A program made the translations under genes and the position numbers. The notes beneath the pieces were generated by a model. The model ran no database searches. It was not told where the DNA came from and saw only the letters and a list, made by a program, of their open reading frames with translations. A DNA stretch of 64,000 nt from positions 1 through 64,000 of the IMG/VR virus record IMGVR_UViG_3300020577_014401. The stretch is one strand, 5' to 3'. The DNA comes from a virus (taxonomy: Duplodnaviria > Caudoviricetes). Below are positions 1 through 64,000 of the stretch, piece after piece; positions within the stretch are counted from its first letter, which is position 1, and each line of letters begins with the position of its first letter.

Positions 1-1248
1 AGAGAACTGCAACAATGGAACTGCACGATTCTTCGACCCGGCTCCTGCCCGGCGTGACAAGGCCGTGCAGGGCCTGAGAGAACTGCAACGTAGACGTCGT
101 ACGCACCGAGGGACATGTCCGCGGGTGACAAGGCCGTGCAGGGCCTGAAAAGAACTGCAACATAGCTCTGCTCGGCGAATCACGGATGAATGGCCGCGTG
201 ACAAGGCCGTGCAGGGCCTGAAAGAACTGCAACGGGAGGCGATGCGGTCCGGGCATTACCGGCTGAACCGGAAGCGACAAGGCCGTGCAGGGCCTGAGAG
301 AACTGCAACATTCCACCAGACCGGAAGAGAGGTACCACTACGTCCGGTGACAAGGCCGTGCAGGGCCTGAAAGAACTGCAACTCGCTACTCTAAGGTAAG
401 CAACATGACGCATTCGAGTGACAAGGCCGTGCAGGGCCTGAAAGAACTGCGACACCTACCGGGCGGACCAAGTCCCCCTCGATGACATTGTGACAAGGCC
501 GTGCAGGGCCTGAAAGAACTGTAACTCTCAGCATCCCGACGATCCCGGATTGGGTCGTTCAAGTGACAAGGCCGTGCAGGGCCTGAAAGAACTGCAACCG
601 CGCCTGGAAGGTACCAGGCCCAGATCATCAGCCAGTGACAAGGCCGTGCAGGGCCTGAAAGAACTGCAACTTCATCACACTCGATGACGATCTCATTGTG
701 AGCGAAGGGTGACAAGGCCGTGCAGGGCCTGAGAGAACTGCAACTTCCAGCCCCTCTCTAGAACATCCTCAAGCGGATCCGTGACAAGGCCGTGCAGGGC
801 CTGAAAGAACTGCAACACTGCGGGATTGGACTTATGGCCACATCGCTGAGTCGGGTGACAAGGCCGTGCAGGGCCTCAGAAAACTGCAACTAGTAGTATT
901 CCCGCCAGTTGTCGCGATTCTCCCATGACAAGGCCGTGCAGGGCCTGAAAAGAACTGCAACTCCGGTCGCGATCGTGTGCGGTTCCCCGCCACAGCATTG
1001 TGACAAGGCCGTGCAGGGCCTGAAAAACTGCAATCGGATCGGCTGGTACCGCCGCGAGGGGGGTTTCGTGGTGACAAGGCCGTGCAGGGCCTGAGAGAAC
1101 TGCAACGTCCACTCGGCGCCTCGGTCATCGTCACCGACGTCAGTGACAAGGCCGTGCAGGGCCTGAGAGAACTGCAACACGCGGCGATGAATTGAACTTG
1201 TGCGCCGCCTAGCGACAAGGCCGTGCAGGGCCTGAAAAGAACTGCAAT
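1..1248 (+). CRISPR. CRISPR array, truncated at the left edge; 17 complete repeats plus 1 partial; consensus GTGACAAGGCCGTGCAGGGCCTGA(A/G)AGAACTGCAAC (35-37 bp); spacers ~33-40 bp
   Basis: Repeats start at 54,125,198,274,347,418,490,563,635,709,781,855,925,1000,1071,1143,1212, separated by unique spacers. Internal hairpin AGGCC-gtgcag-GGCCT. The GCAAC 3' end and degenerate last repeat suggest + orientation with the leader outside the window. Confidence 0.97.
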
Positions 1249-1295
1249 TTGCAAACCCTCGCCATCCGATCTCACCAGCAACAGGAGTAGACTGA

Positions 1296-1544
1296 ATGGA
1301 ACGACTCAAACCGCTCAAGAACATCGTCAACAACGCATTCAGGTGGGGGATCGATGACCTGGCCAAGAAACTCGGTGTCGACGCGGAGAGCACGGGCCGG
1401 CCGGAGTTCAGCCACCTGACGAAGACCTGGAACACGTTCAACACGATCGCCGACGCGATTCGCAGTCTCGACGACAGGACTCTCGAGGTTCTGACCGCCG
1501 ATCCTTCTCCGGAGGACTGTCCGGAAATCCCCGACGGTATCTGA
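1296..1544 (+). CDS. hypothetical protein (82 aa)
   Basis: AGGAG SD upstream of ATG; protein-like composition. Confidence 0.7.
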   Translation: MERLKPLKNIVNNAFRWGIDDLAKKLGVDAESTGRPEFSHLTKTWNTFNTIADAIRSLDDRTLEVLTADPSPEDCPEIPDGI

Positions 1545-1547
1545 CGC

Positions 1548-1856
1548 ATGGCCAATGAAGAACACTCCAGGGGTCGAAGAGCGAACAATCCGGATCCGAT
1601 GACCAAGTTCGAGGACAAGTGGATCCTGGCCGTTCCGGTTGACCCGTGGACCGAGCCGGCCGCGATCTCGCAACGGCAACGGAACGACGTCGGCAAGGCG
1701 TTCGCCAAGTTGAAACGCAGGTTGAAGAGGCCGCCGACAGTCGAAGAGTTGGTCGACGAGGTGATGCTCCCGGGCTCGGTGGTCGTCCGCAGGTTGGCGG
1801 AGCTCGACAAGACGCCGTCGCCGCCCGCACCGGCGGCGGAAGCGCCGAAGGGATGA
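1548..1856 (+). CDS. small putative HTH DNA-binding protein
   Basis: LKRPPTVEELVDEVMLPGSVVVRRLAEL resembles a helix-turn-helix (sigma region 3/LexA-N-like); terminator follows. Confidence 0.55.
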   Translation: MANEEHSRGRRANNPDPMTKFEDKWILAVPVDPWTEPAAISQRQRNDVGKAFAKLKRRLKRPPTVEELVDEVMLPGSVVVRRLAELDKTPSPPAPAAEAPKG

Positions 1857-1858
1857 CC

Positions 1859-1892
1859 GGCCGGGCGGCTGAAACCGCCCGGCCTTTTTCTT
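1859..1892 (+). terminator. rho-independent terminator
   Basis: GGCCGGGCGG-ctgaaa-CCGCCCGGCC followed by TTTTTCTT. Confidence 0.85.
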
Positions 1893-1981
1893 AGCCATCG
1901 CACAATCGTCTGGCACACCAACTTCCGATTCGGATAGACTCTGGCTGGTTCTCCGCGAATATCCGGCTATCGGGACCGTCC

Positions 1982-4477
1982 ATGCGACCCAACGACCTGC
2001 CCCAGGATGGTGATCTGTTGCTGTGCTTCGCGCTCGGCGCCCGGGCGGGCAAGTATTTCCCGAAACAGGCTAATGTCCCGCCGGAGTTCAACGAGATCCC
2101 GTCTGGGTTGACTCACGTACCCGACAACCATCGGGCGATCGAGATCACCCCTGGCCTGATTCCTGCTTCGATGGGCGGCATGTTCGGAGCGGCCGCGGCC
2201 AGTCCGCTGATCCCGATCGCTGCTTTGGGAGGTGCCGCGTTCGGGGCGCTGAAGTCGAGGCCCGGTCAAGCCGTGAATGACATTGCGAAAGGCACGATGA
2301 CCGGCCTGACCGGCGGGCTCGGGGGCGCCGCTGGCGCCGCTTTGGGGGGCGCTATCGGATCGCAATACCAGGGCGACCCGGTTACCGGCCTTCTCGTCGG
2401 TAGCGGAGTCGGCGGCCTGGGGGGGCTCATCGGCGGGCTGCATCTCGGCAATCGGGTCCTCAAAACTCCGGCTGATCGCGAGCAAGCGGTCACCAAGCAA
2501 TCCGACTTCCTCAGCTCCGCCCAGGACGGTCTCAACCAAGCTGGTGACTGGCTCAACCAGAACGCCATCCAACCAGGGGTCGCGGCGTTCAACAAGCACG
2601 TCACCGACCCGATTTCGAACCGCGCCAGGACGAACCTGGGGATCCCGGAAGGCGGTTTCCAGGGGTTCATGGAACGCAACCCGTGGGCGATCGCACCGAT
2701 CATCGGCGGTGGCATCGGCGCCGGGGTCGGTCTGCTCGGGAGCGGGGGCAAGAAACGCAAGGACGTTCTCGGTTCGGTGCTTCGCGGCGGTCTCTTGGGT
2801 GCCGGTGCCGGCGGTCTCGCGTGGGGTGCCCGCGAGCTCTTCGGCGGCAACCAGGCGCAACCACCCGCGCAGGAGACTCAGAAAACCATCCCGGAAGCCC
2901 CGAAGAACGTCACGCCCGGCGCCGATCTCCGTGCCGAGAAGCCTGAACTGAATCTTTTGCAACGAAAGAAGACAGTGACGGACTCGTGGGGCAACTCCGG
3001 ACAAACCAATGCGTTCGTGGACGGTCCGCTTCAGGCCGCCAAGAACCAGTACGCCACGTTGCGCATGGGCGGCAACATCGATGCCGCCAGTGGCAAGGCT
3101 TACGACGACGCGTACCGGGCGGTCACGAACGCCGAGGCCAATCAGGACTGGGAGGCGGCGGCGCAATACGCCAAGAAACTTCAGGAACTGAACGATTTTC
3201 ACAGCAACTTGATCGGTAACAACCTGAAAGCCCCGAACGTCCAAGACGTGGTTTCCGGGCTTGGTTCCGGACTCGTACCTGGCTTCGGCGGGATCGCTGG
3301 GGCGGCCGGTCAACTAGGCTCGGCAGCCAGGCCCGGTCCGGCCCCGTCGAATTTCAGTTTGTTCGGCCGACCCATTACTCGGGGGGCTGACGGACTTACG
3401 CCGTCTGCTCCTGATGCTCAACCCCAAAGCATGGTTGACTTCGCCAAGCAACTCCGTCCGGAAGTCGAGGCCAACAGCCAGGCGGTCAACGAAGCCGACC
3501 CGAGTGCCATGGGGCAAGTCCCGTGGTACCGATCGGCGGCCGGGAGGAGGTCGCTTGAGACGGCCGGTCTCGGCGGGCTGCTTGGCCGCGGCAGCCAGTT
3601 GGCCGCGAACGCCACTGGTACCCGCATCGGGCCCGACGCCCGGTACTACAACCAACTCGAGAAGGGTGTCACTTCTCCGGCTCCGACCCGTGGTCTGCTC
3701 GGTCAACCGCTCCGCCTTATGGACGCCGCCACAAGGATCGGGCCGGAACAGGCCAACCAAAAGGCGTTGACCCAGATCGCGTCGGTGCTGAACAGCGGGG
3801 CGACCGGCAAGTTTGTGACCCCCGATGAAGTCGGCCAAGCGCTTCGCGATCCGAACCACGCACTTCGACCCAGCGTGGTCGGTGCGATCCGAGGTTTGGG
3901 GGGTCGGACGGGCGAAGGCGTCCTCCCGGTTGCGGCTCCCGATCGATTCGATCTCCGCCCGGCCGCTGACAATCCCCTTTTCCTGAAGAGTCTCCAGGAG
4001 CGCCTGGTGAAGCCGCCGTCGAAAGCCATGGCGCAACAGCAAATCGATGATCTTCGTGAGCAGCTTCGGGGGAACATTCCGATGAAACCGGAAACGATGA
4101 AGTTGCTCACTGCTCCCGACGGACCGTTCGGAAGGGCGGCGCACAACGCCAAACTCCTGCCGCCGAGCGGCAAGTTTGGTCCGTCGTTGCCGATCCACGG
4201 CCCGACTCATGCGACTACGCCGATGGAGCTCTTGAAGAAGAACACCCTCGGCCGGCTCAAGTCCCCGACCGCCTTGGGTATGCTCGCCGGCGGTCTGACG
4301 CCGAGCATCCAAGCCTACGCCAGTGGTGAACGGACCAAGAACACGCTCAGCGAACTCTTGAGCGGCTCTGCCCCCGGCGCACACGACCTGGGCGACCCGA
4401 AAGTTCAGCAACGGCTCCTCGAATGGTTCCGTCAGCGCCAACCGAGCGCCGATGAACGTGAAGCTCAGTTGCGATAA
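1982..4477 (+). CDS. glycine-zipper-rich putative internal virion/ejection protein (831 aa)
   Basis: Several GxxxG hydrophobic segments (GLTGGLGGAAGAALGG, IIGGGIGAGVGLLG); directly upstream of the prohead protease. Confidence 0.6.
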   Translation: MRPNDLPQDGDLLLCFALGARAGKYFPKQANVPPEFNEIPSGLTHVPDNHRAIEITPGLIPASMGGMFGAAAASPLIPIAALGGAAFGALKSRPGQAVNDIAKGTMTGLTGGLGGAAGAALGGAIGSQYQGDPVTGLLVGSGVGGLGGLIGGLHLGNRVLKTPADREQAVTKQSDFLSSAQDGLNQAGDWLNQNAIQPGVAAFNKHVTDPISNRARTNLGIPEGGFQGFMERNPWAIAPIIGGGIGAGVGLLGSGGKKRKDVLGSVLRGGLLGAGAGGLAWGARELFGGNQAQPPAQETQKTIPEAPKNVTPGADLRAEKPELNLLQRKKTVTDSWGNSGQTNAFVDGPLQAAKNQYATLRMGGNIDAASGKAYDDAYRAVTNAEANQDWEAAAQYAKKLQELNDFHSNLIGNNLKAPNVQDVVSGLGSGLVPGFGGIAGAAGQLGSAARPGPAPSNFSLFGRPITRGADGLTPSAPDAQPQSMVDFAKQLRPEVEANSQAVNEADPSAMGQVPWYRSAAGRRSLETAGLGGLLGRGSQLAANATGTRIGPDARYYNQLEKGVTSPAPTRGLLGQPLRLMDAATRIGPEQANQKALTQIASVLNSGATGKFVTPDEVGQALRDPNHALRPSVVGAIRGLGGRTGEGVLPVAAPDRFDLRPAADNPLFLKSLQERLVKPPSKAMAQQQIDDLREQLRGNIPMKPETMKLLTAPDGPFGRAAHNAKLLPPSGKFGPSLPIHGPTHATTPMELLKKNTLGRLKSPTALGMLAGGLTPSIQAYASGERTKNTLSELLSGSAPGAHDLGDPKVQQRLLEWFRQRQPSADEREAQLR

Positions 4478-4491
4478 CCCCGAGGCTGATC

Positions 4492-7400
4492 GTGTCGATG
4501 ACCAAGAACATCCCGCCCGGCGCCTGGCCGGGCTTGTCCGATCAGATCCAGCTCGAGGCGGTGAAGATCGCCTCGTCCGGTCTGCGGGGCAACGACTTCA
4601 CCGAGTTCGCGAAGCGGGCCAGCCACCCGCTCGCGACGTGGGTGCGGGGCTACAAGCCGCTGCCCGGCGAGTACGTCGCTCACCTGCTCGCGCTTGGATC
4701 AACCGAGAAAGTCGGGCAAAACCGCAACGCGGACGCTTACGGCGAGGCGATGCTCGAACGCGACCACCCGACGTTCGAGAAGCTCGCTCGTGTCTACCTG
4801 AACCACTGCTTCGCGCCCGACACCGAGGTCGTTCTCGGCGACCGTCGCCGCGTCCGCATCGACACGATTTCGAGTGGCGATCAGGTTATGACACCTGACG
4901 GCCCGAAACGTGTCAGCGACGTCTACGTCAACCGTTATTGCGGCACCATTCTTCATTTCAAATTGGAGGGTCTTCCGAAACGGCTGACTGCGACTCCGAA
5001 CCACCCGATTTTCGCCATTCGGAGAGAGTCGCTGTTCACGAAGCATGGGTACTGCCGGCTCAACACCGGAACTAGCGGCTCGAGGAGTCGCGACTGGGAT
5101 CGGCCGGTGGAGGGCGACTACGTTCAAGCTGGCGAACTGCTCCCCGGAGACTATGTCGCCATCCCGCTGCCGAAACTCGGCGGCGAACCCATCGACCGTA
5201 ACTTCGCTGAATTGGTCGGCTATGTCGCTGCTGATGGCAGCATCCACGACAACGGCGCCGTTCAATTCACTCTCAAGCGATCCCGCAAGATCTCCGCCAT
5301 CGAGAGCCTGGCTGACCGGCTCGGGGTCGCGCTGAGTAAGCGTCGCCGCAGTGATGATGGATGCTGGGCCATCAGTTTTTCGAACCAAGAGCTCGCCACC
5401 AAGCTCAGAAAGTTCATCACTGGAACCGACACTGAAAAGACACTCACGGAGGAAGTGTTCAAACTCGATGCCGATTCGATCCAGAGGATCATTGGCGCCT
5501 TCATTGATGGGGACGGGAACTTTTCAAAGAACAATCGCGGCCTTATCCGCATTCGATCGTCCAGCCCGGCAATGCGTTCGTCGCTGTGTGACTGCATTCG
5601 CGCGCTCGGAGTTCCGTGCTCGGTCCAGATCGATTCCCCCCGCCACACGATGCGAGGTCTGGGGAAGTACCGGAACAGGGTGTACCAGACCAACGAAAGC
5701 GGCTGCGTCAACATCTCCAACCGGTACGCGTCGATCGTTGCGAAATACGCGACGACCAAGGTCGACTACCCGGAGAAAATGAAAACGATGCCGACGATCT
5801 GGGGTAATTTCCAGATCGTCAAAGTGACTTCTCGCGACGAATCCGATTACGACGGTATGGTCTACAATCTGAAAGTTCCCGGTCCGGAGAGCTATTTGGC
5901 CGGGGAAATTCTGGTTCACAACTGTAACCGCGACCCCAAGCAGAGCTACGGGGTCGTCAAGAAGTCGCATTTCGACAAGCAGTTGGGTCGTGTCGAACTC
6001 ATCATCGCTCTCAACGCCACCAAGGAAGCCGCCGACCGGAACGAAGGCCTCGTCGCCGAACGGACGTTGAACAAGCTCGCGAACAACATCGACGTCGCGG
6101 TCAGCCAATCCTGCTTCGTGCCCGGATCGAGGGTGTGGACCGACACCTATCGGTTCATGCCGATCGAAAACGTGGCGATCGGGCAGAAGCTCACCAGCCA
6201 CCACGGTAACGTCGGGACGGTCAACGCACTGATTCCCAAACACCATGACGGCGAAGTCGTCCGTTTTCGCGCTGTCGGTTTGCCGGACCCGGTCGTCTGC
6301 ACGCCCGATCATAAGATCTGGACCAGGCCCACGGCTAAGGGTAAGACCCCCAAATGCCCGGTCTGTGGCGGGCAATTCAAGTCGCTCAACGCGCATCTCT
6401 GGCAGAAGAAGGACCCCCAACATCAGCGGGCACTCCGTGACTACGGGCGTGCCGCTGAAGGTTGGACGCGAGCTGAAGATCTGGTTGTCGGTGACTTTGT
6501 GCGGACGCCCTTCGATACGCAGATCGAAGAGCCCGGTGACGCTGTTTACGCGGAGCTCCTCGGCTATTACCTCTCTGAAGGATGTACGTGGGAATACTCC
6601 CGTTTCGCTAAAGGCGGTCGGGATTGTTACAAGGGCGTCGATTTCATCTTCTCCCGCAGCGAAGACGACACATTCGTGGCGAGAACGGTCGAACTCTGCA
6701 AGCAGCTCGGCTACACCAAGATCTCGTTGCGTCGGCAACAATCCAGGCCGAATACCACGACAGTCCGGGTCTCGAGCGCTGAACTGGCCCGTCGGCTGCT
6801 GGCTGACGGTGGTCGATATTCCTACGGCAAGGAGATCGCCGACCGGATCATGCGATGGTCGCCCGAAGTGCAACTCAAGATCGTCGCCCGTTTCATGGAT
6901 GGAGACGGCAACTGGAACCCGATCAACGAAATTTTGTCCGGTACTACCGTCTCCGAGCGGCTCGCCTACCAACTGGCGGCGATCTGCTGGAGGAACAATA
7001 TCCCGGCCAATATCACCACCGTCCGCAAACCGAAGGGCGGCCGCCGGCAGAGTTACACAATCGCAATCTCACAGCGGTACGCCTCGGCAGTCGGCTCCGA
7101 CAAGGTGCCCGCCGACCATACGCCGATCACGCACAGCCCGACTGTTCTCGGGCACTTGCGATTTCAACAAGCCGGGGGCGTTTCCGTCCGGGCTACAGCC
7201 GCTCTGCAGACGTACATCGAGAGCGGGTTTGTTTACCGAAGGATTCGCAAGATCTCTCGCGAGGAATACTGCGGGCCGGTCTACGATCTTTCCGTCCCTG
7301 GCGACACCTCATACACGGTCTCTGGAATCGGGGTGTCCAACTGCTTCGTGCCCGGTGACCATTGCACGAGCTGCGATCACTTCGCTCGCAACCGTTCCGA

Positions 7401-8253
7401 GTATTGCGGCCCGCAGAACTGCAAGTACGGCGGTTGCCGGGACAACCTGGGACGCGTCTTCGACGACGGGTTCCAGCTCGGTGTCGACAACCGCGACTGC
7501 AAGTTCTTCGACATCTCCGACGTCAGTGACACCCGTGGCGCCGACCGGACCGCGTTCATCACCGGCAAGGTCGCTGAAGTCGAACGGACCATCGGCGGCG
7601 CCCAGCTTGCCGAGATGCTCGGCATCGTCGCCCCCGAGCACTTGCTCGACCCGAGAACCATCGCTGCGGCGTCGTCGCTTCGCAAGCTCGCCGCCATGGG
7701 CGCGCCCCAGCACGCCCCTGCGTCGTCGTGGGACGAGTGCCTGGCGGTCCGCGGGCGGAGGAACAACGGGTTCTGCAAAGCGGCGTCGTTCCCGAACGAC
7801 GACCACGGGCGCCACACCATGCTTTCGGAGTTGGCCGCCGACGGTGTGATCCTGCCGCCGTCGCGGTGGCTGGCCGCGATCACGGGCGGCCCCGTCGACA
7901 AGTGCGCGTCCGTCTTCGCCCGCGGAGTTTCGCCGCAGCGGTTGCTCGACCGCAGTGACCTCCACGACAAACTCGCCGAAGCGCAGTACGCCGACGATAG
8001 CCGGCTATCGTCGCCGGGGTCGTACGCGTGGATGTCGCCGACGCGGGCGGCTCACGGTGAAGAAAGCGCTTCGGCGGCGATCACCGGACCGGCGAAGATC
8101 GCTTCCACCCAGGCCCCGGCCAACGTGGTCGAGGAAGCTGAACTCCGCTACCTCGCCTACCAGGCCGGCGTGCTCGCCAAGCACGCTCATCGCCCCGAGT
8201 ACGGTGCGTTGCTCGCCGAGTGCGCGAGGCACAACACCGGCCTCACGGTCTGA
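4492..8253 (+). CDS. prohead maturation protease (HK97-gp4/assemblin-like, Cys-rich Zn loop) with two inteins
   Basis: Spliced extein reads VYLNH-CNRDPKQSYG...VAVSQS-CFVPGDHCTSC...FFDISDV...ADRTA, matching the NH / SxxC-CxxC / FFxxSxV pattern of large-myovirus head proteases; upstream of scaffold and capsid. Confidence 0.8.
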   Translation: MSMTKNIPPGAWPGLSDQIQLEAVKIASSGLRGNDFTEFAKRASHPLATWVRGYKPLPGEYVAHLLALGSTEKVGQNRNADAYGEAMLERDHPTFEKLARVYLNHCFAPDTEVVLGDRRRVRIDTISSGDQVMTPDGPKRVSDVYVNRYCGTILHFKLEGLPKRLTATPNHPIFAIRRESLFTKHGYCRLNTGTSGSRSRDWDRPVEGDYVQAGELLPGDYVAIPLPKLGGEPIDRNFAELVGYVAADGSIHDNGAVQFTLKRSRKISAIESLADRLGVALSKRRRSDDGCWAISFSNQELATKLRKFITGTDTEKTLTEEVFKLDADSIQRIIGAFIDGDGNFSKNNRGLIRIRSSSPAMRSSLCDCIRALGVPCSVQIDSPRHTMRGLGKYRNRVYQTNESGCVNISNRYASIVAKYATTKVDYPEKMKTMPTIWGNFQIVKVTSRDESDYDGMVYNLKVPGPESYLAGEILVHNCNRDPKQSYGVVKKSHFDKQLGRVELIIALNATKEAADRNEGLVAERTLNKLANNIDVAVSQSCFVPGSRVWTDTYRFMPIENVAIGQKLTSHHGNVGTVNALIPKHHDGEVVRFRAVGLPDPVVCTPDHKIWTRPTAKGKTPKCPVCGGQFKSLNAHLWQKKDPQHQRALRDYGRAAEGWTRAEDLVVGDFVRTPFDTQIEEPGDAVYAELLGYYLSEGCTWEYSRFAKGGRDCYKGVDFIFSRSEDDTFVARTVELCKQLGYTKISLRRQQSRPNTTTVRVSSAELARRLLADGGRYSYGKEIADRIMRWSPEVQLKIVARFMDGDGNWNPINEILSGTTVSERLAYQLAAICWRNNIPANITTVRKPKGGRRQSYTIAISQRYASAVGSDKVPADHTPITHSPTVLGHLRFQQAGGVSVRATAALQTYIESGFVYRRIRKISREEYCGPVYDLSVPGDTSYTVSGIGVSNCFVPGDHCTSCDHFARNRSEYCGPQNCKYGGCRDNLGRVFDDGFQLGVDNRDCKFFDISDVSDTRGADRTAFITGKVAEVERTIGGAQLAEMLGIVAPEHLLDPRTIAAASSLRKLAAMGAPQHAPASSWDECLAVRGRRNNGFCKAASFPNDDHGRHTMLSELAADGVILPPSRWLAAITGGPVDKCASVFARGVSPQRLLDRSDLHDKLAEAQYADDSRLSSPGSYAWMSPTRAAHGEESASAAITGPAKIASTQAPANVVEEAELRYLAYQAGVLAKHAHRPEYGALLAECARHNTGLTV
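4807..5922 (+). mobile_element. intein 1 with LAGLIDADG homing endonuclease (372 aa)
   Basis: Starts CFAPDT; block B TPNHPIF; LVGYVAADG and IGAFIDGDG motifs; ends VYNLKV...ILVHN followed by Cys. Confidence 0.92.
6112..7341 (+). mobile_element. intein 2 with LAGLIDADG endonuclease and C2H2-like Zn finger insert (410 aa)
   Basis: Starts CFVPGS; TPDHKIW; LLGYYLSEG and RFMDGDG motifs; ends VYDLSV...GIGVSN followed by Cys. Confidence 0.9.
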
Positions 8254-8350
8254 AAATCAGCAACAAAATTTCCAGATCCTGGAAATTTGCACTTGCGACC
8301 TTACGACGAACTTTGTCAATATCGCTTCTCGTCATCCAGGGATCTTCAAG

Positions 8351-9493
8351 ATGTCGGCAACCGCCACAGCCAAACCCCAGCGATTCGACTCGCTCCGCAA
8401 CTGGATCGCCGGGAACGGAAGCGTGTCGAAGGAAGCTGCGGCCCTCCCGGAACTCGAAGACGGCGGCAAGCCGGCGACCCAGGGGGCGCGGAGTTCCGAG
8501 AACGCGTCGGATGTCAAGAAAGTCGCCCCGCACGTCGGCGTCGAAACTGCCCCGGACAACCCCGAACACGGATCGGCCGACAAGCCGGTCCCCGAATCCG
8601 GTCTGATGCAGACCACGGTCGGGAAGATGCCCGAAGTCGAGCGGGCCGTGAAGGTGGTCACCGAAGAGAACGAGAAGGTCGCCGCCCTGAAGCTCGACAG
8701 CATGGACGACCTGGCCGCGGCCATCGCGTCCCTCGAAAAGAGTGCTTCGGCTCTCGGCCTGATCGCCACCGCGACGGCCGCCGCCGGGGCTTCCTCTGCT
8801 GCTCGGCCGGCCGCCCAACCGACACCGGCGGCGACCAATTCGCCCAAGTCTGCGGCCGCGACTTCCGCGCCCGCCGCCCAGCCGCCGCAAAACAACATCA
8901 CCCCCGAACAGCAGCAACTGGTCGCCGCTTACGCCAAGTTCGGCGCCGACCAGGCCGCGTTCTTGGGTGAGTTCCTCCGAGGCCAGGCCGAGACTCGCCA
9001 GTACCTGACCAAATGGGCCGCCGAAGGTGGCCTCGAAGAAGCCGAAGAGTCGCAGCCCGCCGCCGGCGGTGCCCCTGCGGATCAAGCCGCGATGGCCGCC
9101 CCCGGCGGCGACGCGGGCGCTCCCCCGGCGCCCGGCGGAGACCCGGCAGCCGCTGCCGGCGGCGCTGGTGGTGCCGGCGGTGGTACCCCGAGCCCGGAAG
9201 AGCTCGCGTCGGCCTGTGCCGAAATGGGTGTCGGCCCCGACGAACTCATGCAGGCCGCCCAGATCATGCAGCAGATGGTGTCCGGCGGAGCCGGTGCTTC
9301 GGTTCCGCCCGCCGACAAGGCCGCGGCGGAGAAGGAAGTTCAGCTGATGACGAAGCTGGCTTCTGAGACCAAGGACTTCGTCCGCAGCGGCAAGTTCCGC
9401 CTCAAGCCCGCGGCGGATGGCACCCCGGAACGCGCCCGCCGCGAGGTGGCCCGCTCCTACGTCGACGAGATGCTCCGCTTCGCCGGCAAGTAA
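8351..9493 (+). CDS. putative scaffolding protein (380 aa)
   Basis: Ala/Pro/Gly-rich low complexity, many K-x-A motifs, lies between protease and capsid; start reassigned to ATG 8351. Confidence 0.6.
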   Translation: MSATATAKPQRFDSLRNWIAGNGSVSKEAAALPELEDGGKPATQGARSSENASDVKKVAPHVGVETAPDNPEHGSADKPVPESGLMQTTVGKMPEVERAVKVVTEENEKVAALKLDSMDDLAAAIASLEKSASALGLIATATAAAGASSAARPAAQPTPAATNSPKSAAATSAPAAQPPQNNITPEQQQLVAAYAKFGADQAAFLGEFLRGQAETRQYLTKWAAEGGLEEAEESQPAAGGAPADQAAMAAPGGDAGAPPAPGGDPAAAAGGAGGAGGGTPSPEELASACAEMGVGPDELMQAAQIMQQMVSGGAGASVPPADKAAAEKEVQLMTKLASETKDFVRSGKFRLKPAADGTPERARREVARSYVDEMLRFAGK

Positions 9494-9526
9494 ACCGACG
9501 AACGAACCACGAACAATCGAGGCAAG

Positions 9527-9985
9527 GTGATGTCCGCCGCCAACGACACCAGCAAGAACAACAACTCCGCCGACGCGCTCATTTCGAGCACGGCGGCGGT
9601 GGCCGGGGCTCTCCGTGTCGCCAAGGCGGCTCAGGAACTGGCCCAGAAGGCCCCCAAGCCCGCTCAACCGACCGAGATCGAGAAGGTCGCGGCCCTGCTG
9701 GTGGAGCACTCCTACATCCAGCCGAGCCAGGTCGAGCAGGTGAAGGTCGCCCTGGCCGATCCGAACACGGCGATCGTCGCCATGCAGAACGTGATCATGA
9801 AGGCCGCCCAGGCGGCGAACACCGACCCGCGGCTCAACGCCGGCCGGACGATTTCGCCCAGCCCCACCAACCGAACCATGCAATCGCCGATGAAGGTCGC
9901 CGTCGACGAGGAATCGGAAGCCGACCGCGCTTACATGGCGAAGGTCGCCAACTACTCGACCTTCAACCGCAACGGCAAGATTTGA
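9527..9985 (+). CDS. head module protein, possible second scaffold component
   Basis: Helical Ala-rich ORF with EKVAA/MKVA motifs; synteny. Confidence 0.6.
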   Translation: MMSAANDTSKNNNSADALISSTAAVAGALRVAKAAQELAQKAPKPAQPTEIEKVAALLVEHSYIQPSQVEQVKVALADPNTAIVAMQNVIMKAAQAANTDPRLNAGRTISPSPTNRTMQSPMKVAVDEESEADRAYMAKVANYSTFNRNGKI

Positions 9986-10023
9986 TCCCCTGACCACTGG
10001 CACCGAACCGAGGCGAGAACACG

Positions 10024-10713
10024 ATGTCGTCCAATTACACCTACCCGGGCCAGTCCTACGCCCACACCCTGACCGCGCTCAAGGGGTGGTACCGCGAGAC
10101 CGCGCTCGACGCCGAAGTCAAGCCGACAACCAACGTGAACATCGGCAGCGCCGGCCTTCCGCTGCAGTCCGGCCTGACCGTTCACGCGGTCGGCGTCGGG
10201 ACCTACACCGACCCCTACGGCGGTGCGATCTCCGGGCCTTCGACCTTCACGGTCGAGATGGGGTGCGGCTCCGACCAGGGCCTGCCCATCTTCCTCTGGT
10301 CCGGCTCCAACGAACCGGACATCACGAATCCGGGCGTTCCGGCCGGCACCTCGGCTTTCGGCGACTCGACCTACGGCCCGCCCGACTTCGGCGCGGTGTT
10401 CCCCGGCCAGACCGGCACCGAAAACATGGCGGCCCTCGTCGGTTCCGGTGCGTATGAACTCGAAACGACCGAGTTCGACACCGACCAGACCTACGCCCCC
10501 GGCCAGTACCTCCGTACGGTGACCAGCAACACCAGTGCGAACGCCGGCAAGGTGACCAACCAGCAGGCGACGACTTCGGCCTTCGGCAGCGACGGCCTGA
10601 TCGTCCCCGGCACCGACACGGTGGTGGGCATCGTGTCCCGCGGCAAGTACGTGAACGCCAACCGCAAGAACGCCCTGGCGTTCTGGTGCTGGTTCGTCCG
10701 CGGCACTCGCTGA
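10024..10713 (+). CDS. putative capsid decoration/cement protein
   Basis: Gly/Thr-rich beta-type protein directly upstream of MCP; ELETTEFD...YAPGQYL...VGIVSRG. Confidence 0.6.
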   Translation: MSSNYTYPGQSYAHTLTALKGWYRETALDAEVKPTTNVNIGSAGLPLQSGLTVHAVGVGTYTDPYGGAISGPSTFTVEMGCGSDQGLPIFLWSGSNEPDITNPGVPAGTSAFGDSTYGPPDFGAVFPGQTGTENMAALVGSGAYELETTEFDTDQTYAPGQYLRTVTSNTSANAGKVTNQQATTSAFGSDGLIVPGTDTVVGIVSRGKYVNANRKNALAFWCWFVRGTR

Positions 10714-10802
10714 TCCTCGTTCACTCGGCTGCTGTTTGTCCGTTCCCGAACTTAAACCCCCGGCCGACGGCCGGGGCATCAAGCCCGGAGGCTTCGTCCA
10801 AG

Positions 10803-11738
10803 ATGGCAACGCTCACCCAATTCGCCGCCAGCAACGATGCCATCCTCGATGCGCTCGAGAACCCGGGCACGTACAAGCAGGCGGCCGACGACGCGTCGGA
10901 CTACGTTCGCTTGAAGCTGCGTGAGCAGGGCTTCTCGCGGAAGATCATCGAGCCCAAGGAGGTCTCCCCCTCCGATCTCGACACGCAGCTCTGGACCGAC
11001 AAGCCGGTCAAGATCTACGAGAAGGAAACCGACATCCACATGCCCTGCTCGGTGGGCTACGGCCAGACGCCGATCGGGTTCTACATCCACGCGTCGCGGT
11101 TCGCCGTCACGCCGACGATGATCATCAGCCCCCGCGTGTCGAAGCACAAGTGGGAGCTCCGCACTTACAAGTACGACGTCCGCCAGGTGTTCGCCGACAA
11201 CATCTGCAAGGACATGGAAGCCGTCGAGGACCGCGCTCTGCTCGCGACCGCCAACGTCCTCCTCGGCGGTGCCGGCGTGACGATGCCGGGTTCGGGTGTC
11301 GCCCAGTACCAGCAGGTGCCCGGCGGATTCTCCCGCGCTGCGGTCCGCTACGCGTGCTTCGAGGTCCTCCAGGCCACGCCGTACAACATCCCGATCGAAA
11401 CCAACCTGATCAACAACCTGACCTACTCGCGGCACCTCAACTGGCGTCGTGACGAGGCCGGCGGCGACTTCTCGGAAGAGACGCTCACCAAGGGCTGGAC
11501 CCAGTCCCGCTTGTTCAACCAGAACTGGCTCGTGACCATCAAGCGCGGCCTGGTCGGCAACAACGCTCAGTACCTGTGGGGCCCGACCAAGTTCCTCGGC
11601 AAGTCGTGCCTGTTCACGCCTCCGACGATGTACGTTGAGATGAAGCACCCGCAGATGTACAGCTTCTTCGTCGTGGAGGAGATCGGCACGACCCTGGCCC
11701 ACACCGGTGCCATCGGCCGCGTGGACTACCTGACGTGA
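10803..11738 (+). CDS. major capsid protein (HK97 fold, encapsulin-like)
   Basis: RLKLREQGFSRKII...ELRTYKYDVRQ...KDMEAVEDRALL pattern; 311 aa; strong GC3 codon bias; synteny. Confidence 0.8.
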   Translation: MATLTQFAASNDAILDALENPGTYKQAADDASDYVRLKLREQGFSRKIIEPKEVSPSDLDTQLWTDKPVKIYEKETDIHMPCSVGYGQTPIGFYIHASRFAVTPTMIISPRVSKHKWELRTYKYDVRQVFADNICKDMEAVEDRALLATANVLLGGAGVTMPGSGVAQYQQVPGGFSRAAVRYACFEVLQATPYNIPIETNLINNLTYSRHLNWRRDEAGGDFSEETLTKGWTQSRLFNQNWLVTIKRGLVGNNAQYLWGPTKFLGKSCLFTPPTMYVEMKHPQMYSFFVVEEIGTTLAHTGAIGRVDYLT

Positions 11739-11743
11739 TCCGC

Positions 11744-11773
11744 CCGGGCGGCCCGCCGCCCGGCTTTCCGTTT
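11744..11773 (+). terminator. probable terminator/attenuator after MCP
   Basis: CCGGGCGG-cccg-CCGCCCGG then CTTTCCGTTT. Confidence 0.55.
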
Positions 11774-11803
11774 CAACCAAGAAATCATCCGCGAGGCAAG
11801 CCA

Positions 11804-12274
11804 GTGGCCGCTCAGAACCCGACCCCCGAACAACAGCAGGCCGACATCCTTCTCACGGAGTCGGTCGCGGTTCCGGCGTTCGTCCGCAAGCTGGCGTCGG
11901 ACTACAACGTGGTCCCCGACGCCGAGACTCACGCCGACTACCGCATCCTCGCCGGGGCCGTGTCCGCGGCAGTCGGCGGGTTCATGGCGAAGCGGGCCAG
12001 TCAGATCGAAGAGTCGCGTCGCCAGGCCGCGAAGTCCGCTCTCGACTCGGCGTTCGCTGTCGCCGGCACCCAGGCCCCTTCGACCCGTGCCAAGCAGGCC
12101 GCCGCGATGCCGACCGACGAGTTCTTCAAGTTCGCCGGCGTGGCCGAGGCGGCCGCCGCCCTGACTACCAAGCAAGCCGAACACGATTGCCCGCCGGGCA
12201 CTCCGGAGCCGACCAAGGCCCCGGCGCTCGACGACGAAGAGGAAACCGAAAAGGTCCTGACGCCCGCGGCCTGA
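11804..12274 (+). CDS. hypothetical head-associated protein
   Basis: GTG start with GAGG SD; KLAS/KRAS/KQAA motifs. Confidence 0.6.
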   Translation: MAAQNPTPEQQQADILLTESVAVPAFVRKLASDYNVVPDAETHADYRILAGAVSAAVGGFMAKRASQIEESRRQAAKSALDSAFAVAGTQAPSTRAKQAAAMPTDEFFKFAGVAEAAAALTTKQAEHDCPPGTPEPTKAPALDDEEETEKVLTPAA

Positions 12275-12329
12275 TCACAGCCGTCCGCCGGTGTGACGAC
12301 TTTCAACGACCGCCGACCGAGGAACCGAG

Positions 12330-12680
12330 ATGGCGACGACACGCTCGAATCAGACGATCATCCGGAATGTGTCCGGCGGAACGAAGCACTTCTCGTTCGC
12401 CGGCCCCAACGGCGCCACGCTGGCCGACGGCGAGGACATGGCCATCAACGGCAATCTCTGGGCGCAGTTCATCAACGACCCGATCCAGACCAACGCGATC
12501 CGGTACGCGCTCGAAAACGGCATCATGGAGATCATCAAGACTCCGGATGTGTTCGTGCAGGACACCGTCACCCACAGCGTGTACCGCCTCGGCGCGACCA
12601 GCGGCTCGCCGGTGGTCCTCAACCCGGATTACGGCAGTTACTCCGGTGCGGCCTCCAACCCCGGCAACAACCCGCCGTGA
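12330..12680 (+). CDS. hypothetical virion protein (116 aa)
   Basis: GAGGA SD; codon bias like capsid genes. Confidence 0.65.
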   Translation: MATTRSNQTIIRNVSGGTKHFSFAGPNGATLADGEDMAINGNLWAQFINDPIQTNAIRYALENGIMEIIKTPDVFVQDTVTHSVYRLGATSGSPVVLNPDYGSYSGAASNPGNNPP

Positions 12681-12709
12681 TCGCCGCCGGCAACAACAGA
12701 AACCCAAGT

Positions 12710-12743
12710 GCGGGCGGCGGTACAACCGCCGCCCGTTTTCCTT
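12710..12743 (+). terminator. rho-independent terminator
   Basis: GCGGGCGGCGG-tacaa-CCGCCGCCCGT then TTTCCTT. Confidence 0.75.
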
Positions 12744-12810
12744 GTCCAACTCTCCAAGAAGCAGTCTCCAAGGCGGAATTTCAAAGGGGGCCGATTCCAG
12801 GAGGGCGCAG

Positions 12811-13452
12811 ATGCCGGGCATGACGCAAGCCGCTGGCGAACCCGCGGATTCCAGTTCCGAACCGGAGTTCGATCAGGAGACGCCGCAAACCCATCGTCGC
12901 AAGCCGTCCAAACCGGCCGACGTCGGCGGGAAGGATTCACCTCAGCCCAGGCTCGGCTTCATCGGTTCGATTCTCTACGGATTGTCGAAAATCCTCGACT
13001 CGGTCTGGAGCGGCGGGTCGCGGATGATCTCGACCTTCAAGGACCTGACCCAAGGGCAGGCCATGGTGGCCGTCCTGGCGATCACGATGGTCCTCGTCGC
13101 TCTCGGGGCGACCGCGTCGATCTGCGTCATGGGGTACGTCTGCTACGCGGTCGTGAACCGTCCGTCATCCGAGGCGGACGCGAACGCGGCCTTGCTGAAG
13201 TTCATGAACGAGCGGGATGACCGGATTCTGCTGGAAAAGGAGCGGGATCAGGCCCGCCAGCACGCCAAGGAAATCAAGCAGGAGACGCGGGAGACCCAGC
13301 GGGACCTCCAGCAAATCGAGAACAACAAGCAAATCGCCCGGTTGGTCGAGTCCAACGACAAGATCGCCCGGACGCTGGAATCGATGAACAACAAGCTTCC
13401 GGGGCCGATAGCGCCGATGCCACACGGGAAAGCCGGCGGCACCGGCGAGTGA
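12811..13452 (+). CDS. membrane protein with C-terminal coiled coil (holin/spanin-like topology)
   Basis: AGGAGG SD; hydrophobic AMVAVLAITMVLVALGATASICVMGYVCYAVV followed by a charged coiled coil. Confidence 0.55.
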   Translation: MPGMTQAAGEPADSSSEPEFDQETPQTHRRKPSKPADVGGKDSPQPRLGFIGSILYGLSKILDSVWSGGSRMISTFKDLTQGQAMVAVLAITMVLVALGATASICVMGYVCYAVVNRPSSEADANAALLKFMNERDDRILLEKERDQARQHAKEIKQETRETQRDLQQIENNKQIARLVESNDKIARTLESMNNKLPGPIAPMPHGKAGGTGE

Positions 13453-13454
13453 CT

Positions 13455-13883
13455 TCACGGCATGACCGCCAAGCGGGTCACCGAGCAGTCGTGGAACTGG
13501 ACCGTGAACTTGATGCCGCCGCCGCGGTCCTGACCGTCCCAGACGCGGCCGGTGCATCGACCGGTCACGAGCAAGTCGAATTGCGACCCGTCACCGGTTT
13601 GGTGATCGCGGCAGACGAACACGATCGCCGGCGGCTTCACCCGGTTGCCCGTGGTGTACCAGTGGATTTCGCGGGCCCCGGCCACGTCGTAATGGCCGCG
13701 GAGCACCCGCACCACCACGACTTGGTTGGTGTAAAGCCCCTTGGCCCGGTCCGGAAAGTCACGGTAGGTCTCGACCAGCGACGACGCCCGTATCGGGTTC
13801 GGCGGCGTGTTGTCGGCGGCCTGGTCCCTCGGGCCGCAACCGACGGTCGAGATCAGAAACCCCCAGATAAGGATCCTTCGCAT
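13455..13883 (-). CDS. OB-fold lipoprotein (tRNA_anti-like)
   Basis: Lipobox signal MRRILIWGFLISTVG-C; A-x2-L-x3-Y...A-x3-Y-x-N-x-V-x-V pattern. Confidence 0.55.
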   Translation of the reverse strand: MRRILIWGFLISTVGCGPRDQAADNTPPNPIRASSLVETYRDFPDRAKGLYTNQVVVVRVLRGHYDVAGAREIHWYTTGNRVKPPAIVFVCRDHQTGDGSQFDLLVTGRCTGRVWDGQDRGGGIKFTVQFHDCSVTRLAVMP

Positions 13884-14166
13884 GTCTGCTCCTCATGAAC
13901 CGACGCTGTTGCAGGCTCTCAGCGTCATTCTTCGTCACGCGGCCGCCCTGCTGCCGCCGCCGTCCCTCGGAACCGATCCGATCGGGGAAACCGATCCGCC
14001 TCTCGTTCCGCCGCCGGCCCCGGCTTGCAACCCGTGTTCGGGGATGCAGGCCGGCGCCAAAGGCTTGCTCTGGTGTGACGGAACGACCCAGAAAATGATT
14101 CCGATCATTCCGAGCGCCACCCTGAAAACCGACGCCAACGGGGAACCGGCGTTCGTCGCCAACTGA
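13882..14166 (+). CDS. hypothetical protein
   Basis: ORF from ATG 13882; KGLLWCDG...LKTDANGEPAF resembles fibre repeat elements. Confidence 0.4.
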   Translation: MSAPHEPTLLQALSVILRHAAALLPPPSLGTDPIGETDPPLVPPPAPACNPCSGMQAGAKGLLWCDGTTQKMIPIIPSATLKTDANGEPAFVAN

Positions 14167-14291
14167 GCACCTTTCAGATCGTAATTTCGGCCCCGAACAC
14201 GCCACGGATTTTCCGGATTTTCAAAATCGCGTTCCCGGCAGGAAATCGGGTAGGATTGACCGCCCAGTAAACGAAGAGGCCGGTCCGCTCC

Positions 14292-14855
14292 ATGAACAGC
14301 AACTACTCTGTCGCGGAACTGAAATCGGAAATCGAGACCGGTCCGCTTGCAACGGCCATGGCGCCGTTTTGGGCGGACGTTTTTCCTGTCGAGCCGGAGC
14401 CGCCCGAGAGCGCACCGCAAGAGGCAAAAGATCGTTGGAGCCGTATCCAGCATCGGTTCGGCAAGCTGACCCCCGATGCTGTTTATAACTTGCTTTCGAT
14501 CTTTTCAGCCCAGACCCAGTCCTCCCCGCAACCTATCACGGTTGCCGTGTTCACTCAGTTCCTCGCATCCAGGGGACTGCTCCGTAAGATCAAGGCGGCC
14601 GCGACTGCGGCCGGCCCGATCGGGGACATTTGCGACCTCATCGTGACGATTTCCAATTCGGCGCCCGGAAACCATGTAGATCCATCCGACCAGGGTGTGA
14701 TTGCCATGGTCGACGCGGTGGTGGCGGCTGGAATCGCAACTTCGGAAGACAAGACTGAGTTTCTGGCCGCATGCTCGCAGCCCTGCTCGCGGTTGTTCGT
14801 CCTGGGGTGGGCCGTCACTGAGCGGGATCTTCATGCGGCGAAGGAGCTTTCATGA
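14292..14855 (+). CDS. hypothetical virion protein (187 aa)
   Basis: First gene of a translationally coupled fibre cluster (ATGA overlap with next gene). Confidence 0.65.
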   Translation: MNSNYSVAELKSEIETGPLATAMAPFWADVFPVEPEPPESAPQEAKDRWSRIQHRFGKLTPDAVYNLLSIFSAQTQSSPQPITVAVFTQFLASRGLLRKIKAAATAAGPIGDICDLIVTISNSAPGNHVDPSDQGVIAMVDAVVAAGIATSEDKTEFLAACSQPCSRLFVLGWAVTERDLHAAKELS

Positions 14856-15400
14856 TTTTGCTCTGCACTCTGCTCGTCGCCGCTCTCATCGGTCTGTGGC
14901 TGACCACGAACAAAGTGGTCTACCCGACACCGACCGCAAGCACTGGCGGCATCACGTCTCTCGCTACGTCGTCCACGTTCCTCGCCGGGTACGAGTGGTT
15001 CGTGATCGACAACTCGACCGAGCTCGCACTGGACTATCTGGTGCAAGGAAACGTGATGGTGGGCACGACTCCAACCGCCAACACGCAGATCCGCATCTAC
15101 TGCGTGGCCTCTTACGACGGTACGACGTGGCCGGATGTGTTCGACGGGACGCCATCGGCCGAGACCGTGACCTCGGCGGGCGTCGGCTCTGGGTTCCTCG
15201 TGCTCGCGGCAGTGATCAATGTGGATGCGACGACGAGCAACGTGGCGTACCCGTTCAGGTTCTCGCTGGCTTCGCTGTTCGGCGGGTACGTCCCGAAGAA
15301 GACGGCGATCTTCGTCACGCACAACACCGGTGTGAATCTCAACTCGACCGCAGGCAACCACACTTACGCCTACGCTCCGCAAGACACAACGAACAGCTAA
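14852..15400 (+). CDS. putative minor tail/fibre-associated protein
   Basis: Thr-rich beta protein (VGTTPTANTQI...WPDVFDGT). Confidence 0.6.
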   Translation: MILLCTLLVAALIGLWLTTNKVVYPTPTASTGGITSLATSSTFLAGYEWFVIDNSTELALDYLVQGNVMVGTTPTANTQIRIYCVASYDGTTWPDVFDGTPSAETVTSAGVGSGFLVLAAVINVDATTSNVAYPFRFSLASLFGGYVPKKTAIFVTHNTGVNLNSTAGNHTYAYAPQDTTNS

Positions 15401-15409
15401 GGGAAGCTG

Positions 15410-16222
15410 ATGCTCCTTCCTGTCGATCTCGGAAACCCTGTCAACCGTGGAGCGGCACTCAATGCCGACTTGCTCTACTGGTGGAAGGGAATGCCGAATA
15501 ATCGCGGGTCGGTTACGATCTTCGACTTGTGCGGGTCCGTACACCTGACTCAAGTTGCAGGAACCGGCAGTGTGGACCCTGTAAGCTTGTGGAACGCTCC
15601 CTGCAAAGAGTGCGAATTCAATTTCCCCGGTGGAATCAGCGTCCCGTACTACGCTCAGAACACCAGCCAGCCGGATGTAGACTACTCGGTCACTGGAATT
15701 ACCGTTGGTGCGTGGCTTTGGCCTCGCAATGTAGACACCTACAACGTGGTGCTTGGAGGCTCGACAGGATCGAGCGTCGGGGGAGGATTCGTCTTCTATG
15801 TTGCGTACCTCAACACCGGACTATTTAGCAACAGTGCTGGCGGTGCTGTCGGTTCCAGCATTGCTAACATGACTCAGTATCGTCCGTGCTATGCGACGTG
15901 GGTCTTGGACTCTGTCGGTTACCGAGCTTATGCGGATGGAGTCGAGGTGATGAACACCGTCGCTCCCGGTGCGAGACCCAATACTCCATGCAAGCTCTAT
16001 CTCGGCAACGATTACTGGGGCTATGGGATAAATGGCGGTGTCGGGTCGGTCCGTGTCTGGAAACGAGGTCTGGCGGCCGGTGAGTGCTACGCACTGTACC
16101 GAGAGGAACTGGCTGGCAACCCCACAACGCTGAATCGGTACAGGCCGAGGACGTCCGTGTTCCTTGGAGGTACTCTACCAAGCAACAGACGCCGCAGATT
16201 GCTCTGTGCAGGAGGCCGGTGA
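15410..16222 (+). CDS. LamG/concanavalin-A-like domain protein, putative receptor binding
   Basis: ITVGAWL...RAYADGVEV...LYLG...GGVGSVRVWKRGL LamG signature; AT-richer than flanks. Confidence 0.7.
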   Translation: MLLPVDLGNPVNRGAALNADLLYWWKGMPNNRGSVTIFDLCGSVHLTQVAGTGSVDPVSLWNAPCKECEFNFPGGISVPYYAQNTSQPDVDYSVTGITVGAWLWPRNVDTYNVVLGGSTGSSVGGGFVFYVAYLNTGLFSNSAGGAVGSSIANMTQYRPCYATWVLDSVGYRAYADGVEVMNTVAPGARPNTPCKLYLGNDYWGYGINGGVGSVRVWKRGLAAGECYALYREELAGNPTTLNRYRPRTSVFLGGTLPSNRRRRLLCAGGR

Positions 16223-18111
16223 TGTTGATCGCGAAAGTTTCCACTGCAATCTCGATCATCGTCGGTCCGATCCTGGATTCGACTGGAGCCGAGTACGCCT
16301 CCGCCGTCATCGGTGATCTTTCTCTGTCCAAGAACGGCGGGACTCTGACCGCCTTGGCGGCGACTGCCACTCTCACGTACATCGCGAACGGGCAGTACAC
16401 TCTCTCGTTGAACACGACGAACACGAACACTCTCGGGATGGCGCAGATCACCTGCAATAAGGCGACGTATCAGATGCCGACTGTGGAGCTCGCGATCGTC
16501 CCTGCAACGGTTTACAACGCTCTGATGGCAAACGAGGTCAACACTGCCGGCGGATTCGCCTCTGCAACAGGGGCCATCACCGCTCTCGCCGGAGCCATCA
16601 GCACTCTCACCCAGACACAAGTCACCGGCGGGGCGTACGCCCTCAACTCCGCGTCGTTCGCCTTCAACGCGGCGATGGACTTCACCACCACCCAAAAGGC
16701 CGCGACCCTCGCTCGCGTGACGCTCACCGACACCGTGACGACATACACCGGGAACACCCCGCAGACGGGCGACACGTTTGCCCTGATCGGCTTGGCCGGC
16801 GCCGGGCTCACCGCGCTCGCACCCGCCGCCACCGCGCTTTCCACCGTGACGTGGACGAACACTCTTGCAACGAATCTCGCCACCACCAACACGACTGTCG
16901 CGGCGAATCTCGACGCAGCTGTGAGCAGCCGGATGGCGACGTACACGCAACCCGCCGGGTTCCTCGCGGCCACCTTCCCGGCAACGGTGGCGTCGCCGAC
17001 GAACATCACGGCCGGAACGATCACCACCGTGACGAATCTGACGAATCTGCCTTCGATTCCGTTGAACTGGATCACCGCCGCCGGGATCTCGGCCGGGGCG
17101 CTCGATGGTAAGGGAGACTGGTTGCTTTCGAGCGGCTACATGGCTCCCCCGTCCGCGGCGGCTGTGGCGAGCCAGGTGCGTACGGAACTGTCCGTCGAGC
17201 TCGGTCGAATCGATGTGGCGACTTCGACACGGCTGGCTTCGACCAGCTACGCGGCTCCGTTGGACGCCGCCGGTACTCGCTCGGCGATCGGCTTGGGCGC
17301 GGCCAACATGGATACCCAGCTCAACGCCATCTACACGGTCGCCGGACTGGTTCAGGCCAAGACTGACAATCTTCCCGCTACGCCGGCGTCGTCCGCAGAC
17401 TGCATTACGGCGGCCGGGGTCCGCACAGCGATCGGCATGGCGGCGGCCGATTTGGACACGCAGCTGGCCGCGATTTACGGGGCGGAACAGACCTCGCTCG
17501 CCAACCAGATCGTGATGGACACCAAGCTCAACAACATCAAGCTCGACACAGCGGCCATTCTCGACGACACCGGGACGACCGGTGTGGTGATCTCCGGCGG
17601 CTCCGGAGCGGCTTTGGTCGCTTCGACGGCGGCGCAAGTGACAGCCGACCACGGATCCGGTTCGTACGCCCGCAACACGGAGCCCCCGACCGCCGCCCAA
17701 ATTTGGGAGTACGCCACCCGTACGCTGACGAGCGGTAGCGGGGGCAGCGGCGCCACGGCTGCGGAAGTCTGGGCTTATACGGACCGCACACTCACGAGCG
17801 GGGGTGGTGGCGGACTCACCGCCGCCGAGGTCTGGGCTTACGCCGAGCGCACGCTCACACCGTTGGCGTTGGATTCGATCATGGCCGCCACCGGACTTGA
17901 GGCCGGCCGGTACGTCGACACCGACGGGAATCCGGTTACGCAGATCAATCTCCGCCAGGCGATCGCTCTCCTTCTGGCCTATTCGCTCGGCGACCGTTCC
18001 GGAATCGGCACCCGGTCGATCATCTCCAAGCTCGCCGGCGAGACGGTTCAGATCGAAGCCGAAAGGATCAGCCAGTCGGTGATCGAGGCGTCCGGAACCG
18101 TGCCGGTCTGA
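16222..18111 (+). CDS. Ala/Thr-rich tail fibre-like protein (629 aa)
   Basis: TGATG coupling, GGAGG SD; repeated LDAAVSSR / NLDTQL-like and AEVWAY.RTLT units. Confidence 0.7.
   Translation: MLIAKVSTAISIIVGPILDSTGAEYASAVIGDLSLSKNGGTLTALAATATLTYIANGQYTLSLNTTNTNTLGMAQITCNKATYQMPTVELAIVPATVYNALMANEVNTAGGFASATGAITALAGAISTLTQTQVTGGAYALNSASFAFNAAMDFTTTQKAATLARVTLTDTVTTYTGNTPQTGDTFALIGLAGAGLTALAPAATALSTVTWTNTLATNLATTNTTVAANLDAAVSSRMATYTQPAGFLAATFPATVASPTNITAGTITTVTNLTNLPSIPLNWITAAGISAGALDGKGDWLLSSGYMAPPSAAAVASQVRTELSVELGRIDVATSTRLASTSYAAPLDAAGTRSAIGLGAANMDTQLNAIYTVAGLVQAKTDNLPATPASSADCITAAGVRTAIGMAAADLDTQLAAIYGAEQTSLANQIVMDTKLNNIKLDTAAILDDTGTTGVVISGGSGAALVASTAAQVTADHGSGSYARNTEPPTAAQIWEYATRTLTSGSGGSGATAAEVWAYTDRTLTSGGGGGLTAAEVWAYAERTLTPLALDSIMAATGLEAGRYVDTDGNPVTQINLRQAIALLLAYSLGDRSGIGTRSIISKLAGETVQIEAERISQSVIEASGTVPV
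17692..17860 (+). repeat. 3 tandem ~20-aa repeats AAEVWAYxxRTLT(SGGGG)
   Basis: Visible in DNA (~60-63 bp period) and protein. Confidence 0.85.
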
Positions 18112-18165
18112 TGCGGGGTCGATCCGACCCCGGCCGAATGATATATTCGTCAACCGGAGACCGAC

Positions 18166-19137
18166 ATGGCCAACCCGTCCGATCCTGACGCTGGACTGCT
18201 GGACGACTACTTCAGCCCCCTTTCGCCATCGTGGGTGCCAGACACCCCTACGGACAGCGGGATCCCGACAACGGTCGTCCCGGTCACGAAACTGTACGGC
18301 GACCCGCTCTTCGGCAAAACCCGCGGAGTCCGGGTCGACCAAGGCAGCCCGAACTGGTTGCGGCTGGTCCTCTACTCGCCGCAAACCGGTGCCCCGATCA
18401 AAATCGAAATCGGCAGCTACTCCACCTCCCCGACCGTGGACGTCCGGTTTCGAGAGGCGACCGGGCTCGACCGGACCATCTACGGCCCTGATGACGGCGA
18501 CACTCCCTACCTGGAGTCGGACGGGCTGAGCGTCGTCCTGCCGATTCCCGGCGAAGTTCGCAACATCCCCGGGGTCTTCGACGCGCAAGTCCGGGTCGTC
18601 GATGCCAACGCGGTCGAACGCAACCGTTCCAACTTCGTCGTCATGATCGACCGCGGGATGTGGCTGACCGACGGCTCCCCCGTGGTCGACACCAAAGGCC
18701 CGCCGACGTTCGACGAAGTTCGAACGATGCTCCGCGATCACCCTGGAGCGAATCGCTTGCTCCAGAACTACGAATTCGATGCCGCTGAAATCGGGCAGTC
18801 GATCGTGGCCGCGGTGCAGATGTACAACCAAACGGCCCCGATCGGATGCCGGGACTTCACGACGATCACCTGGCCGCAGCAGTGGCGGAGACCCCTCATC
18901 GACGGATGTTTGTCGTACTTGTTCAACATCGCGTCGACCTACTTCCGCCGCGGTCACCTGCCGTACAGCGCCGGCGGCCTGTCCATCGACGACTTGAAGA
19001 AGGACAATGAGTACGACAAGGCCGCCATGGAGTACCGTCAGCGATTCGACACCTGGGCCAAACTGACCAAGTCCCGACTCAGCGTGGCGGCTGGTTGGGG
19101 TTCGGTCGGTGGCGGAGTTTACGGAGGCTGGTGGTGA
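18166..19137 (+). CDS. head-tail adaptor/neck protein
   Basis: EVRTMLRDHPGANRLL...YSAGGLSIDD pattern; synteny. Confidence 0.6.
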   Translation: MANPSDPDAGLLDDYFSPLSPSWVPDTPTDSGIPTTVVPVTKLYGDPLFGKTRGVRVDQGSPNWLRLVLYSPQTGAPIKIEIGSYSTSPTVDVRFREATGLDRTIYGPDDGDTPYLESDGLSVVLPIPGEVRNIPGVFDAQVRVVDANAVERNRSNFVVMIDRGMWLTDGSPVVDTKGPPTFDEVRTMLRDHPGANRLLQNYEFDAAEIGQSIVAAVQMYNQTAPIGCRDFTTITWPQQWRRPLIDGCLSYLFNIASTYFRRGHLPYSAGGLSIDDLKKDNEYDKAAMEYRQRFDTWAKLTKSRLSVAAGWGSVGGGVYGGWW

Positions 19138-19529
19138 GCGATAACAAGAAGACCTCGGCCGAGTTGTTCGCCGAAGCTGAATCGCTGCGGAAGCAGGCCG
19201 ACACTGTGGCCGCTGCTGCGATGCAATTGAAGCGGCAAGAGTTGACCGCCACTGAATTGGCGAGTCGGCTGGTCTATTCGGCGTACACGCGTTGCCCGTG
19301 TGGCGCCGGTCTCGCCTACGACCCGGCCTGCGAGGATCCGAACAGTCCGTTCAAAGGACCGTTTTCCGGGTACTGGGACTGCTCGGAAATCCTTCTCGGC
19401 ACGGCCGACCGGACCAAGAAGCACACGGACAAGCTGCCGTTCGCGTTCTACGAGATCAAGAGCGAAGAGCAGCCTTCCTCCCAAGGCGCCACCACCCGCC
19501 CGAAACCCGCTCAGGAGCCGCCCAAGTGA
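19134..19529 (+). CDS. hypothetical protein with Cys motif
   Basis: GTGA overlap; RCPCGAGLAY...YWDCS. Confidence 0.6.
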   Translation: MSDNKKTSAELFAEAESLRKQADTVAAAAMQLKRQELTATELASRLVYSAYTRCPCGAGLAYDPACEDPNSPFKGPFSGYWDCSEILLGTADRTKKHTDKLPFAFYEIKSEEQPSSQGATTRPKPAQEPPK

Positions 19530-19777
19530 AATATCAACTACGACCGGCCGTCGTCGAAGCCGTCCGATTCGAAGGCGGCGTGTCGTCGATCTTCGACGTT
19601 CTCGACTTCATGGAAGCCAAGGGCGGTGTCGACCAAGGCGGCGACCTGAAGATCCAGACCCCGGAAGGCGAGCTGGCCGTCGAAGTCGGCGACTGGATCG
19701 TCAAGTTCTCCAGAAACCGGTTCTGTCGGGTCAAGGACGACGTGTTCCAGAAGATTTGCGAAACCGCCGCCGACTGA
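19526..19777 (+). CDS. small conserved phage protein
   Basis: VVEAVRF...TPEG...GDWIVK...VKDDVF motif common in phages. Confidence 0.7.
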   Translation: MKYQLRPAVVEAVRFEGGVSSIFDVLDFMEAKGGVDQGGDLKIQTPEGELAVEVGDWIVKFSRNRFCRVKDDVFQKICETAAD

Positions 19778-19794
19778 CCGATATCCGGATATCC

Positions 19795-21249
19795 ATGCCA
19801 CTCATCACCTACTACACCACCGCCAGCGGGCCGGGCTACACCGCCTCGCAAGCCGTCCCGGCGAAAAGCCTCGGCGGTTTCGTTTCCAAGACGCTCTGGG
19901 GCGGCGGCGTCCAAGGCGACCTTTTCGGCATCGCGTCCGCCGCGAATGTGCAAGACGCCCGGGCGGATTTCCGGGCCGTGTACGTTCACAATCACAGCGA
20001 AACCGACACGCATGCCGGAGTCCGGGTTTACGCGACCCCCGGGACGGACGGAGCAGCTGGCATTTCACTCGGCGCCGACCCCATGCCGTCGAGCTACCTG
20101 GACGCCTTGTCCCAGCAAGGGGTCGACGTTTCGACGATCTACTCGCCTCCGGCCGGCGTGGTCTTCTCGGCCCCGTCCGACTACGCCGGGGGAGCCGATC
20201 TCGGGGATCTTCCCCCGACGGCCGGACACATGCTCTGGATCCGCCGGGTGCCGCTCGGGTCGTCCGGGTCGCCGAGCGACTACACCGATTTGACGATCGA
20301 GGACGCCAACGGCTACTCGATCATCCGTCGCATTTACTGGGAGACCTCACCCTACGCCGACACTACTCGTCAGGACAGCCCGGTCCCGAATGCCGATCCG
20401 ACTCCGTCACCGTTCCGGCTGGTCCAGGTGGACTACCTGACTGCGGGAGGCTCTCGAATCACCTGGGTGCTCGACCGTTCGATCGCCGACAACGGTCCGT
20501 ATGTGTTTCAGCTGCAGTACAGCCGGTCCGGGATCGCATCGGAATCCGATTGGTCCGACGTCGGGCCGCCGGTCCAGGACGCACTCTACCTGCTCGACCC
20601 GAGTCAACGACTCTGGGGGGCCCCGCTCTCAAACGCGAACTACCGAATCATCCTCACCACCGGGGACAACCACTACACATCCGACCCGACGCCGGCCATC
20701 GGTACGCTCGACATCCGCGGCTGGGCCGAGGTCGGTGAAGTGCTCCGCAAAGAACGGATGATGCTGCGGCAGTTCGTCGGCGAAGACGGTTTCCTGCTCA
20801 AGGCCAAGCGGTACGGCACGCTGTGCTCATGCACCGATCCGGACAGCCGCGAGGTCAACAACTCGTCCTGCCCGATCTGCTACGGCACCAAGTTCGTCGG
20901 CGGCTACTACGCACCGATTCCGATGACGTACGCCAACACCACGAACGCCAGCATTTACGAGATGGTCAAGTACAACGAGGGTGTCGGCACCACCCGCCCC
21001 AACCGCATCTTCGGCAGGGTGTTGGGAGACGCGCTCATCGAAAGCCGCGACGTGTGGGTCAGCAAGGGCGAGGACCGCCGGTACTACGTCCACAACGTCG
21101 ACACGATCGCCCAACTCCGCGGGGTCGACATTCTGAAACGAATTGAACTTCGGGAAGCCCCGCGTTCCGATGTGATCCACACGATCAAACTGGTCCGACC
21201 GGAAGTCCCGAAAGAGGACTGGCAGAAACTCGAAATCGTGGATGTGTGA
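19795..21249 (+). CDS. neck/head-closure protein with Zn-binding motif
   Basis: CSC...SCPICYGTKFVGGYY; lies upstream of the tail terminator. Confidence 0.6.
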   Translation: MPLITYYTTASGPGYTASQAVPAKSLGGFVSKTLWGGGVQGDLFGIASAANVQDARADFRAVYVHNHSETDTHAGVRVYATPGTDGAAGISLGADPMPSSYLDALSQQGVDVSTIYSPPAGVVFSAPSDYAGGADLGDLPPTAGHMLWIRRVPLGSSGSPSDYTDLTIEDANGYSIIRRIYWETSPYADTTRQDSPVPNADPTPSPFRLVQVDYLTAGGSRITWVLDRSIADNGPYVFQLQYSRSGIASESDWSDVGPPVQDALYLLDPSQRLWGAPLSNANYRIILTTGDNHYTSDPTPAIGTLDIRGWAEVGEVLRKERMMLRQFVGEDGFLLKAKRYGTLCSCTDPDSREVNNSSCPICYGTKFVGGYYAPIPMTYANTTNASIYEMVKYNEGVGTTRPNRIFGRVLGDALIESRDVWVSKGEDRRYYVHNVDTIAQLRGVDILKRIELREAPRSDVIHTIKLVRPEVPKEDWQKLEIVDV

Positions 21250-21944
21250 CCATGGACCCAGTCGACGCGTACGATCTTCCTCCGCCACGACCCGGCGCCG
21301 CCCCGAAGTTGGACACGTCGTCGGCCGGCGCCAACATCCAGCCGCGTCCCAGCAACGGCCCGCAGTGGTCGTTGCTGACGCCGGCGTTCATCCGCATCCT
21401 CCAGTACCACTTCGGAGACGCTTCCAGGATCGAGGACCCGTACTTGGTCGGCCGTGTGTGGACCAACCAGCCCAGTTCCCCGATCGTCATCACGTCGTTG
21501 GCTGAATGGAAGCCGGACCAATCCAACCAGCGTCCGGCTTTGCTGGTCGACCGGCTTCAGCAAATGCGGGATCCGTCCAAGAACCTCATCGGCGGCGGCC
21601 AATTCCAGGGTGTTCGTCCGGACAACTACGCTTTGTTCATGGTCGGATCCCACGTCATCCATGTCGTCGGCGGCCGGGAGGGGGAGGCTGACGTCCTCGC
21701 GAAGGAAGTCGGACGGGAACTGAGCCGATTCGCCAACATCCTGGCCCCGAAACTCTGCCTCAACCGGCTGCGGTACCAGGAAACCGGCAAACGGACGGAG
21801 CTGACGGAGCACAAGCAAATTTACACGGTCCCCGTCATCATGACCTACGAATACATGGAGCAATGGCGGGTCACTCGAGACGACGAAGCGGCCGTGAACT
21901 CGATTATTTCGGGCATCACCATCAATAGCGGGTGGGGTACGTAA
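21246..21944 (+). CDS. putative tail terminator/completion protein
   Basis: Synteny before the sheath; 232 aa. Confidence 0.5.
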   Translation: MTMDPVDAYDLPPPRPGAAPKLDTSSAGANIQPRPSNGPQWSLLTPAFIRILQYHFGDASRIEDPYLVGRVWTNQPSSPIVITSLAEWKPDQSNQRPALLVDRLQQMRDPSKNLIGGGQFQGVRPDNYALFMVGSHVIHVVGGREGEADVLAKEVGRELSRFANILAPKLCLNRLRYQETGKRTELTEHKQIYTVPVIMTYEYMEQWRVTRDDEAAVNSIISGITINSGWGT

Positions 21945-22019
21945 CTTTGCACTTCCGTCGAGTGGTGGAAATCCGCTAAACTCGCCAGCCGAGAACCGCA
22001 CGATCGAGGCCTCACGACC

Positions 22020-24818
22020 ATGCCCATTTCCGTGCTATCCGCCGCCGACGCCGTGGCCAGGGCCAACACCGCGAACCGTAGCTTCTACACCGGTCTCCGG
22101 GCAACCCTGATCGGCCCCCGTGCCGGCCTTCACCGATTCTCGGTCGAGAGCGAGCGCGCCCTGCTCGGCGAGTACGCTTTCGCCGACGCCATGGACGTTG
22201 TCTACCCCGACAAGGCCGCCGACTCGACGGTCGACCTGTCATCGGTGCTGCTCTACGCCAACGACGCCCGCCTCAACTACTTCAACAAGTACATCTCCGT
22301 CGGTGGCAGCTGTGTTCCGTCGGAAACCTACCCGAACCGGGTTCGGGCCGCGAACTACATCTTCAAAACCGCCAACGGCTATGATCGTTCGTCGGATTTC
22401 AAGGATCGTGATGTCAAGATCGGCGATGTGGTGGTGGTCCGCCGCAGCGGTACGTCGGTGACCACGTCCGTCGCCGGTTTCGTCGGCGAACCGGTGGCGT
22501 CCACCCGGTCGGCGGCGACCGCGGACGACAACAACGCCGTCACCCAAAGCGCCAGCGACTCGATCACGCAGGTCGCCGGAACGCCGATCAACGATGTGGT
22601 CGCCACCGTGGACGGTTCCGGCTACGACTCCACCGACGACGGGTACATCACCAGGACGTACACGGTCACGGTGACCCAGTCGTCTTCCGGGGGCGACGCC
22701 ACGACCGCCCTTCTCCGGGTGCGATCGGCGGACGGCCTCGACGACCAGGACAACGTCGTTCCGTCGGCGTTCGGCGACGCGACCGCCATCGGGACCAAGG
22801 GCCTGGAAGTCACCTGGTCGATCAACCCGTCCAACTCCTCGGCCTCCCTGTTCGGGATCGACGAGGACGATTTCGTGATCGGCCAGCAGTGGACCGTGGA
22901 AGTGTCGCAGGCCTTCACGGCGCCGACCGCCACGTCCGGCGGCACGTACACCGGTGACACCGACGACACGCTCATCGTCACCGTGTCCCGCGGCGGCTCC
23001 TACGCCGGCGGGACCAAGCCGCAAATCACCGTCACGACCGCGAACGGCTCCGATCACTCCGGGCCGACCAATGTGACTGCGGCCGCCACTCCGGTGTCGG
23101 TCGGCAACTACGACGTCACGATCCAGTTCAACCAGACCGCGCTCCGCAAGGGCGACACGTACTACATCACGGTGGAGGCGGCGGCTGAAGCCCAGATCCG
23201 GACCATCATCACCGCCGACGACATCCCCGAATCTCTCCGCGGCCAAGAGGTCGATCTGCGTCTGTTCGTGGACAGGGATGCCATTCAGATTTCCAAGAAC
23301 CGTGAGCTGCCGACCGAAGCCGCCAACTGGTCGTGCGACTCGGACTCGGTGGCTGTTGAGGCCGGCATCTACCTGACCGACTCCGAGTTCACGGACGGCG
23401 GGGAACTGTACGCCATCCCGCTCGACACCGCCACGCTGTACGTGCAGTACCGCGAATGGTTGACCGATGACGCGGCGAATGTCATCCTGATCAACGACCC
23501 GGCCAACATCGAGGCTCTTCTCGGACCCGTCGACGTCACCAACCCGATCGCCCAGGCGGCTTCGCTCGCCTTGGCGAATACGTCCGGCGAGCTCCTTTCC
23601 GATCCGACGAAGCCGGCGGCCAACACCACGGACATGGTGGTGTGCATCCCGATCGGCGGCGATCCGGCCGACATCGACCTGTGGACAGCTGCATTCGAGA
23701 CCATCGAGGACGACAACCGGGCATACGACATCGTGGTGCTCTCGACCGACGACGCGGTCCGGGATATCGCGGTGGCGCATGTCGCCGCCCAAAGCGAAGA
23801 CACATCCGGGTACTACCGGAATGTGTGGCTCGCTGCTTCGATCGACGAGACCGGTGTTGTCGTGTCGGCGGCCACCTCGAGCGACCAGGCGGTCGTCACA
23901 GCGACGATCACCGCCGATCCCGACGCCAGTCCGGCGGCGTACACGATCATCACGGCCTCTTCGAACGCCGGATTCTCCGACAAAGCCGTCCGCCAGGGCG
24001 ACAAGCTGCGGATCAACTTCGGTGTCGACGCTGACGGTAACGAGACCTACGACCAGTACACGGTCAGCGCTGTGATTTCCAACACGACGTTGCGGCTCGC
24101 GACCGGTCCGACGGGCGTGGTCAGCCCGGCTCGCCGCATCGAAGTCTGGCGTACGTTCACCAAGGCCGAGTTGGTCGCCACATTGATCGCCAAGGCGGCG
24201 ACCTACGCGTCCGAACGAGTCCGGTACGTGTGGCCGGATCGCGCGGCGTTCGGCGGCACGACTTACGAGGGGTACCTGGTCTGCGCCGCGCTGGCGGGCC
24301 TGGCTGGCAGCGTGCCCAGCCAACAGGGGCTCCGCAATGTCGGTCTGGCCGGCATCGACGACGCCACTCGGACCAGCCGGTTCTTCACCGGAGCGAAGAT
24401 CCGCGAACTTCGCGAAGGCGGGGTGTTCGTCGTCTCGGAGACCTCGGAAGGCGGGGTCTATATCGCTTCGGCCTCCACCACGGACATTTCGTCGGTGGAG
24501 ACCCGTGAAGAGATGGTGGTGCGAAACGGCGACATGCTCCGGAAAGCCATCCAGTCGGCCTGGGACCCCTACGTCGGCAGCGGCAACGTCGTCAGCAACC
24601 TCCGGCAACTGCTGGAAGGGGCCATGGCGTCGCTCACCGCCTCCCTCAAGCAGGCGAACTGGTCGATCCCGCTCGGGCCCCCGGTGGCGGACATCCGGAT
24701 CGATTCGATTGACCCGGTCGAAGGGGCCCCTGACGAAGTTGATGTGAGCGTCGCTGTGGCCGGGGTCCCTGCTCCGCTCAACCAGATCCGAGTCCGACTG
24801 CCGGTTTCCATCGGCTGA
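22020..24818 (+). CDS. contractile tail sheath protein (932 aa)
   Basis: Size; C-terminal CAALAGL...PSQQGLRN...GGVFVV...TREEMVVRNGD...PAPLNQI sheath pattern. Confidence 0.8.
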   Translation: MPISVLSAADAVARANTANRSFYTGLRATLIGPRAGLHRFSVESERALLGEYAFADAMDVVYPDKAADSTVDLSSVLLYANDARLNYFNKYISVGGSCVPSETYPNRVRAANYIFKTANGYDRSSDFKDRDVKIGDVVVVRRSGTSVTTSVAGFVGEPVASTRSAATADDNNAVTQSASDSITQVAGTPINDVVATVDGSGYDSTDDGYITRTYTVTVTQSSSGGDATTALLRVRSADGLDDQDNVVPSAFGDATAIGTKGLEVTWSINPSNSSASLFGIDEDDFVIGQQWTVEVSQAFTAPTATSGGTYTGDTDDTLIVTVSRGGSYAGGTKPQITVTTANGSDHSGPTNVTAAATPVSVGNYDVTIQFNQTALRKGDTYYITVEAAAEAQIRTIITADDIPESLRGQEVDLRLFVDRDAIQISKNRELPTEAANWSCDSDSVAVEAGIYLTDSEFTDGGELYAIPLDTATLYVQYREWLTDDAANVILINDPANIEALLGPVDVTNPIAQAASLALANTSGELLSDPTKPAANTTDMVVCIPIGGDPADIDLWTAAFETIEDDNRAYDIVVLSTDDAVRDIAVAHVAAQSEDTSGYYRNVWLAASIDETGVVVSAATSSDQAVVTATITADPDASPAAYTIITASSNAGFSDKAVRQGDKLRINFGVDADGNETYDQYTVSAVISNTTLRLATGPTGVVSPARRIEVWRTFTKAELVATLIAKAATYASERVRYVWPDRAAFGGTTYEGYLVCAALAGLAGSVPSQQGLRNVGLAGIDDATRTSRFFTGAKIRELREGGVFVVSETSEGGVYIASASTTDISSVETREEMVVRNGDMLRKAIQSAWDPYVGSGNVVSNLRQLLEGAMASLTASLKQANWSIPLGPPVADIRIDSIDPVEGAPDEVDVSVAVAGVPAPLNQIRVRLPVSIG

Positions 24819-24840
24819 TTCAATACTGAAGGGGCTTCTC

Positions 24841-25554
24841 ATGGACATGTTCGGACGCGTCGACCAGGTGCTCAACGGCGGGTTGAGCAGCGACGCCCTT
24901 TTCATGACGTGGCCGGAACTTGCCGGGGCCGGTGGCGGTCTCGGCATGCTCGTCCAGCGCGTCGGACTCGATTACTCGCAGAACATCCGCCGCATCTTCG
25001 AACTCGGGCCCGGTCTCGTGCCGGTCGGCGGGGGCGTGTACGCTAACGGGTTTGTGTGCGACGGGCCGGCCCCTCCTGTCAATTGCCAATGGCGGACGCA
25101 GCCGACTTACTACATCGTCAGCCGGCCCGAAGGCACCATGCAAGTGAACCGGTTCGTGGGGGTCAACGTCATCGCCGAGTGCTTTTACCGTGTGTACGGC
25201 AGCCCGTGCGGTTCGAATGTGATCACCATGACCGGCCGGGCCGGGTGTAACGCCGGTGCGGTGGACTCCCCGATGCTGACCTGGGTCATGAACGGTGTCG
25301 TCGTGAACCGGTACAATGCCGACATCACTGCGCAGGAGAGCGTGATCCAAGAAGGATTCTCGGCGATGTTCGCCGGGCTGAACATCTGGATCAACGGCCA
25401 AGACCTGCCGTGTTTCGGGGCCGCCGGTGTCGGCGCCGTTCTCGGCGGAGTCGGTGGTGCCGCTGGTGGGGTCGGCGGTGCCGGTGTCGAGGCCGTCGTC
25501 GGTGGCGCCGCGAAGGGCGGGACACTCACAGCGACCCCGGTGGCCAGCTTCTGA
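24841..25554 (+). CDS. tail tube protein
   Basis: Follows sheath; LVQRVGLDYSQNIRRIFELG motif; Gly-rich tail. Confidence 0.7.
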   Translation: MDMFGRVDQVLNGGLSSDALFMTWPELAGAGGGLGMLVQRVGLDYSQNIRRIFELGPGLVPVGGGVYANGFVCDGPAPPVNCQWRTQPTYYIVSRPEGTMQVNRFVGVNVIAECFYRVYGSPCGSNVITMTGRAGCNAGAVDSPMLTWVMNGVVVNRYNADITAQESVIQEGFSAMFAGLNIWINGQDLPCFGAAGVGAVLGGVGGAAGGVGGAGVEAVVGGAAKGGTLTATPVASF

Positions 25555-25579
25555 GACCTAGCAGCAGGACCGACCAATC

Positions 25580-28500
25580 GTGTTCAACGACGGCCGTTCG
25601 CTCGCCAACTCGCGGCGGCTCGACATCCTCTTCGCCGGGCTTTCGGGCCCGGCGTCCGCTTCCGGCAACCCCTATCTGGCCTCTTGGCTCAACGTCCTTT
25701 CCCCCGACCGTACGACGCCGCAGATCGAATCCGGCGTCATTGTCGACGTCCTGCCGGGCGGCCGTGCTTACCGGGTCTCGGCCGGCGCTCGATCGTTTCT
25801 GTGGTGCTCTGACGGCGGGACGACGGCGGGTTACGGTAAGATCGGTGCTCGCCCACTGACCACGTACGCCATCGGAACTCCGGTCTGGTTCATCCGCCAC
25901 CCTCAGACTCCGAACATCGGCACGATCATCGCCGCGGAGCCGCCTTGGATGCTCGGGTCGCCGGAGCAATGGCCGGCCGACGGCATCTGGCCGTTCATCC
26001 GATCGGGTCAGAAGTCCGAGACTTCGCACATTTGGCCGGTTTGGGAGGACAGCCGTGTCGCCGATCTCGGTGATGTGAAACTGAAGAACCTGGACATCGT
26101 CGACTTCTCGGCCGGGCGGCCGATCGACGCCACCGGGGCCGGGGAATGGGGCGCCATGACCGAGACCGGTCTTGGCGTCTTCATGGACTCGTTCCAGGTC
26201 TACCTCCGTGTCGATGAAACGACCGGTGTGTTCGGCTCTTACCAAGACCAGATGCTGTTGGTGGCCGGTCACAACTTCCAGTTCATGTCGTCCCACACCG
26301 AGCACGAGGAGTTCGAGGACGAAGGCGAACTGGCCGGTTTCACACGAACGTGTGTCTACCCGTGGGAGGCGTACGGCGTTTGGAGGCACAACCAAGTCAC
26401 CCCCGGCTGGGCGATGTCGGAGATCCCCCGGTACGGCTGGGCGTCCGGACAGGGGACGATCCCAAACGACCCGATCGACGTTCAAGCAGCGTCCGGGTAC
26501 GCCGTTCGCGAACCGGAAGGCGCCAAAGCCCTCCCGGCCGCGAGGATCTACGACTGGAGCGGGTATCTCGGCCAAGGCGGCAAGAAGCAGATCGCCGCCC
26601 CTGTCCAATTGTCATGGGCCTACCCGGACGTCCCGAGCGACGCCCGTTTGTCACAAGTGACAGCGGACACTGACCCGGAAAACCGGGTTCCCGGCGGCCG
26701 ATTGTTGTTCGAAGGGGCCGCCGGTCAGCTCACCAAAGTCGGGGTCGTCAAGGACGGCGCCTGGGACGCGGCCAACAAGGTCTACACTCCGGCCGACGGA
26801 GCCATCGCTGTCACGGCCGGGATGTGGGTGTCCCTTTACACCACCGGGCAGCCGCACTCGTCCAACGGCTGGATCGGGCAGGTCAAGGAGTCGTCGTCCG
26901 GGGCGACCATCGTATTCGAAGATGACGTGTTCCAGGGTGACATTCCTCCGTCAGCCGCCAGTGGCATCGCAGCGATCGTGTGGGCGGCGACGATCCAATA
27001 TCTGGTCCCGGTCAACGAGCGTGGCGACTCCGCCGACAAGCGGGTTCAGCCCGGGGTTTTCGAGGAGCAGAAGACGCTCGGTGGCCGGTTCGCAATGCGA
27101 GCCGCCGGCGGCATCTTCTTTTCAAAGCGCTCGGTCATTCCGAGTCCGAAACCCAATCGGAAGGCCGCGGACCCCGCAGGCGACAACCCGCAGAACTACG
27201 ATGCCAGCGGTCTCAACGCTGCCGGAGCCGTTACCCACAATGTCACTGGCGACTTGGCGTTCCCTGGCGGCCCCGCCCACCGGATGGCGGCCCTGCCGGA
27301 CACGCTCGCCTACTTGTTCAACTGGGAGGGTCTTCACCCGTTCGTGTACCACGATCGTGACTGGACGGTCGCCGAAGAGAGCGACGCCGGCAGCACCCTG
27401 GTGAACCAAAAGGCGCCAAGCTACGCGGACATCGAGATCGAGGATTACCTGGCGGCACCGTCGCCCAACTACCTCGACATCGACCACCGCTACGGACTGG
27501 TCCCGGTCTACGAGAACCAGTCTGATTTCGCCATGTTCGAAGACGGATCCATCGTCCTCTCGGACGGGTGGGGCTCGGAAATCCGGATGGGCGGCGGCAA
27601 CATCGAGTTCCACTGCGTCGGTGATATCCGGATATTCAACGGCCGTGACGTGATCGTCTGGTCCGGCCACGACATTGCGCTCAAGGCCCAGAATTCGATG
27701 GACCTGGTCGCCGAACGAGCCGACTTCCGGACCCACGCCGGTCGAAACAGCCAGCACTTGGCCGGCAACCGCGGCTGCGGCGGCTTCTTGTTCCAGACCA
27801 ACGCCGTGTGCCCCAGCTACTCGTTCTGCGGCAAACTGGGCGAAGACGTCACCGGGTCCGGTTTTGTCGTGCTCACCCCGAATTCCCAGGTCTGGATGCA
27901 CGGCCAGGACGTGGTCCTTTCACTCGAGCCGACTCACCCGGACGGGCGTATCGTTCTCGCCGCCGGCCAAGACCGGGAAATCCATTCGACAGCCAAGAGG
28001 TTCATCACCCGCCTTCCGGAGGGCGGGACGGTGGCGCATCTGTTCGGCACCGCCTACGCCAACGAGTTCGGCGGAGAGTACACGATCATCGGCGGCAAAC
28101 TTTATGTGACCAACGGGGTGCGGGCGACCACCGTGGCCGCGGACGCGACGGCGGCCCAACGAATCACGTACGTTTCGACCGTCTACGCCGCCGATTTCGA
28201 CGCCACGCACTTCAACCCGGACGGGTCGGAATGTGCCGAGTATTCCGCTCGCACTGCGAAGCAGTATCTGTCGAGCAAGTTCACCTACTGGAAGTCCAAG
28301 TGGAAGGTCATCGCCGAAGGCGATGACCAGGAACTGCAACTGTGGGACGAGGAGCCGGTTGTCGGGTTGCGATCGTACGAAGTGACCCGACCTCACCCCG
28401 GCGAGCGGTGGGAGGCGGTCGGCGGCCAGAAGAGCCATTCCTGGTTGTTGTCCGACCCGACGGACAATTGGTTGGCCAAGTCGAGGCTCACCTACCGAAC

Positions 28501-28939
28501 CACGTACGAGTTCCCGGATTTCGCTTCCCCCGGCCAATTGGCGCTTTCGACCGGTTACAAGATTCCGTTCTTGCGGTCGGACGGCGGACCGCCGACCCCG
28601 ATTGCTCCGGCCGAAGCGTGCGGCTATACGTTCGAAACCGGAGCTGGCGAGTCGATCACCGTCGTGGTCCCGGACGGCCCGTGGGCCGGCGTTTACGTCT
28701 GCGACCAGGTCGCGACCGAGGGCATCTCCCTCCGGGGCACCAGAGTCAGCGACCCGCTCCACGAGTGCGAGATCGCGTTCACGACGACAGCGGGCTGGAG
28801 TCTGACGTTCAGTGACAACTCAGGCCCCCTGCCTGTGATTTTCGCGAACACATCGACATGCGACCCGAGTTTCTCGGCCGAGTTTACCGGAACACTCGCC
28901 GGCAGCGACGGGCCGATCACCGCGGCCGAGACGAGTTGA
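25580..28939 (+). CDS. baseplate central spike/VgrG-like protein (1119 aa)
   Basis: N-terminal OB-like region, beta-helix repeats (DGSIVLSDGWGSEIRMGGGNIEF...), Cys-containing C-terminal domain. Confidence 0.6.
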   Translation: MFNDGRSLANSRRLDILFAGLSGPASASGNPYLASWLNVLSPDRTTPQIESGVIVDVLPGGRAYRVSAGARSFLWCSDGGTTAGYGKIGARPLTTYAIGTPVWFIRHPQTPNIGTIIAAEPPWMLGSPEQWPADGIWPFIRSGQKSETSHIWPVWEDSRVADLGDVKLKNLDIVDFSAGRPIDATGAGEWGAMTETGLGVFMDSFQVYLRVDETTGVFGSYQDQMLLVAGHNFQFMSSHTEHEEFEDEGELAGFTRTCVYPWEAYGVWRHNQVTPGWAMSEIPRYGWASGQGTIPNDPIDVQAASGYAVREPEGAKALPAARIYDWSGYLGQGGKKQIAAPVQLSWAYPDVPSDARLSQVTADTDPENRVPGGRLLFEGAAGQLTKVGVVKDGAWDAANKVYTPADGAIAVTAGMWVSLYTTGQPHSSNGWIGQVKESSSGATIVFEDDVFQGDIPPSAASGIAAIVWAATIQYLVPVNERGDSADKRVQPGVFEEQKTLGGRFAMRAAGGIFFSKRSVIPSPKPNRKAADPAGDNPQNYDASGLNAAGAVTHNVTGDLAFPGGPAHRMAALPDTLAYLFNWEGLHPFVYHDRDWTVAEESDAGSTLVNQKAPSYADIEIEDYLAAPSPNYLDIDHRYGLVPVYENQSDFAMFEDGSIVLSDGWGSEIRMGGGNIEFHCVGDIRIFNGRDVIVWSGHDIALKAQNSMDLVAERADFRTHAGRNSQHLAGNRGCGGFLFQTNAVCPSYSFCGKLGEDVTGSGFVVLTPNSQVWMHGQDVVLSLEPTHPDGRIVLAAGQDREIHSTAKRFITRLPEGGTVAHLFGTAYANEFGGEYTIIGGKLYVTNGVRATTVAADATAAQRITYVSTVYAADFDATHFNPDGSECAEYSARTAKQYLSSKFTYWKSKWKVIAEGDDQELQLWDEEPVVGLRSYEVTRPHPGERWEAVGGQKSHSWLLSDPTDNWLAKSRLTYRTTYEFPDFASPGQLALSTGYKIPFLRSDGGPPTPIAPAEACGYTFETGAGESITVVVPDGPWAGVYVCDQVATEGISLRGTRVSDPLHECEIAFTTTAGWSLTFSDNSGPLPVIFANTSTCDPSFSAEFTGTLAGSDGPITAAETS

Positions 28940-28973
28940 TAGAACAGAAACAGCTTTCACCAGGAGCCAAAAC

Positions 28974-29660
28974 ATGCAATCCAAACCGGTGGACTTGTCC
29001 CAGTCGCCACTCCCGCCGGGGGTGTTCCCGCAGAAGAAACCCGACTCCGCCAAGCCTCCGGCCCCGGCTGCGACGCCGCCCGCCGCGGCGGCGCCTGAAA
29101 GTCAGCCCGCTCCGGCCAAATCGGTTTGCCGGAAATGCGGAGCCGATCCGGCGGCCGACCCTGATCAGATCAACCCCGAGGACCTCGTTGCGTTCACGAA
29201 ATCGGTGTGGAAGGACGAGCCGTTCACCAAGACGTACCGGTTGTTCGGCGACGCCGTGAAGGTGACGTTTCGGAGCATCACGGCCGACGAGATCGAAGCG
29301 ACGCAACGCACTGTGATCGCCGAAGCGTCCAAGAGCGACCAATCGGTCGGTATCCTCGGTATGTTCTCCCTCGGCGAACGTGGAGAAGAATTGCAACTGG
29401 CGTGTTCCATCGAGAATCTGTCGATCGGTGACAGGTCCTACCAGCGGCCGGCAACTCGAAAACCCCCGCTCGACACGCTGGCGGACATCCGGGCTGTGAC
29501 CGGCGGCAATGTCGCCTACCAAGCGATTCGAACCGTGTGGAGGGAGTTCTACTCGTTGGTCCAGCGGCTGATCGCGGCCGGGTCGAACCCGTCTTTCTGG
29601 GGAGCAACCCGGTCGTCTGGTCAATCGCAAAGCTCGCCGACCACGGCGACGCAGAGCTGA
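28974..29660 (+). CDS. tail assembly chaperone
   Basis: AGGAG SD; FTKTYRLFGDAVKVTFRSITADE; upstream of tape measure. Confidence 0.6.
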   Translation: MQSKPVDLSQSPLPPGVFPQKKPDSAKPPAPAATPPAAAAPESQPAPAKSVCRKCGADPAADPDQINPEDLVAFTKSVWKDEPFTKTYRLFGDAVKVTFRSITADEIEATQRTVIAEASKSDQSVGILGMFSLGERGEELQLACSIENLSIGDRSYQRPATRKPPLDTLADIRAVTGGNVAYQAIRTVWREFYSLVQRLIAAGSNPSFWGATRSSGQSQSSPTTATQS

Positions 29661-30085
29661 GACCGACGACCTCCGGATCGGGTTGCCACCGGGATCTTCG
29701 ATTGATGTGGGCCGTTCAGGTTCGACTGGCCCTTGAAGAAGTTGCGGCTTGCCGGGCCGTGGCCTCGGTCCCCGGCTTGAAACCCAATGACGCGGCCGAC
29801 TTGCTTGAACGCGCTGATGAGCTGGAGATCGGCGGTCCGGGCTCTGCTTCGAAACTGCTCAATGAAGAGGCGGCCCGCAAGCTGTACAAGGAACGCACCG
29901 GCATCGATGTCACCAACCCCGAAGACATGGCGAGGGTGTACGCGTCCCTGGACAAGATGCACAAGCAACGGCTGCAGCAACAGGCCGAGGCCGAGAAGGC
30001 TTCCAGGGCGGCCAAAGCGAAGTCTCGCGGCAAGGCTGTCAAATCGAGTAAGATCGGACCGCCGTTGAAGCAAAAGAGGCGGTAA
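29537..30085 (+). CDS. second chaperone ORF (gpT-like), overlapping in the -1 frame
   Basis: Overlaps the end of the chaperone in the -1 frame; its stop overlaps the tape measure ATG (TAATG). Confidence 0.5.
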   Translation: MEGVLLVGPAADRGRVEPVFLGSNPVVWSIAKLADHGDAELRPTTSGSGCHRDLRLMWAVQVRLALEEVAACRAVASVPGLKPNDAADLLERADELEIGGPGSASKLLNEEAARKLYKERTGIDVTNPEDMARVYASLDKMHKQRLQQQAEAEKASRAAKAKSRGKAVKSSKIGPPLKQKRR

Positions 30086-32604
30086 TGGCCGACCCGTACT
30101 TTTCCCAGTTCAACACCTCCAACTACTACGGGAGCAGTCCGCCCCCGCGGGGACCTTCGTTTTTCGGCCTTGGTTCGGGGACGCCAGGTCAGCCGTCCAG
30201 CTCGGTCGAAGGAATTCTGCAAGCTGTCGGGCCGATGATCGCGGAGATGTTCCGCGACCAGTTCGGCGGGTATTCGTTCATGTTCGGTTCCGACATGAAC
30301 GCCGCATCGTCCCGGATGGCCAACCAGTTCATGAAGGAACTGGGGGCCTCGCGGCAGCAGGGCGCTCAGGCCGATCAGGAACAGGTCAAGCAGCTGTTCC
30401 GCGGCTTGGCGGTCGCCATCGGCAACAAGTTCGAACGCGACCCGGCTACCGGCAAAATGGACCTGGCCCCGAACGTCCGCGATTCGATCGACGTGCTCTC
30501 CCGCGACGCCGGGATGATGCTGCCGATTCTCGCATCGGCGTTCCCGGACACTCTGGACAGGGTGCTGCCTCGCGGGTCGATGGCGGTCGCGGCCACCAGT
30601 TTCACCAACGCCGGTCGTTTCTTGATCGACCCGGCCACCGGTCTGCCGGCGTCCCGGGACGCCGGCATGGCGGCGAGGGTTCTCGAGCCGCTGACCAAGG
30701 GGGACCCCCAGCTCACGTACGGGCTCGGGGCGGGTCGGCTCGGCCAAATCTACGAGGAATTGGTCTCCCGGGGCATGGTCGGCTCGGGCCGCGATCTTCG
30801 TGATCAGGTCCAACTTCGAGACAGCACCGGAATGGGTGGGCTGAGCGGCGATGAAGCCCGCGCCATCCAAGCCGACCGGATCCGCCAAGTGGTGACCGGT
30901 TACTCGAGGGCGGTGTCGGCGATCAACGACATCTTCTCCGAGAATGGCCGGTCGAACGCCCCGATGCCGGAACTGATCCGCTCATTGGAAGCCCTGACCC
31001 AGGGTGGCATGAGCATTTACAGCGACGGCCGACTTGGTGAGATCGCCCGCACTTTGCAGGCGGCGTCCCAGTCGTCCGGCATCGGGCTCGAGGGATTGTC
31101 CCAATTGGCGGCGTTCGGCGACGCCACGTCGCAGCGGTTCGGCGGAGCCCGGGGCCTCGGAGCTCCGCTCGCCATCAAGGCGGCCGCTTACGGGATGGTC
31201 TTCGCGGATCGGGACTTTGGTAAGACTCTTGGCCCGGACGCGATGAACCGCAATGAGTTCATCGAGTCGATCGTCGCAACCAAGGCCAGGTTTTCCGGTT
31301 CTCCTGTCGGCAACGCCCTCGGCGCCATCTCGGCGTTGGGCCGCCAGGCACCCGCTGGTTCGGAATTCGCCCAACTGGCCGAAGCGGTCCGTCGCGGCGA
31401 GACCCGCGTTGAGATCGGCGGCAAGACGATCGATCTGGCTTCGGACCTGTCGCAGGTGAACGAGATCGCCCGTCGCTCCGGGCTGGGGGACGCGTACCTC
31501 AGCCAGCTGATGGCGACGACGATGAACAAGGCTGAGTTCACCAACGTGCCGGGGTTGTCGGCCGCCGGTGACACTCTTCAACGTCAGCAGTACGAGAACC
31601 AATTCCTCAACTTCTTGGGGGCCGATTTCGCCGGGATCGACCAAGGCAAGCTGCTCAAGGCCGTTTACGACGCTTCAAACATGGAACTCAAGTTCGGCGA
31701 CGCCGACGCGGCCAAGATCGCCGGGGACCGGCTCAACTTGAACGCGTCGCAACGGTCTCGGCTGGCGCAAGGAATGTCCCTGATCGGCCAGGCGACCGGA
31801 TTCGGGGACCGGGCCGGTTACAACGCATTCCGAAGGTTCAACCCGGAGAATCGGGCCGACGCCGAAAAGTTTGAATCGTTCCTGAAAAGCAGTGGGCTGA
31901 AACAGGAACAACTGTCCGGGCTCATGCGCGGCGGCTGGATGCGCAACATCTCGACAATGTTCATCCAAGCCGGCGCCAAGGGGGAGATGGGCCCGAACAT
32001 CATCTACGACATTCTCCGTTCCGCCGGCATGGTGACGAATGAAGAAGTCGCCAGAGCTCTCGGCCAAGACGATGTGGACATCGTCGGCAGCCTCGCCGGG
32101 TTCCTCGGGAATGCTTCTCTGGCTGGCCGGACTTCAAGGAACGCGTCGGTCATGGGTGGGCCTCTGGCGGTCGGTGTCGATCTGCCGGGAGCAATGCAAA
32201 AGTCCGAACGGACCAGTTTGCTGCAAGGGCTCGACCAATCGATTCAGTCCACTCAACAGAAGCCTGAGACGCCCAGTCTGTTGCAGGGACTCAGCCAAGC
32301 AATCCAGTCCACTCAACAGAAGCCTGAGACGCCCAGTCTGTTGCAGGGACTCAGTCAATCGATCCAGTCCGTTCAGCGGAAGAAGAACCCATTCCGAGAG
32401 GGAATTGAAGCCGATAAACTTGGCAATGAGGGCGGTGCCGGCATGACTGGGGCCCTCCTCGAAGTCGGCAAGCGGGTGGCTAAGATCGCGGGCGGCAAGG
32501 TTTCAAGTAATCAGAGTGGCCCTCTTCAGATCAGCATCGCCAAGCTGATCGTCAGCAGAGATGGAAGCGCTTCGCTGCAGAGCGAAGGATCTGCCAAGCC
32601 TTGA
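30085..32604 (+). CDS. tape measure protein (839 aa)
   Basis: Ala/Gly/Met-rich helical protein following the chaperones. Confidence 0.7.
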   Translation: MADPYFSQFNTSNYYGSSPPPRGPSFFGLGSGTPGQPSSSVEGILQAVGPMIAEMFRDQFGGYSFMFGSDMNAASSRMANQFMKELGASRQQGAQADQEQVKQLFRGLAVAIGNKFERDPATGKMDLAPNVRDSIDVLSRDAGMMLPILASAFPDTLDRVLPRGSMAVAATSFTNAGRFLIDPATGLPASRDAGMAARVLEPLTKGDPQLTYGLGAGRLGQIYEELVSRGMVGSGRDLRDQVQLRDSTGMGGLSGDEARAIQADRIRQVVTGYSRAVSAINDIFSENGRSNAPMPELIRSLEALTQGGMSIYSDGRLGEIARTLQAASQSSGIGLEGLSQLAAFGDATSQRFGGARGLGAPLAIKAAAYGMVFADRDFGKTLGPDAMNRNEFIESIVATKARFSGSPVGNALGAISALGRQAPAGSEFAQLAEAVRRGETRVEIGGKTIDLASDLSQVNEIARRSGLGDAYLSQLMATTMNKAEFTNVPGLSAAGDTLQRQQYENQFLNFLGADFAGIDQGKLLKAVYDASNMELKFGDADAAKIAGDRLNLNASQRSRLAQGMSLIGQATGFGDRAGYNAFRRFNPENRADAEKFESFLKSSGLKQEQLSGLMRGGWMRNISTMFIQAGAKGEMGPNIIYDILRSAGMVTNEEVARALGQDDVDIVGSLAGFLGNASLAGRTSRNASVMGGPLAVGVDLPGAMQKSERTSLLQGLDQSIQSTQQKPETPSLLQGLSQAIQSTQQKPETPSLLQGLSQSIQSVQRKKNPFREGIEADKLGNEGGAGMTGALLEVGKRVAKIAGGKVSSNQSGPLQISIAKLIVSRDGSASLQSEGSAKP
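32213..32382 (+). repeat. ~2.8 x 60-bp tandem repeat (SLLQGLSQAIQSTQQKPETP)
   Basis: Near-identical DNA units within the tape measure C-terminus. Confidence 0.9.
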
Positions 32605-32655
32605 AAGGAACCGACCATTTATCTCTTCTCCAGCGAACCCGGTGTCGTCGGTGCC

Positions 32656-33183
32656 ATGGTGACGGGCGGCGCCATGCCGTTCGCCATTTTCATCGGCGGT
32701 AACGACGCAGTGCCGGCGTTCCCGGCCCCGTGGCTGTCCAAGGCGATCCTGACCGGGTACCGGGTCGCCAAGAAAGCCGGATTGGGGCTGAGCCACACAT
32801 TGATGGAGCGGATCTACGCGCACATCTTCGGGGAGAAGGCCGGCGTCGCCATGGTCACCGGACTCGGATTCGCCGGGATGTGCAACACCCGAGGCGGGTA
32901 CGTCGGCTTCGATGCAGTCCATGCCTACTTTGACGATGTGAACGCTTCAAACCAAGGGGCACCGGTCACACTGATCTTTGGACCGAGGACATCCATTTCC
33001 GGCATGATGACCGAGTTGGAATTCTCGGTCGACGATCCGTCCACCGGACTGGGCTCGTTCTCCTTCCAATTCCGGACGTTCCCTCGATCGAAACGGGCCT
33101 TGCCGTTCCTCAGCCTGTTGATCGACGACCAGATCCCGGAGATTCCTCCGGCTGAAGGTGATGCCGAATTGGTCGGGGGGTGA
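32656..33183 (+). CDS. tail/baseplate initiator-like protein (start may be ATT 32617)
   Basis: Synteny after tape measure; tube-like motif HIFGEK. Confidence 0.55.
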   Translation: MVTGGAMPFAIFIGGNDAVPAFPAPWLSKAILTGYRVAKKAGLGLSHTLMERIYAHIFGEKAGVAMVTGLGFAGMCNTRGGYVGFDAVHAYFDDVNASNQGAPVTLIFGPRTSISGMMTELEFSVDDPSTGLGSFSFQFRTFPRSKRALPFLSLLIDDQIPEIPPAEGDAELVGG

Positions 33184-33686
33184 TGGAAATGGTCAACCAC
33201 GTTCGCACACTGCTGCTGAATTCGCCGAGCGCCAGCCCGCCTTACGCCGCCGGCGAAGAATACGTACCGATGGACTTCGTGCCGGCGGTTTTGCCGCAGT
33301 ACCTCCAAGACGTCCGATCGACGCTGTTCGGAGAGAACGCCGACCGGGCCTCTCTCAACTTGCAATTGGCCAGGTTGCTGTCGTGCCTGCATGCGTCTCC
33401 GCTCATGGACGATTTGACCGCGGATGACCCGAGGATCTCTTACAATCCGACCGAACCGGCTTACGACGCCGATCCTGAAGCGACTTCCCACAACATGTTC
33501 AGTGTCGCTTCGGCGGAGGGGGCGGATTTGAGCGGCGTCTTCAGGCGCGGAAGGTCGGCCGCGGAAACACGTTGGACGGACTGGTGGTTGGACTCGTCGG
33601 CGCCGGCGACACTTCGTGTCGGCGCTCTGGCTCTCGCCCTGGCGTCCAGGACGAAAGATGTCATCGACGGCACTTACGACGGATGA
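33180..33686 (+). CDS. hypothetical baseplate-region protein
   Basis: Coupled to upstream gene (GTGA); MVNHVRTLLLN. Confidence 0.6.
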   Translation: MMEMVNHVRTLLLNSPSASPPYAAGEEYVPMDFVPAVLPQYLQDVRSTLFGENADRASLNLQLARLLSCLHASPLMDDLTADDPRISYNPTEPAYDADPEATSHNMFSVASAEGADLSGVFRRGRSAAETRWTDWWLDSSAPATLRVGALALALASRTKDVIDGTYDG

Positions 33687-33689
33687 TTC

Positions 33690-35930
33690 ATGGCCAGCGA
33701 ATGGTTCCGGGCGGTTCGAGTCAAGACATTCATCGGCATCCCGAGGAACGACCCGGGGCCGAGCGAGGGCACGTACGGATTGCCCGGCCTGGACCGGGTA
33801 CTCGACGAGGCCGGAGTCCTGTCGCAACTGAAGCCGCTGCTCGACCTCCACACGATTCCGGAACCGCTCCACGTTTCGTTGCGGGATCAAGGGTACAGCA
33901 ATCGGTTCGACACCCCGGAAATCCTGGTGATCGACGCGATGGCCGTGCAGACCGACGGCGGTCTGAATGAGATCCCTCGGGCGACGTGCATGGTGCCGAT
34001 CGGACGAGCGATCTCCGACCACGACGACAAACGTCCGTCGGTGCTCGCCGGAGACTCGGACGCCGATTCTGCGTCGATTCTTCAGGTCATTGAGAAGTAC
34101 CTGACCCGTCATGTCCCGGCGAAGATCTTCATCATTCCAAAGACGGTGTCCGCGGCCGGCGAAGGGGATCGTGCCGATAACATCGATTGGGCTGACGAGC
34201 CGATGGTGCTGTTCGACGGCATCGTGACCGGACCGAGCCACCAAGCCTCCGCTGAATCGAATCAGGGAGCCGCCGTTCTCCATCTTCTGCACTTCCTCGG
34301 CGGCCTGACATTCTCGTCGTCGCTGTCGGGACAGGTTTCGGCCGGCGGCACTTTGCCGGTCACCTACCAGATCGGAGTCTTCCCGAACGCCACGACCGGG
34401 GCTACGACGTCGTTCACCATATTCGGGGCCATCGCCGCGACGCTTGCGGGCGGGGAGGCCCTCTCCACTGACTTCTGGGGGTACCAGTTGCCGTCCCGGA
34501 CGAGGCCCGACGCCGACCCGACTCGGCCTCCTGTCACAGTCCCGGCGAGCACGGGCCTGAAAGGGATGCTCTGGCAGTTGGCGGACACGCCGTTGTTCAA
34601 CTGGCAAGTCGTCGGGACCTCGGATTTCGGAGGTTCGTTTTGCGGCGACAAACCGCCCAATTCCCTCAAGAACAACGGGGCCCTCGGCGCTCTCGGTCGA
34701 ATCGAGCCCCTGTGGCCGGAGTGGGGCAATCTCAATGTCGGCCCCGGAGGCGGGGTCAACGCCGGACCAGTTGTCGCCGGGGCTCTTTGGTCGTCGATGA
34801 AATCGGCGATTGAAGACGCAGCCGTTGTCGATTCGAACGCCGTCGATCGAAACGACATCATCACGAGAATGGACAACAACTTCTACTCGGTCGGCTACCG
34901 ATACGGTGTGCCGATCTCGTTCTATTTGTCCGGCGGCAACCAGCCTGTGAACGCGGCGACGACCGAGCAGGGCCGGGCATTCGCGTCCGACATCACCGGA
35001 GCTTCGTTCGAAACACTCAACTCGTCCTCGTTCTGGGAACTCTTGACCGGCCAGTACGCCGGTCGATACCAGATCGGCGTGATGCCGATGGCCGACCGGG
35101 CCGTCATCATTCCGCTCGCCCCTGTGCTGGAGGGGGCCTGGCAGTTCATCCGCGGCAGTGAGATCTTCACTTGGTCGGACGACATCCAGCTCCCCGTTCC
35201 CGTTCGCGGAGTGATGCTGGCTTCGAGCCGGATGAGCGGAACCGGAGTGTTGGTCGCCGGATTCAAACCGTTCGAAGCCGGCTACGACTCGTGTCAACAA
35301 GGCGTGTTCGTGACCAAGGAGATGCCGCCTTGGTTGCTGAGCACCCGATCGGCGCCGGCGACGACATCCGGGGACACCGTGCAGTTCGGTCCCAAGAATG
35401 TGGTGGGGGCACCGTGGGCAATGGGGCCGGCGTCGGCCGCCATCCTCGGCGGTGCGGCCGCGTCGTTGAAAATCGGAAACCCCGGGCCGGAAGAGAAGTC
35501 GACGGCCGCCCGGCTCGCCAAGTCCATGTGGCAGCAGGAGCGACTGAGGTACCGATCGATCTACGTGACCGGTCGGTTCAGGGTCGACATCGCCCCCGGT
35601 TCGACGGTAATCGCGGATCTGCCGATGGACAAGCACACCCGGCAGGCTCTTGGTCCGAACGGGCCACTCGGGTCCATCGCCGACCAAACGGTCCAGGGTC
35701 TGGTGCTCCGCGTCACGCACTCCATCGATGAGGAGGGCGAGTCCATGTCGACCTCCTTCCAAATCGGGTTCCCTCGGTTGGAGTCCGAGACCGCTCCCGG
35801 TCAACCGCTGCACGCCAACATTCATCCGTACTGGCGAACCGCTTGCTTCGGAGCGCCGTGGTGCGACTCGACATGGATTCGGGAACGGTTGGGGGCCGCG
35901 GCCAGCCTGGCTGAACTTGATCTCTTCTGA
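33690..35930 (+). CDS. baseplate hub protein (746 aa)
   Basis: VTGRFRVDIAPGSTV...GLVLRVTHSID C-terminal hub/late-control D pattern. Confidence 0.6.
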   Translation: MASEWFRAVRVKTFIGIPRNDPGPSEGTYGLPGLDRVLDEAGVLSQLKPLLDLHTIPEPLHVSLRDQGYSNRFDTPEILVIDAMAVQTDGGLNEIPRATCMVPIGRAISDHDDKRPSVLAGDSDADSASILQVIEKYLTRHVPAKIFIIPKTVSAAGEGDRADNIDWADEPMVLFDGIVTGPSHQASAESNQGAAVLHLLHFLGGLTFSSSLSGQVSAGGTLPVTYQIGVFPNATTGATTSFTIFGAIAATLAGGEALSTDFWGYQLPSRTRPDADPTRPPVTVPASTGLKGMLWQLADTPLFNWQVVGTSDFGGSFCGDKPPNSLKNNGALGALGRIEPLWPEWGNLNVGPGGGVNAGPVVAGALWSSMKSAIEDAAVVDSNAVDRNDIITRMDNNFYSVGYRYGVPISFYLSGGNQPVNAATTEQGRAFASDITGASFETLNSSSFWELLTGQYAGRYQIGVMPMADRAVIIPLAPVLEGAWQFIRGSEIFTWSDDIQLPVPVRGVMLASSRMSGTGVLVAGFKPFEAGYDSCQQGVFVTKEMPPWLLSTRSAPATTSGDTVQFGPKNVVGAPWAMGPASAAILGGAAASLKIGNPGPEEKSTAARLAKSMWQQERLRYRSIYVTGRFRVDIAPGSTVIADLPMDKHTRQALGPNGPLGSIADQTVQGLVLRVTHSIDEEGESMSTSFQIGFPRLESETAPGQPLHANIHPYWRTACFGAPWCDSTWIRERLGAAASLAELDLF

Positions 35931-35960
35931 AAACCGACGAAACAGGTTAGACTCGTCGTC

Positions 35961-36776
35961 ATGCCATCGGCGTCCTCGACCACCTACCCGTTCAACCCCT
36001 CCGGGACGACTCCGGCCGCCCCCGAGGTCGATCCGTGGAAATCTCCGGGTCAGGGGCAGACCCTGCTGGAGGACAAGTACGCCGAGCCGTATCAGGCCTA
36101 CAAACAGAACCCGAGCCTGGAAACGTCCGGTCCGCTCCTGAAGGCCATCGAACCCATCATCAACGAATCGTTGAGGTCGTACGCCGGTACCGAAGCGCAG
36201 ACCGGGACCGCGCGGGCGAGGGCCAAGGTGCTCGCCCTCGATGCGATCAACAGGTACGATCCTCAACGAGCCAAGCTGAGGACGCACCTCCTCAGCCATC
36301 TTCGAGGGCTCCGCCGCGTCACGGAGCGATCGACGGCCGGAGTGTACGTCCCCGAGCAGTGGAGGATCGATTCGCGAAGGGTCGATGCCGCTCTCAACGA
36401 TGCGAGAGACGAGCTGGGCAGGGAGCCGTCCGACGCCGAGTTGGCCGAACGGGCCGGCATCTCGATCGAACGGATTCGGAAGGCCAGGCAGGTGCCCGGC
36501 GTGTTGTCCGGCAGCCAGTTCGAAGGCGCGATCGAAATGTCGAACCCGAGTGAGAAAGCTTGGAACTCGTGGGTGGAAGGCATCTATCACGACTCCGACC
36601 CCAAGGACCAGGTGATCCTCGAATACTCGTTGGGCTTGCACGGGAAGCCGGTGCTTCAGGCCAACGAAGTGGCCGCCATGCTGAAGTTGTCGCCCGGGGC
36701 GGTTTCGCAACGAAAAGCCAGACTGCAGAACGCTCTGGATGAGTTCGAGCTGTTCATGAGGGGTCGAGGCCGATGA
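35961..36776 (+). CDS. sigma-70 family RNA polymerase sigma factor (FliA/WhiG-like)
   Basis: AINRYDPQRAKLRTH (region 2), LGREPSDAELAE (region 3), EVAAMLKLSPGAVSQRK (region 4). Confidence 0.85.
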   Translation: MPSASSTTYPFNPSGTTPAAPEVDPWKSPGQGQTLLEDKYAEPYQAYKQNPSLETSGPLLKAIEPIINESLRSYAGTEAQTGTARARAKVLALDAINRYDPQRAKLRTHLLSHLRGLRRVTERSTAGVYVPEQWRIDSRRVDAALNDARDELGREPSDAELAERAGISIERIRKARQVPGVLSGSQFEGAIEMSNPSEKAWNSWVEGIYHDSDPKDQVILEYSLGLHGKPVLQANEVAAMLKLSPGAVSQRKARLQNALDEFELFMRGRGR

Positions 36777-36852
36777 TGCGAACCCGTCGGACGTTGTGGC
36801 GGCTACGCCGTCTCTGTACGATGAGCCAAGTCCTTCAAAGGAAACAACTTCG

Positions 36853-37347
36853 ATGCCGACTGACGCGTTCTATGTCCATCTCGACGCGGTGATCGAGCAG
36901 GCCCGCCTGCAAGGGGCGGCTGCGTGCGTCCCGGGCGCCGTCAAACGACCGTGGAACATTCCGGCAGCGGCCCCACTGGACGGGACTGACATCGAGTCGG
37001 CCTCTTTCGCCAAACGAGCCTGCGATCGCAACGATCTCAACTCCAAGGCCATCAGCGCTTACGAATCCGGGAAAGACCCGAACTCTGGGCGGCTCGGCCA
37101 GGTGATGGCGTACAAGAAAGCCATCGACTACCAGGCCGCATACGAACGGGCGTTCATCGCTCGACACGCATCCGCAGTCCGCCGACGGGTGTGGGCGATG
37201 GCCCGCCGAACCGGGCACGGAAGCAAGACTTACGGTGTGTTCGGAGCTGTTCGAAACGAGCTCGACGCATTCATCGGCGAAGCTCAATCGGTCGACAACG
37301 CGCCGCGCGGATCGTTGGCCAGCGACCACCTCATCGGGCTTTCGTAA
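36853..37347 (+). CDS. hypothetical protein
   Basis: AAAGGA SD; TAATG coupling to next gene. Confidence 0.6.
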   Translation: MPTDAFYVHLDAVIEQARLQGAAACVPGAVKRPWNIPAAAPLDGTDIESASFAKRACDRNDLNSKAISAYESGKDPNSGRLGQVMAYKKAIDYQAAYERAFIARHASAVRRRVWAMARRTGHGSKTYGVFGAVRNELDAFIGEAQSVDNAPRGSLASDHLIGLS

Positions 37348-37787
37348 TGGCGACCCCGGCCCCGATCAATCCGTCGAAAAGCGACATCGCCCTGCTCGGC
37401 GATGGCAGCTTCACGTTCGACCCGGATTCGTTCGGGCCGTTCGGCGTCCGCGGTGCGGACAAGGTCGCGCAGCGATTCCTCTACGCTCTGTTCACTCCGG
37501 CAGGATCTGTCGCCGGCCGACCGAAAGACGGCACCGATTTTCTAAGGATGATCTCGTCGTTCGCGTCGGAATTCGATGTGTTCGCTGCATTTGCTTCATG
37601 CGAGCCGAAAGCCGTGACGACGGTGAAATCGTACGAATCGACCACCGACCCGGCTGCTGACCGGATCGACGGAGCCGCCTTGGCGGCGATGGAGCTCACG
37701 GCAGGTCTGTTGACGCTGACGTTCAAGGTCGCGACGATGGATGCCTCGCAACCGACCCAGGTCATCGACTACACGCTGGAAGCCTGA
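37347..37787 (+). CDS. baseplate wedge gp25/GPW-like protein
   Basis: GADKVAQRFLYALFTPAGS...GTDF; precedes baseplate J. Confidence 0.7.
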   Translation: MATPAPINPSKSDIALLGDGSFTFDPDSFGPFGVRGADKVAQRFLYALFTPAGSVAGRPKDGTDFLRMISSFASEFDVFAAFASCEPKAVTTVKSYESTTDPAADRIDGAALAAMELTAGLLTLTFKVATMDASQPTQVIDYTLEA

Positions 37788-39412
37788 TGCCGACCACCGC
37801 CGCCGATCTCGCCGGAGCGACCGACAGCCAGATCCTGGCTGCGCGGAACGCCCTCATCGCGTACCTCCAGGAACGGTGGCCGAACCTCGCCATTCGCGGT
37901 GGCCCGCTCGCCGATCTTGTCCTCGGACCATCCGGGAACGCGTTGGCGGCGGTCGATGTGATCGCCGCCGAAGCGGCGCTGTCGTACAACCCCGAAGAAG
38001 CGTTGGCCCAGGGGGGCTACAACTCGACCATCCTCGATTCCGTTCTCGCCGGGCGAGGTGTGCAGAGAACCCAAGCGGCGGCCGCTTCCGGGTCGGCGGG
38101 CATCCGCCTCACGAGTTCGACAACCCGGTCGTTCCCGGCCGGGTTCAAGTTCCAGACCGCCGACGGAGTCGAGTTCGCAACCAGTCAGTCGACCCGCCTC
38201 CTCGCACCCGGCTCGACCGCCGTGCTCGCCAACGATTACGTCTTGGTGGCGGACGCTGAAGGCGAGACGTTTCTGGCGGTGGTGGCGATCAGCTGCCGGA
38301 CGACCGGGTTGTCCGGGAATCGGGCCGCCGGGACGACGCTTGAAGCTGTCGACACGTTCGATTCGCTTGATTCCGCGTGGATCGCTGTCGACACGGCTGG
38401 CGGGTTGGACGAGGAGACCGACGCTGAGCTGCTCGCAAGACTGCCGGCCGCCTCGGCGCCCAGGACCGCGGCGTCGATCGCCGGTGCCGAAGGTCTGATC
38501 CGAGATGCGATCCCGGCCGCCTCCACTCTGTCATCGATCAAGTTCGGTGACCCGGAGATGGTCCGGGGGCGATCCGTTCTGTCGACTCAAACCCCCGGCC
38601 GATTCGACGTCCGGTTCCGCACCGAGTCGTCGCCGAGCCGGGAAGGCACGACAGTCGAAGCCGAGCTCATCAGCATCGACCCGGAAGACATCGGAACTTG
38701 GAGGTTCACGCTCACTCGGGATATCTCTCCGGGGCGATTCCTCGTTGAAAAGATCCTGAGAACCGACCAGGGTGTCACTGAAGCCGGCATCAACCCGACA
38801 GTGACCCCGGGGTTCGACCTGTCCGACATCGACGATCCGCCGGACATCCGGTCGGTCGCCGACGCGGCGCTCACGCGGTACGCCACCGCCCTTGTGACAT
38901 TTGCGGATCCTTCGACCTCCACGACCGGTTTGGAAGTGGGGGACATGAAGGATTACCAGGTGGTTTGCCGCCTGATCGCCGGGGTTGAAGACGGCCAGGC
39001 CGCGGTCGATGTCGCCGATGCGAAGGCCGCCGGCGGCGACTGCCTGGTCCGGACCGCGGTGCCGTGTCTGGTGTCGGTGACCGCCGCCGCCACACCGGCG
39101 GCGGGCGTGTCCGTCACCGTGGCGGAAGTGCGAGCGGCCGTGGCTCAGGCGATCAACTCGGCGGCGAAGATCGATAGCCGGCTATTGGCTTCGCAAGTCG
39201 CAGCCGAAGCGGCCGTGATCCTTCCGAAGGGAACAGCGTTGCTGCTTTCCAATTGGTCGGGTACCATCTATCCCAACGATGGCGATGATCCGGTGATGGC
39301 GACGGCCGACCAACTCGGACTGACGGTCGCCGACAACCTGCCAAGGAACATCAGCGCCGCCACGGTCGCTTACTACTGCGACCCGGAATCCGTCACTGCA
39401 TCCGTCTCGTGA
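37787..39412 (+). CDS. baseplate J-like protein
   Basis: RTQAAAASG...FPAGFKFQTADGVEF...GGLDEETDAELLAR. Confidence 0.85.
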   Translation: MPTTAADLAGATDSQILAARNALIAYLQERWPNLAIRGGPLADLVLGPSGNALAAVDVIAAEAALSYNPEEALAQGGYNSTILDSVLAGRGVQRTQAAAASGSAGIRLTSSTTRSFPAGFKFQTADGVEFATSQSTRLLAPGSTAVLANDYVLVADAEGETFLAVVAISCRTTGLSGNRAAGTTLEAVDTFDSLDSAWIAVDTAGGLDEETDAELLARLPAASAPRTAASIAGAEGLIRDAIPAASTLSSIKFGDPEMVRGRSVLSTQTPGRFDVRFRTESSPSREGTTVEAELISIDPEDIGTWRFTLTRDISPGRFLVEKILRTDQGVTEAGINPTVTPGFDLSDIDDPPDIRSVADAALTRYATALVTFADPSTSTTGLEVGDMKDYQVVCRLIAGVEDGQAAVDVADAKAAGGDCLVRTAVPCLVSVTAAATPAAGVSVTVAEVRAAVAQAINSAAKIDSRLLASQVAAEAAVILPKGTALLLSNWSGTIYPNDGDDPVMATADQLGLTVADNLPRNISAATVAYYCDPESVTASVS

Positions 39413-39431
39413 CACCACGGGGAACAACTTC

Positions 39432-40274
39432 ATGATTCGCGCTTTCTCTTGGATCTTGTTCGCGGCGCTGGCCATCGCCAGTTGCCAGGTGCAATCCGCC
39501 GATCCGTTGCCGACGCCCAAGTCGACGGTCAAGTTCCCGGTTCTCCCGGTGAAGCCGGTCGACGACAAGAAGGCCGAGCCGACGACTCCGCCGGCCAATG
39601 ACATCCCGGTTCTCGACGAGGGCGTCTACTACGTCATCCACGACGACGCCCCGTTCATCACGTACGCATCGCCGGCGAATTTGGTCCACATCACCAAGAC
39701 GACCGGGCCGGTCAAACTGCTCGGCAAGTTCATCGACGGCACCGGCGACTTCGAAGAGAAGGAGTACAAGTCGAAGAACGTCACAATCATCCGTGCCAAG
39801 GCTCAAGGCCGGGTCGAGCTGATCGTCAACGCCGTCGGAGCTGTCGACGAGTCGACCGCCCAGCGGAAGTTGATCGACGTGATCTCTGGTCAAGGGCCGA
39901 TCCCGCCGCCCAAGCCGGTGGTGCCGGTGACGCCGACGGAAGTGAAGTCGTTCCGGGTGATCTTCGTGATCGAATCGGGCTCGACTCCGACCGCCGCCCA
40001 GCTCGGCGTGTCCGACGCGAAGCTGGTTCGCGACTACCTGACTGCGAAATGCACCAAGGAGGGCGAATGGCCGGGCTGGCGCCGGTACGACCCGGACGCC
40101 GATGTGACCAACGAGCAGCCGACGATGAAGGCGTTGTGGGAGGCTGTGAAGCCGAAGATCACTTCGACCCCTTGCCTGGTTGTCGAGACCAACGGGAAAG
40201 TCGACATTCTTCCATACCCGAAAAACTCAGTCGAGAGTCTGTCGTTGCTCAAGAAATATGCGGAGGGCAAATGA
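39432..40274 (+). CDS. secreted/lipoprotein with Pro linker and thioredoxin-like C-terminal domain
   Basis: Signal peptide (LAIASC), GPIPPPKP linker, FRVIFVIES...TPCLVV. Confidence 0.6.
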   Translation: MIRAFSWILFAALAIASCQVQSADPLPTPKSTVKFPVLPVKPVDDKKAEPTTPPANDIPVLDEGVYYVIHDDAPFITYASPANLVHITKTTGPVKLLGKFIDGTGDFEEKEYKSKNVTIIRAKAQGRVELIVNAVGAVDESTAQRKLIDVISGQGPIPPPKPVVPVTPTEVKSFRVIFVIESGSTPTAAQLGVSDAKLVRDYLTAKCTKEGEWPGWRRYDPDADVTNEQPTMKALWEAVKPKITSTPCLVVETNGKVDILPYPKNSVESLSLLKKYAEGK

Positions 40275-40837
40275 CTTCGGTGATCCAGTCCAACCAAAAC
40301 GATCATCTTCTGCGTCGTCTGTGGCGGCAAATCGCCATTGATGGCCAAAGTGGCTGTTGGGTGTGGACTGGAACAATATCCACAGACCACATGCACTACG
40401 GCCAGGTCAGTGTCAATAACCGAGCACAGAAAGTTCATCGGTTGATGTACACACTGATGGTCGGCCCCATCCCGACCGGGCTCTGTGTTCTTCACAAATG
40501 CGACAACCCGCCATGCTGCAATCCTGGTCATTTGTTTACTGGGACGAACGAAGACAACACAAATGATCGCCACAGAAAAGGCAGATCTGCCCGAGGATTG
40601 GCGAGTGGTCGGCATACAAAACCGGAGCGGACAGCGAGAGGGAGTAGGAACGGTCGTTCGAAGCTGACAGAATCGAAAGTGGCGACGATCCGCGATCGCT
40701 ACGCGACCGGTAACGTATTCCTGAAAACTCTCGCCAAAGAGTACAATGTTTCGACTCAAGTTGTGTGGAGGATTGTTCGGGGTATCAGTTGGAAAACCTT
40801 CGAAGACAAGACTTCACCCACTAAAAGGACTCAGTGA
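40271..40837 (+). CDS. HNH homing endonuclease
   Basis: CWVWTG...KVHRL...VLHKCDNPPCCNPGHLFTGTNEDNTND plus C-terminal HTH; AT-richer. Confidence 0.9.
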   Translation: MTSVIQSNQNDHLLRRLWRQIAIDGQSGCWVWTGTISTDHMHYGQVSVNNRAQKVHRLMYTLMVGPIPTGLCVLHKCDNPPCCNPGHLFTGTNEDNTNDRHRKGRSARGLASGRHTKPERTARGSRNGRSKLTESKVATIRDRYATGNVFLKTLAKEYNVSTQVVWRIVRGISWKTFEDKTSPTKRTQ

Positions 40838-40840
40838 ATC

Positions 40841-41674
40841 ATGGCCATCGAACTCTACCGCGGGAAAATTCCGATCATTCGCCGTTCCCTGAACGACGGA
40901 TTCATCCGCGGCACGCCGGACGACCTCCCGAGCACCGGCTGCGTCGAACGCGACTACGACATCGACCCGGTCGCGATGGGTGACTCGCCGGCGGCGATGA
41001 AGCTTGTCGAAGACAGCGAGCTGGACGCCATCTTCGACGAACAGGAAGCGCAGGAATCCTCTCTCGAGCACATGTACGTGCGAGATGGAAGTCCGGCGTT
41101 CGAGTTCCTCGACCAGAACGGATTCCCCGACTGCTGGTTCCACTCGACGGCCCACGCCCTGATGGTCGACCGGATGAAGCAGGGGCTCCCTCCGGTCCGG
41201 TTCAACGCCGTGGCCGGCGCCACGCTGCTCAACCAGACCAACGGCGGCTGGTGCGGCCTGTCGATGAAGTTCATCCGCGAGAAGGGCTGCCCGGTCATCG
41301 GCAGCGGCCCCGGCGAGTGGCCGTACCACACCCGCAGCAACCACGACTCGCCCGAACTCCGGGCGAACATGGCCAAGTACAAGTCGCTCGAGGACTGGTA
41401 CGACTTGGGCCGTCGTGAATGGGACCAGAAGCTGTCGCAGCGACAGCTCCGCACGCTCGGGTGCGGCAACATCCCCGTTCCGACGGATTACAACAAGTAC
41501 GGCCACAGCATGCTCATGATCCGCCTGGTGCGGATCGAGAAGGGCCACTGGGGCCGTCTCACGCTGAACTCCTGGAAGGGGTTCGGCTACCTGGGCCTCT
41601 GCGTGATCCCGGAGACGACGGCCGACGTCAACAACGCCGTCGCCCTCAGGGTGAGTTCGTCCACCTACAAGTGA
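40841..41674 (+). CDS. papain-like (C1-type) cysteine peptidase
   Basis: DQNGFPDCW (oxyanion Gln, catalytic Cys), GHSM (His), LNSW (Asn). Confidence 0.8.
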   Translation: MAIELYRGKIPIIRRSLNDGFIRGTPDDLPSTGCVERDYDIDPVAMGDSPAAMKLVEDSELDAIFDEQEAQESSLEHMYVRDGSPAFEFLDQNGFPDCWFHSTAHALMVDRMKQGLPPVRFNAVAGATLLNQTNGGWCGLSMKFIREKGCPVIGSGPGEWPYHTRSNHDSPELRANMAKYKSLEDWYDLGRREWDQKLSQRQLRTLGCGNIPVPTDYNKYGHSMLMIRLVRIEKGHWGRLTLNSWKGFGYLGLCVIPETTADVNNAVALRVSSSTYK

Positions 41675-41684
41675 GGTCGTCGCC

Positions 41685-42170
41685 ATGAGACTCGTCTACG
41701 CCCTTGTCGCCGCGGCCCTGACCGCAACGGCGGCCGCCGGCGCCGAACCGCCCAAGTTCGTCGTCACCAACAAGATCCCGCAGAGCTTCCAGATCGAGAA
41801 CAAACTCTCGGTCAAGAAGACGACCTGCGGGTGCGCCTCGACTGGCAAGTGCGCGTGCTGGAATGACGAGTGCGACTGCCCGGCGTGCGGCCGCGGCGCC
41901 AAAGCCAAGCAAGGCGGCCCGGGAGGTGCCGCCGTCAACCGCCCTTTCGATCCGGCGGTTACCACGCCTCCCACGAATGCCCAAACTGCGGCACCTACGG
42001 ACTCGAAACCCGCATCGTCCGCGGGTACACCGGATCCGGAGGACACTACCATTCCTGCCCCAAGTGCTCAACCACTTGGTGGCATTCAGACCCTGGGCGG
42101 TAACTGCGCCAACGGCCAGTGCCAGTCCGCTTCGTCGAAGCCGGTTTCCCGATTCCGGCTTTTCCGATAA
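41685..42170 (+). CDS. secreted Cys-rich protein; dual-coding with a -1 frame Zn-ribbon
   Basis: Signal peptide, CxC cluster, C-terminal CANGQC...RFRLFR. Confidence 0.7.
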   Translation: MRLVYALVAAALTATAAAGAEPPKFVVTNKIPQSFQIENKLSVKKTTCGCASTGKCACWNDECDCPACGRGAKAKQGGPGGAAVNRPFDPAVTTPPTNAQTAAPTDSKPASSAGTPDPEDTTIPAPSAQPLGGIQTLGGNCANGQCQSASSKPVSRFRLFR

Positions 42171-42212
42171 TCTGACCACGATTCGCCCGACCAACCATCC
42201 GGAGACAGCGAC

Positions 42213-42503
42213 ATGAGCCTCTTTTCCGATCTCAAGGCCCTGTACGACGCGATCAGCGCCGACCAGCGGAACTGGAAGACCATCCTCGACGCTTTCATGA
42301 AGGTGGCCGCCCACTTCTTCTCGGACTCGCCCCCGACGGTCGGCGACGACGGCGAGACCGGCGACGCCAAGGAACTGGCTCAACAGATCCTCGCCAAGTG
42401 CGAAGCGCCGGCCACGTTCGGGGCCGACGGCGTCGGCGCGAACGGCGAGAAGATCCTCGAGTTCATCAAGCTGGTGCTGCCGCTGATCATCAAGTGGCTG
42501 TGA
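42213..42503 (+). CDS. small protein with amphipathic C-terminus
   Basis: GGAG SD; ILEFIKLVLPLIIKWL. Confidence 0.65.
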   Translation: MSLFSDLKALYDAISADQRNWKTILDAFMKVAAHFFSDSPPTVGDDGETGDAKELAQQILAKCEAPATFGADGVGANGEKILEFIKLVLPLIIKWL

Positions 42504-42513
42504 ACCCGGGAAG

Positions 42514-42873
42514 ATGACCATGCCTTGGTCGCTGATCATCTCCGGGTTGTGGGTCATCTTCGGCCCGTACATCACGGAACTCGCGCGGCTTCTCTTGGAC
42601 AAGTGGTTCAAGAAAGCCGCCGAGCTCCTTCCCGAACCGTCGTTCGGGGGTGTGGAAGAAGGATCGGCCGAGTACGCTGTTCGACTCAGGAACTGTCGGC
42701 TCGAGCTGATCGACAAGACGTTGGAGATCCTGCCCTGGCACGCCAAGGGCAGGAAAACCATGTTGAGGGTGATGCGGGCCGCGATCATGATGAGCGGCCT
42801 GTCTGAAATCCAACTGAACCAGTCGTGGATCGACGACCTGTCCGACGCGGACGCGCAAATCGAAAAGGATTGA
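42514..42873 (+). CDS. small membrane-anchored protein
   Basis: N-terminal hydrophobic helix. Confidence 0.6.
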   Translation: MTMPWSLIISGLWVIFGPYITELARLLLDKWFKKAAELLPEPSFGGVEEGSAEYAVRLRNCRLELIDKTLEILPWHAKGRKTMLRVMRAAIMMSGLSEIQLNQSWIDDLSDADAQIEKD

Positions 42874-42885
42874 TCGAACCTCCCG

Positions 42886-44916
42886 ATGAGCAGCCCGACG
42901 CCCAAACAGTTGATCGGAGGATACTGGGGCGTCAATCCGTCGCCGGTCGTTGACGACTACGCCGGCGTCTGCTCGGCGGTGTCCGGCCCTGGCTCCGGTC
43001 TCTACGCCGGCTCCCCGCTCGCCTGTTGGGCCATTCAAAGAACCCAACGCGTGTTCCCCGGCCCGAATGGCTCCGTGGCGTACGGGTACCCGGCCCCGGC
43101 TTCCGATCCTGTTTGGATTTCACTGACACAGTCGTCCGGGCCGGTCCTGACCAAAGGCCCGGATTTCATCATCGAAGACGGGTATGTCTGGTTCACACGC
43201 GATCCGTTTTTCGATCGCCCAGGCCGGATGGAATTCTCGGCCGCCAACGGCTTCCAACCGGTGCTGGACATCTGGTACGGGGCCGAACCGACTTCGGTAC
43301 AAGAAACGCCTCCGCTCGACGCAACCGCCTACGCGCTCGCCAAGTCGATCGCCACGTCCACCGATTCGCCGTGCTCCGGACCGGTGCGTGAAACCGTGAC
43401 CGACATCTGGCAGGCGGCCGACGGGTCCTGGAGGGTCGTCACGAACGTCGCCGTCTACCGCCTCGAATCCGGGAACGATCCGGTCGTGGTTGCCGGGGAC
43501 GTCCTGGCTCCTGGTTCGCCGATCGGCCAGGCTTGGTCGTTGGAGAAGCTCGATTTCCGGACAGTGTCGGATTACATCACACTGCCGGCGTCCTTCATGC
43601 AAGGCGTCACGGAAGGCAACGTCACCTGGTACCGGGAGAATTGTCCGATCCTGGTCGACGACTACGCCGGCCGGACGCGTGTCCGATTCGACCTCGGCGT
43701 CGAGTCGATCGCCGACTTCGACGCCATCTGGGAAGCGTCGATGGTCAACGGCGTCGAGAACGGCCGCACATTGGCCCAAGCTCTCGACACAAGGCCGTCT
43801 GGAACGGGCGACCCGGGGGCGGCCAACCTGCCTCGGGTCGTCAGTCCGATGCGGTTGCTGGCCAAGGAGTTGCTGGCCGGATGCGCCTATCGACTGATCG
43901 TCAAACCGGACAAGTTCGGACCTTCGGGTCTTTCGGTCGATCAAGTGGCCGCGGCGGCGAGAACCGCTGCCGGCTCATATCCGGCTATCTTTGTGTGGGA
44001 AAACGAGGAACCGGTGTACGACCCGGTCCAGCCGTCGACGACGACTACGACCACGCACCCTCCCACGACGACGACAACCACGTATCCGCCTACGACAACC
44101 ACAACCACGTACCCGCCCACGACGACCACGACCACCATTCCGCCCACGACAACCACCACAACGGTTCCTGGCGGCGACTGGTACTGCATCAATGTCACGT
44201 CGTTCTCGTCGCCGGGCGGCCCCGGCTACAACTGCTTCAATGGCAGTGCTGGAACCGGGCCGATGTGTGTCCAGCAAAGCAGCGTGGTCGGAGGCGGGTT
44301 CCCGTGCGGACCGTCGGGGACGACGAATTGCCATCAGGGGTGTGGCGGCGGGGTTTCGACATACTACGACGTCACTTCCGGACCGCACGCCGATTACGCC
44401 GCGTGCTCGGTATCGTGCGGCGGCGTCACAACGACGACCAACACTACGATCGCTCCGGTGCCGCTGCAGTACGATTGTTCGCTCGGTTCTTGCGTCGGCA
44501 TCCTGATCGGCGACTACCCGACATTGGCCGAGTGTGAAGCGGCTTGTGGCGGGTACACTCCCGGAGACTGTTGCACGCTTGGAGCCCTGTACCACCCTGA
44601 TCTGAAACTGACCATCGCTGACGGTCCGAACGCGGGCGATCACACTGTCACTTGGGCCGCCGGTTGCTACCCTGATGGCTGCTGGGTGGCGTTGACCCCG
44701 AGCCTCGGCGCGGAGATCTTGTTCGGCTGTGGAAAAGTCGAAACCGGGACCTGGAGGGTGAAAATCACCCCGACGGTCCACCCGGCCATCGGCTGGAGCG
44801 ACTCTGCCAAGGCCGCCACGCAAACCTGCATGCCGTCGTTCCTCGCCATGTGGGACGACGCGGACGTGCTGGCGTTCTTCAGTACGACCCAGCCGATTCG
44901 GTTGACCGTGGCTTGA
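42886..44916 (+). CDS. baseplate/tail protein fused to a mucin-like Thr-rich linker and Cys-rich domains
   Basis: N-terminal ~380 aa resemble a structural/wedge domain; (T6xPP) repeats; Cys-rich C-terminal half. Confidence 0.65.
   Translation: MSSPTPKQLIGGYWGVNPSPVVDDYAGVCSAVSGPGSGLYAGSPLACWAIQRTQRVFPGPNGSVAYGYPAPASDPVWISLTQSSGPVLTKGPDFIIEDGYVWFTRDPFFDRPGRMEFSAANGFQPVLDIWYGAEPTSVQETPPLDATAYALAKSIATSTDSPCSGPVRETVTDIWQAADGSWRVVTNVAVYRLESGNDPVVVAGDVLAPGSPIGQAWSLEKLDFRTVSDYITLPASFMQGVTEGNVTWYRENCPILVDDYAGRTRVRFDLGVESIADFDAIWEASMVNGVENGRTLAQALDTRPSGTGDPGAANLPRVVSPMRLLAKELLAGCAYRLIVKPDKFGPSGLSVDQVAAAARTAAGSYPAIFVWENEEPVYDPVQPSTTTTTTHPPTTTTTTYPPTTTTTTYPPTTTTTTIPPTTTTTTVPGGDWYCINVTSFSSPGGPGYNCFNGSAGTGPMCVQQSSVVGGGFPCGPSGTTNCHQGCGGGVSTYYDVTSGPHADYAACSVSCGGVTTTTNTTIAPVPLQYDCSLGSCVGILIGDYPTLAECEAACGGYTPGDCCTLGALYHPDLKLTIADGPNAGDHTVTWAAGCYPDGCWVALTPSLGAEILFGCGKVETGTWRVKITPTVHPAIGWSDSAKAATQTCMPSFLAMWDDADVLAFFSTTQPIRLTVA
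44035..44169 (+). repeat. 5 x TTTTTTxP(P/G) 27-bp coding repeats
   Basis: Direct reading; Thr codons are diversified. Confidence 0.9.
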
Positions 44917-44938
44917 TGAACCTGACGACAAGGAACCG

Positions 44939-45163
44939 ATGACTTCCAAGGAATTGATCAACTCGTTGATCAAACGGAAAATCCCCAGGGCGACCGTCTC
45001 ATTGGAGCCGGCGGACGACGGGTACCGGCTGAAAGTGGTCTCCGATCACTTTCGAGGTGCCCAGTTGACCGACCGGCAGAGCATGGTCTACCAGGCGCTC
45101 GATCGGGCGCCTCTTCCGCTGCTGGCCAAGATCATGGCGATCGACTGTCACGACGGGTGCTGA
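44939..45163 (+). CDS. BolA-like protein
   Basis: LKVVSDHFRGAQLTDRQSMVYQAL matches the BolA VVSxxFxGxxxxxRxxxVYxAL signature. Confidence 0.75.
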   Translation: MTSKELINSLIKRKIPRATVSLEPADDGYRLKVVSDHFRGAQLTDRQSMVYQALDRAPLPLLAKIMAIDCHDGC

Positions 45164-47359
45164 TTGGAACCCTCGACCACAACCACGACGACGCAGGGCC
45201 CCTGCAACAACACCTGTCCGGCCCCGGACTGGCGGGACCCGCCCGTACTCGATCCGTGGACAACCACCACCACGACGTCGGGCGGCGGGTCCACGACTAC
45301 GTCTACGACTGAGGCGCCATGCCCGGGGACGTGTCGATTCACCTGGAGCGTAGGATCGAAAACTTGGGTCAAATCTTCGTCGACGTGCGGTGAAGGATGC
45401 GCCTGCTCGCCTCCGACGTTCTGCCCGCCCGACCCGGGTACCCCAGTTTGCACGGATACGTATTGCTACCGAAATTCTTACGATTCGCCGCTTCCAAATT
45501 GCACCGGTACGACCACGTCATACGGTCCGGATGACTGCGCGCCCCGCACCACGACAACCACCACTATTGCCGGATGTGTCCCCGGTAATTGTTACGGTTG
45601 TGATTGGTTCTGCCACCCAGTCTCGAAAAGATGGATTGGACTACCGGGCAACGAATGCGACGGGTGCAACATCAGGTGCCAAAACACCTGCGCCGGACCG
45701 ACCAAGCCTTGTTTGGGCGATTGTTCCGTTGTCCACACTGATTGCGCTCCGGTTCCTCCGCAGCCGCCGGCTGATGACCCGATAACATGTAACGGAGACT
45801 GCTTATTCCACTGGGTGCCGGCGACTGATTTCACCGCCGGCTACTGGTTCCGCGACCAAGATCGCCCAGGTTGCAAATTTACCGGACTGACCGGCTCTCA
45901 AATTTGCAGTTGCGCCGACCCTACTTTCGAAGGCACCTACTGCGGCGCCCCTGTTCTGACGCCGTGTACTCTTAAGGAGCAAGTCGCAGGTACCACTACG
46001 ACCACTACTAGAGGATGCCCTGTCATCCCGGTCTGGACGACCCCTCCGTATGACCCGAACAACCCATGCGCCGGCTATTGTTACTGGAGATCGGACGGGG
46101 CTGGTGGGTGGCTCTTATCCAGTGGTTGCCCGAGTTGTGACTGCGCTCAACCTCCGGCGGCCTCGTCTTCGTCATGCGCTATTGCACAAACTCCGTGTGG
46201 GGTCCCGACGACAACGACCACGACCATTCCACCACCCACAACAACTACGACTACACCGAATCCTTGCGGTACATCGCAATGCGTCTGGACGTGTTACGGC
46301 CCGTCTTCGACCTGGAATCTCAATTCCAATCCGTGCAACACCGGGTGCGGATGCGTCTACCCGACTGCGACGTGCGGCAGCGAACAACACGGCGCCGGCA
46401 TCGGCACCGCCTGCATCATCGACGGCACGACGACGACGACAACCGCCCCGGCCGTGAACTGCAACTGTGTCTACGATCCGGCCGCTCCGGATTATGTCGC
46501 TCAGAAACCGTGCTCGGCCGGTCTCCCGGCCGCCGGCGTAAACGTCGCAGTCAGTGTGATTTCGAGTCTTCTTCCGAGATGTCGTTTGTTGTCGACAGGG
46601 TGGAATTGCCCGACGAAAAGCGGCAATTGCACTTATGTCGGGACCGGCAACGACGACATCAACAACATTCACCTCGACGCCACGGTCATCCGCGGCATCG
46701 ATGGTGGAGGCAACGCCGTCACTCTGGTTTACATCTACGACGCCTCCGACGGCTCGTCTTTGACCTACCGGATGGCGTCTCCTCCACCGATCGATTGTTG
46801 CACTACCGACAGCGTTCCCAACTTCGAACAAGTCGGGTTCTCCGAGTGCGGAGGGTTGACAGGCACCAATGCCGATCTGACGCCGCTCTCGTCACCGTGC
46901 GAGTGTTCGACAACCACCACGACGACGGTCCTCCCGTCGACAACCACGACGACAACCTTGCCTCCGGGCACGTTGCAGTATTACTGCATCGACGAGACGC
47001 AGTGTTCGATGATCAGCTGCACGTCCTGCACCGGAGCTACAACTCGTAGTTGCCAAGGTTGGTACTCGACACCGCCGACCTGCTCTGACACTGGCGCGAC
47101 TTCAGTCCACAGAGTCATCGTCGCCGGCCCGTTCGCCAGCACTCTCGCATGCGGAGAATCCTGCAGCGGAACTCCGACGACCACGACAGCCGGGTCGGCC
47201 TACAAGTGCTACAGCTGCCCGCCGGAAGGAGGCGGTATCGGCATCGGTACCTGCATCCTCGACGGAGATCCGGTGCCCAGCGGATGCCTCGGACCTCTTA
47301 GCTCGTGGTCGTCGTTTGCAGCATGTTCGGCCGGTTGCGTCGGAGGAATTACTCCGTAG
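45164..47359 (+). CDS. Cys-rich, poly-Thr mucin-like protein (731 aa)
   Basis: Alternating Cys-rich modules (C-x-W...C-x-C-x-xP) and Thr runs; weak TTG start. Confidence 0.7.
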   Translation: MEPSTTTTTTQGPCNNTCPAPDWRDPPVLDPWTTTTTTSGGGSTTTSTTEAPCPGTCRFTWSVGSKTWVKSSSTCGEGCACSPPTFCPPDPGTPVCTDTYCYRNSYDSPLPNCTGTTTSYGPDDCAPRTTTTTTIAGCVPGNCYGCDWFCHPVSKRWIGLPGNECDGCNIRCQNTCAGPTKPCLGDCSVVHTDCAPVPPQPPADDPITCNGDCLFHWVPATDFTAGYWFRDQDRPGCKFTGLTGSQICSCADPTFEGTYCGAPVLTPCTLKEQVAGTTTTTTRGCPVIPVWTTPPYDPNNPCAGYCYWRSDGAGGWLLSSGCPSCDCAQPPAASSSSCAIAQTPCGVPTTTTTTIPPPTTTTTTPNPCGTSQCVWTCYGPSSTWNLNSNPCNTGCGCVYPTATCGSEQHGAGIGTACIIDGTTTTTTAPAVNCNCVYDPAAPDYVAQKPCSAGLPAAGVNVAVSVISSLLPRCRLLSTGWNCPTKSGNCTYVGTGNDDINNIHLDATVIRGIDGGGNAVTLVYIYDASDGSSLTYRMASPPPIDCCTTDSVPNFEQVGFSECGGLTGTNADLTPLSSPCECSTTTTTTVLPSTTTTTTLPPGTLQYYCIDETQCSMISCTSCTGATTRSCQGWYSTPPTCSDTGATSVHRVIVAGPFASTLACGESCSGTPTTTTAGSAYKCYSCPPEGGGIGIGTCILDGDPVPSGCLGPLSSWSSFAACSAGCVGGITP

Positions 47360-47399
47360 AACCACTCGTAGCCGCAATTCGTGCAACAGGAACTTCACC

Positions 47400-48920
47400 A
47401 TGGCTGTGCTGACAATCGGGATGGCGTGCTATCGGAGCTACGAGTCGGTCTACTTCACGTGTCTCTCGCTCCGGGTGCTCCACGGTTGGTCGTTCGAACT
47501 GGTCGTCATCGACAACGCCCCGGAGTCGTGCCAGCGAACCAAGGCGATTGTTCACAGCTGCGGCGGCCGCTATTACCATCGCCCGGATTTGAACGGAACG
47601 ACCAGGCCGCGAAACGCCTGCTTCCAGTACGCCAACACCCCGTGGGTCATGGTCATCGACGACCATGTCATTCTCGACAACGGGGCCGTGGCCGCCGCGA
47701 TCGATTACGCCGATCGCAACCCGCTTTCTAAGGACATCATTTCCGGTCCGATTCTGGGAGACGACGGACGCTGGGTGGCCACCCACTGGCAATCCGATCT
47801 GCCCCACAACCTGTGGGGGGTGTGGGGCTGCACCGGCGATTTCCAGGACCGTTGGGGGAAACAGAACGAATCGACCTGGAACAGAGCGTCGGCCAGAGCC
47901 GCGGTCGATCGGATGGAGCCGTTCGAAATCCCGTCGATGGGACTCGGGCTGTGGATGATGCGGAAGGCCGCGTGGCCCGAGTTCAATCCGCACTTCCGAA
48001 AGTTCGGCGGCGAAGAAGGTTACATCCACGAGAAAGTTCGTCGTCTCGGCGGCAAGGCGATCTGCCACCCCAAGATCCGATGGCATCACAAGTTCCGCGA
48101 TCCGTCGAAGCCCGGTGAAATCCCGTATCCGTTGGATCTGGAAAACCACGTTCGCAATCTGCTGCTCGGGGGGCAGGAACTCGGAATCGATCACATCGAG
48201 GATGTTTGGGAGCACTACGGCAAGCGGCTGAACGGTGGGCGACGATCGTTCGACTCGATCGTCGCCAATGTCAAATCCATCCAGCCGTTCGGGCAACTGT
48301 ACGCTCGGAAAAGACTGAACATTTTGGGTGTCTGGTACACCAACAACGCAGCCCCTGAGCATGTTCTTCGGTCGTCGCTCATGACGGTCCGGCAGGCCCG
48401 CAGCGAATCGTTTCACGATGTGGTGATCGGGACCAGCAGCTGGGCGCCGATCGCCGACAACACGTTTCCAAACGCGATCGCCTCCCAGGCGACGAAACGA
48501 AAGCCGGGCCACGCGACGATCATCAACCAGATTCGCGAAGCCTGGGAAGTCGGCCAAAAGTCGAGGAAGAATTGGACCCCGGACGTCATCTGCTTCCTCG
48601 AGCATGACGTGCTGTACCCGCCCGGCTATTTCGATCGGGTCGGGGACATGTTCTTGTTGAAGCCGTCCGCCGAGGTTGTCAATCACACCGATTACATTGG
48701 GCTGAACCAGACCGGCTGGTTGCGGATCGCCAACATGGATACCCCGCTTCACCAGTTGTCGATGCGACCCAAGAAGGCTCTCGACAATCTGGTTCGGGCG
48801 GAAGTGGATTGCGACCGGCAGGGATGGGCGTATCTTGAACCGGATCACGGCGCAGACAGGTCCGCCTGGGCCGTTTACCCGATCGACGGATTTTCCCCCA
48901 GCGTCCACATCAACTGGTAA
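47400..48920 (+). CDS. glycosyltransferase, GT-A/GT2-like (two domains)
   Basis: LTIGMACY...ELVVIDN...RNACF...VMVIDDH; FGGEEG; second domain CFLEHDVLYP. Confidence 0.8.
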   Translation: MAVLTIGMACYRSYESVYFTCLSLRVLHGWSFELVVIDNAPESCQRTKAIVHSCGGRYYHRPDLNGTTRPRNACFQYANTPWVMVIDDHVILDNGAVAAAIDYADRNPLSKDIISGPILGDDGRWVATHWQSDLPHNLWGVWGCTGDFQDRWGKQNESTWNRASARAAVDRMEPFEIPSMGLGLWMMRKAAWPEFNPHFRKFGGEEGYIHEKVRRLGGKAICHPKIRWHHKFRDPSKPGEIPYPLDLENHVRNLLLGGQELGIDHIEDVWEHYGKRLNGGRRSFDSIVANVKSIQPFGQLYARKRLNILGVWYTNNAAPEHVLRSSLMTVRQARSESFHDVVIGTSSWAPIADNTFPNAIASQATKRKPGHATIINQIREAWEVGQKSRKNWTPDVICFLEHDVLYPPGYFDRVGDMFLLKPSAEVVNHTDYIGLNQTGWLRIANMDTPLHQLSMRPKKALDNLVRAEVDCDRQGWAYLEPDHGADRSAWAVYPIDGFSPSVHINW

Positions 48921-48940
48921 ATCACAACAGGAACCATTCA

Positions 48941-50818
48941 ATGACCAGGTTTACGAATCACGGCGATTTCGTTTTCGAGCAGTCCAGCACACTTGGCCAA
49001 AATCATCCGTTTTGGGGACCGCACTCCAAATGGTGGCCCGGTCAAGTCGAGACACCCAAGCAGAAGGAGACGGACATGGCATGCGGGGGGTGCAATCAGC
49101 CCAATCGAGTCGCCAACACCGGTCCTGTCGACATCAAGGAATGGTACAAGTCGGAGAAGAACGCCCCTCCGGATTTCCACGCGCACATGGATACGCTCAA
49201 GGAGCTGTGCGCCTCGATCAAGCACGCCACGGAGATGTCGATCTGGCCCAAGCAGGCCTACTTGGCGATCGCGGCCGGCATGCCGGATGACGGGGTGCTG
49301 ATCAGCGTGTCGCTCGGCGGCAAACCGTGGTGGCCGAAAATGGCGGCATCGCTCGGCGCCAGGTTCAAGATGACCCCGCAGAATTCCCTGACGGCGGACA
49401 TCGAGCCGACCGAGTTATTGTTCATCGACTCCGAACACACCGCACAACGGACGTACGACGAGCTGACCCGGCACGCCGGCAAAGTGTCCAAGTACATCGT
49501 CATCCATACGGTGGCCCGCGACACGTTCGGAGAACGCGGCGACGACGGCGGCCCCGGCGTCATGGCCGGAGTCCGGCAGTGGCTCCGCGAAGGAGCCTCC
49601 CGCGAGTGGGTGGTGAAGCGATTCGACGAGCACAACCACGGATTGGTTGTTCTCAGCCGCGATCCCGAAGACCATCCGAAGATCAAGTTCGGGGCCCGTT
49701 CCGCCCTTCGGTTCGTCCGATCGAAGATCAAGCACAAGCTGAACGGGTCCACGTACCTGCCGTTGCCGATGGCGCAGGAACGGTTGGACATCTGCCTCAC
49801 TTGCGACAGCCGCGGAGGCCAGGAGGGCAACAACTGCAAGATCTGCAAATGCTTCCTCGCCGAGATCCCCGATTACGCCCCGGTCAACCATGGGCAGCCC
49901 GGCAAGGCGTTCATCCCGACCGAAGGGTGCCCGATCGGCAAATGGCACGACCGTCCGAACGACGGAGTGTCGATGACCGGCGAAGAGGTCGAGGCCATGC
50001 TCGAAACTCTCCGTGCCGAATCGGAGAAGCACCACGCCGAGGCCCCGGCCGCGGAGGAAAGCAGTCCTGTCGCGGTCGAGGTCGCCCATGTTGCCGCAGA
50101 AACTCCCAAGCAGGTCGACAAGACGTACCCGCTGGACCGGGTGTTCTCGATGTCGGGCGACTTGGGCGACATCATTTGCGCCCTTCCCGTGATCCGGACT
50201 CTCGGCGGCGGGAAGCTCGTGCTGTACCCGTCCAACCGGACGACCGTTCGCATGACGATGGACCGGGCCGCGGTGATCGCCCCGCTGCTCGTGACTCAGC
50301 CGTACATCTCGACGGTGCAATTCGCCGACAACCCCGAAGGCATCGATCTGGATTCGTGGAGAAACAGAATCAAGCCCGGGACTCTCCAGACGGCGCTCGA
50401 TGCGATCTCCGAGACATTCCTGCACGGAGCCAGGTTGTCGCACGAAGTGACTTGGCTCAAAGTCCCGCCCGAGAGAAGAGCGGCGGTCGTCTTCCATCGC
50501 ACGCTCAAGGACAATCAGTCGATGGACTGGAAGCGGTTGCTCAAGGAGCACCCCGATTCCGTGTTTGTCGGACTCAAGCAGGAGCACGAAGCGTTCGAAT
50601 CGGACATCGGTCCGATTCCATACGTCGAAACGACTGACTTGCTGAAGATGGCCGCTGTCATCTCCGGAGCCGACCGTGTCATCTGCAACCAGTCTGTCGG
50701 CCTGATCATCGCTTACGGGCTCGGTAAACCGGTGATCTGCGAGACCAACCGCAAGGGCATGAACTGCGCCTGGAACCGCAAGGACTGCGAATTCCGCCCC
50801 GACCCCAGACTGACGTGA
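48941..50818 (+). CDS. SAM methyltransferase + Cys-cluster domain + GT9-like glycosyltransferase fusion (alternative start ATG 49076)
   Basis: ELLFIDSEH MTase motif; CxxC...CxxCxC...CPIGKW; SGDLGDII...ISGADRVICNQS...GLGKP. Confidence 0.7.
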   Translation: MTRFTNHGDFVFEQSSTLGQNHPFWGPHSKWWPGQVETPKQKETDMACGGCNQPNRVANTGPVDIKEWYKSEKNAPPDFHAHMDTLKELCASIKHATEMSIWPKQAYLAIAAGMPDDGVLISVSLGGKPWWPKMAASLGARFKMTPQNSLTADIEPTELLFIDSEHTAQRTYDELTRHAGKVSKYIVIHTVARDTFGERGDDGGPGVMAGVRQWLREGASREWVVKRFDEHNHGLVVLSRDPEDHPKIKFGARSALRFVRSKIKHKLNGSTYLPLPMAQERLDICLTCDSRGGQEGNNCKICKCFLAEIPDYAPVNHGQPGKAFIPTEGCPIGKWHDRPNDGVSMTGEEVEAMLETLRAESEKHHAEAPAAEESSPVAVEVAHVAAETPKQVDKTYPLDRVFSMSGDLGDIICALPVIRTLGGGKLVLYPSNRTTVRMTMDRAAVIAPLLVTQPYISTVQFADNPEGIDLDSWRNRIKPGTLQTALDAISETFLHGARLSHEVTWLKVPPERRAAVVFHRTLKDNQSMDWKRLLKEHPDSVFVGLKQEHEAFESDIGPIPYVETTDLLKMAAVISGADRVICNQSVGLIIAYGLGKPVICETNRKGMNCAWNRKDCEFRPDPRLT

Positions 50819-50820
50819 GC

Positions 50821-51735
50821 ATGGAATACAAACTCGTCGTGAGACGCAAAGGAGTCGGAGACACAGTGGCGATCTCGCCCTTGGTGCGGGATCTTCACCG
50901 TTTCAGACCGGATATCCGGATATCCGTCGAAGGCACGTTGGCTTCGGAAATTTTCAAACACGACCCGAGAGTCTCGACCTGGTCCGGAAACGGACGGGAA
51001 GTTGTGATCGACTACAAGCCGACTCACGATCGGGCTCGGTTCGACAAATCCGCCAGGTACCTGCTCGCCGGACTGGAAGACTTTAACCTCCAGACCGGCC
51101 TCAGTGTCCCGGCCGGCGATCCTAGACCCGAGCTCGTCCTGCTCGACGAGGAACGACCGGAACCGTCGGCCTATCCTTACATCGTCCTGGCTTCCGGTGT
51201 GAAACTGGACATGCCGCTGAAGCGGTACCCGCATAACCGTTGGGCCGAACTGGTGAGGCTCGGTTCGGCTCTGGGTTGGAAATTCCGACAGGTCGGCCAA
51301 ATCCACGACGGCAGGTTGCCGCATATCCAGGAAGCGATTCCTGGCGCCGACAACCTTCTCGGCAAGACATCGATCAGGCAGTTGTTCCGCGTGATCTCCG
51401 GGGCGGCCGCCGTGGTCTGCCACGTCTCGCTGCCGATGTTGATCGCGTCGGCCTTCCGTGTCCCGTGCATCGTTCTCGGGGGCGGGCGGGAGAACCCTTG
51501 GCTGTTCGCCGACATGGGAGTCGACTATCTTCACACCATCGGCGAGCTCGGGTGTTGTCAGCTGCACGGCTGCCATGCTTGTTTCGCCAAACCGGCCCAC
51601 GACGGAGCCTATCCTCCCGGCAGTCTTTGCGCCGATCCGGTGGAATGCGAGAACGGGTCCGCGGTCGGGCGGTGCATGACGCTCATTGAGCCGTCCGAGA
51701 TCGTCGATCGTCTGAGCGTACTCGTCCGACCCTAA
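50821..51735 (+). CDS. GT9/ADP-heptosyltransferase-like glycosyltransferase
   Basis: GVGDTV...KRYP...LLGKTSIRQL...SLPMLIASAFRVPCIVLGG. Confidence 0.85.
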   Translation: MEYKLVVRRKGVGDTVAISPLVRDLHRFRPDIRISVEGTLASEIFKHDPRVSTWSGNGREVVIDYKPTHDRARFDKSARYLLAGLEDFNLQTGLSVPAGDPRPELVLLDEERPEPSAYPYIVLASGVKLDMPLKRYPHNRWAELVRLGSALGWKFRQVGQIHDGRLPHIQEAIPGADNLLGKTSIRQLFRVISGAAAVVCHVSLPMLIASAFRVPCIVLGGGRENPWLFADMGVDYLHTIGELGCCQLHGCHACFAKPAHDGAYPPGSLCADPVECENGSAVGRCMTLIEPSEIVDRLSVLVRP

Positions 51736-51765
51736 AATCTCACCTTATGCACGGCATTATTACTT

Positions 51766-51806
51766 GCGGACGAATACGTCGTCCGCGAAGGGGCCGCCTT
51801 CTTGTT
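51766..51806 (+). terminator. hairpin pair at the module boundary
   Basis: GCGGACGA-atacg-TCGTCCGC followed by GAAGG-ggccg-CCTTC-TTGTT. Confidence 0.4.
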
Positions 51807-51826
51807 AGCGGTCAGGAGCACGATCG

Positions 51827-53083
51827 TTGAGCACACCGATTCAAGATCTGATGGACGACGTCGAAGCGTGCATGGACGTCGGCAGTGTGGCGTACATCCT
51901 CGGCCCGCCCGGCTGCGGCAAGACCGCGGCCATCTCCGCCTTGGCCAAGAAGCGCGGCGGGTTCTTCGCCGCCATCGTCGGATCGATTTCCGACCCGACC
52001 GACATCTCCGGGTTTCCCGTGGTCACGCAGGCCGAGCACTCCGATTCGGCCGGGCGAAAGACGCCGTCCCTGAAGTTCGCCCCGAGAGACTTGCTGGTCC
52101 GTCTCAATGATGAGGGTGGCGTCCTGTTCCTCGATGAACTGACATCCTGCCCACCGGCGACCCAGGCCTCGCTGCTCACCGGCATCTGCGATTGGCGATT
52201 CGGCGATTTCCAGCTGGACCGTCACAGGGTGGCGATCGTCGCCGCCGGCAACCCGGCCGATATCGCGGCCAACGGTCAAGAGCTGGCCGACCCCATGAAC
52301 AACCGGCTCGAGCATTTCGAGTTCCCGGTCGATTCCTCGGCGATCTACGAGTGGTGCTCGCAGTTCCCGGGCTATTGGGGCGACCCGCCGAAGGTGGGGT
52401 TCATCAGCCGGCACGGCGAACGGTTCATTTCGCCGGAATACCTGCTCCGGGCCCGATCGGCCGTCGCCGGGTACATCCGCAAGAACACGAAGGCGTGGTT
52501 GGACGAGCGATTCGACAAGAATTCCTCATCCAAGGATTCGTCGAAGGACCGAGTCAGCCCGGCGTGGCCGAGCCCGCGGTCTTGGGGTCGAGTCGCCAAC
52601 CATCTGGCGAAGGCGCTCGACCAGAAGAAGTCGCCGCTCTCGGCCATGCGGCGAATCACGGCCGCCATCGGTCACGCGCAGGCCGTTCAGTTCCAAACGT
52701 ATCTGCGGGAAGTCGACCTGCCGGATCCCGAGATGCTGCTGGCGAATCCGGACAAGTACAAGCCGACCGGCCGACTCGACATCGATTTCGCGACAACAAT
52801 GTCGGTCATCGCCGCTCTCGAGTCGAACGTCACCGGTGACCGCTACGTGGCTTCCTGGAAAATCTGCCGGACGGCTGTCGAGGACAAGGGCGAAGCCGGG
52901 CCGGCGTACGAGGCCGGAATGGCGGCGGCGATCCGCTTGTCGAAGTTCCTGAAGCGGCAAACCGTCGAAGGGAAGAAGCTGTACGAATCGGGCAGCGACC
53001 TGAACAAGGTCATCCTCGATTCGCATAAGCTGTCCAAGCCGTTCCTGAAGCTGATCAAGGAAGCCGCCGGGGAGCTCTCATGA
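51827..53083 (+). CDS. MoxR-like AAA+ ATPase
   Basis: GPPGCGKT Walker A, LFLDE Walker B, AAGNP sensor, NRLEH, SPRSW. Confidence 0.9.
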   Translation: MSTPIQDLMDDVEACMDVGSVAYILGPPGCGKTAAISALAKKRGGFFAAIVGSISDPTDISGFPVVTQAEHSDSAGRKTPSLKFAPRDLLVRLNDEGGVLFLDELTSCPPATQASLLTGICDWRFGDFQLDRHRVAIVAAGNPADIAANGQELADPMNNRLEHFEFPVDSSAIYEWCSQFPGYWGDPPKVGFISRHGERFISPEYLLRARSAVAGYIRKNTKAWLDERFDKNSSSKDSSKDRVSPAWPSPRSWGRVANHLAKALDQKKSPLSAMRRITAAIGHAQAVQFQTYLREVDLPDPEMLLANPDKYKPTGRLDIDFATTMSVIAALESNVTGDRYVASWKICRTAVEDKGEAGPAYEAGMAAAIRLSKFLKRQTVEGKKLYESGSDLNKVILDSHKLSKPFLKLIKEAAGELS

Positions 53084-54480
53084 GTTCGGAAAAACAGTCG
53101 TCCTCGGCCGAGCCCGCGGACTGGGAGGTTTCTGACAAGGCCAAGGAGATTTTCAGCCTGGCCCGCACCGCCATTCCGCTTTACTGGCCGTTCTTGACCG
53201 CGGCGGCTTATCGGTTGGTGCCCCGCTGGACTCCACTCGTGCCGACGATGGCGGTCGACAAGTGGTGGAGGCTCTACCTCAATCCGAAGTTCGTGGAGAC
53301 GAAAACGCCGCCCGCCCTCGCCTTGCTGATTGTCGGTCATGAGCTGCAGCATCTCCTTATGCAGCACCATTCCCGGTTGATGGAGTACCGCGACCGTTCG
53401 CTGATCATCAACGGGGTGGAGCACGATTTCGCCAACATCTGCAACGATCTGGCCATCAACTCGTCGCTGAAGCAATTCGCAGCGACGGGGATCGCCTATC
53501 GGACCCAGGTGTCGGCGAAGCCGGCCGGCAAGCTGGAGGCGCCTGTCGAAGCGATGTACCCGGAGAACTTCGTCGACAAGCAAGGCAACAAGTTTCCGAA
53601 CGGATTGATCTCGGAGCGGTACGCCGAGCTTTTCGAGAAGAACGCCCAAGCGAAACCGAAAAGTGGAAAAGCGGGCGGTACCGGCAAACCGTGTTCCGGC
53701 CAGTGTGGTTCGGGCGGCGGTCAACAGGCCGGCGACTGGGAAGACAAGGGGGACGCCGACCCGGACAAGCCCACCACGGGTGTGACGAAAGAAGAGGCGG
53801 ATGTGCTCGCCAGGCACACGGCCGAAGCGGCACGGGAGCAGGCGCAGAAGCACCGCGGCACCGTGCCGGGCAACATGGAATTGTGGGCTGAAGTCCAGCT
53901 CAGCCCCCCGAAGATCGATTGGCGGAAGCAGTTGGCCCCCATCGTTCGGAAGGGGTTGAACTGGGCGGCCGGCCGGACCAACTACTCGTTCTCTCGACCG
54001 AATCGGAGAGCGATCGCTTCCATGTCGAAGGTCGTCCTCCCCGGCATGTATTCGCCGAAGCCGAAGTTCGTTGTCGCCCTCGACACCAGCGGGTCGATGG
54101 GAAGGAAGGATTACGCAATCGCGTTCTCGGAGTTGAAGTCCGTACTGGCGACTTGCGGGATCCCCAAGATCCCGTTCTTCTCCGTCGACGCCCAGGCGTA
54201 TGACATCCAGATGATTTCCAAGTTGGAGGACATCAAGCTCACCGGCGGCGGCGGGACGGACATGGGGCTGGCCGTCAAAGTCGCCTCCGAGATCCCCGGC
54301 ATCAGTCTGATCATCGTGCTGACCGACGGGGTCACCGATTGGTGCCCGCCGCCCCCGAACGACATCCGTGTCATCATCGTTCTCACACAGAAGGAGACGG
54401 AGAGCTACCCCGCCCCGTCGTGGGCGACAGTGATGGAAGCATTCGACGAAAAGAGAAAACCCGACCATGATGACGATTGA
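53080..54480 (+). CDS. HExxH metallopeptidase-like + VWA domain protein (DUF2201-like)
   Basis: TMAVD, HELQH, DTSGSM MIDAS, GGGGTD, LTDG. Confidence 0.85.
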   Translation: MSSEKQSSSAEPADWEVSDKAKEIFSLARTAIPLYWPFLTAAAYRLVPRWTPLVPTMAVDKWWRLYLNPKFVETKTPPALALLIVGHELQHLLMQHHSRLMEYRDRSLIINGVEHDFANICNDLAINSSLKQFAATGIAYRTQVSAKPAGKLEAPVEAMYPENFVDKQGNKFPNGLISERYAELFEKNAQAKPKSGKAGGTGKPCSGQCGSGGGQQAGDWEDKGDADPDKPTTGVTKEEADVLARHTAEAAREQAQKHRGTVPGNMELWAEVQLSPPKIDWRKQLAPIVRKGLNWAAGRTNYSFSRPNRRAIASMSKVVLPGMYSPKPKFVVALDTSGSMGRKDYAIAFSELKSVLATCGIPKIPFFSVDAQAYDIQMISKLEDIKLTGGGGTDMGLAVKVASEIPGISLIIVLTDGVTDWCPPPPNDIRVIIVLTQKETESYPAPSWATVMEAFDEKRKPDHDDD

Positions 54481-54522
54481 AGCGGCTCGCAAAATTCAGT
54501 CGTCGTGGGTATCATCAACTCC

Positions 54523-54795
54523 ATGTCAGTTTTGACTCTGGACCGGAATTCCATCCGGACGTATGCCGCCAGGAGGAACGTGCAAGTCGCGTTCCCGTTC
54601 CTGGCGGCATACGCCAAAGTCCAATCTCCGGGGTGTTGCGGCGGCTCGTCGCCGCCGATCAACGGAACCCCGGCCTTGCGGCAAATCGCTTCCCTGCCGA
54701 AAGATCGGCAGGAGGAGCTGAAACGGCTGCTCGGGGTCTCGACGATCCGGCTTCGGATCGTCGAAGCCGGCCGATCGAAGTCAGTCGAAATCTGA
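54523..54795 (+). CDS. hypothetical protein
   Basis: Short ORF with GCCGG motif. Confidence 0.5.
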   Translation: MSVLTLDRNSIRTYAARRNVQVAFPFLAAYAKVQSPGCCGGSSPPINGTPALRQIASLPKDRQEELKRLLGVSTIRLRIVEAGRSKSVEI

Positions 54796-54818
54796 ACTGG
54801 AGAGAGGATTTCCGCATC

Positions 54819-55199
54819 ATGGAGAAGAACTACCAGATCGATCCCAAACGGATCTACGGTATGTCCGACAACCAGGTCGACCCGGATGCTCCGGGCAGCA
54901 TCTGGGTGCCGGTGGTCAGCGCCGACCGGGAGGAGTGCGACAGCCCGGATGCCAAGATCTATGTCACCCGTTACGTTTCCTCGAAGAAGAACGGCGGTCA
55001 GGGCTGCAGCATCGATCGCACTGTCGGCCCTGAACCCGACGCCGGGCAAAGCGCGCCGACCGGGCCGGCCGGCATGGGCCGGGTGATCAGCGCCGACGAG
55101 TACCGGGCCCAGATCGCTCGGGTCAAGTTCAAGCAATCCGCCGGCGAAGCCCAGCGGTTTGTGGCCTTCCACCGGGTGCGTCTTGCCGACTTCATCTGA
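54819..55199 (+). CDS. hypothetical protein
   Basis: GAGGA SD; start reassigned. Confidence 0.55.
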   Translation: MEKNYQIDPKRIYGMSDNQVDPDAPGSIWVPVVSADREECDSPDAKIYVTRYVSSKKNGGQGCSIDRTVGPEPDAGQSAPTGPAGMGRVISADEYRAQIARVKFKQSAGEAQRFVAFHRVRLADFI

Positions 55200-55695
55200 A
55201 CCAGTCGGGGCGCTCGACGAGATCTTCGTCGGGTGCGCCTCCGGGGTCGTGACCGGGGCCGTTCGAAAGCAATTCGAATCGGCCCTTGTCCGCAAGGAAG
55301 ATGGACTCGCCAAGACCGCGGCGGCCGTCTGGATCACGGACTTCCTGCTGAAGGAACTCCCGGACAAGGCCGCTGGAATTTGGTTGATGGCCGGCGGTGG
55401 TTTGATTCAGGAGCCATCCGAGAAGCTGGTGGGCCGACTATTCGACAGCCGGGTCGACGATCCGTCACCGATCCTGTCGATCTCCAGCGGGCGCTACGTG
55501 GCAATCACGGGATTGCCGTTTCTGTTCGATTTGTCCGAAGGATGCAAGTTGTCCGGACCGAAATCGGACGTGTTCGAGACGCGGGTGTTCAACCTGCGCA
55601 TTCTGATCAGAAGCTGCCTTGAAAGGGTCAAGAAATGGACGAGCTCGCAGGCCGGGTCTGGGGAGACCCGGAAAGTCCGGCCGTCTGCCTCTTAG
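55159..55695 (+). CDS. hypothetical protein
   Basis: ORF in operon; start uncertain. Confidence 0.45.
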   Translation: MWPSTGCVLPTSSEPVGALDEIFVGCASGVVTGAVRKQFESALVRKEDGLAKTAAAVWITDFLLKELPDKAAGIWLMAGGGLIQEPSEKLVGRLFDSRVDDPSPILSISSGRYVAITGLPFLFDLSEGCKLSGPKSDVFETRVFNLRILIRSCLERVKKWTSSQAGSGETRKVRPSAS

Positions 55696-56342
55696 CTCTC
55701 GCCATCGACCGACATTGGGAAACCGACGGCCAGGGTCGACTGCTCTGCATGAACTGGCTGCCGCAGACCTGGCACCAAGAAATCGTCCAAGACACCGGCT
55801 CCGAACCGCACCCGCGATGCCTCGACCGGCTCGGTGCGGCTCTGGCTTTGTGCAACAACCCGGACGAGTATTACCACTCCGTGCCGGGGTTTCGGGACAT
55901 CTGTTCCGGCCTGGCGTCGGATTGGTTCGACTCCCGAGTCGATCAGCACCTGACGACCGACGAGTTGCTGCGCGGGCTGGTCGAAGCGCACATGATCCAT
56001 CCTCCGCACGAGACGGAGAAGTTCTCCCCGCAGGTCGTTCGCTACGTCAACATGGTGGCCCGTCACGACGGTTTCTCGAAACTGCCTGAACCGATCAAAT
56101 CGTTCGGAATCCCCGCCGACCCCGGTGTCGACTGGGGTAGTGATCTGTCCGGCGACGAGGAACTCTTCGACCTGGCCGCCGGTGCGGAGGAAGACCGCCA
56201 GCAAGACCTGATCGATTCGCTGAGTTCGTTCCTGCTCGACCTGGCCGACCGGCTCGGCAGGCTGCCTTTGAAACACATCAAGAACGCCAAATCCGTGGCG
56301 GATGACATCCTCAAGAGGGTGCCACGAATTCCGGCCGAATAG
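55635..56342 (+). CDS. hypothetical protein
   Basis: 235-aa ORF with typical codon usage. Confidence 0.6.
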   Translation: MDELAGRVWGDPESPAVCLLALAIDRHWETDGQGRLLCMNWLPQTWHQEIVQDTGSEPHPRCLDRLGAALALCNNPDEYYHSVPGFRDICSGLASDWFDSRVDQHLTTDELLRGLVEAHMIHPPHETEKFSPQVVRYVNMVARHDGFSKLPEPIKSFGIPADPGVDWGSDLSGDEELFDLAAGAEEDRQQDLIDSLSSFLLDLADRLGRLPLKHIKNAKSVADDILKRVPRIPAE

Positions 56343-56376
56343 CCGGATATCGCCGCGGGGAAAGGATTTCAATCCA

Positions 56377-57456
56377 GTGTCCGTATTCCGCGAGTATCTC
56401 CTGAAAACCTACGCCGACAGCCCCGATGCTGTCGGCGACTTCGTTTCCAAGTCTTACGTGTTCGTTCGCATCAAGCAGCGCTTCTGGCGCGGCTATCGCA
56501 AGGCCAAGGGGGTCGGGCTGCAGTTGGAAGGGGTCGAGTCCAAGGACAAGATCGCTGACGCCATGACCCAGCCGTCCTGGAAGCTGGCTCCGAAGGAACT
56601 GGTCAGTGAGTTCCAGAACTTCTCCACCAGCGTCGAGCAGGCCGTGTCCCGGTGGGCCATCTCGCCCCGCGAAGACGACGAGAATGAAGAACGGGCGGTC
56701 GCCGCGGTTCTCGTCGGGGGCGGCCGCTACATGGTCGACGTCGCCGTGTGGCCGCAGCTGCAGGACTTCCTCTCCTCGGTCCAGACGAAGTGGTCGGAGG
56801 CCGCCGATCACTGGTGTACCGAAGACGGTCACGCGAAGCTCCACGATCACGTCAAATCCCAATATGGCGATGAGGTTTACGGCCGCATCTCCAAGCTCAT
56901 CCCGGAACGGAACTCGATGCGGTCGCGGTTCGGGTTGAGCGTCCGGACGGCGCCCGTCAAAATCGTCGAGGAGGGTTCGACCTCCGATGCCTCCAAGCAG
57001 GGTCGCCGCGACGAAGTGGTCGATCTGCTCGAACTGGCCGTGAAGACCCCTCGCGAAGAGGCCGCCGAGGTCTGGGAAGAAGTCGGCAACCGGCTGGTGG
57101 AATTCGACGGCGAGCGGTGGTCGGCCAAGAAGCGGTACGTCGAAAGGGATGGAACGTCCAAGGAGACCAACCGGGTCGTCCAAGTCAGGACCGTCCAGAT
57201 GGTGAACACGACGGCCAAGGCCTTGTCCCGGGGCGAGCGGTACCTGGACCCGGTCACCAAGTCCTTTCGTGACAAGATCGTCAAGGAGTTCCCCGCCGAC
57301 GCCGGATCGGCCAAGGATGTCGCCAAGTTGCTGGCGTCGAACGATCAGGTCGCCGTTCAGCTCGGTTGCCTGCTGATCGAGGCCGCCAAGGCGTGCCGCG
57401 ACGAAGCGGCCATGTGCGAAGGTCTGTCGGCCGCAGTCGCGGTTGGAGTCCAATGA
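56377..57456 (+). CDS. hypothetical protein, DUF3150-like
   Basis: AAAGGA SD with GTG start; FWRGYRK...SWKLAPKE pattern; near the MoxR/VWA pair. Confidence 0.5.
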   Translation: MSVFREYLLKTYADSPDAVGDFVSKSYVFVRIKQRFWRGYRKAKGVGLQLEGVESKDKIADAMTQPSWKLAPKELVSEFQNFSTSVEQAVSRWAISPREDDENEERAVAAVLVGGGRYMVDVAVWPQLQDFLSSVQTKWSEAADHWCTEDGHAKLHDHVKSQYGDEVYGRISKLIPERNSMRSRFGLSVRTAPVKIVEEGSTSDASKQGRRDEVVDLLELAVKTPREEAAEVWEEVGNRLVEFDGERWSAKKRYVERDGTSKETNRVVQVRTVQMVNTTAKALSRGERYLDPVTKSFRDKIVKEFPADAGSAKDVAKLLASNDQVAVQLGCLLIEAAKACRDEAAMCEGLSAAVAVGVQ

Positions 57457-57941
57457 CCGACTTCGGCACCGGAGTTCAGTATCGTTCGATTCGACCGCGG
57501 GGCGACCGTAGGCCGGCGACCAAGCTGCGCAAACTCGGGAGACACTATGTGATCCCGAGTTGGCACGACGTCGACAGCGCCATTGTCGCCGAGACATCGA
57601 CCCTGTCGTCGTCCGTGATCGGTTACTTGGGGTTCGAGACGACCAAGACCAACGGAGTCTTGATGCCGAATCTGCAGATCTGTGAAGTGGTCACCGACCC
57701 GACGATCAGCGATGTCGACGCCGACGCGATCTTCATCGGCCTGCTGCGACGGGTGTACGGGGGATTCGACCTTGAGAAGCGAGGCTACTTGCTCGCCAAA
57801 GTGGACGGCGGCGACGAGCGGACCAGACGGTTGCTTGAAGCCGACGGATGGATCGCCACGTCGTACCGGAAAGATCGCAGCTGGATCCCGTACGCGTGGT
57901 TCGCCTTCGACCGGTTCAACAAACCGGTCGAAGGGATCTGA
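57453..57941 (+). CDS. GNAT-like protein
   Basis: VIGYLGF...RRLLEADGW resembles an acetyltransferase fold. Confidence 0.4.
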   Translation: MTDFGTGVQYRSIRPRGDRRPATKLRKLGRHYVIPSWHDVDSAIVAETSTLSSSVIGYLGFETTKTNGVLMPNLQICEVVTDPTISDVDADAIFIGLLRRVYGGFDLEKRGYLLAKVDGGDERTRRLLEADGWIATSYRKDRSWIPYAWFAFDRFNKPVEGI

Positions 57942-57945
57942 AGCG

Positions 57946-59034
57946 TCAATTGAGCGACAAGGCCCCAGCGAAAGCTTCTTTCGACTCGGCTTTCCAGTCG
58001 ACCCGAGCCTGGGGTGCCCGTTCGATCGGCTCGACACCCATCGAACGCGCGAGCTTCTCGAACGGGGACGACGGATCGGAGACGGCGGCGACCTTGGCTT
58101 GCAGACTGACGACCGGGCCCATGCCGCAGAGTTCGAAACAGGCCTCATCGGGGACGCGATCAAGGTCCGATTTCAGATACCAGTTTCCGGAAGCGGCCTT
58201 CACGGCCGATGCCAGCTTGAGACGAGCCATCGACGGGGTCATCGAGACCATTCCGCGAAGGGGGTCGTCCTGACCCCATTTGAACCGGTCATCGAGTTTC
58301 TTCCACATGTTCGCGAGTTCGCCGGCATTACGGAACGTCCCGAACTCGTTGATCGACTCCTCGGCGTCGGCCGCCGCCTTGTCGATGGCGTCCGCCAGTT
58401 CCGTGGCGCCGAGTTGGCGGGCCTTCTTGGCCCGAACCGAGAACTCGGTCTTCCAGTTGTCCGTGGGGAGACCGAGCCCGGCTTCGGCCTCGAACCGCCA
58501 CAAACGGTCGGCGTCGATGGCCGAAGGAAACACGTCGGCGGCTTTCACGAGTTGCTCGGCGTAGATCCGTCGATCCTCATCGGAGAAGCGATCGGCCCAT
58601 TGTTCGAAGTAGTTCGCAGCGGACTTGACTTGACCTTCGGTATCCAGGGGATACTTCTGGCAGTGCGGCAACGCCCAGGTTTTCACGGGCGGAGCCGAAG
58701 CCTCCTTCGGCCTGATGGCCTCGAGCCGGTCCCACTCCGAACCGACTCCGAACCATTCGCAGGCTTCCTTGATCCGGTTGCCGACAACCGGGTCGCTGGA
58801 GGCGGTATCGTGGTAAGCAGCCGCGGACAGCCACGCGGAACTGGGGGAGTGGACGGGGTAGGTCTTGGCGGTGTCCGCGTACCCGGTCCTGATCGGAGTT
58901 CCTTCAAAGATCTCGGCCGCCGATTTGTCGAGAAGCCGGTCCGGCATCCCGTACCGACGGATCAGATCGGCAGCGATCGCCCCCGTCCGATCGGACATGG
59001 GACCGGGGGCCAGGCGGGTGTTCAGTGAGTTCAT
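57946..59034 (-). CDS. conserved phage protein, probably head-associated
   Basis: YPVHS...WLSAAAY and KYPLDTEGQVKSAANYF duplicated motif; many K-x-A-A/S motifs. Confidence 0.6.
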   Translation of the reverse strand: MNSLNTRLAPGPMSDRTGAIAADLIRRYGMPDRLLDKSAAEIFEGTPIRTGYADTAKTYPVHSPSSAWLSAAAYHDTASSDPVVGNRIKEACEWFGVGSEWDRLEAIRPKEASAPPVKTWALPHCQKYPLDTEGQVKSAANYFEQWADRFSDEDRRIYAEQLVKAADVFPSAIDADRLWRFEAEAGLGLPTDNWKTEFSVRAKKARQLGATELADAIDKAAADAEESINEFGTFRNAGELANMWKKLDDRFKWGQDDPLRGMVSMTPSMARLKLASAVKAASGNWYLKSDLDRVPDEACFELCGMGPVVSLQAKVAAVSDPSSPFEKLARSMGVEPIERAPQARVDWKAESKEAFAGALSLN

Positions 59035-60587
59035 CGTTTTCCCTTCATGAACGTCATCCCAACGTCGCTATCGGCGCCGCCGGGGTGTTCGGATTGTTGA
59101 ATCTTCCGCCGTTTCCCGACCAGGCGGCCTGTCCGTCGTGCCTGGGGCCTTGCAAGATCGACCCGGCCCAGGAAGGCGGGGCCTGGTTGTCATGCCGAAA
59201 GCCGTCCTGTTCCTGGGAAGGTGACCACTTCGAATACTTCCAAGCCAGGACCAAGATCTCGGAGATTTCGATGGCGATCAACTCGATCGCCAAGAAAGAC
59301 GTCCGGGTCGCGCCAGGCGCCGATAACGCGGCTGTGGTGCGATCGTACCAGAAGAGGCTGCGCACCCGGAAGAGCTTCCGTGAACTGTCTTTGAGAATGA
59401 ACGCCAGAGCTTCAACCGGGGTAGGCGAGGCGCACGCCGTTCTCGGGCTCGCGGACCAACCGCATTCTCCGCCGTACTGGTGGTCGATTTCGGTCGGTGA
59501 ACTGGACGACATCCTCGGCCCGGATGTGTTTCCAGCCACTTCCGCCGACCGCCGCTTGGGACTGCCGGCGCGACACGACCCGGCGTCGGTGGCCGTGGTC
59601 GTGCCGACGTACGACCAAATCGGACGAGTCTCGGGGCTCTGGGCCGCGGCCGGGTGCGCGGAACGGGGCGGCCGGGTCGACGTGGATTGGAGGTGGAGAG
59701 GGCTCCACGACTTCCCTGGCGGCGTCGGGCTGCTCCACTCGGCTTCCAGCCAGGTGCCGGCCTGGGGCGGCTGTGGGTTGATCTGGAGCGATCCTGGGCC
59801 GGCTCTGAGACTGCACGCCGATCGCCGCAGGCACGCGTCAGACAGGCCCCCGGCGGTCATCCTGCCGCCGCACCATGCTTTGGATATCGCCTCCATCTCC
59901 AGGACGTTGCCGGCTCGGAAATGGGTCGCCCTGGTCGACAAGTCCATCGACGCCCATTCCGCTGCGGTGTTCAAGCTGTGCTCATCAGTTTCAGCGATGG
60001 TCCGTCTTCTTCCGGACGACAAGCCTAAGCTGTGGACCACGACTTCCGCCGGTGTGGAGCTGGTGGCGAGGGCCGCATCATGGCAGGATCGCATTGGCGA
60101 CCTGATTTCCGGTTTCCAGCCTGGACACCGGTTGGCGTCTTTCTTGGTGGAGCTGGGGTGGAACTCCGATCTCGAGGCCAGGTGTTTCCCGAGGTGGACG
60201 GCGGAGACGCGAGCCAAGGTGGCCGACTCCTTGGGCGCTACGGAGAGGGTGAGGTCGGTGCCGATTCGGAAAGGTCTGACGATCGTTGAAGCCGACGGTC
60301 TCTGGGTGTGGGAGGAGAAGAACATCGTCGTGTCGGATGTCATCCTCGACCAAGTACGATCGTACCTCGACGCGAACGGAGCCAAGCGGCACAAAGGGCT
60401 GATCCTGCACAAGGGATTAGTCCACCAGTTCGACACGAATCGGTTTCGCGAGGACCCGTCCGCGGCCGTCGAGACGGCGCTTCTCGAGGCTGGCGTCGCC
60501 GACCCGCCGTCGTTCCACCCGTGTCTGTCCGGCTTGGTGGCCGACATTGTGATGCACTTCAACAAGATCCGGAACTCGGCCGAGTGA
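59025..60587 (+). CDS. primase-like protein with N-terminal Zn finger
   Basis: CPSC...CRKPSC; VVVPTYDQIGRVSGL resembles the DnaG catalytic-domain entry; no clear TOPRIM motif. Confidence 0.4.
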   Translation: MSSSFSLHERHPNVAIGAAGVFGLLNLPPFPDQAACPSCLGPCKIDPAQEGGAWLSCRKPSCSWEGDHFEYFQARTKISEISMAINSIAKKDVRVAPGADNAAVVRSYQKRLRTRKSFRELSLRMNARASTGVGEAHAVLGLADQPHSPPYWWSISVGELDDILGPDVFPATSADRRLGLPARHDPASVAVVVPTYDQIGRVSGLWAAAGCAERGGRVDVDWRWRGLHDFPGGVGLLHSASSQVPAWGGCGLIWSDPGPALRLHADRRRHASDRPPAVILPPHHALDIASISRTLPARKWVALVDKSIDAHSAAVFKLCSSVSAMVRLLPDDKPKLWTTTSAGVELVARAASWQDRIGDLISGFQPGHRLASFLVELGWNSDLEARCFPRWTAETRAKVADSLGATERVRSVPIRKGLTIVEADGLWVWEEKNIVVSDVILDQVRSYLDANGAKRHKGLILHKGLVHQFDTNRFREDPSAAVETALLEAGVADPPSFHPCLSGLVADIVMHFNKIRNSAE

Positions 60588-60627
60588 GCCGATATCCGGC
60601 TATCTGCTTTCCTGAAAGGAGGAGACC

Positions 60628-60969
60628 GTGCTCTCCACCATGATTCTGTCGCTGACCTTGATCGGTCAGCCCGCGTCGCCGTCGGGTCGGCTGGACAACA
60701 CCGCATCTGGGGCGGCGGCTGCTCCCGTCCGGAAGTCCGGACCCACGAAAGCCAGTCTCGACAACCGCTATTCCGCGAAGAAGACGACCGCCTACTGCGT
60801 GCTCACGCCACCGAACCGATGCCTCCGCAGCGTGTGGGAGATCCGATCGGACGGGCCGCTCACCAACCCGTACGGCGTCGTATGGGTGAGATTGTCGAGC
60901 TGGTCCGACCTCAATCCGGTCCAGCTCAAGTCCATCACCGATTACGAACGAAACCGCTACCGTCGCTGA
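60628..60969 (+). CDS. small secreted protein
   Basis: AAAGGAGG SD; MLSTMILSLTLIGQ signal-like N-terminus. Confidence 0.6.
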   Translation: MLSTMILSLTLIGQPASPSGRLDNTASGAAAAPVRKSGPTKASLDNRYSAKKTTAYCVLTPPNRCLRSVWEIRSDGPLTNPYGVVWVRLSSWSDLNPVQLKSITDYERNRYRR

Positions 60970-60997
60970 AAAGGCGACCTCGCGAAAGGACGACGAC

Positions 60998-61588
60998 ATG
61001 TTTCAGCTCATCATGCGCTCCGGCTACGAGATGAAGATCGAGGGCTGCCCCAGTTACGGCCTCGAAGCCATCGATTTCAGAAGGCAGCACAACCTGCCCG
61101 AAGAGCCGTCCAGCAAAATCAAACCGCCGTCCGGTGCGTTCCAAGACGAGAAGTTGGTTCGGCAGCTGCGAGCTGCCGGCGCCTACATCGATATGAGCGG
61201 CGACTGGGTGTTCGACGGGCAATCGATCATCGAGCTGCACGGCCGCGGTAACGGCGCTCACTCCAAGCATGGCCCGTGGCACTACGGATCGGCCCTGCCC
61301 GTCGAACCGGCGGCTATCAAGGCGTACATCGAAAACCCGTGCGCGGACACGCTCTTCGGTGTGGCCATGGCGATCTGCCAGCACAACGCCGAGCAGATGA
61401 AAATCATCGAAGCCGAGCAGCGCACTGTCGAAGAAGCGGCTCGCAGCAAGGAGGCGGCTCGGCTCTGTCTCAAGGACGAGATCGACAAGCTGGAGTCGAA
61501 GATCAACTACCTTCAGTCCGAGCTGCAGGAATCGAAGGAACGGATCGCTGAACTTGAAGACGAACTGGAGGCCCAGAAGGTCAGTTGA
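60998..61588 (+). CDS. hypothetical coiled-coil protein
   Basis: AAAGGA SD; C-terminal heptads. Confidence 0.65.
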   Translation: MFQLIMRSGYEMKIEGCPSYGLEAIDFRRQHNLPEEPSSKIKPPSGAFQDEKLVRQLRAAGAYIDMSGDWVFDGQSIIELHGRGNGAHSKHGPWHYGSALPVEPAAIKAYIENPCADTLFGVAMAICQHNAEQMKIIEAEQRTVEEAARSKEAARLCLKDEIDKLESKINYLQSELQESKERIAELEDELEAQKVS

Positions 61589-63299
61589 TCAGCCCGGCGA
61601 TCGAGAACTCCGGCCACGATTGTGTCAGCGACCACAACCAGCTCGCGCCGAAATTGACGGCCGCGCTGAAGTCGTCGCAGACGGTCTTGCTCGACCTGCG
61701 AATGCGGAACGCGCTGCCCGACGGTGTGTCGACCTTGTCCTCCACCAAGGACAGGAAATCGTGCAGGTGGCCGGGCTCGTCGCGGCTCTTGTAGTCGTAC
61801 TCGAAGAACCTCACCTTCCCGTACCGGACGGCCTGGCTCAACACCTGCAATGACTTCGACTTGTGGATGGAGTAGTACCCCAACCCCGAGCCGCTCGGCG
61901 GCTTGTGGTACACGGGTCGGGCCGGAACTCCGTCGACCCCGGAATAGAGCAAACGGGCGATCCGGTCGGGCGGCCACCCGCTGTGGATGAACGCCGCTTC
62001 GGAGGCGGTCCCGATGCCGCCGCCGATGTCATGGGCGATGAACGACACGTTGCAGGCCTTGGCGATTCTCAGAATCTGATTGGCTTCTTCGATGCGGTCG
62101 GTCGACGGCGGGAAGCCGAAGCCGTGAATGACTTCGGCGACCCCGTCGTTGGCCAGGCCGATCACGGCTCCCTTGGTGCGGCTCACTCCGTCGTCACCGC
62201 CGCCACCCCAGTCGACTCCCAGCACAACGACCTGGTAGTGCTTGGACCGCATGGAGGCGTTGGCCAGCGTGTTCGGGCCCAGCACCGCCGCTTTCTTCAA
62301 GTCTTCGATCGAGAACAATTTGACGGCGAGGTCGTACGCTTCGCCAAGGCACTCGTTGTAGAACTTGGCGGTCGAGTAACCGCCTTTGCCGGCCATGAAC
62401 CCCAGCAGTTCCTTCCACTTGTTCGGAAGGGCGTAGTGGATGGGGAAGATCACCTGCGGGGCGTAGTACCCGGCGACGTCCCGAAGCCGCTCCGGGAAGC
62501 GGTGGACCCACCGGCCGAACCGCGGGTTGATCGGCTGCTTGGGCCCGCACCGCTTGCACACGGTCCCCGGGCGCTTTTCGGAGATGTCGTCCCGGTAAGG
62601 GCCGATCATCGCCAGGAGGTGGCCCTCGGGCTCGATGGCGCAAATGTTGTCGAATCCGCACGCCGGGCACTTGATCTGCCAGACGCCCTGGCTGGAGTCC
62701 TGCCACTCGCCTTCGAGGTACGTGTCCTTGGTCAGGCTGGTGCCGCTGATCCACAACTGCGGCTGTTTGGCGGCCCGTGTACATTGCTGGATGGCCGGCA
62801 GGTCGCTCACGTCCATCGACTGGCCTTCGTCGACGTACAGGATCCTGCCGGTCTTGGAACGCAAACGAAGAGGATCTCCCTGGCAGTACGAGAAGTGGAT
62901 CACACTGCCGTTGGTGAACGGACCCCGGATGCGGACGTTGCCGAGATTGGACGTTTCGCTGAGCAGGGTCCGGATGGGGCTGTTGTCGATCATCGGACGG
63001 AACACGAGCGACGACAGGCCGTCCGACTGGCTTTGCAGCGGCGTGACGACGATGACTCGCGTCCCGTCGATGACCGCGCACTCGACGCACATCCGGGCGG
63101 CGATCTGCCAGGTCTTTCCGATCTGGCGGCTGGAGCGGTGGACGATCCGGGGAGGCTGCCGGGCCGAGAACACGTCCTCGAACGGAAAGAAGTCGTCGAG
63201 CCGCATGGGCTGCCGACCGATTCCTTCGACATTGACCCGGATCAGGGCCGGAAGGATGTGGGCGAACGTGTCGATCCGGTTGTCAGGTTTGTAGCTCAA
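61581..63299 (-). CDS. terL: terminase large subunit (GpA-like)
   Basis: SRQIGKT Walker A, LYVDEGQ Walker B, ISGT, CPAC/CKRC Zn motif, FYNECLGE, LGVDWGGG nuclease. Confidence 0.85.
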   Translation of the reverse strand: MSYKPDNRIDTFAHILPALIRVNVEGIGRQPMRLDDFFPFEDVFSARQPPRIVHRSSRQIGKTWQIAARMCVECAVIDGTRVIVVTPLQSQSDGLSSLVFRPMIDNSPIRTLLSETSNLGNVRIRGPFTNGSVIHFSYCQGDPLRLRSKTGRILYVDEGQSMDVSDLPAIQQCTRAAKQPQLWISGTSLTKDTYLEGEWQDSSQGVWQIKCPACGFDNICAIEPEGHLLAMIGPYRDDISEKRPGTVCKRCGPKQPINPRFGRWVHRFPERLRDVAGYYAPQVIFPIHYALPNKWKELLGFMAGKGGYSTAKFYNECLGEAYDLAVKLFSIEDLKKAAVLGPNTLANASMRSKHYQVVVLGVDWGGGGDDGVSRTKGAVIGLANDGVAEVIHGFGFPPSTDRIEEANQILRIAKACNVSFIAHDIGGGIGTASEAAFIHSGWPPDRIARLLYSGVDGVPARPVYHKPPSGSGLGYYSIHKSKSLQVLSQAVRYGKVRFFEYDYKSRDEPGHLHDFLSLVEDKVDTPSGSAFRIRRSSKTVCDDFSAAVNFGASWLWSLTQSWPEFSIAGLIN

Positions 63300-63326
63300 G
63301 AACCACCTTCAACTGAAAGGAATTTC

Positions 63327-63578
63327 ATGTTTCCCGCAGTCGTTGAAACGATCGTGATCGGGCGCCGCGAGGCCGCCGACCTGCAACACGGAATCACGCA
63401 CAACCAGGCTTGGGGGATCACCGGAATGTCGGCCTGGATTGGCATCATGATCAGCGCCCAGACGGGCGAAGCGTTCCCGTTGCTGCTCCCCGCGGTCACG
63501 GTCCTGATGTTCTCCGGGCTGTCAAAGTTGTCGTCCAAGTATCGGGATCAGGACGGCAATGGTCCTCCGGGTGCTTGA
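63327..63578 (+). CDS. small membrane protein
   Basis: AAAGGA SD; two hydrophobic segments. Confidence 0.55.
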   Translation: MFPAVVETIVIGRREAADLQHGITHNQAWGITGMSAWIGIMISAQTGEAFPLLLPAVTVLMFSGLSKLSSKYRDQDGNGPPGA

Positions 63579-63603
63579 CAGACGGAGTTCCACCTCCCAC
63601 AAT
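63575..63603 (+). promoter_or_regulatory. sigma70-type promoter
   Basis: TTGACA-17 bp-CACAAT upstream of ATG 63647. Confidence 0.5.
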
Positions 63604-63646
63604 TCCCAGTGTACTAGGATCTTACGACGACCGGCCACACGTCTCC

Positions 63647-64000
63647 ATGTCCAGGAGTCGCTCCACCGTGAAGAAAAAGCAGTCCGTACGGCCGGGAGAA
63701 CTCATCCCGGCCGTCACGCGGGTGCTCGAGCTGGTCACCCACCTCGAAGCCGACATCGTCAAACACGCCGACCCGAGGTGGGTCGCCAAGCACGGTTCAC
63801 GGCTGCGTCGAATCGAGGACGCGAACATCTACTTCTACCGCGACTCCGAAGAGGTCCGGAAGTACACGCGAATGCCCAAGGGCGACGACATTCCCTTCCA
63901 CGAGGCCGCCGCGGCCTACCTTCAACTCTCCGCCACCTGTCTCAAGATCGCGATCGACTACGAAGCCGCCGCCGTCCGCGAGAACGAACTGTTCGCGAAG
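63647..64000 (+). CDS. hypothetical protein, truncated at the window end
   Basis: Open frame from ATG 63647 to the edge. Confidence 0.55.
   Translation, partial: MSRSRSTVKKKQSVRPGELIPAVTRVLELVTHLEADIVKHADPRWVAKHGSRLRRIEDANIYFYRDSEEVRKYTRMPKGDDIPFHEAAAAYLQLSATCLKIAIDYEAAAVRENELFAK

Follow-up and report, generated by a model that had tools for sequence, protein, structure and literature searches.

An evenly spaced, dispersed 12-bp palindrome in an uncultured phage genome, a candidate array of docking sites for a dimeric DNA-binding protein

Results

A 12-bp palindrome is dispersed through the phage record

The window analysed here (64,000 nt) is the whole stretch covering bases 1-64000 of a 109,992-bp virus record (G000) from an uncultured large phage, whose hosts are probably planctomycete bacteria, and in which 95% of genes lie on one strand. 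The palindrome ATA[T/G]CCGG[A/C]TAT is present in 15 copies across the whole record, all of them exact, and nine of these fall in the window (Table 1). All coordinates and sequences of the nine copies reported in the earlier note check out exactly, as does the extension of the copy at 7997 to a perfect 22-bp palindrome, and the division into four sites at gene boundaries and five within coding sequences (CDSs) holds with new gene calls, the copy at 56339 overlapping the upstream stop codon.

Table 1 Palindrome copies of the window and context genes
Feature	Coordinates	Strand	Sequence	Context
Site 1	1959..1970		ATATCCGGCTAT	Intergenic, upstream of 819-aa gene 3
Site 2	7997..8008		ATAGCCGGCTAT	Core of perfect 22-bp palindrome cgacgATAGCCGGCTATcgtcg; inside intein-containing gene 4 (4498-8253), 245 nt ahead of its stop, codon phase 2
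Site 3	19781..19792		ATATCCGGATAT	Intergenic, between stop at 19777 and ATG at 19795
Site 4	27624..27635		ATATCCGGATAT	Middle of 1119-aa gene 25, codon phase 2 (D-I-R-I)
Site 5	39174..39185		ATAGCCGGCTAT	Within gene 35, codon phase 2
Site 6	43977..43988		ATATCCGGCTAT	Within gene 41 at aa 364, codon phase 3
Site 7	50912..50923		ATATCCGGATAT	46 nt into GT9 glycosyltransferase gene 46
Site 8	56339..56350		ATAGCCGGATAT	Its TAG is the gene 51 stop codon; gene 52 starts 26 nt on
Site 9	60592..60603		ATATCCGGCTAT	4 nt past gene 55 stop, then Shine-Dalgarno sequence AAAGGAGG; gene 56 starts 24 nt on
Gene 32, phage FliA/sigma-28-like sigma factor	35961..36776	+		Context gene; possible reader only if the motif were a promoter
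Two small ORFs (82 and 85 aa)	1296..1856	+		Weak HTH-like signals; directly upstream of site 1; candidate readers

Using Markov backgrounds of order 1-5, 0.001-0.02 copies were expected against the 15 seen in the full record, a strong enrichment that agrees with the earlier rough expectation of ~0.006 per window, and no copy was generated in 100 dinucleotide shuffles. A search with 2 mismatches allowed returned a single extra match, which was unrelated, so that no degenerate copies accompany the exact ones, and half-site 8-mers outside full sites are not enriched (four orphans versus ~7 expected from base composition by our own estimate). The dispersed-palindrome observation is confirmed and is stronger than first noted.

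The two half-sites vary independently

Symmetry extends into the flanks, giving GCnG-ATAKCCGGMTAT-CnGC, with G at -1 in 22/30, C at -3 in 17/30 and G at -4 in 15/30 half-sites counted over both strands. Positions 4 and 9 vary independently (T..A in five sites, T..C in six, G..C in two and G..A in two), and the bias in orientation of the mixed T/G sites, six versus two, is not significant. Folded as a hairpin, 8/15 sites would have a mismatch. Because the two positions vary independently, no hairpin or cruciform pairing is kept, in contrast to hairpin and cruciform elements such as N4-type hairpin promoters and RNA stem-loops, in which compensatory variation preserves the arms. A hairpin, cruciform or RNA element was rejected on this basis and on that of an Rfam search, which gave no match for the motif. 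Independent half-sites within symmetric flanks therefore point to a motif read by a dimeric protein on duplex DNA.

Sites are evenly spaced and favour gene junctions

Gaps between sites range from 4.3 to 11.9 kb, about one site per 8 kb, with a CV of 0.34 and a minimum of 4253 bp (15 sites), an evenness beyond chance in simulation (P ~2.5e-5 and 1e-5). Eight of the 15 sites lie <=80 nt upstream of a + strand start, compared with 7.5% of the genome (P = 4e-6), and 7/15 are mostly non-coding, compared with 4.6% of the genome. The distance from motif to start codon is typically 16-31 nt, and the motif itself supplies the upstream stop codon through its ATAG, ATAA or TGA-ATA in G000, L037, L009 and L010. 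Across relatives, the distance to the next start runs from overlap to 140 nt, and the junction preference could therefore merely reflect the cheaper placement of 12 fixed bases outside CDSs. Site 1 is situated 74 nt past an intrinsic terminator and 12-24 nt beyond the start point predicted for a sigma-70-like promoter (TGGCAC-N18-TAGACT, -10 at 1935-1940), so that at about +12 to +24 it has an operator-like position. No recognisable promoter or terminator adjoins any other site, and a link to intrinsic terminators was dropped, just site 1 being near one.

Sites are conserved in relatives and turn over at constant density

In a relative with ~75% protein identity, eight consecutive G000 sites (39174, 50912-92985) are matched at homologous positions; the fixed motif positions of these pairs are identical in 80/80 cases compared with 46% identity in the flanks, and all eight differences between the paired sites are at positions 4 or 9. 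Site 5 is retained there in the same codons as ATAACCGGCTAT, the sole change being at degenerate position 4 (Ser to Asn), and site 7, also in the same codons, has T to G at position 4 (Ile to Ser), while the junctions of sites 8 and 9 are conserved. A further site, site 6, is relocated by ~0.5 kb within gene 41, to aa 187 and another frame in the relative versus aa 364 here, which is site turnover. In G001, the counterpart of site 7 is ATACCCGGGTAT, in the same gene but 6 nt out of register. The motif is conserved at the DNA level, even within genes. Breaks in homology between G000 and the relative do not systematically coincide with the motif, and cassette exchange at the sites was rejected.

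More distant relatives carry the motif variants ATAACCGGTTAT or ATATCCGGATAT. Lineage-specific forms, for example TGATAACCGGTTATCA and ATATCCGGATAT, were found in relatives down to 47% helicase identity, with position 4 differing by lineage (T/G, A or T); counts for the Logan relatives come from parts of records, ~70 kb of one relative having been traversed. Spacing in the relative L010 is tighter and less regular, at 1.8-6.6 kb. The sequence GATATCCGGATATC occurs in 68 other IMG/VR contigs, with the relaxed motif once in 67 fetched stretches and twice in one, and five of these records checked whole have one copy each; by this comparison, the array is clade-specific. A literature string search for TATCCGGATA returned primers and constructs only.

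Searches for a binding protein

The earlier note had proposed a ParB-type partition, silencing or organisation system and, possibly, a phage-plasmid or temperate lifestyle. In the 110-kb record, ParB_N (PF02195) had no match at E<=1, and the relatives G001-G003 (three records, 379 kb total) yielded none at E<=0.1, the same search matching in 11/14 control genomes; the records searched are 47-76% complete, and because this one is only ~56% complete the absence of ParB_N is not proof. ParA-type AAA_31, tyrosine integrase, HTH_3 and DUF3102 were likewise undetected in the 110-kb record, and no sign of lysogeny was seen in it (no integrase). With no ParB, ParA-like ATPase, integrase or DUF3102 found, the partition and phage-plasmid part of the earlier interpretation is unsupported, whereas its other part, protein-type palindromic sites kept by selection across the whole genome, stands. 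When ~75 of some 100 proteins were scanned with Pfam and PHROGs, just the sigma factor and the two small, weakly HTH-like ORFs upstream of site 1 emerged, and no convincing reader; further look-ups of the two ORFs gave just weak HTH-like leads. The reader may be host-encoded.

Discussion

The best explanation, which we hold tentatively and a little short of an even chance, is that the array provides docking sites for a homodimeric DNA-binding protein that gates transcription genome-wide. Each site would form an 18-20-bp dyad, G-C-n-G-ATA-K-CC-GG-M-TAT-C-n-G-C, bound as a homodimer by a symmetric, sequence-specific and putatively phage-encoded protein. Selection would keep about one site per 4-12 kb in a genome with nearly all genes co-oriented, wedging sites into the gap that separates a stop codon from the following ribosome-binding site where possible and otherwise writing them into CDSs. 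The bound dimers would then act as operators or roadblocks that split the one-directional gene train into ~8 kb units, with a gating logic as in mycobacteriophage stoperators, P1 C1 operators, phiC31 conserved inverted repeats (CIRs) and KorB OB sites. This reading is weakened by the lack of any sign of lysogeny in the record, since it is in lysogeny that the known stoperator and C1 systems operate.

The analogies with stoperators and KorB operators drawn earlier fit the layout of the array well. Stoperators of cluster A mycobacteriophages, the sites of the L5 gp71 repressor, are also many dispersed copies of one short site, placed mostly in very short intergenic gaps or stop/start overlaps, conserved among relatives and proposed to block transcription genome-wide. 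However, they are 13-bp asymmetric sequences that follow the direction of transcription, occur at higher density, lack even spacing and are linked to a known immunity repressor and to lysogeny, whereas the array described here is a symmetric, evenly tiled dyad with no repressor or integrase found in a ~56%-complete record. P1 C1 operators and phiC31 CIRs are dispersed operators of large temperate phages, with over a dozen copies of one operator scattered genome-wide, those of phiC31 being inverted repeats in intergenic regions; they differ in serving promoters of early or lytic genes under an identified repressor, while here many sites are intragenic and the spacing is even.

Even, stable spacing and turnover at a kept density point to a function that depends on genome tiling. 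It is possible, although rather unlikely, that selection acts on spacing itself, with a non-ParB phage protein needing one loading or anchoring site per ~8 kb in order to coat, insulate or topologically partition a huge genome with one direction of transcription, in which case a lost site would be replaced nearby in any reading frame. If true, this would be a phage counterpart of the bacterial chromosome-organising arrays (matS, SBS, NBS), in a clade of large uncultured phages whose hosts are probably Planctomycetota. MatP-matS and SlmA-SBS share with the array a 12-14-bp palindrome read by a dimer in many dispersed copies, with function arising from distribution and not from neighbouring genes, but they are host chromosomal systems with known proteins.

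We consider it unlikely that the sites load or nucleate a spreading, sliding or bridging protein (ParB/KorB/Noc-like, or an analogue of MatP-matS or SlmA-SBS) that organises, condenses, partitions or silences the genome, the spacing being set by the reach of the protein and gene junctions being merely cheap places. ParB and KorB spread over distances comparable to 4-12 kb, near the even spacing seen here; turnover keeps one site per neighbourhood, the distance to start codons is variable, certain copies lie mid-gene and far from any start, and the CCGG centre with AT arms has a resemblance to the Noc box. In KorB OB, ParB-parS and Noc-NBS systems, as here (15 copies of a 12-bp core), a short perfect palindrome recurs every few kb in several dispersed copies, and in those systems a 13-16-bp palindrome, at promoters or far from any, is read by a dimer able to act at a distance; the IncP plasmid RK2 has 12 copies of the 13-bp KorB OB palindrome TTTAGCSGCTAAA in 60 kb. 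Such systems are nevertheless defined by a ParB_N CTPase, and have a ParA/KorA-type partner or a plasmid or prophage maintenance context; neither ParB_N nor ParA was detected in the record (nor DUF3102), with ParB_N also undetected in the three relatives; moreover, KorB OB belongs to a plasmid and the element here to a phage with no indication of plasmid or temperate maintenance, and the spacing in L010 departs from the regular pattern.

A compact promoter, used by RNA polymerase with the phage FliA/sigma-28-like factor encoded by gene 32, is an improbable function for the motif. Transcription would begin at its 3' edge, and internal promoters of the kind seen in T7 would restart it along the gene train. 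Together with its flank, the half-site (GCnGATAT) is similar to the sigma-28/sigma-D -10 element GCCGATAA/T, the G-C-n-G before ATAT fitting 6-7 of 8 positions of the sigma-28 -10 consensus GCCGATAT; the observed profile is G(50%) C(57%) n G(73%) ATA K, without enrichment of C at -2. Overlap of ATG with the last two motif bases in L010 and L009 would fit leaderless transcripts, and the typical distance to the start codon leaves room for just a short leader with a Shine-Dalgarno sequence; in L010, however, the Shine-Dalgarno sequence is upstream of the motif, which must then be transcribed. Promoters of the sigma-28 (FliA/SigD) class have a TAAA -35 element ~15 nt upstream and strand asymmetry, whereas TAAA was found in 0/30 half-site windows and both strands have the same profile. 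Full symmetry would imply firing in both directions despite the co-orientation of the genes, the downstream half is as strictly conserved as the putative -10, and G001-G003, with two sites or none, conserve the sigma factor equally well.

Processing or marking of the DNA is very doubtful, whether the sites are regarded as targets of a D12-class adenine methyltransferase or as nickase or nuclease sites that start recombination-dependent replication and are processed by the phage SbcCD. The motif includes GATATC, the M.EcoRV site, 13/21 GATATC of the record fall in the motif, and site 85905 falls exactly at the end of the D12 N6-adenine methyltransferase gene, a junction conserved in the relative. 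EcoRV-type restriction-modification targets, however, contain the recognition sequence in every site, whereas 12/30 half-sites here read ATAGCC rather than ATATCC (GATAGC instead of GATATC), leaving 13 GATATC in 15 sites and their flanks. The methyltransferase has no extra DNA-binding domain and is nearest to chromosomal Gemmata enzymes (52-58% identity) compared with 44% for the copy of the relative phage, which suggests a host-mimicking anti-restriction enzyme. SbcCD is encoded by the phage and even spacing would suit start points of replication or recombination, but cleavage of a palindrome would put double-strand breaks in the phage's own genome, and known phage nick sites are asymmetric.

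An artefact of chance or composition, or a trace left by a repeated peptide or a mobile element, is refuted: nothing favours it beyond the rarity of AT-rich words in this genome, and against it stand the absence of shuffled copies, the Markov expectation of <=0.02, the conserved positions in relatives, the unrelated flanks of the sites and the occurrence of coding copies in all three codon phases, because of which no peptide is being conserved.

A few temperate phages and plasmids that have been studied in depth carry dispersed operator arrays, and the same design is seen here in an uncultured lineage of large phages in which no cognate protein was recognised, with features rarely documented for phages, namely significantly even spacing, stability between relatives and turnover with density kept. 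The 10 invariant bases offer a clean bait for a new DNA-binding protein family, and the lineage variation at position 4 is a natural test for co-evolution.

No cultured relative was found: among 50,697 phage records, the helicase and gene 25 had no match and terminase identity reached at most 26%, and a protein search of IMG/VR with PolA gave no match. The phage lineage carries a CRISPR array and a nearly unannotatable proteome; a host search with the CRISPR repeat returned just a chance coding match in a Rubrivivax MAG. The host is probably a member of the Gemmataceae, and the similarity of the methyltransferase to Gemmata enzymes is a first host hint for this phage group.

Copy number and anatomy of the palindrome

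The nine copies of the palindrome ATA[T/G]CCGG[A/C]TAT that the earlier note had listed for the window were all recovered exactly (ATAKCCGGMTAT; 9 copies, 0 in 100 shuffles), and the copy at 7997 is, as had been described, a perfect palindrome of 22 bp. The suspected enrichment over a Markov background was borne out on the whole contig, which holds 15 copies against 0.001-0.02 expected (Markov orders 1-5), a density of about 1 per 7 kb. The family is tight: allowing 2 mismatches added one unrelated match, loosening any one pair of motif positions added at most one, and half-site 8-mers outside full sites were not enriched (4 seen versus about 7 expected by our base-composition estimate).

Of the 30 half-sites, 18 have T and 12 have G at position 4 (position 9 in the mirrored half), with no other base seen there, and one half varies independently of the other (T..A 5, G..C 2, T..C 6, G..A 2). 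Flanking bias is equal on both strands (-1 G 22/30, -3 C 17/30, -4 G 15/30) and the other flanking sequence is unrelated, so that the full site is an 18-20-bp dyad, GCnG-ATAKCC/GGMTAT-CnGC. Folding would leave a mismatch in 8/15 sites, which rules out selection for a hairpin, cruciform or RNA stem; an Rfam search of the window gave no match. The eight coding copies span all three codon phases (D-I/S-R-I/L, I-S-G-Y, S-Y-P-A-I), ruling out a conserved peptide. Half-sites that vary independently and are set approximately one helical turn from each other within a symmetric site would be the signature of a dimeric protein on duplex DNA.

Spacing and position relative to genes

Neighbouring copies are 4,253 to 11,870 bp apart, with a mean of 7.7 kb and a CV of 0.34. 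When 15 points were placed at random 200,000 times, a CV as low occurred at a frequency of 2.5e-5 and a minimum gap as large at 1e-5. Eight of the 15 copies are followed within 80 nt by a + strand start codon, versus 7.5% of genome positions (P = 4e-6), and 7/15 are mostly non-coding versus 4.6% of the genome. Junction copies are typically squeezed between the upstream stop and the following ribosome-binding site, and the ATAG, ATAA or TGA-ATA of the motif itself forms the upstream stop codon at three sites in this phage (56339, 74035, 85905) and in DNA stretches of relatives (L037, L009, L010).

Retention and turnover of sites in relatives

Syntenic contigs were found via DnaB-like helicase homologues in public assemblies, and about 70 kb of the closest relative (approximately 75% protein identity) was tiled; the related Logan contigs were SRR12486993_797, SRR32380195_5549, SRR26192786_1646, SRR21686404_4089 and SRR33452760_782. 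Eight consecutive sites (39174, 50912, 56339, 60592, 65517, 74035, 85905 and 92985), five at junctions and three in coding sequence at identical codons, are matched by a site at the homologous place in this relative. The ten fixed bases agree at 80/80 positions over the eight pairs, versus 46% identity in the ungapped flanks, and each of the eight differences is at position 4 or 9, two of them being non-synonymous (Ile to Ser, Ser to Asn). The gene 41 site is displaced, lying at residue 364 in phase 3 in this phage and at residue 187 in phase 1 in the relative, each without the other's site, and site 101709 has no counterpart in the available stretch of the relative.

The more distant record G001 has only two sites in 93 kb, one of them in a GT9 gene and 6 nt out of register with that of this phage, and two further related records, G002 and G003, have none. 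In stretches of other relatives, ATAGCCGGCTAT occurs at a helicase/primase or primase/polymerase junction (L042 and L044), L010 has six ATATCCGGATAT-type sites within 21.7 kb, L009 carries ATAACCGG(T/A)TAT, and L043 carries TGATAACCGGTTATCA three times; the position-4 preference differs among lineages, being T/G, A or T. Elsewhere in IMG/VR the 14-mer GATATCCGGATATC was found in 68 contigs, with one copy of the relaxed motif in 67 fetched stretches and two in one, and five such records checked whole had one copy each. As the relaxed motif is nearly always single-copy there, the array is a property of this clade.

Interpretation of the array

The array is real, under strong selection, conserved across the clade and evenly tiled, and consists of dyad-symmetric putative docking sites. 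In the proposed mechanism, a symmetric dimer would dock at each dyad, with selection maintaining roughly one site every 8 kb, and dimers bound there would serve as operators or roadblocks dividing a 100-200-kb one-directional gene train with few terminators. Such a genome-wide transcriptional gate is tentatively the most likely reading, and would explain two independent signals: sites stay evenly spaced as they turn over, and they favour the gap between a stop codon and the next ribosome-binding site. Site 1 (1959) occupies roughly +12 to +24 relative to a predicted promoter, TGGCAC-N18-TAGACT, a classical operator position. Two small HTH-like ORFs are only weak candidates for the binding protein. 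Alternatively, if spacing alone were selected and junctions were merely cheap places, the sites would serve an organiser or clamp-loading protein, a reading with which the sequence data are also compatible.

A sigma-28 promoter would fit the FliA-like sigma factor encoded by the phage, the resemblance of GCnGATAT to the -10 element of sigma-28/SigD, and the ATG start codon that overlaps the last two bases of the motif in L010 and L009; however, the signal is perfectly symmetric, a TAAA -35 is present in 0/30, C is not enriched at -2, L010 has a Shine-Dalgarno sequence upstream of the motif, and conservation of the sigma factor is just as high in relatives that have two sites or lack them. That the sites are methyltransferase targets is countered by the presence of GATAGC in 40% of half-sites and by the resemblance of the encoded methyltransferase to a host-derived anti-restriction methylase, although the motif contains GATATC and the methyltransferase gene ends exactly at site 85905. 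The ParB-type reading offered in the earlier note gained no support: ParB_N, a ParA-type ATPase, DUF3102, HTH_3 and a tyrosine integrase were undetectable in the record, and ParB_N was absent from the three related records, all of these records being incomplete. Stoperators and KorB operators are closest in layout, yet in the sequence available the array does not qualify as either. Sites are unlinked to intrinsic terminators except for site 1.

Genome content and other sequence features

The IMG/VR record (GC 62%, CheckV completeness 56%) is 109,992 bp long, its first 64 kb being the window, and has approximately 95% of genes on the + strand and a large terminase of lambda-GpA type on the minus strand. 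The replication block comprises HldE, SbcCD, two helicases, a DnaB-like helicase, a primase and a UDG-PolA fusion, and glycosyltransferases and methyltransferases are also encoded. Most proteins had no match in Pfam or PHROGs, nor did the gene 4 extein in Pfam, and no cultured relative was found.

Coordinates of features in the record
Feature	Position	Length	Details
CRISPR-type array	window 1-1250		at least 17 copies of a 36-nt repeat, GTGACAAGGCCGTGCAGGGCCTGAAAGAACTGCAAC; unique spacers of about 35 nt
Two small HTH-like ORFs	window 1296-1856
Gene 4	window 4498-8253	1251 aa	Hint/LAGLIDADG intein at about residues 106-479
FliA/sigma-28-like sigma factor (gene 32)	window 35961-36776		Sigma70_r3 31.8 bits; phrog_351; PDB 6pmi_F E 2e-5
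ORF, probable mobile homing-endonuclease gene	window 40049-40837		HNH_3-like motif (GCWVWTG...); C-terminal HTH-like stretch
Mini-array	L005:4097-4190 (record 64097-64190)		two diverged copies of the CRISPR-type repeat family (CCCGTGCAGGGGCTGTTYRAACTGCAAC), about 30 nt apart
D12-class DNA adenine methyltransferase	L006:7042-7905 (record 85042-85905)

The nearest homologues of the D12-class methyltransferase are Gemmata proteins (52-58% identity), one of them on the G. obscuriglobus chromosome, and the sister phage's copy is more distant (44%). This homology suggests a planctomycete host and hints at gene exchange between host and phage. The hexamer palindromes AACGTT, AGTACT and GTGCAC have 0 copies in the whole record versus 10-14 expected each, which would fit an avoidance of sites cut by host restriction enzymes. 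The probable homing-endonuclease ORF has third-position GC clearly below that of its neighbours. The sigma factor is among the best-conserved genes of the wider group (41-62% identity in G001-G003).

TAGACT occurs 6 times forward versus 1 in reverse, and four copies (window 1935 and 35948; record 100815 and 106198) have a TGGACA-like hexamer 17-18 nt before them and are likely sigma-70-type promoters. Genes 32 and 97 have a start codon 6-7 nt past TAGACT, suggesting leaderless transcripts. Strong intrinsic terminators at record 1890, 89823 and 106164 are directly followed by the conserved word CTTAGC(C/T), and that at 109700 by TTTAGC. Intergenic DNA of G001 is enriched, 37-90 nt ahead of genes, for GCTAAA and CTAAAC, which are possibly a separate promoter class.

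The contig begins within a repeat of the CRISPR-type array. The scanned proteins included no recognisable cas gene product, and a search of species genomes with the repeat core gave one chance coding match only. The mini-array, just past the window, sits in an AT-richer 222-bp gap preceding a 415-aa gene upstream of hldE.

Follow-up and report, generated by a model that had tools for sequence, protein, structure and literature searches.

Sequence comparisons support a conserved programmed -1 ribosomal frameshift nested within an uncharacterised gene of large GC-rich phages

The window analysed here covers the opening 64,000 nucleotides of an IMG/VR viral contig of 110 kb, whose G+C content is around 62%. 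It carries a frame-0 ORF, P0001, whose modules run in the order signal peptide (hydrophobic leader), EPPKFVV-type motif, Cys-rich block, spacer and Cys-loop/basic-aromatic tail. The frame-0 features, with the evidence used to delimit them, are as follows.

41685..42170, plus strand: frame-0 ORF P0001, 161 aa, start ATG 41685, stop TAA 42168-42170
41685..41744, plus strand: predicted Sec-type signal peptide, residues 1-20 (read from the sequence)
41826..41888, plus strand: Cys-rich block in frame 0, eight Cys, residues 48-68 (alignment to relatives)
41949..42101, plus strand: frame-0 spacer of Pro/Thr/Ala/Gly/Ser, 51 residues (dN/dS, AF2 and GC3)
42102..42167, plus strand: frame-0 tail, a C-x4-C loop (CANGQC) and a basic/aromatic C-terminus (homology to single-frame tails)

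The P0001 leader has a positive n-region, an Ala/Leu/Val h-region and the sequence AGA preceding Glu21, and a comparable hydrophobic segment starts every member of the family; export via this leader is therefore predicted. The Cys-rich block aligns with those of the single-frame proteins P0070 and P0059 and of the frame-0-type proteins of L003 and P0077-P0083, and ten frame-0-type homologues of P0001 were found in total. The gene adjoins genes for a papain-like peptidase and for small membrane-protein-like products, and these neighbours are conserved. P0001, its neighbours and its relatives gave no matches to any PHROG or Pfam family, and no Rfam match was found within 41600-42300. An ORF in the +1 frame (41863-42216) was also considered; its GC3 is 0.52-0.66, hence it is probably a chance ORF.

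A second coding segment overlaps the frame-0 spacer in the -1 frame.

41948..42103, plus strand: -1-frame segment after the proposed shift, 51 codons and TAA 42101-42103
about 41960-42085, plus strand: zinc-ribbon-like domain within the -1 frame (phmmer and AF2)

Between 41867 and 42100 the -1 frame is uninterrupted, giving a 78-residue reading that contains two CPxC (CxxC) knuckles. A phmmer search with this reading against 1.84 billion cluster representatives returned 74 relatives at E <= 1e-3 (best 5.5e-11), typically 45-55% identical to it, and most of the matches to the domain reach the C-terminus of the matched protein. An alignment of 72 sequences gives the invariant or near-invariant pattern H-x-C-P-x-C ... 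H-x-H-x-C-x2-C-x3-W-x-H, every residue of which is present in the window; its eight conserved His/Cys residues would suffice for up to two metal sites. AlphaFold2 models the domain as a small confident fold, with a mean pLDDT of 89 and a pTM of 0.70. Judged by these comparisons, the -1 frame encodes a real domain of an uncharacterised family. A preliminary description of the locus had read this frame as coherent up to its stop at 42103, and the relatives, the full set of invariant residues and the dN/dS ratios given below all agree with that reading. The same description had called the domain a Zn-ribbon. The two knuckles fit this assignment, but its score against Pfam DUF7563 is 24.4 bits, under the cut-off of 27, and the best Foldseek matches in the PDB, which are zinc ribbons (Rpp21, NrdR, ZifS and RPB9), all have E > 2 and none is significant. 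Hence the domain is described here as zinc-ribbon-like, and we refrain from assigning it to the zinc ribbon families. A word-based protein search with the -1 ORF found no proteins of similar length. Gene callers report only the 161-aa frame-0 protein, and the zinc domain of this clade is thus missing from protein databases.

The single-frame relatives are 85-230 aa long and consist of a leader followed by a linker and the zinc domain, all in one frame. Many of them share the EPPxFVV-type motif or the Cys-rich block of the window's frame-0 N-terminus. The clearest comparison is with P0070 and P0059, which the window matches in frame 0 through ...NRPF and in the -1 frame from RSGGYH... onwards; the switch of matching frame places the frame change on the heptamer C_CCT_TTC described below. 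P0029, P0057, P0059, P0067 and P0019 continue past the zinc domain, without a change of frame, into a segment made up of a C-x4-C loop and a basic-aromatic end, and this segment is clearly homologous to the tail that the window reads in frame 0. The one-frame order of these relatives indicates that the window gene consists of three segments, namely an N-terminus in frame 0, a domain in the -1 frame and a tail in frame 0. Codon composition changes along the gene in the same way. The frame-0 GC3 is 0.87 upstream of the heptamer, the overlap has 0.52 in frame 0 vs 0.72 in the -1 frame, and past the -1 stop frame 0 has 0.73, while neighbouring genes have 0.77-0.92 in their own frames. GC3 by segment hence also suggests that the coding frame switches at the heptamer. 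In AF2 models the frame-0 spacer has pLDDT values below 50 and zero secondary structure, on a shallow alignment, and the whole frame-0 product reaches a pLDDT of 44 on a 10-sequence alignment, which fits disorder but is weak evidence for it.

Three features around the junction bear on a possible shift.

41922..41927, plus strand: internal SD-like GGAGGT, 14 nt upstream of C_CCT_TTC
41942..41948, plus strand: slippery heptamer C_CCT_TTC, the proposed -1 shift site; frame-0 codons CGC CCT TTC, in X_XXY_YYZ phase
41954..41968, plus strand: weak 4-bp hairpin, 5 nt past the heptamer (z -0.4 to -1.3)

The heptamer and the GGAGGT are both present as first described. C_CCT_TTC is the sole in-phase heptamer with Y = A/T in the ORF, and the 47 clear ORFs of the window (17,233 codons) hold six of these, C_CCT_TTC included. 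The density of GGAGG is 0.0012/nt, which puts the chance of one within a 6-position span at 0.7%. The combination of heptamer and SD-like motif thus exceeds what chance would give. CCT makes up 9% of Pro codons in the window, and GGA and GGT 14% and 15% of Gly codons, so that the heptamer and the SD-like motif are both made of disfavoured codons. SD-type starts precede 19 of 58 of the phage's own genes vs a background of 9%; the host is presumed to be a planctomycete. An upstream SD is known to stimulate -1 shifts at spacings of 9-14 nt (PMC5009743), and all-pyrimidine U_UU.Y-type motifs, with which cognate A-site re-pairing is possible, form a shift-prone class in E. coli (PMC4066793). Background read-out in the latter study was about 0.05%. 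The hairpin at 41954..41968 is probably not a significant stimulator.

A second in-phase heptamer, C_CCG_GGA (41918-41924), was rejected as the main site: heptamers with Y = G shift poorly, and the P79S difference in the close relative P0002 abolishes the motif. The GG dipeptide underlying the SD-like motif also occurs in at least one single-frame relative, P0070, which is known as a protein.

A DNA-level search of IMG/VR with a family alignment identified three large phage contigs, L003, L004 and L005. L003 and L005 have the window's layout, with leader, Pro/Thr/Ala/Gly spacer and tail in frame 0 and the domain in the -1 frame, where it ends at a TAG abutting the tail; the Cys block is in frame 0 in L003, and L005 is without it. 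An in-phase G_GGA_AAA lies at 3983-3989 in L003, with GGAGGT 14 nt upstream, and an in-phase C_CCA_AAA at 3980-3986 in L005, with GGGGGT 11 nt upstream. Neither ORF contains an in-phase X_XXY_YYZ other than the junction heptamer. The SD stimulator arrangement proposed for the window, of the dnaX/IS type, is thus found again in both. The predicted trans-frame products are 139, 136 and 101 aa (window, L003 and L005 respectively), each with normal family architecture. L004 is single-frame and tail-less, and this gene, together with the other single-frame genes for which DNA was examined (L009, L010 and L013), has neither an in-phase heptamer nor an SD-like motif at the junction. On the 3' side, L005 has a 7-bp hairpin 6 nt downstream of the heptamer (z -3.0) and L003 has none; a downstream hairpin common to the window, L003 and L005 was not found, only the L005 hairpin being clear.

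Both contigs are well diverged from the window, with the domain around 60% identical and the frame-0 proteins 34-39% identical, and the syntenic upstream papain-like peptidase of L005 is 44% identical to the window's. A profile search with the frame-0 proteins found P0077-P0083, which have the leader/Cys-block/spacer/tail layout and of which P0078 is L005's own protein. Two-frame DNA was seen for three members (window, L003 and L005), and the layout of P0002 and P0077-P0083 is deduced from the frame-0 protein. Here we used a compatibility scan, in which positions 1 and 2 of every frame-0 codon determine positions 2 and 3 of the -1 codon. All nine of the nine frame-0 proteins scanned allow the full hidden ligand pattern (H-x-C-x2-C ... 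H-x-H-x-C-x2-C-x3-W-x-H) and a stop in the -1 frame, and the pattern matched none of 74 controls and none of 2000 shuffles. The tail is kept in frame 0 across all eleven two-frame members. The preliminary description had suggested checking homologues for the CCCTTT and for both frames: both frames and an in-phase heptamer are kept in the clade, but the heptamer sequence itself differs (G_GGA_AAA and C_CCA_AAA). It had also named homologues with only one frame, or an assembly indel, as grounds for rejection; both frames are retained in L003 and L005, and the arrangement recurs in independent assemblies.

The closest relative, P0002, comes from a different data source (Logan) and is 94% identical to P0001, with nine residue differences and the same 161-aa frame-0 ORF. 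An explanation by assembly or sequencing indels, one at 41942-41948 and another near 42100, that created a false frame split can draw on the position of the junction within a short C/T run. Two errors of opposite sign would be required, however, and the independent assembly behind P0002 has a frame-0 ORF of identical length, while two other IMG/VR contigs and seven database proteins have the same layout with different junction sequences. We therefore give this explanation a vanishingly small probability.

Slippage by RNA polymerase at C3T3 (G3A4 and C3A4 in the relatives), such that some mRNAs lose or gain a base and encode the fusion, would be expected to yield the same protein, and the shift sites are indeed pairs of short homopolymers. 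The runs here are 3-4 nt, whereas the described bacterial cases of productive transcriptional slippage involve runs of some nine A or T (PMC5009743). Furthermore, the phase of the heptamer and an SD-like motif at 11-14 nt are ribosomal features that are irrelevant to a polymerase, and slippage during transcription is accordingly most improbable.

P0001 or P0002 as query gave no related loci in viral or metagenome contigs, the upstream peptidase as query found none either, and a further scan of viral contigs with another alignment (A8) had no matches. A metagenome scan with alignment A5 found only single-frame, tail-less members. Two scans of representative prokaryote genomes detected zero family members, from which the family may be mainly phage-borne. 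A tree of the 45-column domain alignment, which bears on whether the two-frame layout had a single origin, was poorly resolved.

The zinc domain could also be an independent gene embedded in the frame-0 ORF and translated from its own internal start, as Rz1 is in Rz; embedded genes of this kind occur in phage lysis cassettes, and this precedent speaks for the idea. The preliminary description held that the -1 frame has no good start of its own, and this holds: its only start candidates are GTG 41870 and GTG 41885, neither of which has an SD. L003 likewise has GTGs at 3932 and 3938 in this frame, and all of the candidate GTGs are without SD. They arise incidentally where GAG TGC encodes conserved Glu-Cys pairs in the frame-0 Cys block. 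In L005 the 156 nt before the junction contain no ATG, GTG or TTG in the -1 frame, and in the window no start or near-cognate codon follows GGAGGT. Moreover, a stand-alone product would miss the hydrophobic leader of the family, and homology is continuous through the junction. Taken with these observations, independent initiation is very unlikely.

In order to compare selection on the two frames, dN/dS was estimated in the overlap from codon alignments of the window, L003 and L005. The -1 frame gave values of 0.34-0.44 and frame 0 values of 1.18-1.28. The zinc domain is hence under purifying selection in lineages in which its frame differs from that of the start codon. Amino-acid constraint in the overlap is confined to the -1 frame, and frame 0 is an unconstrained Pro/Thr/Ala/Gly spacer. 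The claim that both frames look meaningful over ~150 nt thus stands for the -1 frame but not for frame 0, whose conserved part is the tail at 42102-42167. For the tail and the N-terminus dN/dS was saturated. The comparison of P0002 with P0001 follows the same trend. Six of the differences fall within 11 positions of the linker and tail, and the three in the 51-codon overlap (V92A, N98S and Q100R) are frame-0 second-position changes that by parsimony fall on third positions of -1 codons and are silent there (GGT to GGC, GAA to GAG and CCA to CCG).

These ratios bear directly on a further explanation, in which a base was lost near 41942 and the frame restored near 42100, leaving the zinc domain as a dead relic and the 161-aa protein as the sole product. 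The frame-0 ORF is intact and reaches the conserved tail, and a C4 run ahead of TTT, shortened by one C, would itself yield the heptamer pattern. In addition, single-frame relatives have no stop codon across the zinc domain in the frame equivalent to the window's frame 0, so an open frame 0 alone is no proof of selection for the long product. A relic would not, however, be expected to show purifying selection among the two-frame lineages (0.34-0.44 vs ~1.2 in frame 0), nor invariant ligands kept in three sequenced loci and compatible with eight more frame-0 proteins. The layout also persists where the flanking peptidase is only 44% identical, and the heptamers of the three loci are all different, all in phase and all preceded at 11-14 nt by an SD-like motif, unlike what relic junctions would show. 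Such a compensated double indel is therefore highly improbable. As for the long product, retention of the tail in all eleven two-frame members argues that it matters too, an argument to which we attach lower weight because single-frame genes, too, have this frame open over the domain.

Collectively, these comparisons make it very probable that the gene at 41685-42170 yields two proteins through programmed -1 ribosomal frameshifting, which would be conserved in this clade and previously unannotated. The signals, the homology through the junction, the shared layout and selection on the -1 frame are observed in the sequences; we infer the ribosome as the slipping agent, as well as the role of the SD, the efficiency of the shift and the export. 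In the proposed scheme all ribosomes would initiate at ATG 41685 and translate everything from the signal peptide through the EPPKFVV-type motif to the Cys-rich block. On reaching C_CCT_TTC some of them would slip one base back, with the Pro and Phe tRNAs re-pairing on CCC and UUU; simultaneous slippage at the heptamer is the preferred mode, and it would probably be aided by base-pairing between the anti-SD of 16S rRNA and GGAGGT, which lies 14 nt upstream. The shifted ribosomes would translate 51 codons of the -1 frame before terminating at TAA 42101-42103. Their product, a 139-aa protein ending in the zinc-ribbon-like domain, would have the architecture that is standard among single-frame members. 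For unshifted ribosomes the same stretch would encode an unstructured Pro/Thr/Ala spacer, followed by the C-x4-C loop and basic-aromatic tail, giving 161 aa. One exported N-terminus would thus be joined to either of two C-terminal modules, which in some relatives co-occur on one polypeptide. The preliminary description had proposed a shared N-terminus with two alternative Cys-containing C-termini, and both the homology across the junction and the two-frame layout in L003 and L005 speak for it.

Whether both products are functional, so that the cassette acts as an either/or switch in which the shift rate sets the ratio of domain isoform to tail isoform, is in our view evenly balanced. A second shift, of +1, at the -1 stop to rejoin the tail was considered and rejected: the codons at the -1 stops are CGG TAA in the window and CAC TAG in L003 and L005, the codons before the stop allow no re-pairing, and there is no SD 3 nt upstream.

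The arrangement resembles E. coli dnaX (tau/gamma) in having an in-phase heptamer, an upstream SD, an optional 3' hairpin and a shifted product that is the shorter one. In dnaX, however, the -1 frame ends after one codon and truncates the protein only, whereas here a 51-residue folded domain would be added. The heptamers differ as well, A_AAA_AAG in dnaX compared to C_CCU_UUC here and G_GGA_AAA and C_CCA_AAA in the relatives, and the 3' hairpin is clear only in L005. The IS3/IS911 orfA-orfB system likewise combines a heptamer with an upstream SD and fuses an N-terminal module to a different functional domain. An upstream SD is estimated to be present in 56% of IS elements (PMC5009743), and varied heptamers are used across the IS3/IS911 family (PMC4066793). 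In contrast to the present gene, orfB extends far beyond the orfA stop, while here the -1 ORF lies wholly inside a frame-0 ORF that has its own frame-0 tail, and the protein family and genetic context are unrelated.

The tail assembly chaperone G/GT pair is also produced by a conserved -1 shift in a tailed-phage gene, which yields two proteins with a common N-terminus. Tail assembly chaperones account for 2397 of 2476 annotated phage frameshifts in one data set (PMC10885494). The G/GT shift adds a C-terminal extension and the genes lie between those for tail tube and tape measure, whereas here the shifted product is shorter and the gene follows a papain-like peptidase. The absence of any PHROG or Pfam match, the peptidase neighbour and the shorter shifted product agree with the placement of the gene outside the tail-chaperone context in the preliminary description. 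Like Rz1 in Rz, the zinc domain is a nested second frame in a gene for an exported protein, in a phage region with small membrane-protein-like genes. Rz1 has its own start site and signal sequence, while the nested frame here is without a start and is homology-continuous with the upstream frame-0 part. Finally, the single-frame family (P0070, P0059, P0029 and L004) shares the leader, the optional EPPxFVV-type and Cys-rich modules, the zinc domain and the optional C-x4-C tail, and differs in using one frame where the window's clade has the domain at -1 relative to both flanks.

By this analysis the candidate signals are of the dnaX and IS3/IS911 type, and the gene family and context are new and lack annotation. 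The layout is unusual in that the -1 ORF is nested in the frame-0 ORF and the end modules of the two products are contiguous in some single-frame relatives. We know of no described frameshift cassette with such a nested, domain-skipping layout, which suggests switching between two C-terminal modules without gene duplication. The gene would be a well-supported case of frameshifting outside the tail chaperones, in an uncharacterised gene family of large GC-rich phages. It also falls in a blind spot of annotation, as the frame-0 protein alone is called in every member. The natural variants of the cassette, with three heptamers, SD spacings of 11-14 nt, presence or absence of a hairpin and single-frame sister genes, offer a ready comparative system for the origin and turnover of shift sites.

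Module shuffling seems to have affected the N-termini of the two-frame genes, judging by the A10 alignment, which comprises P0001 (the window's frame-0 protein), L003, L005 and P0077-P0083. Here an EPPKFVV/ADFVVVNN-type motif and a DLDPQILLELAK-type helix motif alternate, and the Cys-rich block is entirely missing from L005. The spacer, the zinc-ribbon-like domain hidden in the -1 frame and the tail are constant throughout.

Relatives that carry the zinc domain in the same frame as the N-terminus may bear on its history. In three of these single-frame genes (L009, L010 and L012) the frame matching the window's frame 0 contains no stops across the domain (76-107 codons), and hence the codon usage of the domain may have pre-adapted it to read-through in a second frame. 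A domain tree, itself poorly resolved, clusters the two-frame members with the tail-less single-frame members L004, P0022 and P0046 and places the tail-bearing single-frame members in a distant clade. This grouping gives a hint that the tail and the domain may not have been passed on as a unit but combined through recombination. One further relative lacks part of the domain:

L002 225-455, lower-GC viral contig: 76-residue single-frame relative in which the first H-x-C-x2-C knuckle is lost.

The half-domain that survives is preceded by an in-phase C_CCA_AAA, located at 323.

A second heptamer lies close to the main slippery site of the window:

41918-41924: in-phase C_CCG_GGA, 24 nt 5' of the main site; shares bases with the SD-like motif.

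A slip at this position would likewise lead into the open -1 frame. In P0002, the 94% identical relative of P0001, the heptamer is abolished by a P79S change. With Y = G it is a poor shifter.

Downstream of its own heptamer, L005 has a potential RNA structure:

L005 3992-4012: perfect 7-bp hairpin (GGCUCCC/GGGAGCC) with a 7-nt loop, beginning 6 nt past the heptamer (z -3.0).

This 7-bp hairpin is absent from the window and from L003. The residues encoded at its position are identical in the frame-0 proteins P0077, P0080 and P0081, whose genes may share it.

The third forward frame is also open across the gene:

41863-42216, + strand: +1-frame ORF, 117 codons without a stop.

Its 3' end forms an ATGA overlap with the start of the next gene at 42213. 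Its GC3 is only 0.52-0.66, which makes it probable that the GC-rich sequence stays open in this frame by chance.

Immediately upstream of the papain-like peptidase gene the window encodes a putative nuclease, preceded by an exported protein:

40049-40837, + strand: HNH endonuclease ORF (Pfam HNH_3, E 7.9e-12).
39432-40274, + strand: exported-protein ORF, in a different frame, covering the 5' part of the HNH ORF as listed.

Because of this overlap the real start of the HNH ORF is probably internal to the listed ORF. Its C-terminal region is HTH-like.

Follow-up and report, generated by a model that had tools for sequence, protein, structure and literature searches.

Behind a baseplate gene, the 110-kb genome of a phage that probably infects Planctomycetes encodes two proteins built of Cys-rich modules and poly-Thr stalks, followed by three sugar-enzyme genes, and we propose, at a probability of about 0.6, that these form a phage-borne cassette for cytoplasmic protein O-glycosylation. 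Since Thr-rich proteins of the tail region occur here together with an enzyme shaped like a mucin initiator, the phage probably coats its own fibres with sugar in a mucin-like manner; the acceptor, the donor sugars, the glycan with its methylation and the place on the virion are what we infer from gene anatomy, folds, motifs and the conserved pairing of genes. The features below lie in the window, the 64,000-nucleotide stretch of DNA that was analysed.

37787-39412, + strand: Baseplate_J-like baseplate wedge gene (Pfam PF04865, 7.8e-14; PHROG 6, baseplate wedge, 1.3e-16)
42886-44916, + strand: A676, 676 aa, with N-terminal domain, stalk, Cys-rich segments and C-terminal globular part
42886-44037, + strand: A676 N-terminal domain, non-repeat, residues 1-384, conserved in the phage group, family-less
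44038-44163, + strand: A676 stalk of five T6-xPP repeats, residues 385-426, with five exact six-Thr runs in mixed codons
44164-44916, + strand: A676 two Cys-rich segments (8 and 10 Cys) and C-terminal globular part, from segment analysis
44939-45163, + strand: BolA-like ORF, 74 aa (Pfam BolA 3.1e-5, 24.6 bits, just below the cut-off of 25.7)
45164-47359, + strand: B731, 731 aa, the canonical Cys-module/poly-Thr protein of the cassette (71 Cys, 124 Thr)
47397 (likely start)-48920, + strand: GT2 gene encoding a 506-aa enzyme (Pfam GT2, 3e-11)
47397-48305, + strand: GT-A domain 1, ppGalNAc-T-like by AF2 fold match and motifs
48306-48920, + strand: GT-A-like domain 2, residues about 304-506, from structure matches
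48941-50818, + strand: 625-aa protein without a Pfam match
48941-50020, + strand: its N-terminal part, putative Methyltransf_24-like SAM methyltransferase domain and Cys4 ribbon (ESM Atlas evidence only)
50100-50818, + strand: its C-terminal part, a 220-aa domain of an unnamed family, residues 400-618, from homolog architectures
50815-51735, + strand: GT9-family glycosyltransferase, 304-306 aa (Pfam PF01075, 1.4e-10)

The Baseplate_J gene upstream sets the tail and baseplate context for the cassette. Every gene described in an earlier note on this DNA is present, on the + strand and at these positions. The window holds an expanded version of the cassette, with two acceptor candidates, a glycosyltransferase and methyltransferase split into separate genes, GT9 enzymes, an HldE-like gene and strict six-Thr runs. 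Read from their sequences, the cassette proteins have no evident signal peptide or membrane segment, and no DNA-modification genes adjoin the cassette. We found no paper describing it.

In the proposed mechanism, GT-A domain 1 would act as a polypeptide HexNAc-transferase with a DxH...H metal site and place the first sugar onto threonines of the T6 tracts. Its substrates would be B731 and, in this phage, also A676, which carries an acquired stalk of the same kind. GT-A domain 2 would add a second sugar, and the Methyltransf_24-like domain of the next gene would O-methylate the sugar and thereby cap the chain. The product would be stiff, protease-resistant, mucin-like stalks with small Cys-rich modules at the far end of the tail, which may serve as adhesins or receptor-binding appendages. 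In the weakest step, the GT9-like domain and GT9, fed by the HldE-like enzyme, may put heptose on the same glycan.

A bolder version of this proposal strikes us as doubtful. It holds that the viral and prokaryotic enzyme family is a true sister of the eukaryotic GT27/GT60 polypeptide HexNAc-transferases, and that poly-Thr 'PTS' stalks receive mucin-type O-glycans from a mobile cassette of phages that comprises an acceptor, glycosyltransferase domains for initiation and elongation, and a capping methyltransferase, extended here by GT9 enzymes and a phage ADP-heptose pathway to give a methylated, heptose-bearing, mucin-like tail fibre.

The candidate acceptors

We propose the A676 stalk as a candidate O-glycan acceptor. 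Two homologs of the A676 N-terminal domain (57% and 50% identity, 381 aa) stop exactly at the start of the poly-Thr stalk. The earlier note had called this domain structural-looking, a description that found no backing: it has no Pfam or PHROG match and no recognisable structural family, and its presumed place in the baseplate or fibre is read only from gene position. In BLAST, the Cys-rich and C-terminal part matched neither B731 nor the relatives' Cys/Thr-rich proteins. Sister phages carry the A676 N-terminal domain without any Thr stalk, and their contigs nonetheless encode GT2 and GT9, which counts against our explanation.

B731 has nine T6 runs between its Cys modules. Residues 52-271 share 31-37% identity (E to 6e-16) with Cys/Thr-rich proteins of Gemmata prophages, and the aligned Cys module reads CxGxCxW..W..CxxGCxCxxP..C. 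Every relative has an N-terminal anchor domain and B731 does not, another point against our explanation. Between the two Thr-rich genes lies the BolA-like ORF, overlooked in the earlier note, whose TGA stop runs straight, in the same frame, into the TTG start codon of B731.

All 14 long Thr runs in A676 and B731 are exactly six residues long. This uniformity is not chance, since T6 makes up only 57 of the 180 runs of five or more Thr in 21 related proteins. The diversified Thr codons reported earlier are indeed present, the runs being mixed strings of ACG, ACC, ACA and ACT of which no two are alike. Mixed codons together with a fixed run length thus point to selection on the protein.

A two-domain GT-A enzyme paired with poly-Thr genes

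Pfam gives the 506-aa enzyme only the generic PF00535. Its AF2 model (pLDDT 90.8, pTM 0.86) was compared over residues 1-303 with 29 ppGalNAc-T entries, giving Z scores of 19.7-23.7 and rmsd values of 3.0-3.9 Å over 253-269 aligned residues; a typical superposition has an rmsd of about 3.3 Å over about 268 residues. The next families were GlfT2 (Z 18.6), K4CP (17.8) and B4GALNT1 (17.4), and a wide search independent of Foldseek returned the same order, with ppGalNAc-Ts at Z 21.6 and 21.2 and then 17.1. The GT-A catalytic domain is structurally closest to the mucin-type polypeptide GalNAc-transferases (Z 21-24, against 17-18.6 for the next family), a comparison to be read knowing that GT-A folds are broadly alike and that the PDB contains a disproportionate number of ppGalNAc-Ts. 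This fits the O-glycosylation that had been suggested for the region.

Three motifs, D87-x-H89, G203-G-E-E206 and H230-x-F232, do not vary among 20 homologs and correspond in sequence to the DxH motif, the distal His and the Gal/GalNAc-T motif of GT27. The equivalent residues of GT27 enzymes bind Mn2+ and UDP. The profile of the 20 homologs, FGGEEGyiHekvrrrGg...rHrFr, aligns to WGGENFEISYKIWQCGG...GHIYR of GalNAc-T7 (residues 311-392) at an E of 0.51, which is not significant alone, and a phmmer search of the PDB gave no match at E of 1 or less. From the modelled fold and the motifs, we propose that GT-A domain 1 is the initiating Thr O-glycosyltransferase.

The enzyme has no C-terminal ricin-type lectin domain; residues 304-506 instead adopt a GT-A/nucleotide-diphospho-sugar transferase fold with an invariant E401-H402-D403 motif. 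ESM Atlas structure matches link this domain to GT2 clusters (TM 0.69-0.75), and over its whole length the enzyme matches the two-GT-A enzymes K4CP, PmHS2 and COLGALT1. We propose domain 2 as an elongating transferase on these models. Its transferase activity is uncertain, because the domain alone matches nucleotidyltransferase folds of the IspD/GlmU type (Z 12-13).

The pairing of enzyme and stalk proteins recurs in relatives. In 15 of 15 full-length, non-redundant relatives (40-48% identity to the enzyme), a poly-Thr/Cys ORF on the same strand ends shortly before the enzyme gene; a poly-Thr ORF also lies directly upstream in 39 of the 113 distant relatives that match the N-domain only. Across these loci, poly-Thr ORFs occur at 0.144 per kb upstream and 0.0044 per kb elsewhere, a 33-fold enrichment. 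The co-occurrence check called for in the earlier note thus came out positive for the GT-A enzyme and methyltransferase. The full-length relatives come from Gemmata prophages and viral contigs without further synteny. Because the loci have almost nothing else in common with this phage, the pairing, as judged from sequence, is a mobile cassette. Nor is the architecture rare, as the phrase 'unusual for a bacteriophage' had implied: IMG/VR contains 406 relatives of the enzyme family, and the GTDB genomes 364.

This recurrence bears on the alternative that the enzymes modify host envelope glycans or phage DNA, with the poly-Thr tracts as flexible linkers and the adjacency explained by membership of one late or tail operon. 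A review (PMC12619734) gives DNA glucosylation and host serotype conversion as the best-known roles of phage glycosyltransferases; protein glycosylation is what we infer here, and 74 of the 113 distant relatives have no poly-Thr ORF upstream. We nevertheless hold this alternative to be very unlikely, given the local enrichment and invariable pairing across genomes that otherwise share nothing, a modelled fold and motifs that would be those of polypeptide transferases, and the absence of DNA-modification genes next to the cassette. The enzymes also appear soluble from their sequences, without the membrane segments of Gtr-type serotype converters.

The Thr/Cys-rich proteins might also be glycosylated but act away from the virion during infection or lysogeny, as a released or host-surface decoy, a biofilm or adhesion matrix, or a superinfection-exclusion coat. 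The missing anchor domain of B731 would suit such a role, as would the Cys-rich composition, which suggests an oxidising, extracellular life, and the presence of cassettes in bacterial loci without evident phage genes; one such locus, from Thermomicrobiales, encodes two Cys/Thr-rich proteins, a glycosyltransferase, a sugar epimerase and an ATP-grasp enzyme. We regard this as improbable, since signal peptides are not evident and the cassette is placed consistently after tape-measure or baseplate genes. In three Gemmata prophage loci it comes after the genes for head-tail adaptors and the tape measure, a place that corresponds to the tail tip. Moreover, A676 is a fusion that includes a conserved protein from the block of baseplate genes, and at their N-termini the Cys/Thr-rich proteins of relatives bear non-repeat domains of the kind usual for attachment.

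The methyltransferase, GT9 and the extent of the system

The N-terminal part of the 625-aa protein scored 0.93 in the ESM Atlas (186 of 256 shared features), and its ten best named clusters are all Methyltransf_24, suggesting a methyltransferase of this kind. No Pfam profile matched it, and comparison with the genome's own Methyltransf_24 domain gave a weak FID..H motif match (E 0.32). In most relatives the methyltransferase is fused to the GT-A enzyme in a protein of about 800 aa, while here it is a separate gene; tblastn placed the domain directly after the glycosyltransferase in 14 loci.

In homologs, the 220-aa C-terminal domain occurs alone or fused to GT4, GT2, GT34, GT25, TylF or Methyltransf_24 domains. 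Its weak local similarity to GT9 (E 5e-4) and an Atlas cluster bearing GT9 and Methyltransf_24 (score 0.90) suggest that it is possibly a reduced GT9-like domain. Of the 'about four' glycosyltransferase domains and a SAM methyltransferase counted previously, the two GT-A domains stand, and the two GT9-like ones are half verified, the GT9 gene being confirmed and the 220-aa domain possibly GT9-like.

The GT9 enzyme belongs to its family at 41.4 bits against a PF01075 cut-off of 22. Its AF2 model (pLDDT 86.8) matched every solved GT9 structure at Z 19-22, with 22.4 to 3tov, 20.6 to WaaF (1psw), 19.4 to WaaC (2h1h) and 19.1 to TibC (4rb4), and the next family at 16.4. It scored far below the equivalog cut-offs of the LPS heptosyltransferases (TIGR02195, 30.5 bits against 134.6; TIGR02193, 23.2 against 185.3). 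Five C-terminal cysteines (C245, C246, C251, C270 and C285) are invariant, in a region where the model has a pLDDT of 46-71. A divergent HldE-like bifunctional kinase/adenylyltransferase gene lies 14 kb downstream of the cassette. Its product has both PfkB and cytidylyltransferase-like domains and aligns to NF008454 over residues 4-474 (model 10-471 of 475, E 2e-57, 194.9 bits), far below the NCBI equivalog cut-off of 521. The genome also encodes a UDP-galactopyranose mutase; as a possible source of sugars, the two enzymes speak for our explanation.

The earlier note had said that a glycosyltransferase cluster occurring independently of Thr-rich genes in relatives would speak against its proposal, and for GT9 this is what we found: poly-Thr genes are nearby in 1 of 80 viral GT9 loci. 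Membership of GT9 in the same glycan system is not supported by co-occurrence. The system may therefore be split, the GT-A enzyme and methyltransferase acting on the poly-Thr proteins while the GT9-like domain, GT9 and HldE-like enzyme are mere neighbours with another target, such as another virion protein (e.g. collagen-like or capsid), host LPS or the host envelope. We consider this a serious possibility, if at somewhat less than even odds. A GalNAc-T-like glycosyltransferase likewise appears in 1 of the 80 GT9 loci, and collagen-like ORFs in 19, several of them GPT- or GXT-rich and often ending just upstream of GT9. Fold comparison does not favour TibC, a protein heptosyltransferase (Z 19.1), above the LPS enzymes (Z 19.4-22.4), and the distant HldE-like gene sits beside unrelated genes. 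What speaks for a single system is linkage: methyltransferase and GT9-like domain are fused here, the GT9 gene overlaps the stop codon of that fusion, GT2, the 625-aa protein and GT9 occur together on contigs of the closest relatives, and two loci retain a methyltransferase-like stretch directly upstream of GT9.

If O-glycosylation of the stalks by this cassette is true, mucin-like glycoproteins would be made by an enzyme resembling the animal initiators in shape, in tailed phages of Planctomycetes as well as in many uncultured phages and some bacteria, and phage virion glycosylation would extend past the capsid and tail-tube cases of mycobacteriophages. A prokaryotic and viral reservoir of GT27-like enzymes would then bear on the origin of mucin-type O-glycosylation, and the compact, soluble, cytoplasmic pair of acceptor and enzyme could serve glyco-engineering of Thr tracts. 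The cassette would also define a small new family of Cys-rich modules on phage fibres.

Comparison with known systems

The BAHT systems (TibC, AAH; PMC4358343) are the closest parallel for GT9, which shares their fold, would likewise glycosylate Ser/Thr in the cytoplasm, and has an ADP-heptose-type supply gene in the same genome. TibC is its best PDB sequence match, a marginal one (E 0.057). Its conserved Cys cluster lies behind the C-lobe, in the region equivalent to the four-Cys iron finger of TibC, but the spacing is CC-x4-C-x18-C-x14-C against C-x2-C-x15-C-x11-C in TibC. Unlike BAHTs, GT9 has no N-terminal beta-barrel, a domain that spans residues 1-97 of TibC (PMC4358343); aligned to TibC, the whole model covers residues 97-389 only. 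WaaC and WaaF are at least as close to GT9 as TibC is, and relatives of GT9 do not co-occur with Thr-rich genes.

Chlorovirus PBCV-1 A064R is described as a three-domain GT-GT-methyltransferase enzyme (Speciale et al. 2020, via PMC7826918), in which the methyltransferase caps the terminal sugar. The roughly 800-aa fusions of the relatives, two glycosyltransferase domains and then a methyltransferase, resemble it in domain logic. Unlike the phage enzyme, A064R comes from a eukaryotic giant virus and elongates an N-linked capsid glycan with rhamnose, with no initiation on protein.

In mycobacteriophages, virion O-glycosylation is reported to decorate the phage's own structural proteins as a proposed shield (Freeman et al. 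2023, Cell Host Microbe, via PMC12619734), with glycans that capsid and tail-tube subunits carry at their C-termini and that, by the same account, are proven by experiment. The present case shares phage-encoded glycosyltransferases for the phage's own structural proteins, here as a proposal from the genes. It differs in enzyme type, in host phylum and in its proposed acceptors, which are poly-Thr stalks on Cys-module proteins of the distal tail.

The best structural match to the phage GT-A domain is to the eukaryotic ppGalNAc-Ts (CAZy GT27; human GalNAc-T2 4d0t/2ffu, mouse GalNAc-T1 8v9q, Toxoplasma GalNAc-T3 8uhv). Unlike these Golgi type II membrane proteins, the phage enzyme is predicted to be soluble and cytoplasmic, lacks significant sequence similarity to them, has a second GT-A domain in place of the ricin-type lectin domain of most GT27 members, and is encoded by phages and bacteria with a fused or adjacent methyltransferase. 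It shares with them the DxH, which is invariant, and a stretch GGE(N/E)...HxFR that lines up with the Gal/GalNAc-T motif, and its genetic partner is a Thr-rich, mucin-like protein.

The Thr/Cys-rich proteins and their gene setting

The window comprises the initial 64 kb of one 109,992-bp contig, which has a GC content of ~62%, carries no tRNAs and has nearly all of its genes on the plus strand. A676 and B731, two proteins combining Cys-rich modules with poly-Thr tracts, are encoded behind a Baseplate_J-like gene; between that gene and position 42886 lie an HNH endonuclease gene and a number of unnamed ORFs. On the basis of this gene position, both are putative virion proteins.

Features of the putative O-glycosylation genes and their surroundings (T6, a run of six Thr)
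35961-36776, sigma-70 region 3/4-like protein (Pfam Sigma70_r3, 1.6e-7), immediately ahead of the baseplate genes; a candidate late sigma factor of the phage
37787-39412, Baseplate_J-like protein (Pfam 7.8e-14; PHROG baseplate wedge 1.3e-16)
40049-40837, HNH homing endonuclease (PHROG 1872, 8e-36), within the baseplate gene block and overlapping the end of a 280-aa ORF at 39432-40274
42886-44916, A676, with a 384-residue non-repeat N-terminal domain, five T6-xPP repeats, two Cys-rich segments and a C-terminal globular part
44939-45163, BolA-like ORF of 74 aa (24.6 bits, just below the Pfam cut-off of 25.7)
45164-47359, B731, with 71 Cys and nine T6 runs separating Cys modules
47397-48920, 506-aa protein with two GT-A-type domains (in Pfam, a generic GT2 match only)
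48941-50818, 625-aa protein with two domains, each also occurring independently
50815-51735, GT9 protein (Pfam; GT9 fold)
51827-54480, MoxR/AAA_5-type ATPase (PHROG 1297, 7e-44) followed by a DUF2201_N/DUF2201 VWA-metallopeptidase-like protein (Pfam 2.4e-29), directly after GT9; a conserved phage pair with no assigned role
65556-66989 of the genome (L002:2556-3989), outside the window, HldE-like bifunctional kinase/adenylyltransferase (NF008454), adjoining an SbcD/Mre11-like phosphoesterase gene
100827-104082 of the genome (L004:827-4082), outside the window, UDP-galactopyranose mutase (TIGR00031, 3.6e-58) followed by a GT2-DUF3431-Methyltransf_24 protein

All 14 long Thr runs in A676 and B731 are exactly six residues long and are written in mixed ACN codons. 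Across 21 related proteins the runs vary from 3 to 20 residues, which rules out six Thr as a rule of the family. Since T6 makes up only 57 of 180 runs of at least five residues in those proteins, the uniformity is real and peculiar to the present phage.

In two sister contigs the A676 N-terminal domain has homologs of 381 aa that end exactly where the Thr stalk starts; A676 is thus a protein conserved within this phage group to which a stalk and Cys modules have been added. No match to A676 was obtained by tblastn among 50,697 phage records, and no relative of its N-terminal domain was found in IMG/VR. Residues 52-271 of B731 are homologous to the poly-Thr/Cys proteins of relatives (E to 6e-16), with which B731 has in common a 46-residue module of the form CxGxCxW..W..CxxGCxCxxP..C. 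A profile of the Cys module retrieved no relative from Pfam or the PDB; its sole match was an engineered knottin-type peptide at a marginal E of 1.1, to be taken as a lead only.

The BolA-like ORF between the two genes, absent from the earlier note, ends in ...CHDGC-TGA, and the TTG start of B731 follows this stop directly in the same frame. B731 alone among proteins of its kind is missing an N-terminal non-repeat domain, and this, together with the in-frame TGA/TTG, makes read-through or translational coupling of the two ORFs a possibility. The ORF, which has no counterpart within the Cys/Thr-rich proteins of relatives, could also be a redox or metal helper of the Cys-rich protein.

Predicted folds of the glycosyltransferase and methyltransferase proteins

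Sequence searches of the PDB found nothing with either the 506-aa or the 625-aa protein. An AlphaFold model of the former, built from 20 homologs, was confidently predicted (pLDDT 90.8, pTM 0.86). Residues 1-303 of this model fit best to the polypeptide GalNAc-transferases, 29 entries of which were matched at Z 19.7-23.7 with an rmsd of ~3.3 A over ~268 residues, ahead of GlfT2 (Z 18.6), K4CP (17.8) and B4GALNT1 (17.4). A Foldseek-independent search of 48,161 representative chains returned the same ranking, with Z scores of 21.6 and 21.2 and then 17.1. The family keeps D87-x-H89, GGEE203-206 and H230-x-F232 without exception, and its profile aligns the GGEE/HxF region with the Gal/GalNAc-T motif of GalNAc-T7, although the E of 0.51 is not significant. 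The predicted action is GT27-like, yet GT27 membership fails both on sequence similarity and on the missing lectin domain.

A second GT-A-type domain spans residues 304-506; its ESM Atlas structure matches fall to GT2 clusters (TM 0.69-0.75). Searched alone against the PDB, this domain matched IspD/GlmU-type nucleotidyltransferases (Z 12-13), but it is without their GxGxR motif and carries E-H-D at the place of the GT-A DxD. Over the whole length, the fold matches are enzymes with two GT-A domains, namely K4CP, PmHS2 and COLGALT1.

The N-terminal part of the 625-aa protein is called Methyltransf_24-like solely from its ESM Atlas match (score 0.93), and most relatives carry it fused to the glycosyltransferase in proteins of ~800 aa. 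The C-terminal part (residues 400-618) is a member of an unnamed family of 220 aa, found either by itself or joined to numerous glycosyl- and methyltransferases; the local similarity of this part to GT9 is weak (E 5e-4). The UDP-galactopyranose mutase and the GT2-DUF3431-Methyltransf_24 protein constitute a second sugar-modifying island of the same phage, and within-genome comparison ruled out that either the 506-aa enzyme or the methyltransferase domain of the 625-aa protein is a close paralogue of the latter.

Co-occurrence of acceptors and enzymes among relatives

Relatives of the 506-aa enzyme number 406 in IMG/VR and 364 among GTDB genomes, and of the cellular genomes, those of Gemmata species carry the closest ones. 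The earlier note had proposed that Thr/Cys-rich proteins and glycosyl- and methyltransferases form one virion O-glycosylation system and had asked for a test of their co-occurrence, which for the GT-A enzyme is clear. In 15 of 15 non-redundant loci with a full-length match, a poly-Thr/Cys ORF of 450-1100 aa lies upstream on the same strand and ends within ~100 nt of the enzyme gene; such an ORF is also upstream in 39 of the 113 loci that match the first domain only. Within 3 kb upstream of the enzyme gene, poly-Thr ORFs reach a density of 0.144 per kb, compared with 0.0044 per kb in the remainder of these loci. Beyond the trio of acceptor, glycosyltransferase and methyltransferase, these loci have almost nothing in common with the present phage, which argues that the trio travels as a cassette. 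Head-tail adaptor and tape-measure genes precede the cassette in three Gemmata prophage loci, a position where distal tail proteins are encoded.

A Thermomicrobiales MAG (L029:6457-16654) encodes a protein of 1114 aa that has 177 Cys as well as Thr runs, a GalNAc-T-like glycosyltransferase, an NAD-dependent sugar epimerase, a DUF7164 protein, an ATP-grasp enzyme and another Cys-rich protein, with 110 Cys; the presence of the acceptor/glycosyltransferase pair in this bacterial locus extends the pairing beyond an evident phage setting. A viral locus (L095:4934-8212) has a 1090-aa Cys/Thr-rich protein with three Stig1-type Cys-rich domains (Pfam 3.3e-20) upstream of a GalNAc-T-like glycosyltransferase, and a collagen-repeat protein farther upstream.

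The same check had the opposite outcome for GT9, which the earlier note had placed in the system: among 80 viral loci with a GT9 relative (25-42% identity), a poly-Thr ORF and a GalNAc-T-like enzyme were each found in one. The 506-aa enzyme, the 625-aa protein and GT9 occur on one contig in the nearest relatives only. Collagen-like ORFs, some of them GPT-rich and often just upstream of GT9, were present in 19 of the 80 loci. GT9 relatives of other large phages (L166, L167, L172, L177, L182, L192 and others) often lie just downstream of such ORFs, several of which use Thr in the Y position (GPT/GXT, up to 97% Thr), a hint that the GT9 family may serve collagen-like fibres.

The GT9 model scores Z 19-22 against every solved GT9 without preferring TibC. 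A TibC-type protein heptosyltransferase was rejected on this lack of fold preference, the missing beta-barrel and the missing co-occurrence with Thr-rich genes; the Cys cluster also differs from that of TibC. Nor does the protein belong to the WaaC/WaaF equivalogs. The HldE-like enzyme is divergent, with a full-length NF008454 match (2e-57) scoring under the equivalog cut-off, and is a possible source of ADP-heptose for the GT9 enzymes. That the GT9 enzymes and the HldE-like enzyme act on the same glycan as the GT-A enzyme and the methyltransferase is a tentative proposal, to which we give somewhat under even odds.

A predicted O-glycosylation cassette and known systems

The evidence best supports a cytoplasmic cassette for protein O-glycosylation, the chemistry of which is predicted. 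The GalNAc-T-like domain would attach the first sugars to the Thr tracts of B731 and to the gained stalk of A676, the second GT-A domain would lengthen the glycan, and the methyltransferase would cap it. This would yield a stiff, mucin-like stalk that presents small Cys modules at the tip of the tail.

In the literature we found no description of GT27-like or mucin-like fibre glycosylation in phages, and no paper on phage GalNAc-T-like enzymes paired with poly-Thr fibre proteins. Virion glycosylation in phages is already known from mycobacteriophages, as cited in PMC12619734, and given this precedent the present cassette is a variation on a known theme. The present phage stands out by its enlarged set of two acceptors, a split between glycosyltransferase and methyltransferase, GT9 genes, an HldE-like gene and strict T6 runs. 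A064R of chlorovirus PBCV-1, an enzyme of GT-GT-methyltransferase architecture (PMC7826918), follows the same logic as the proposed cassette.
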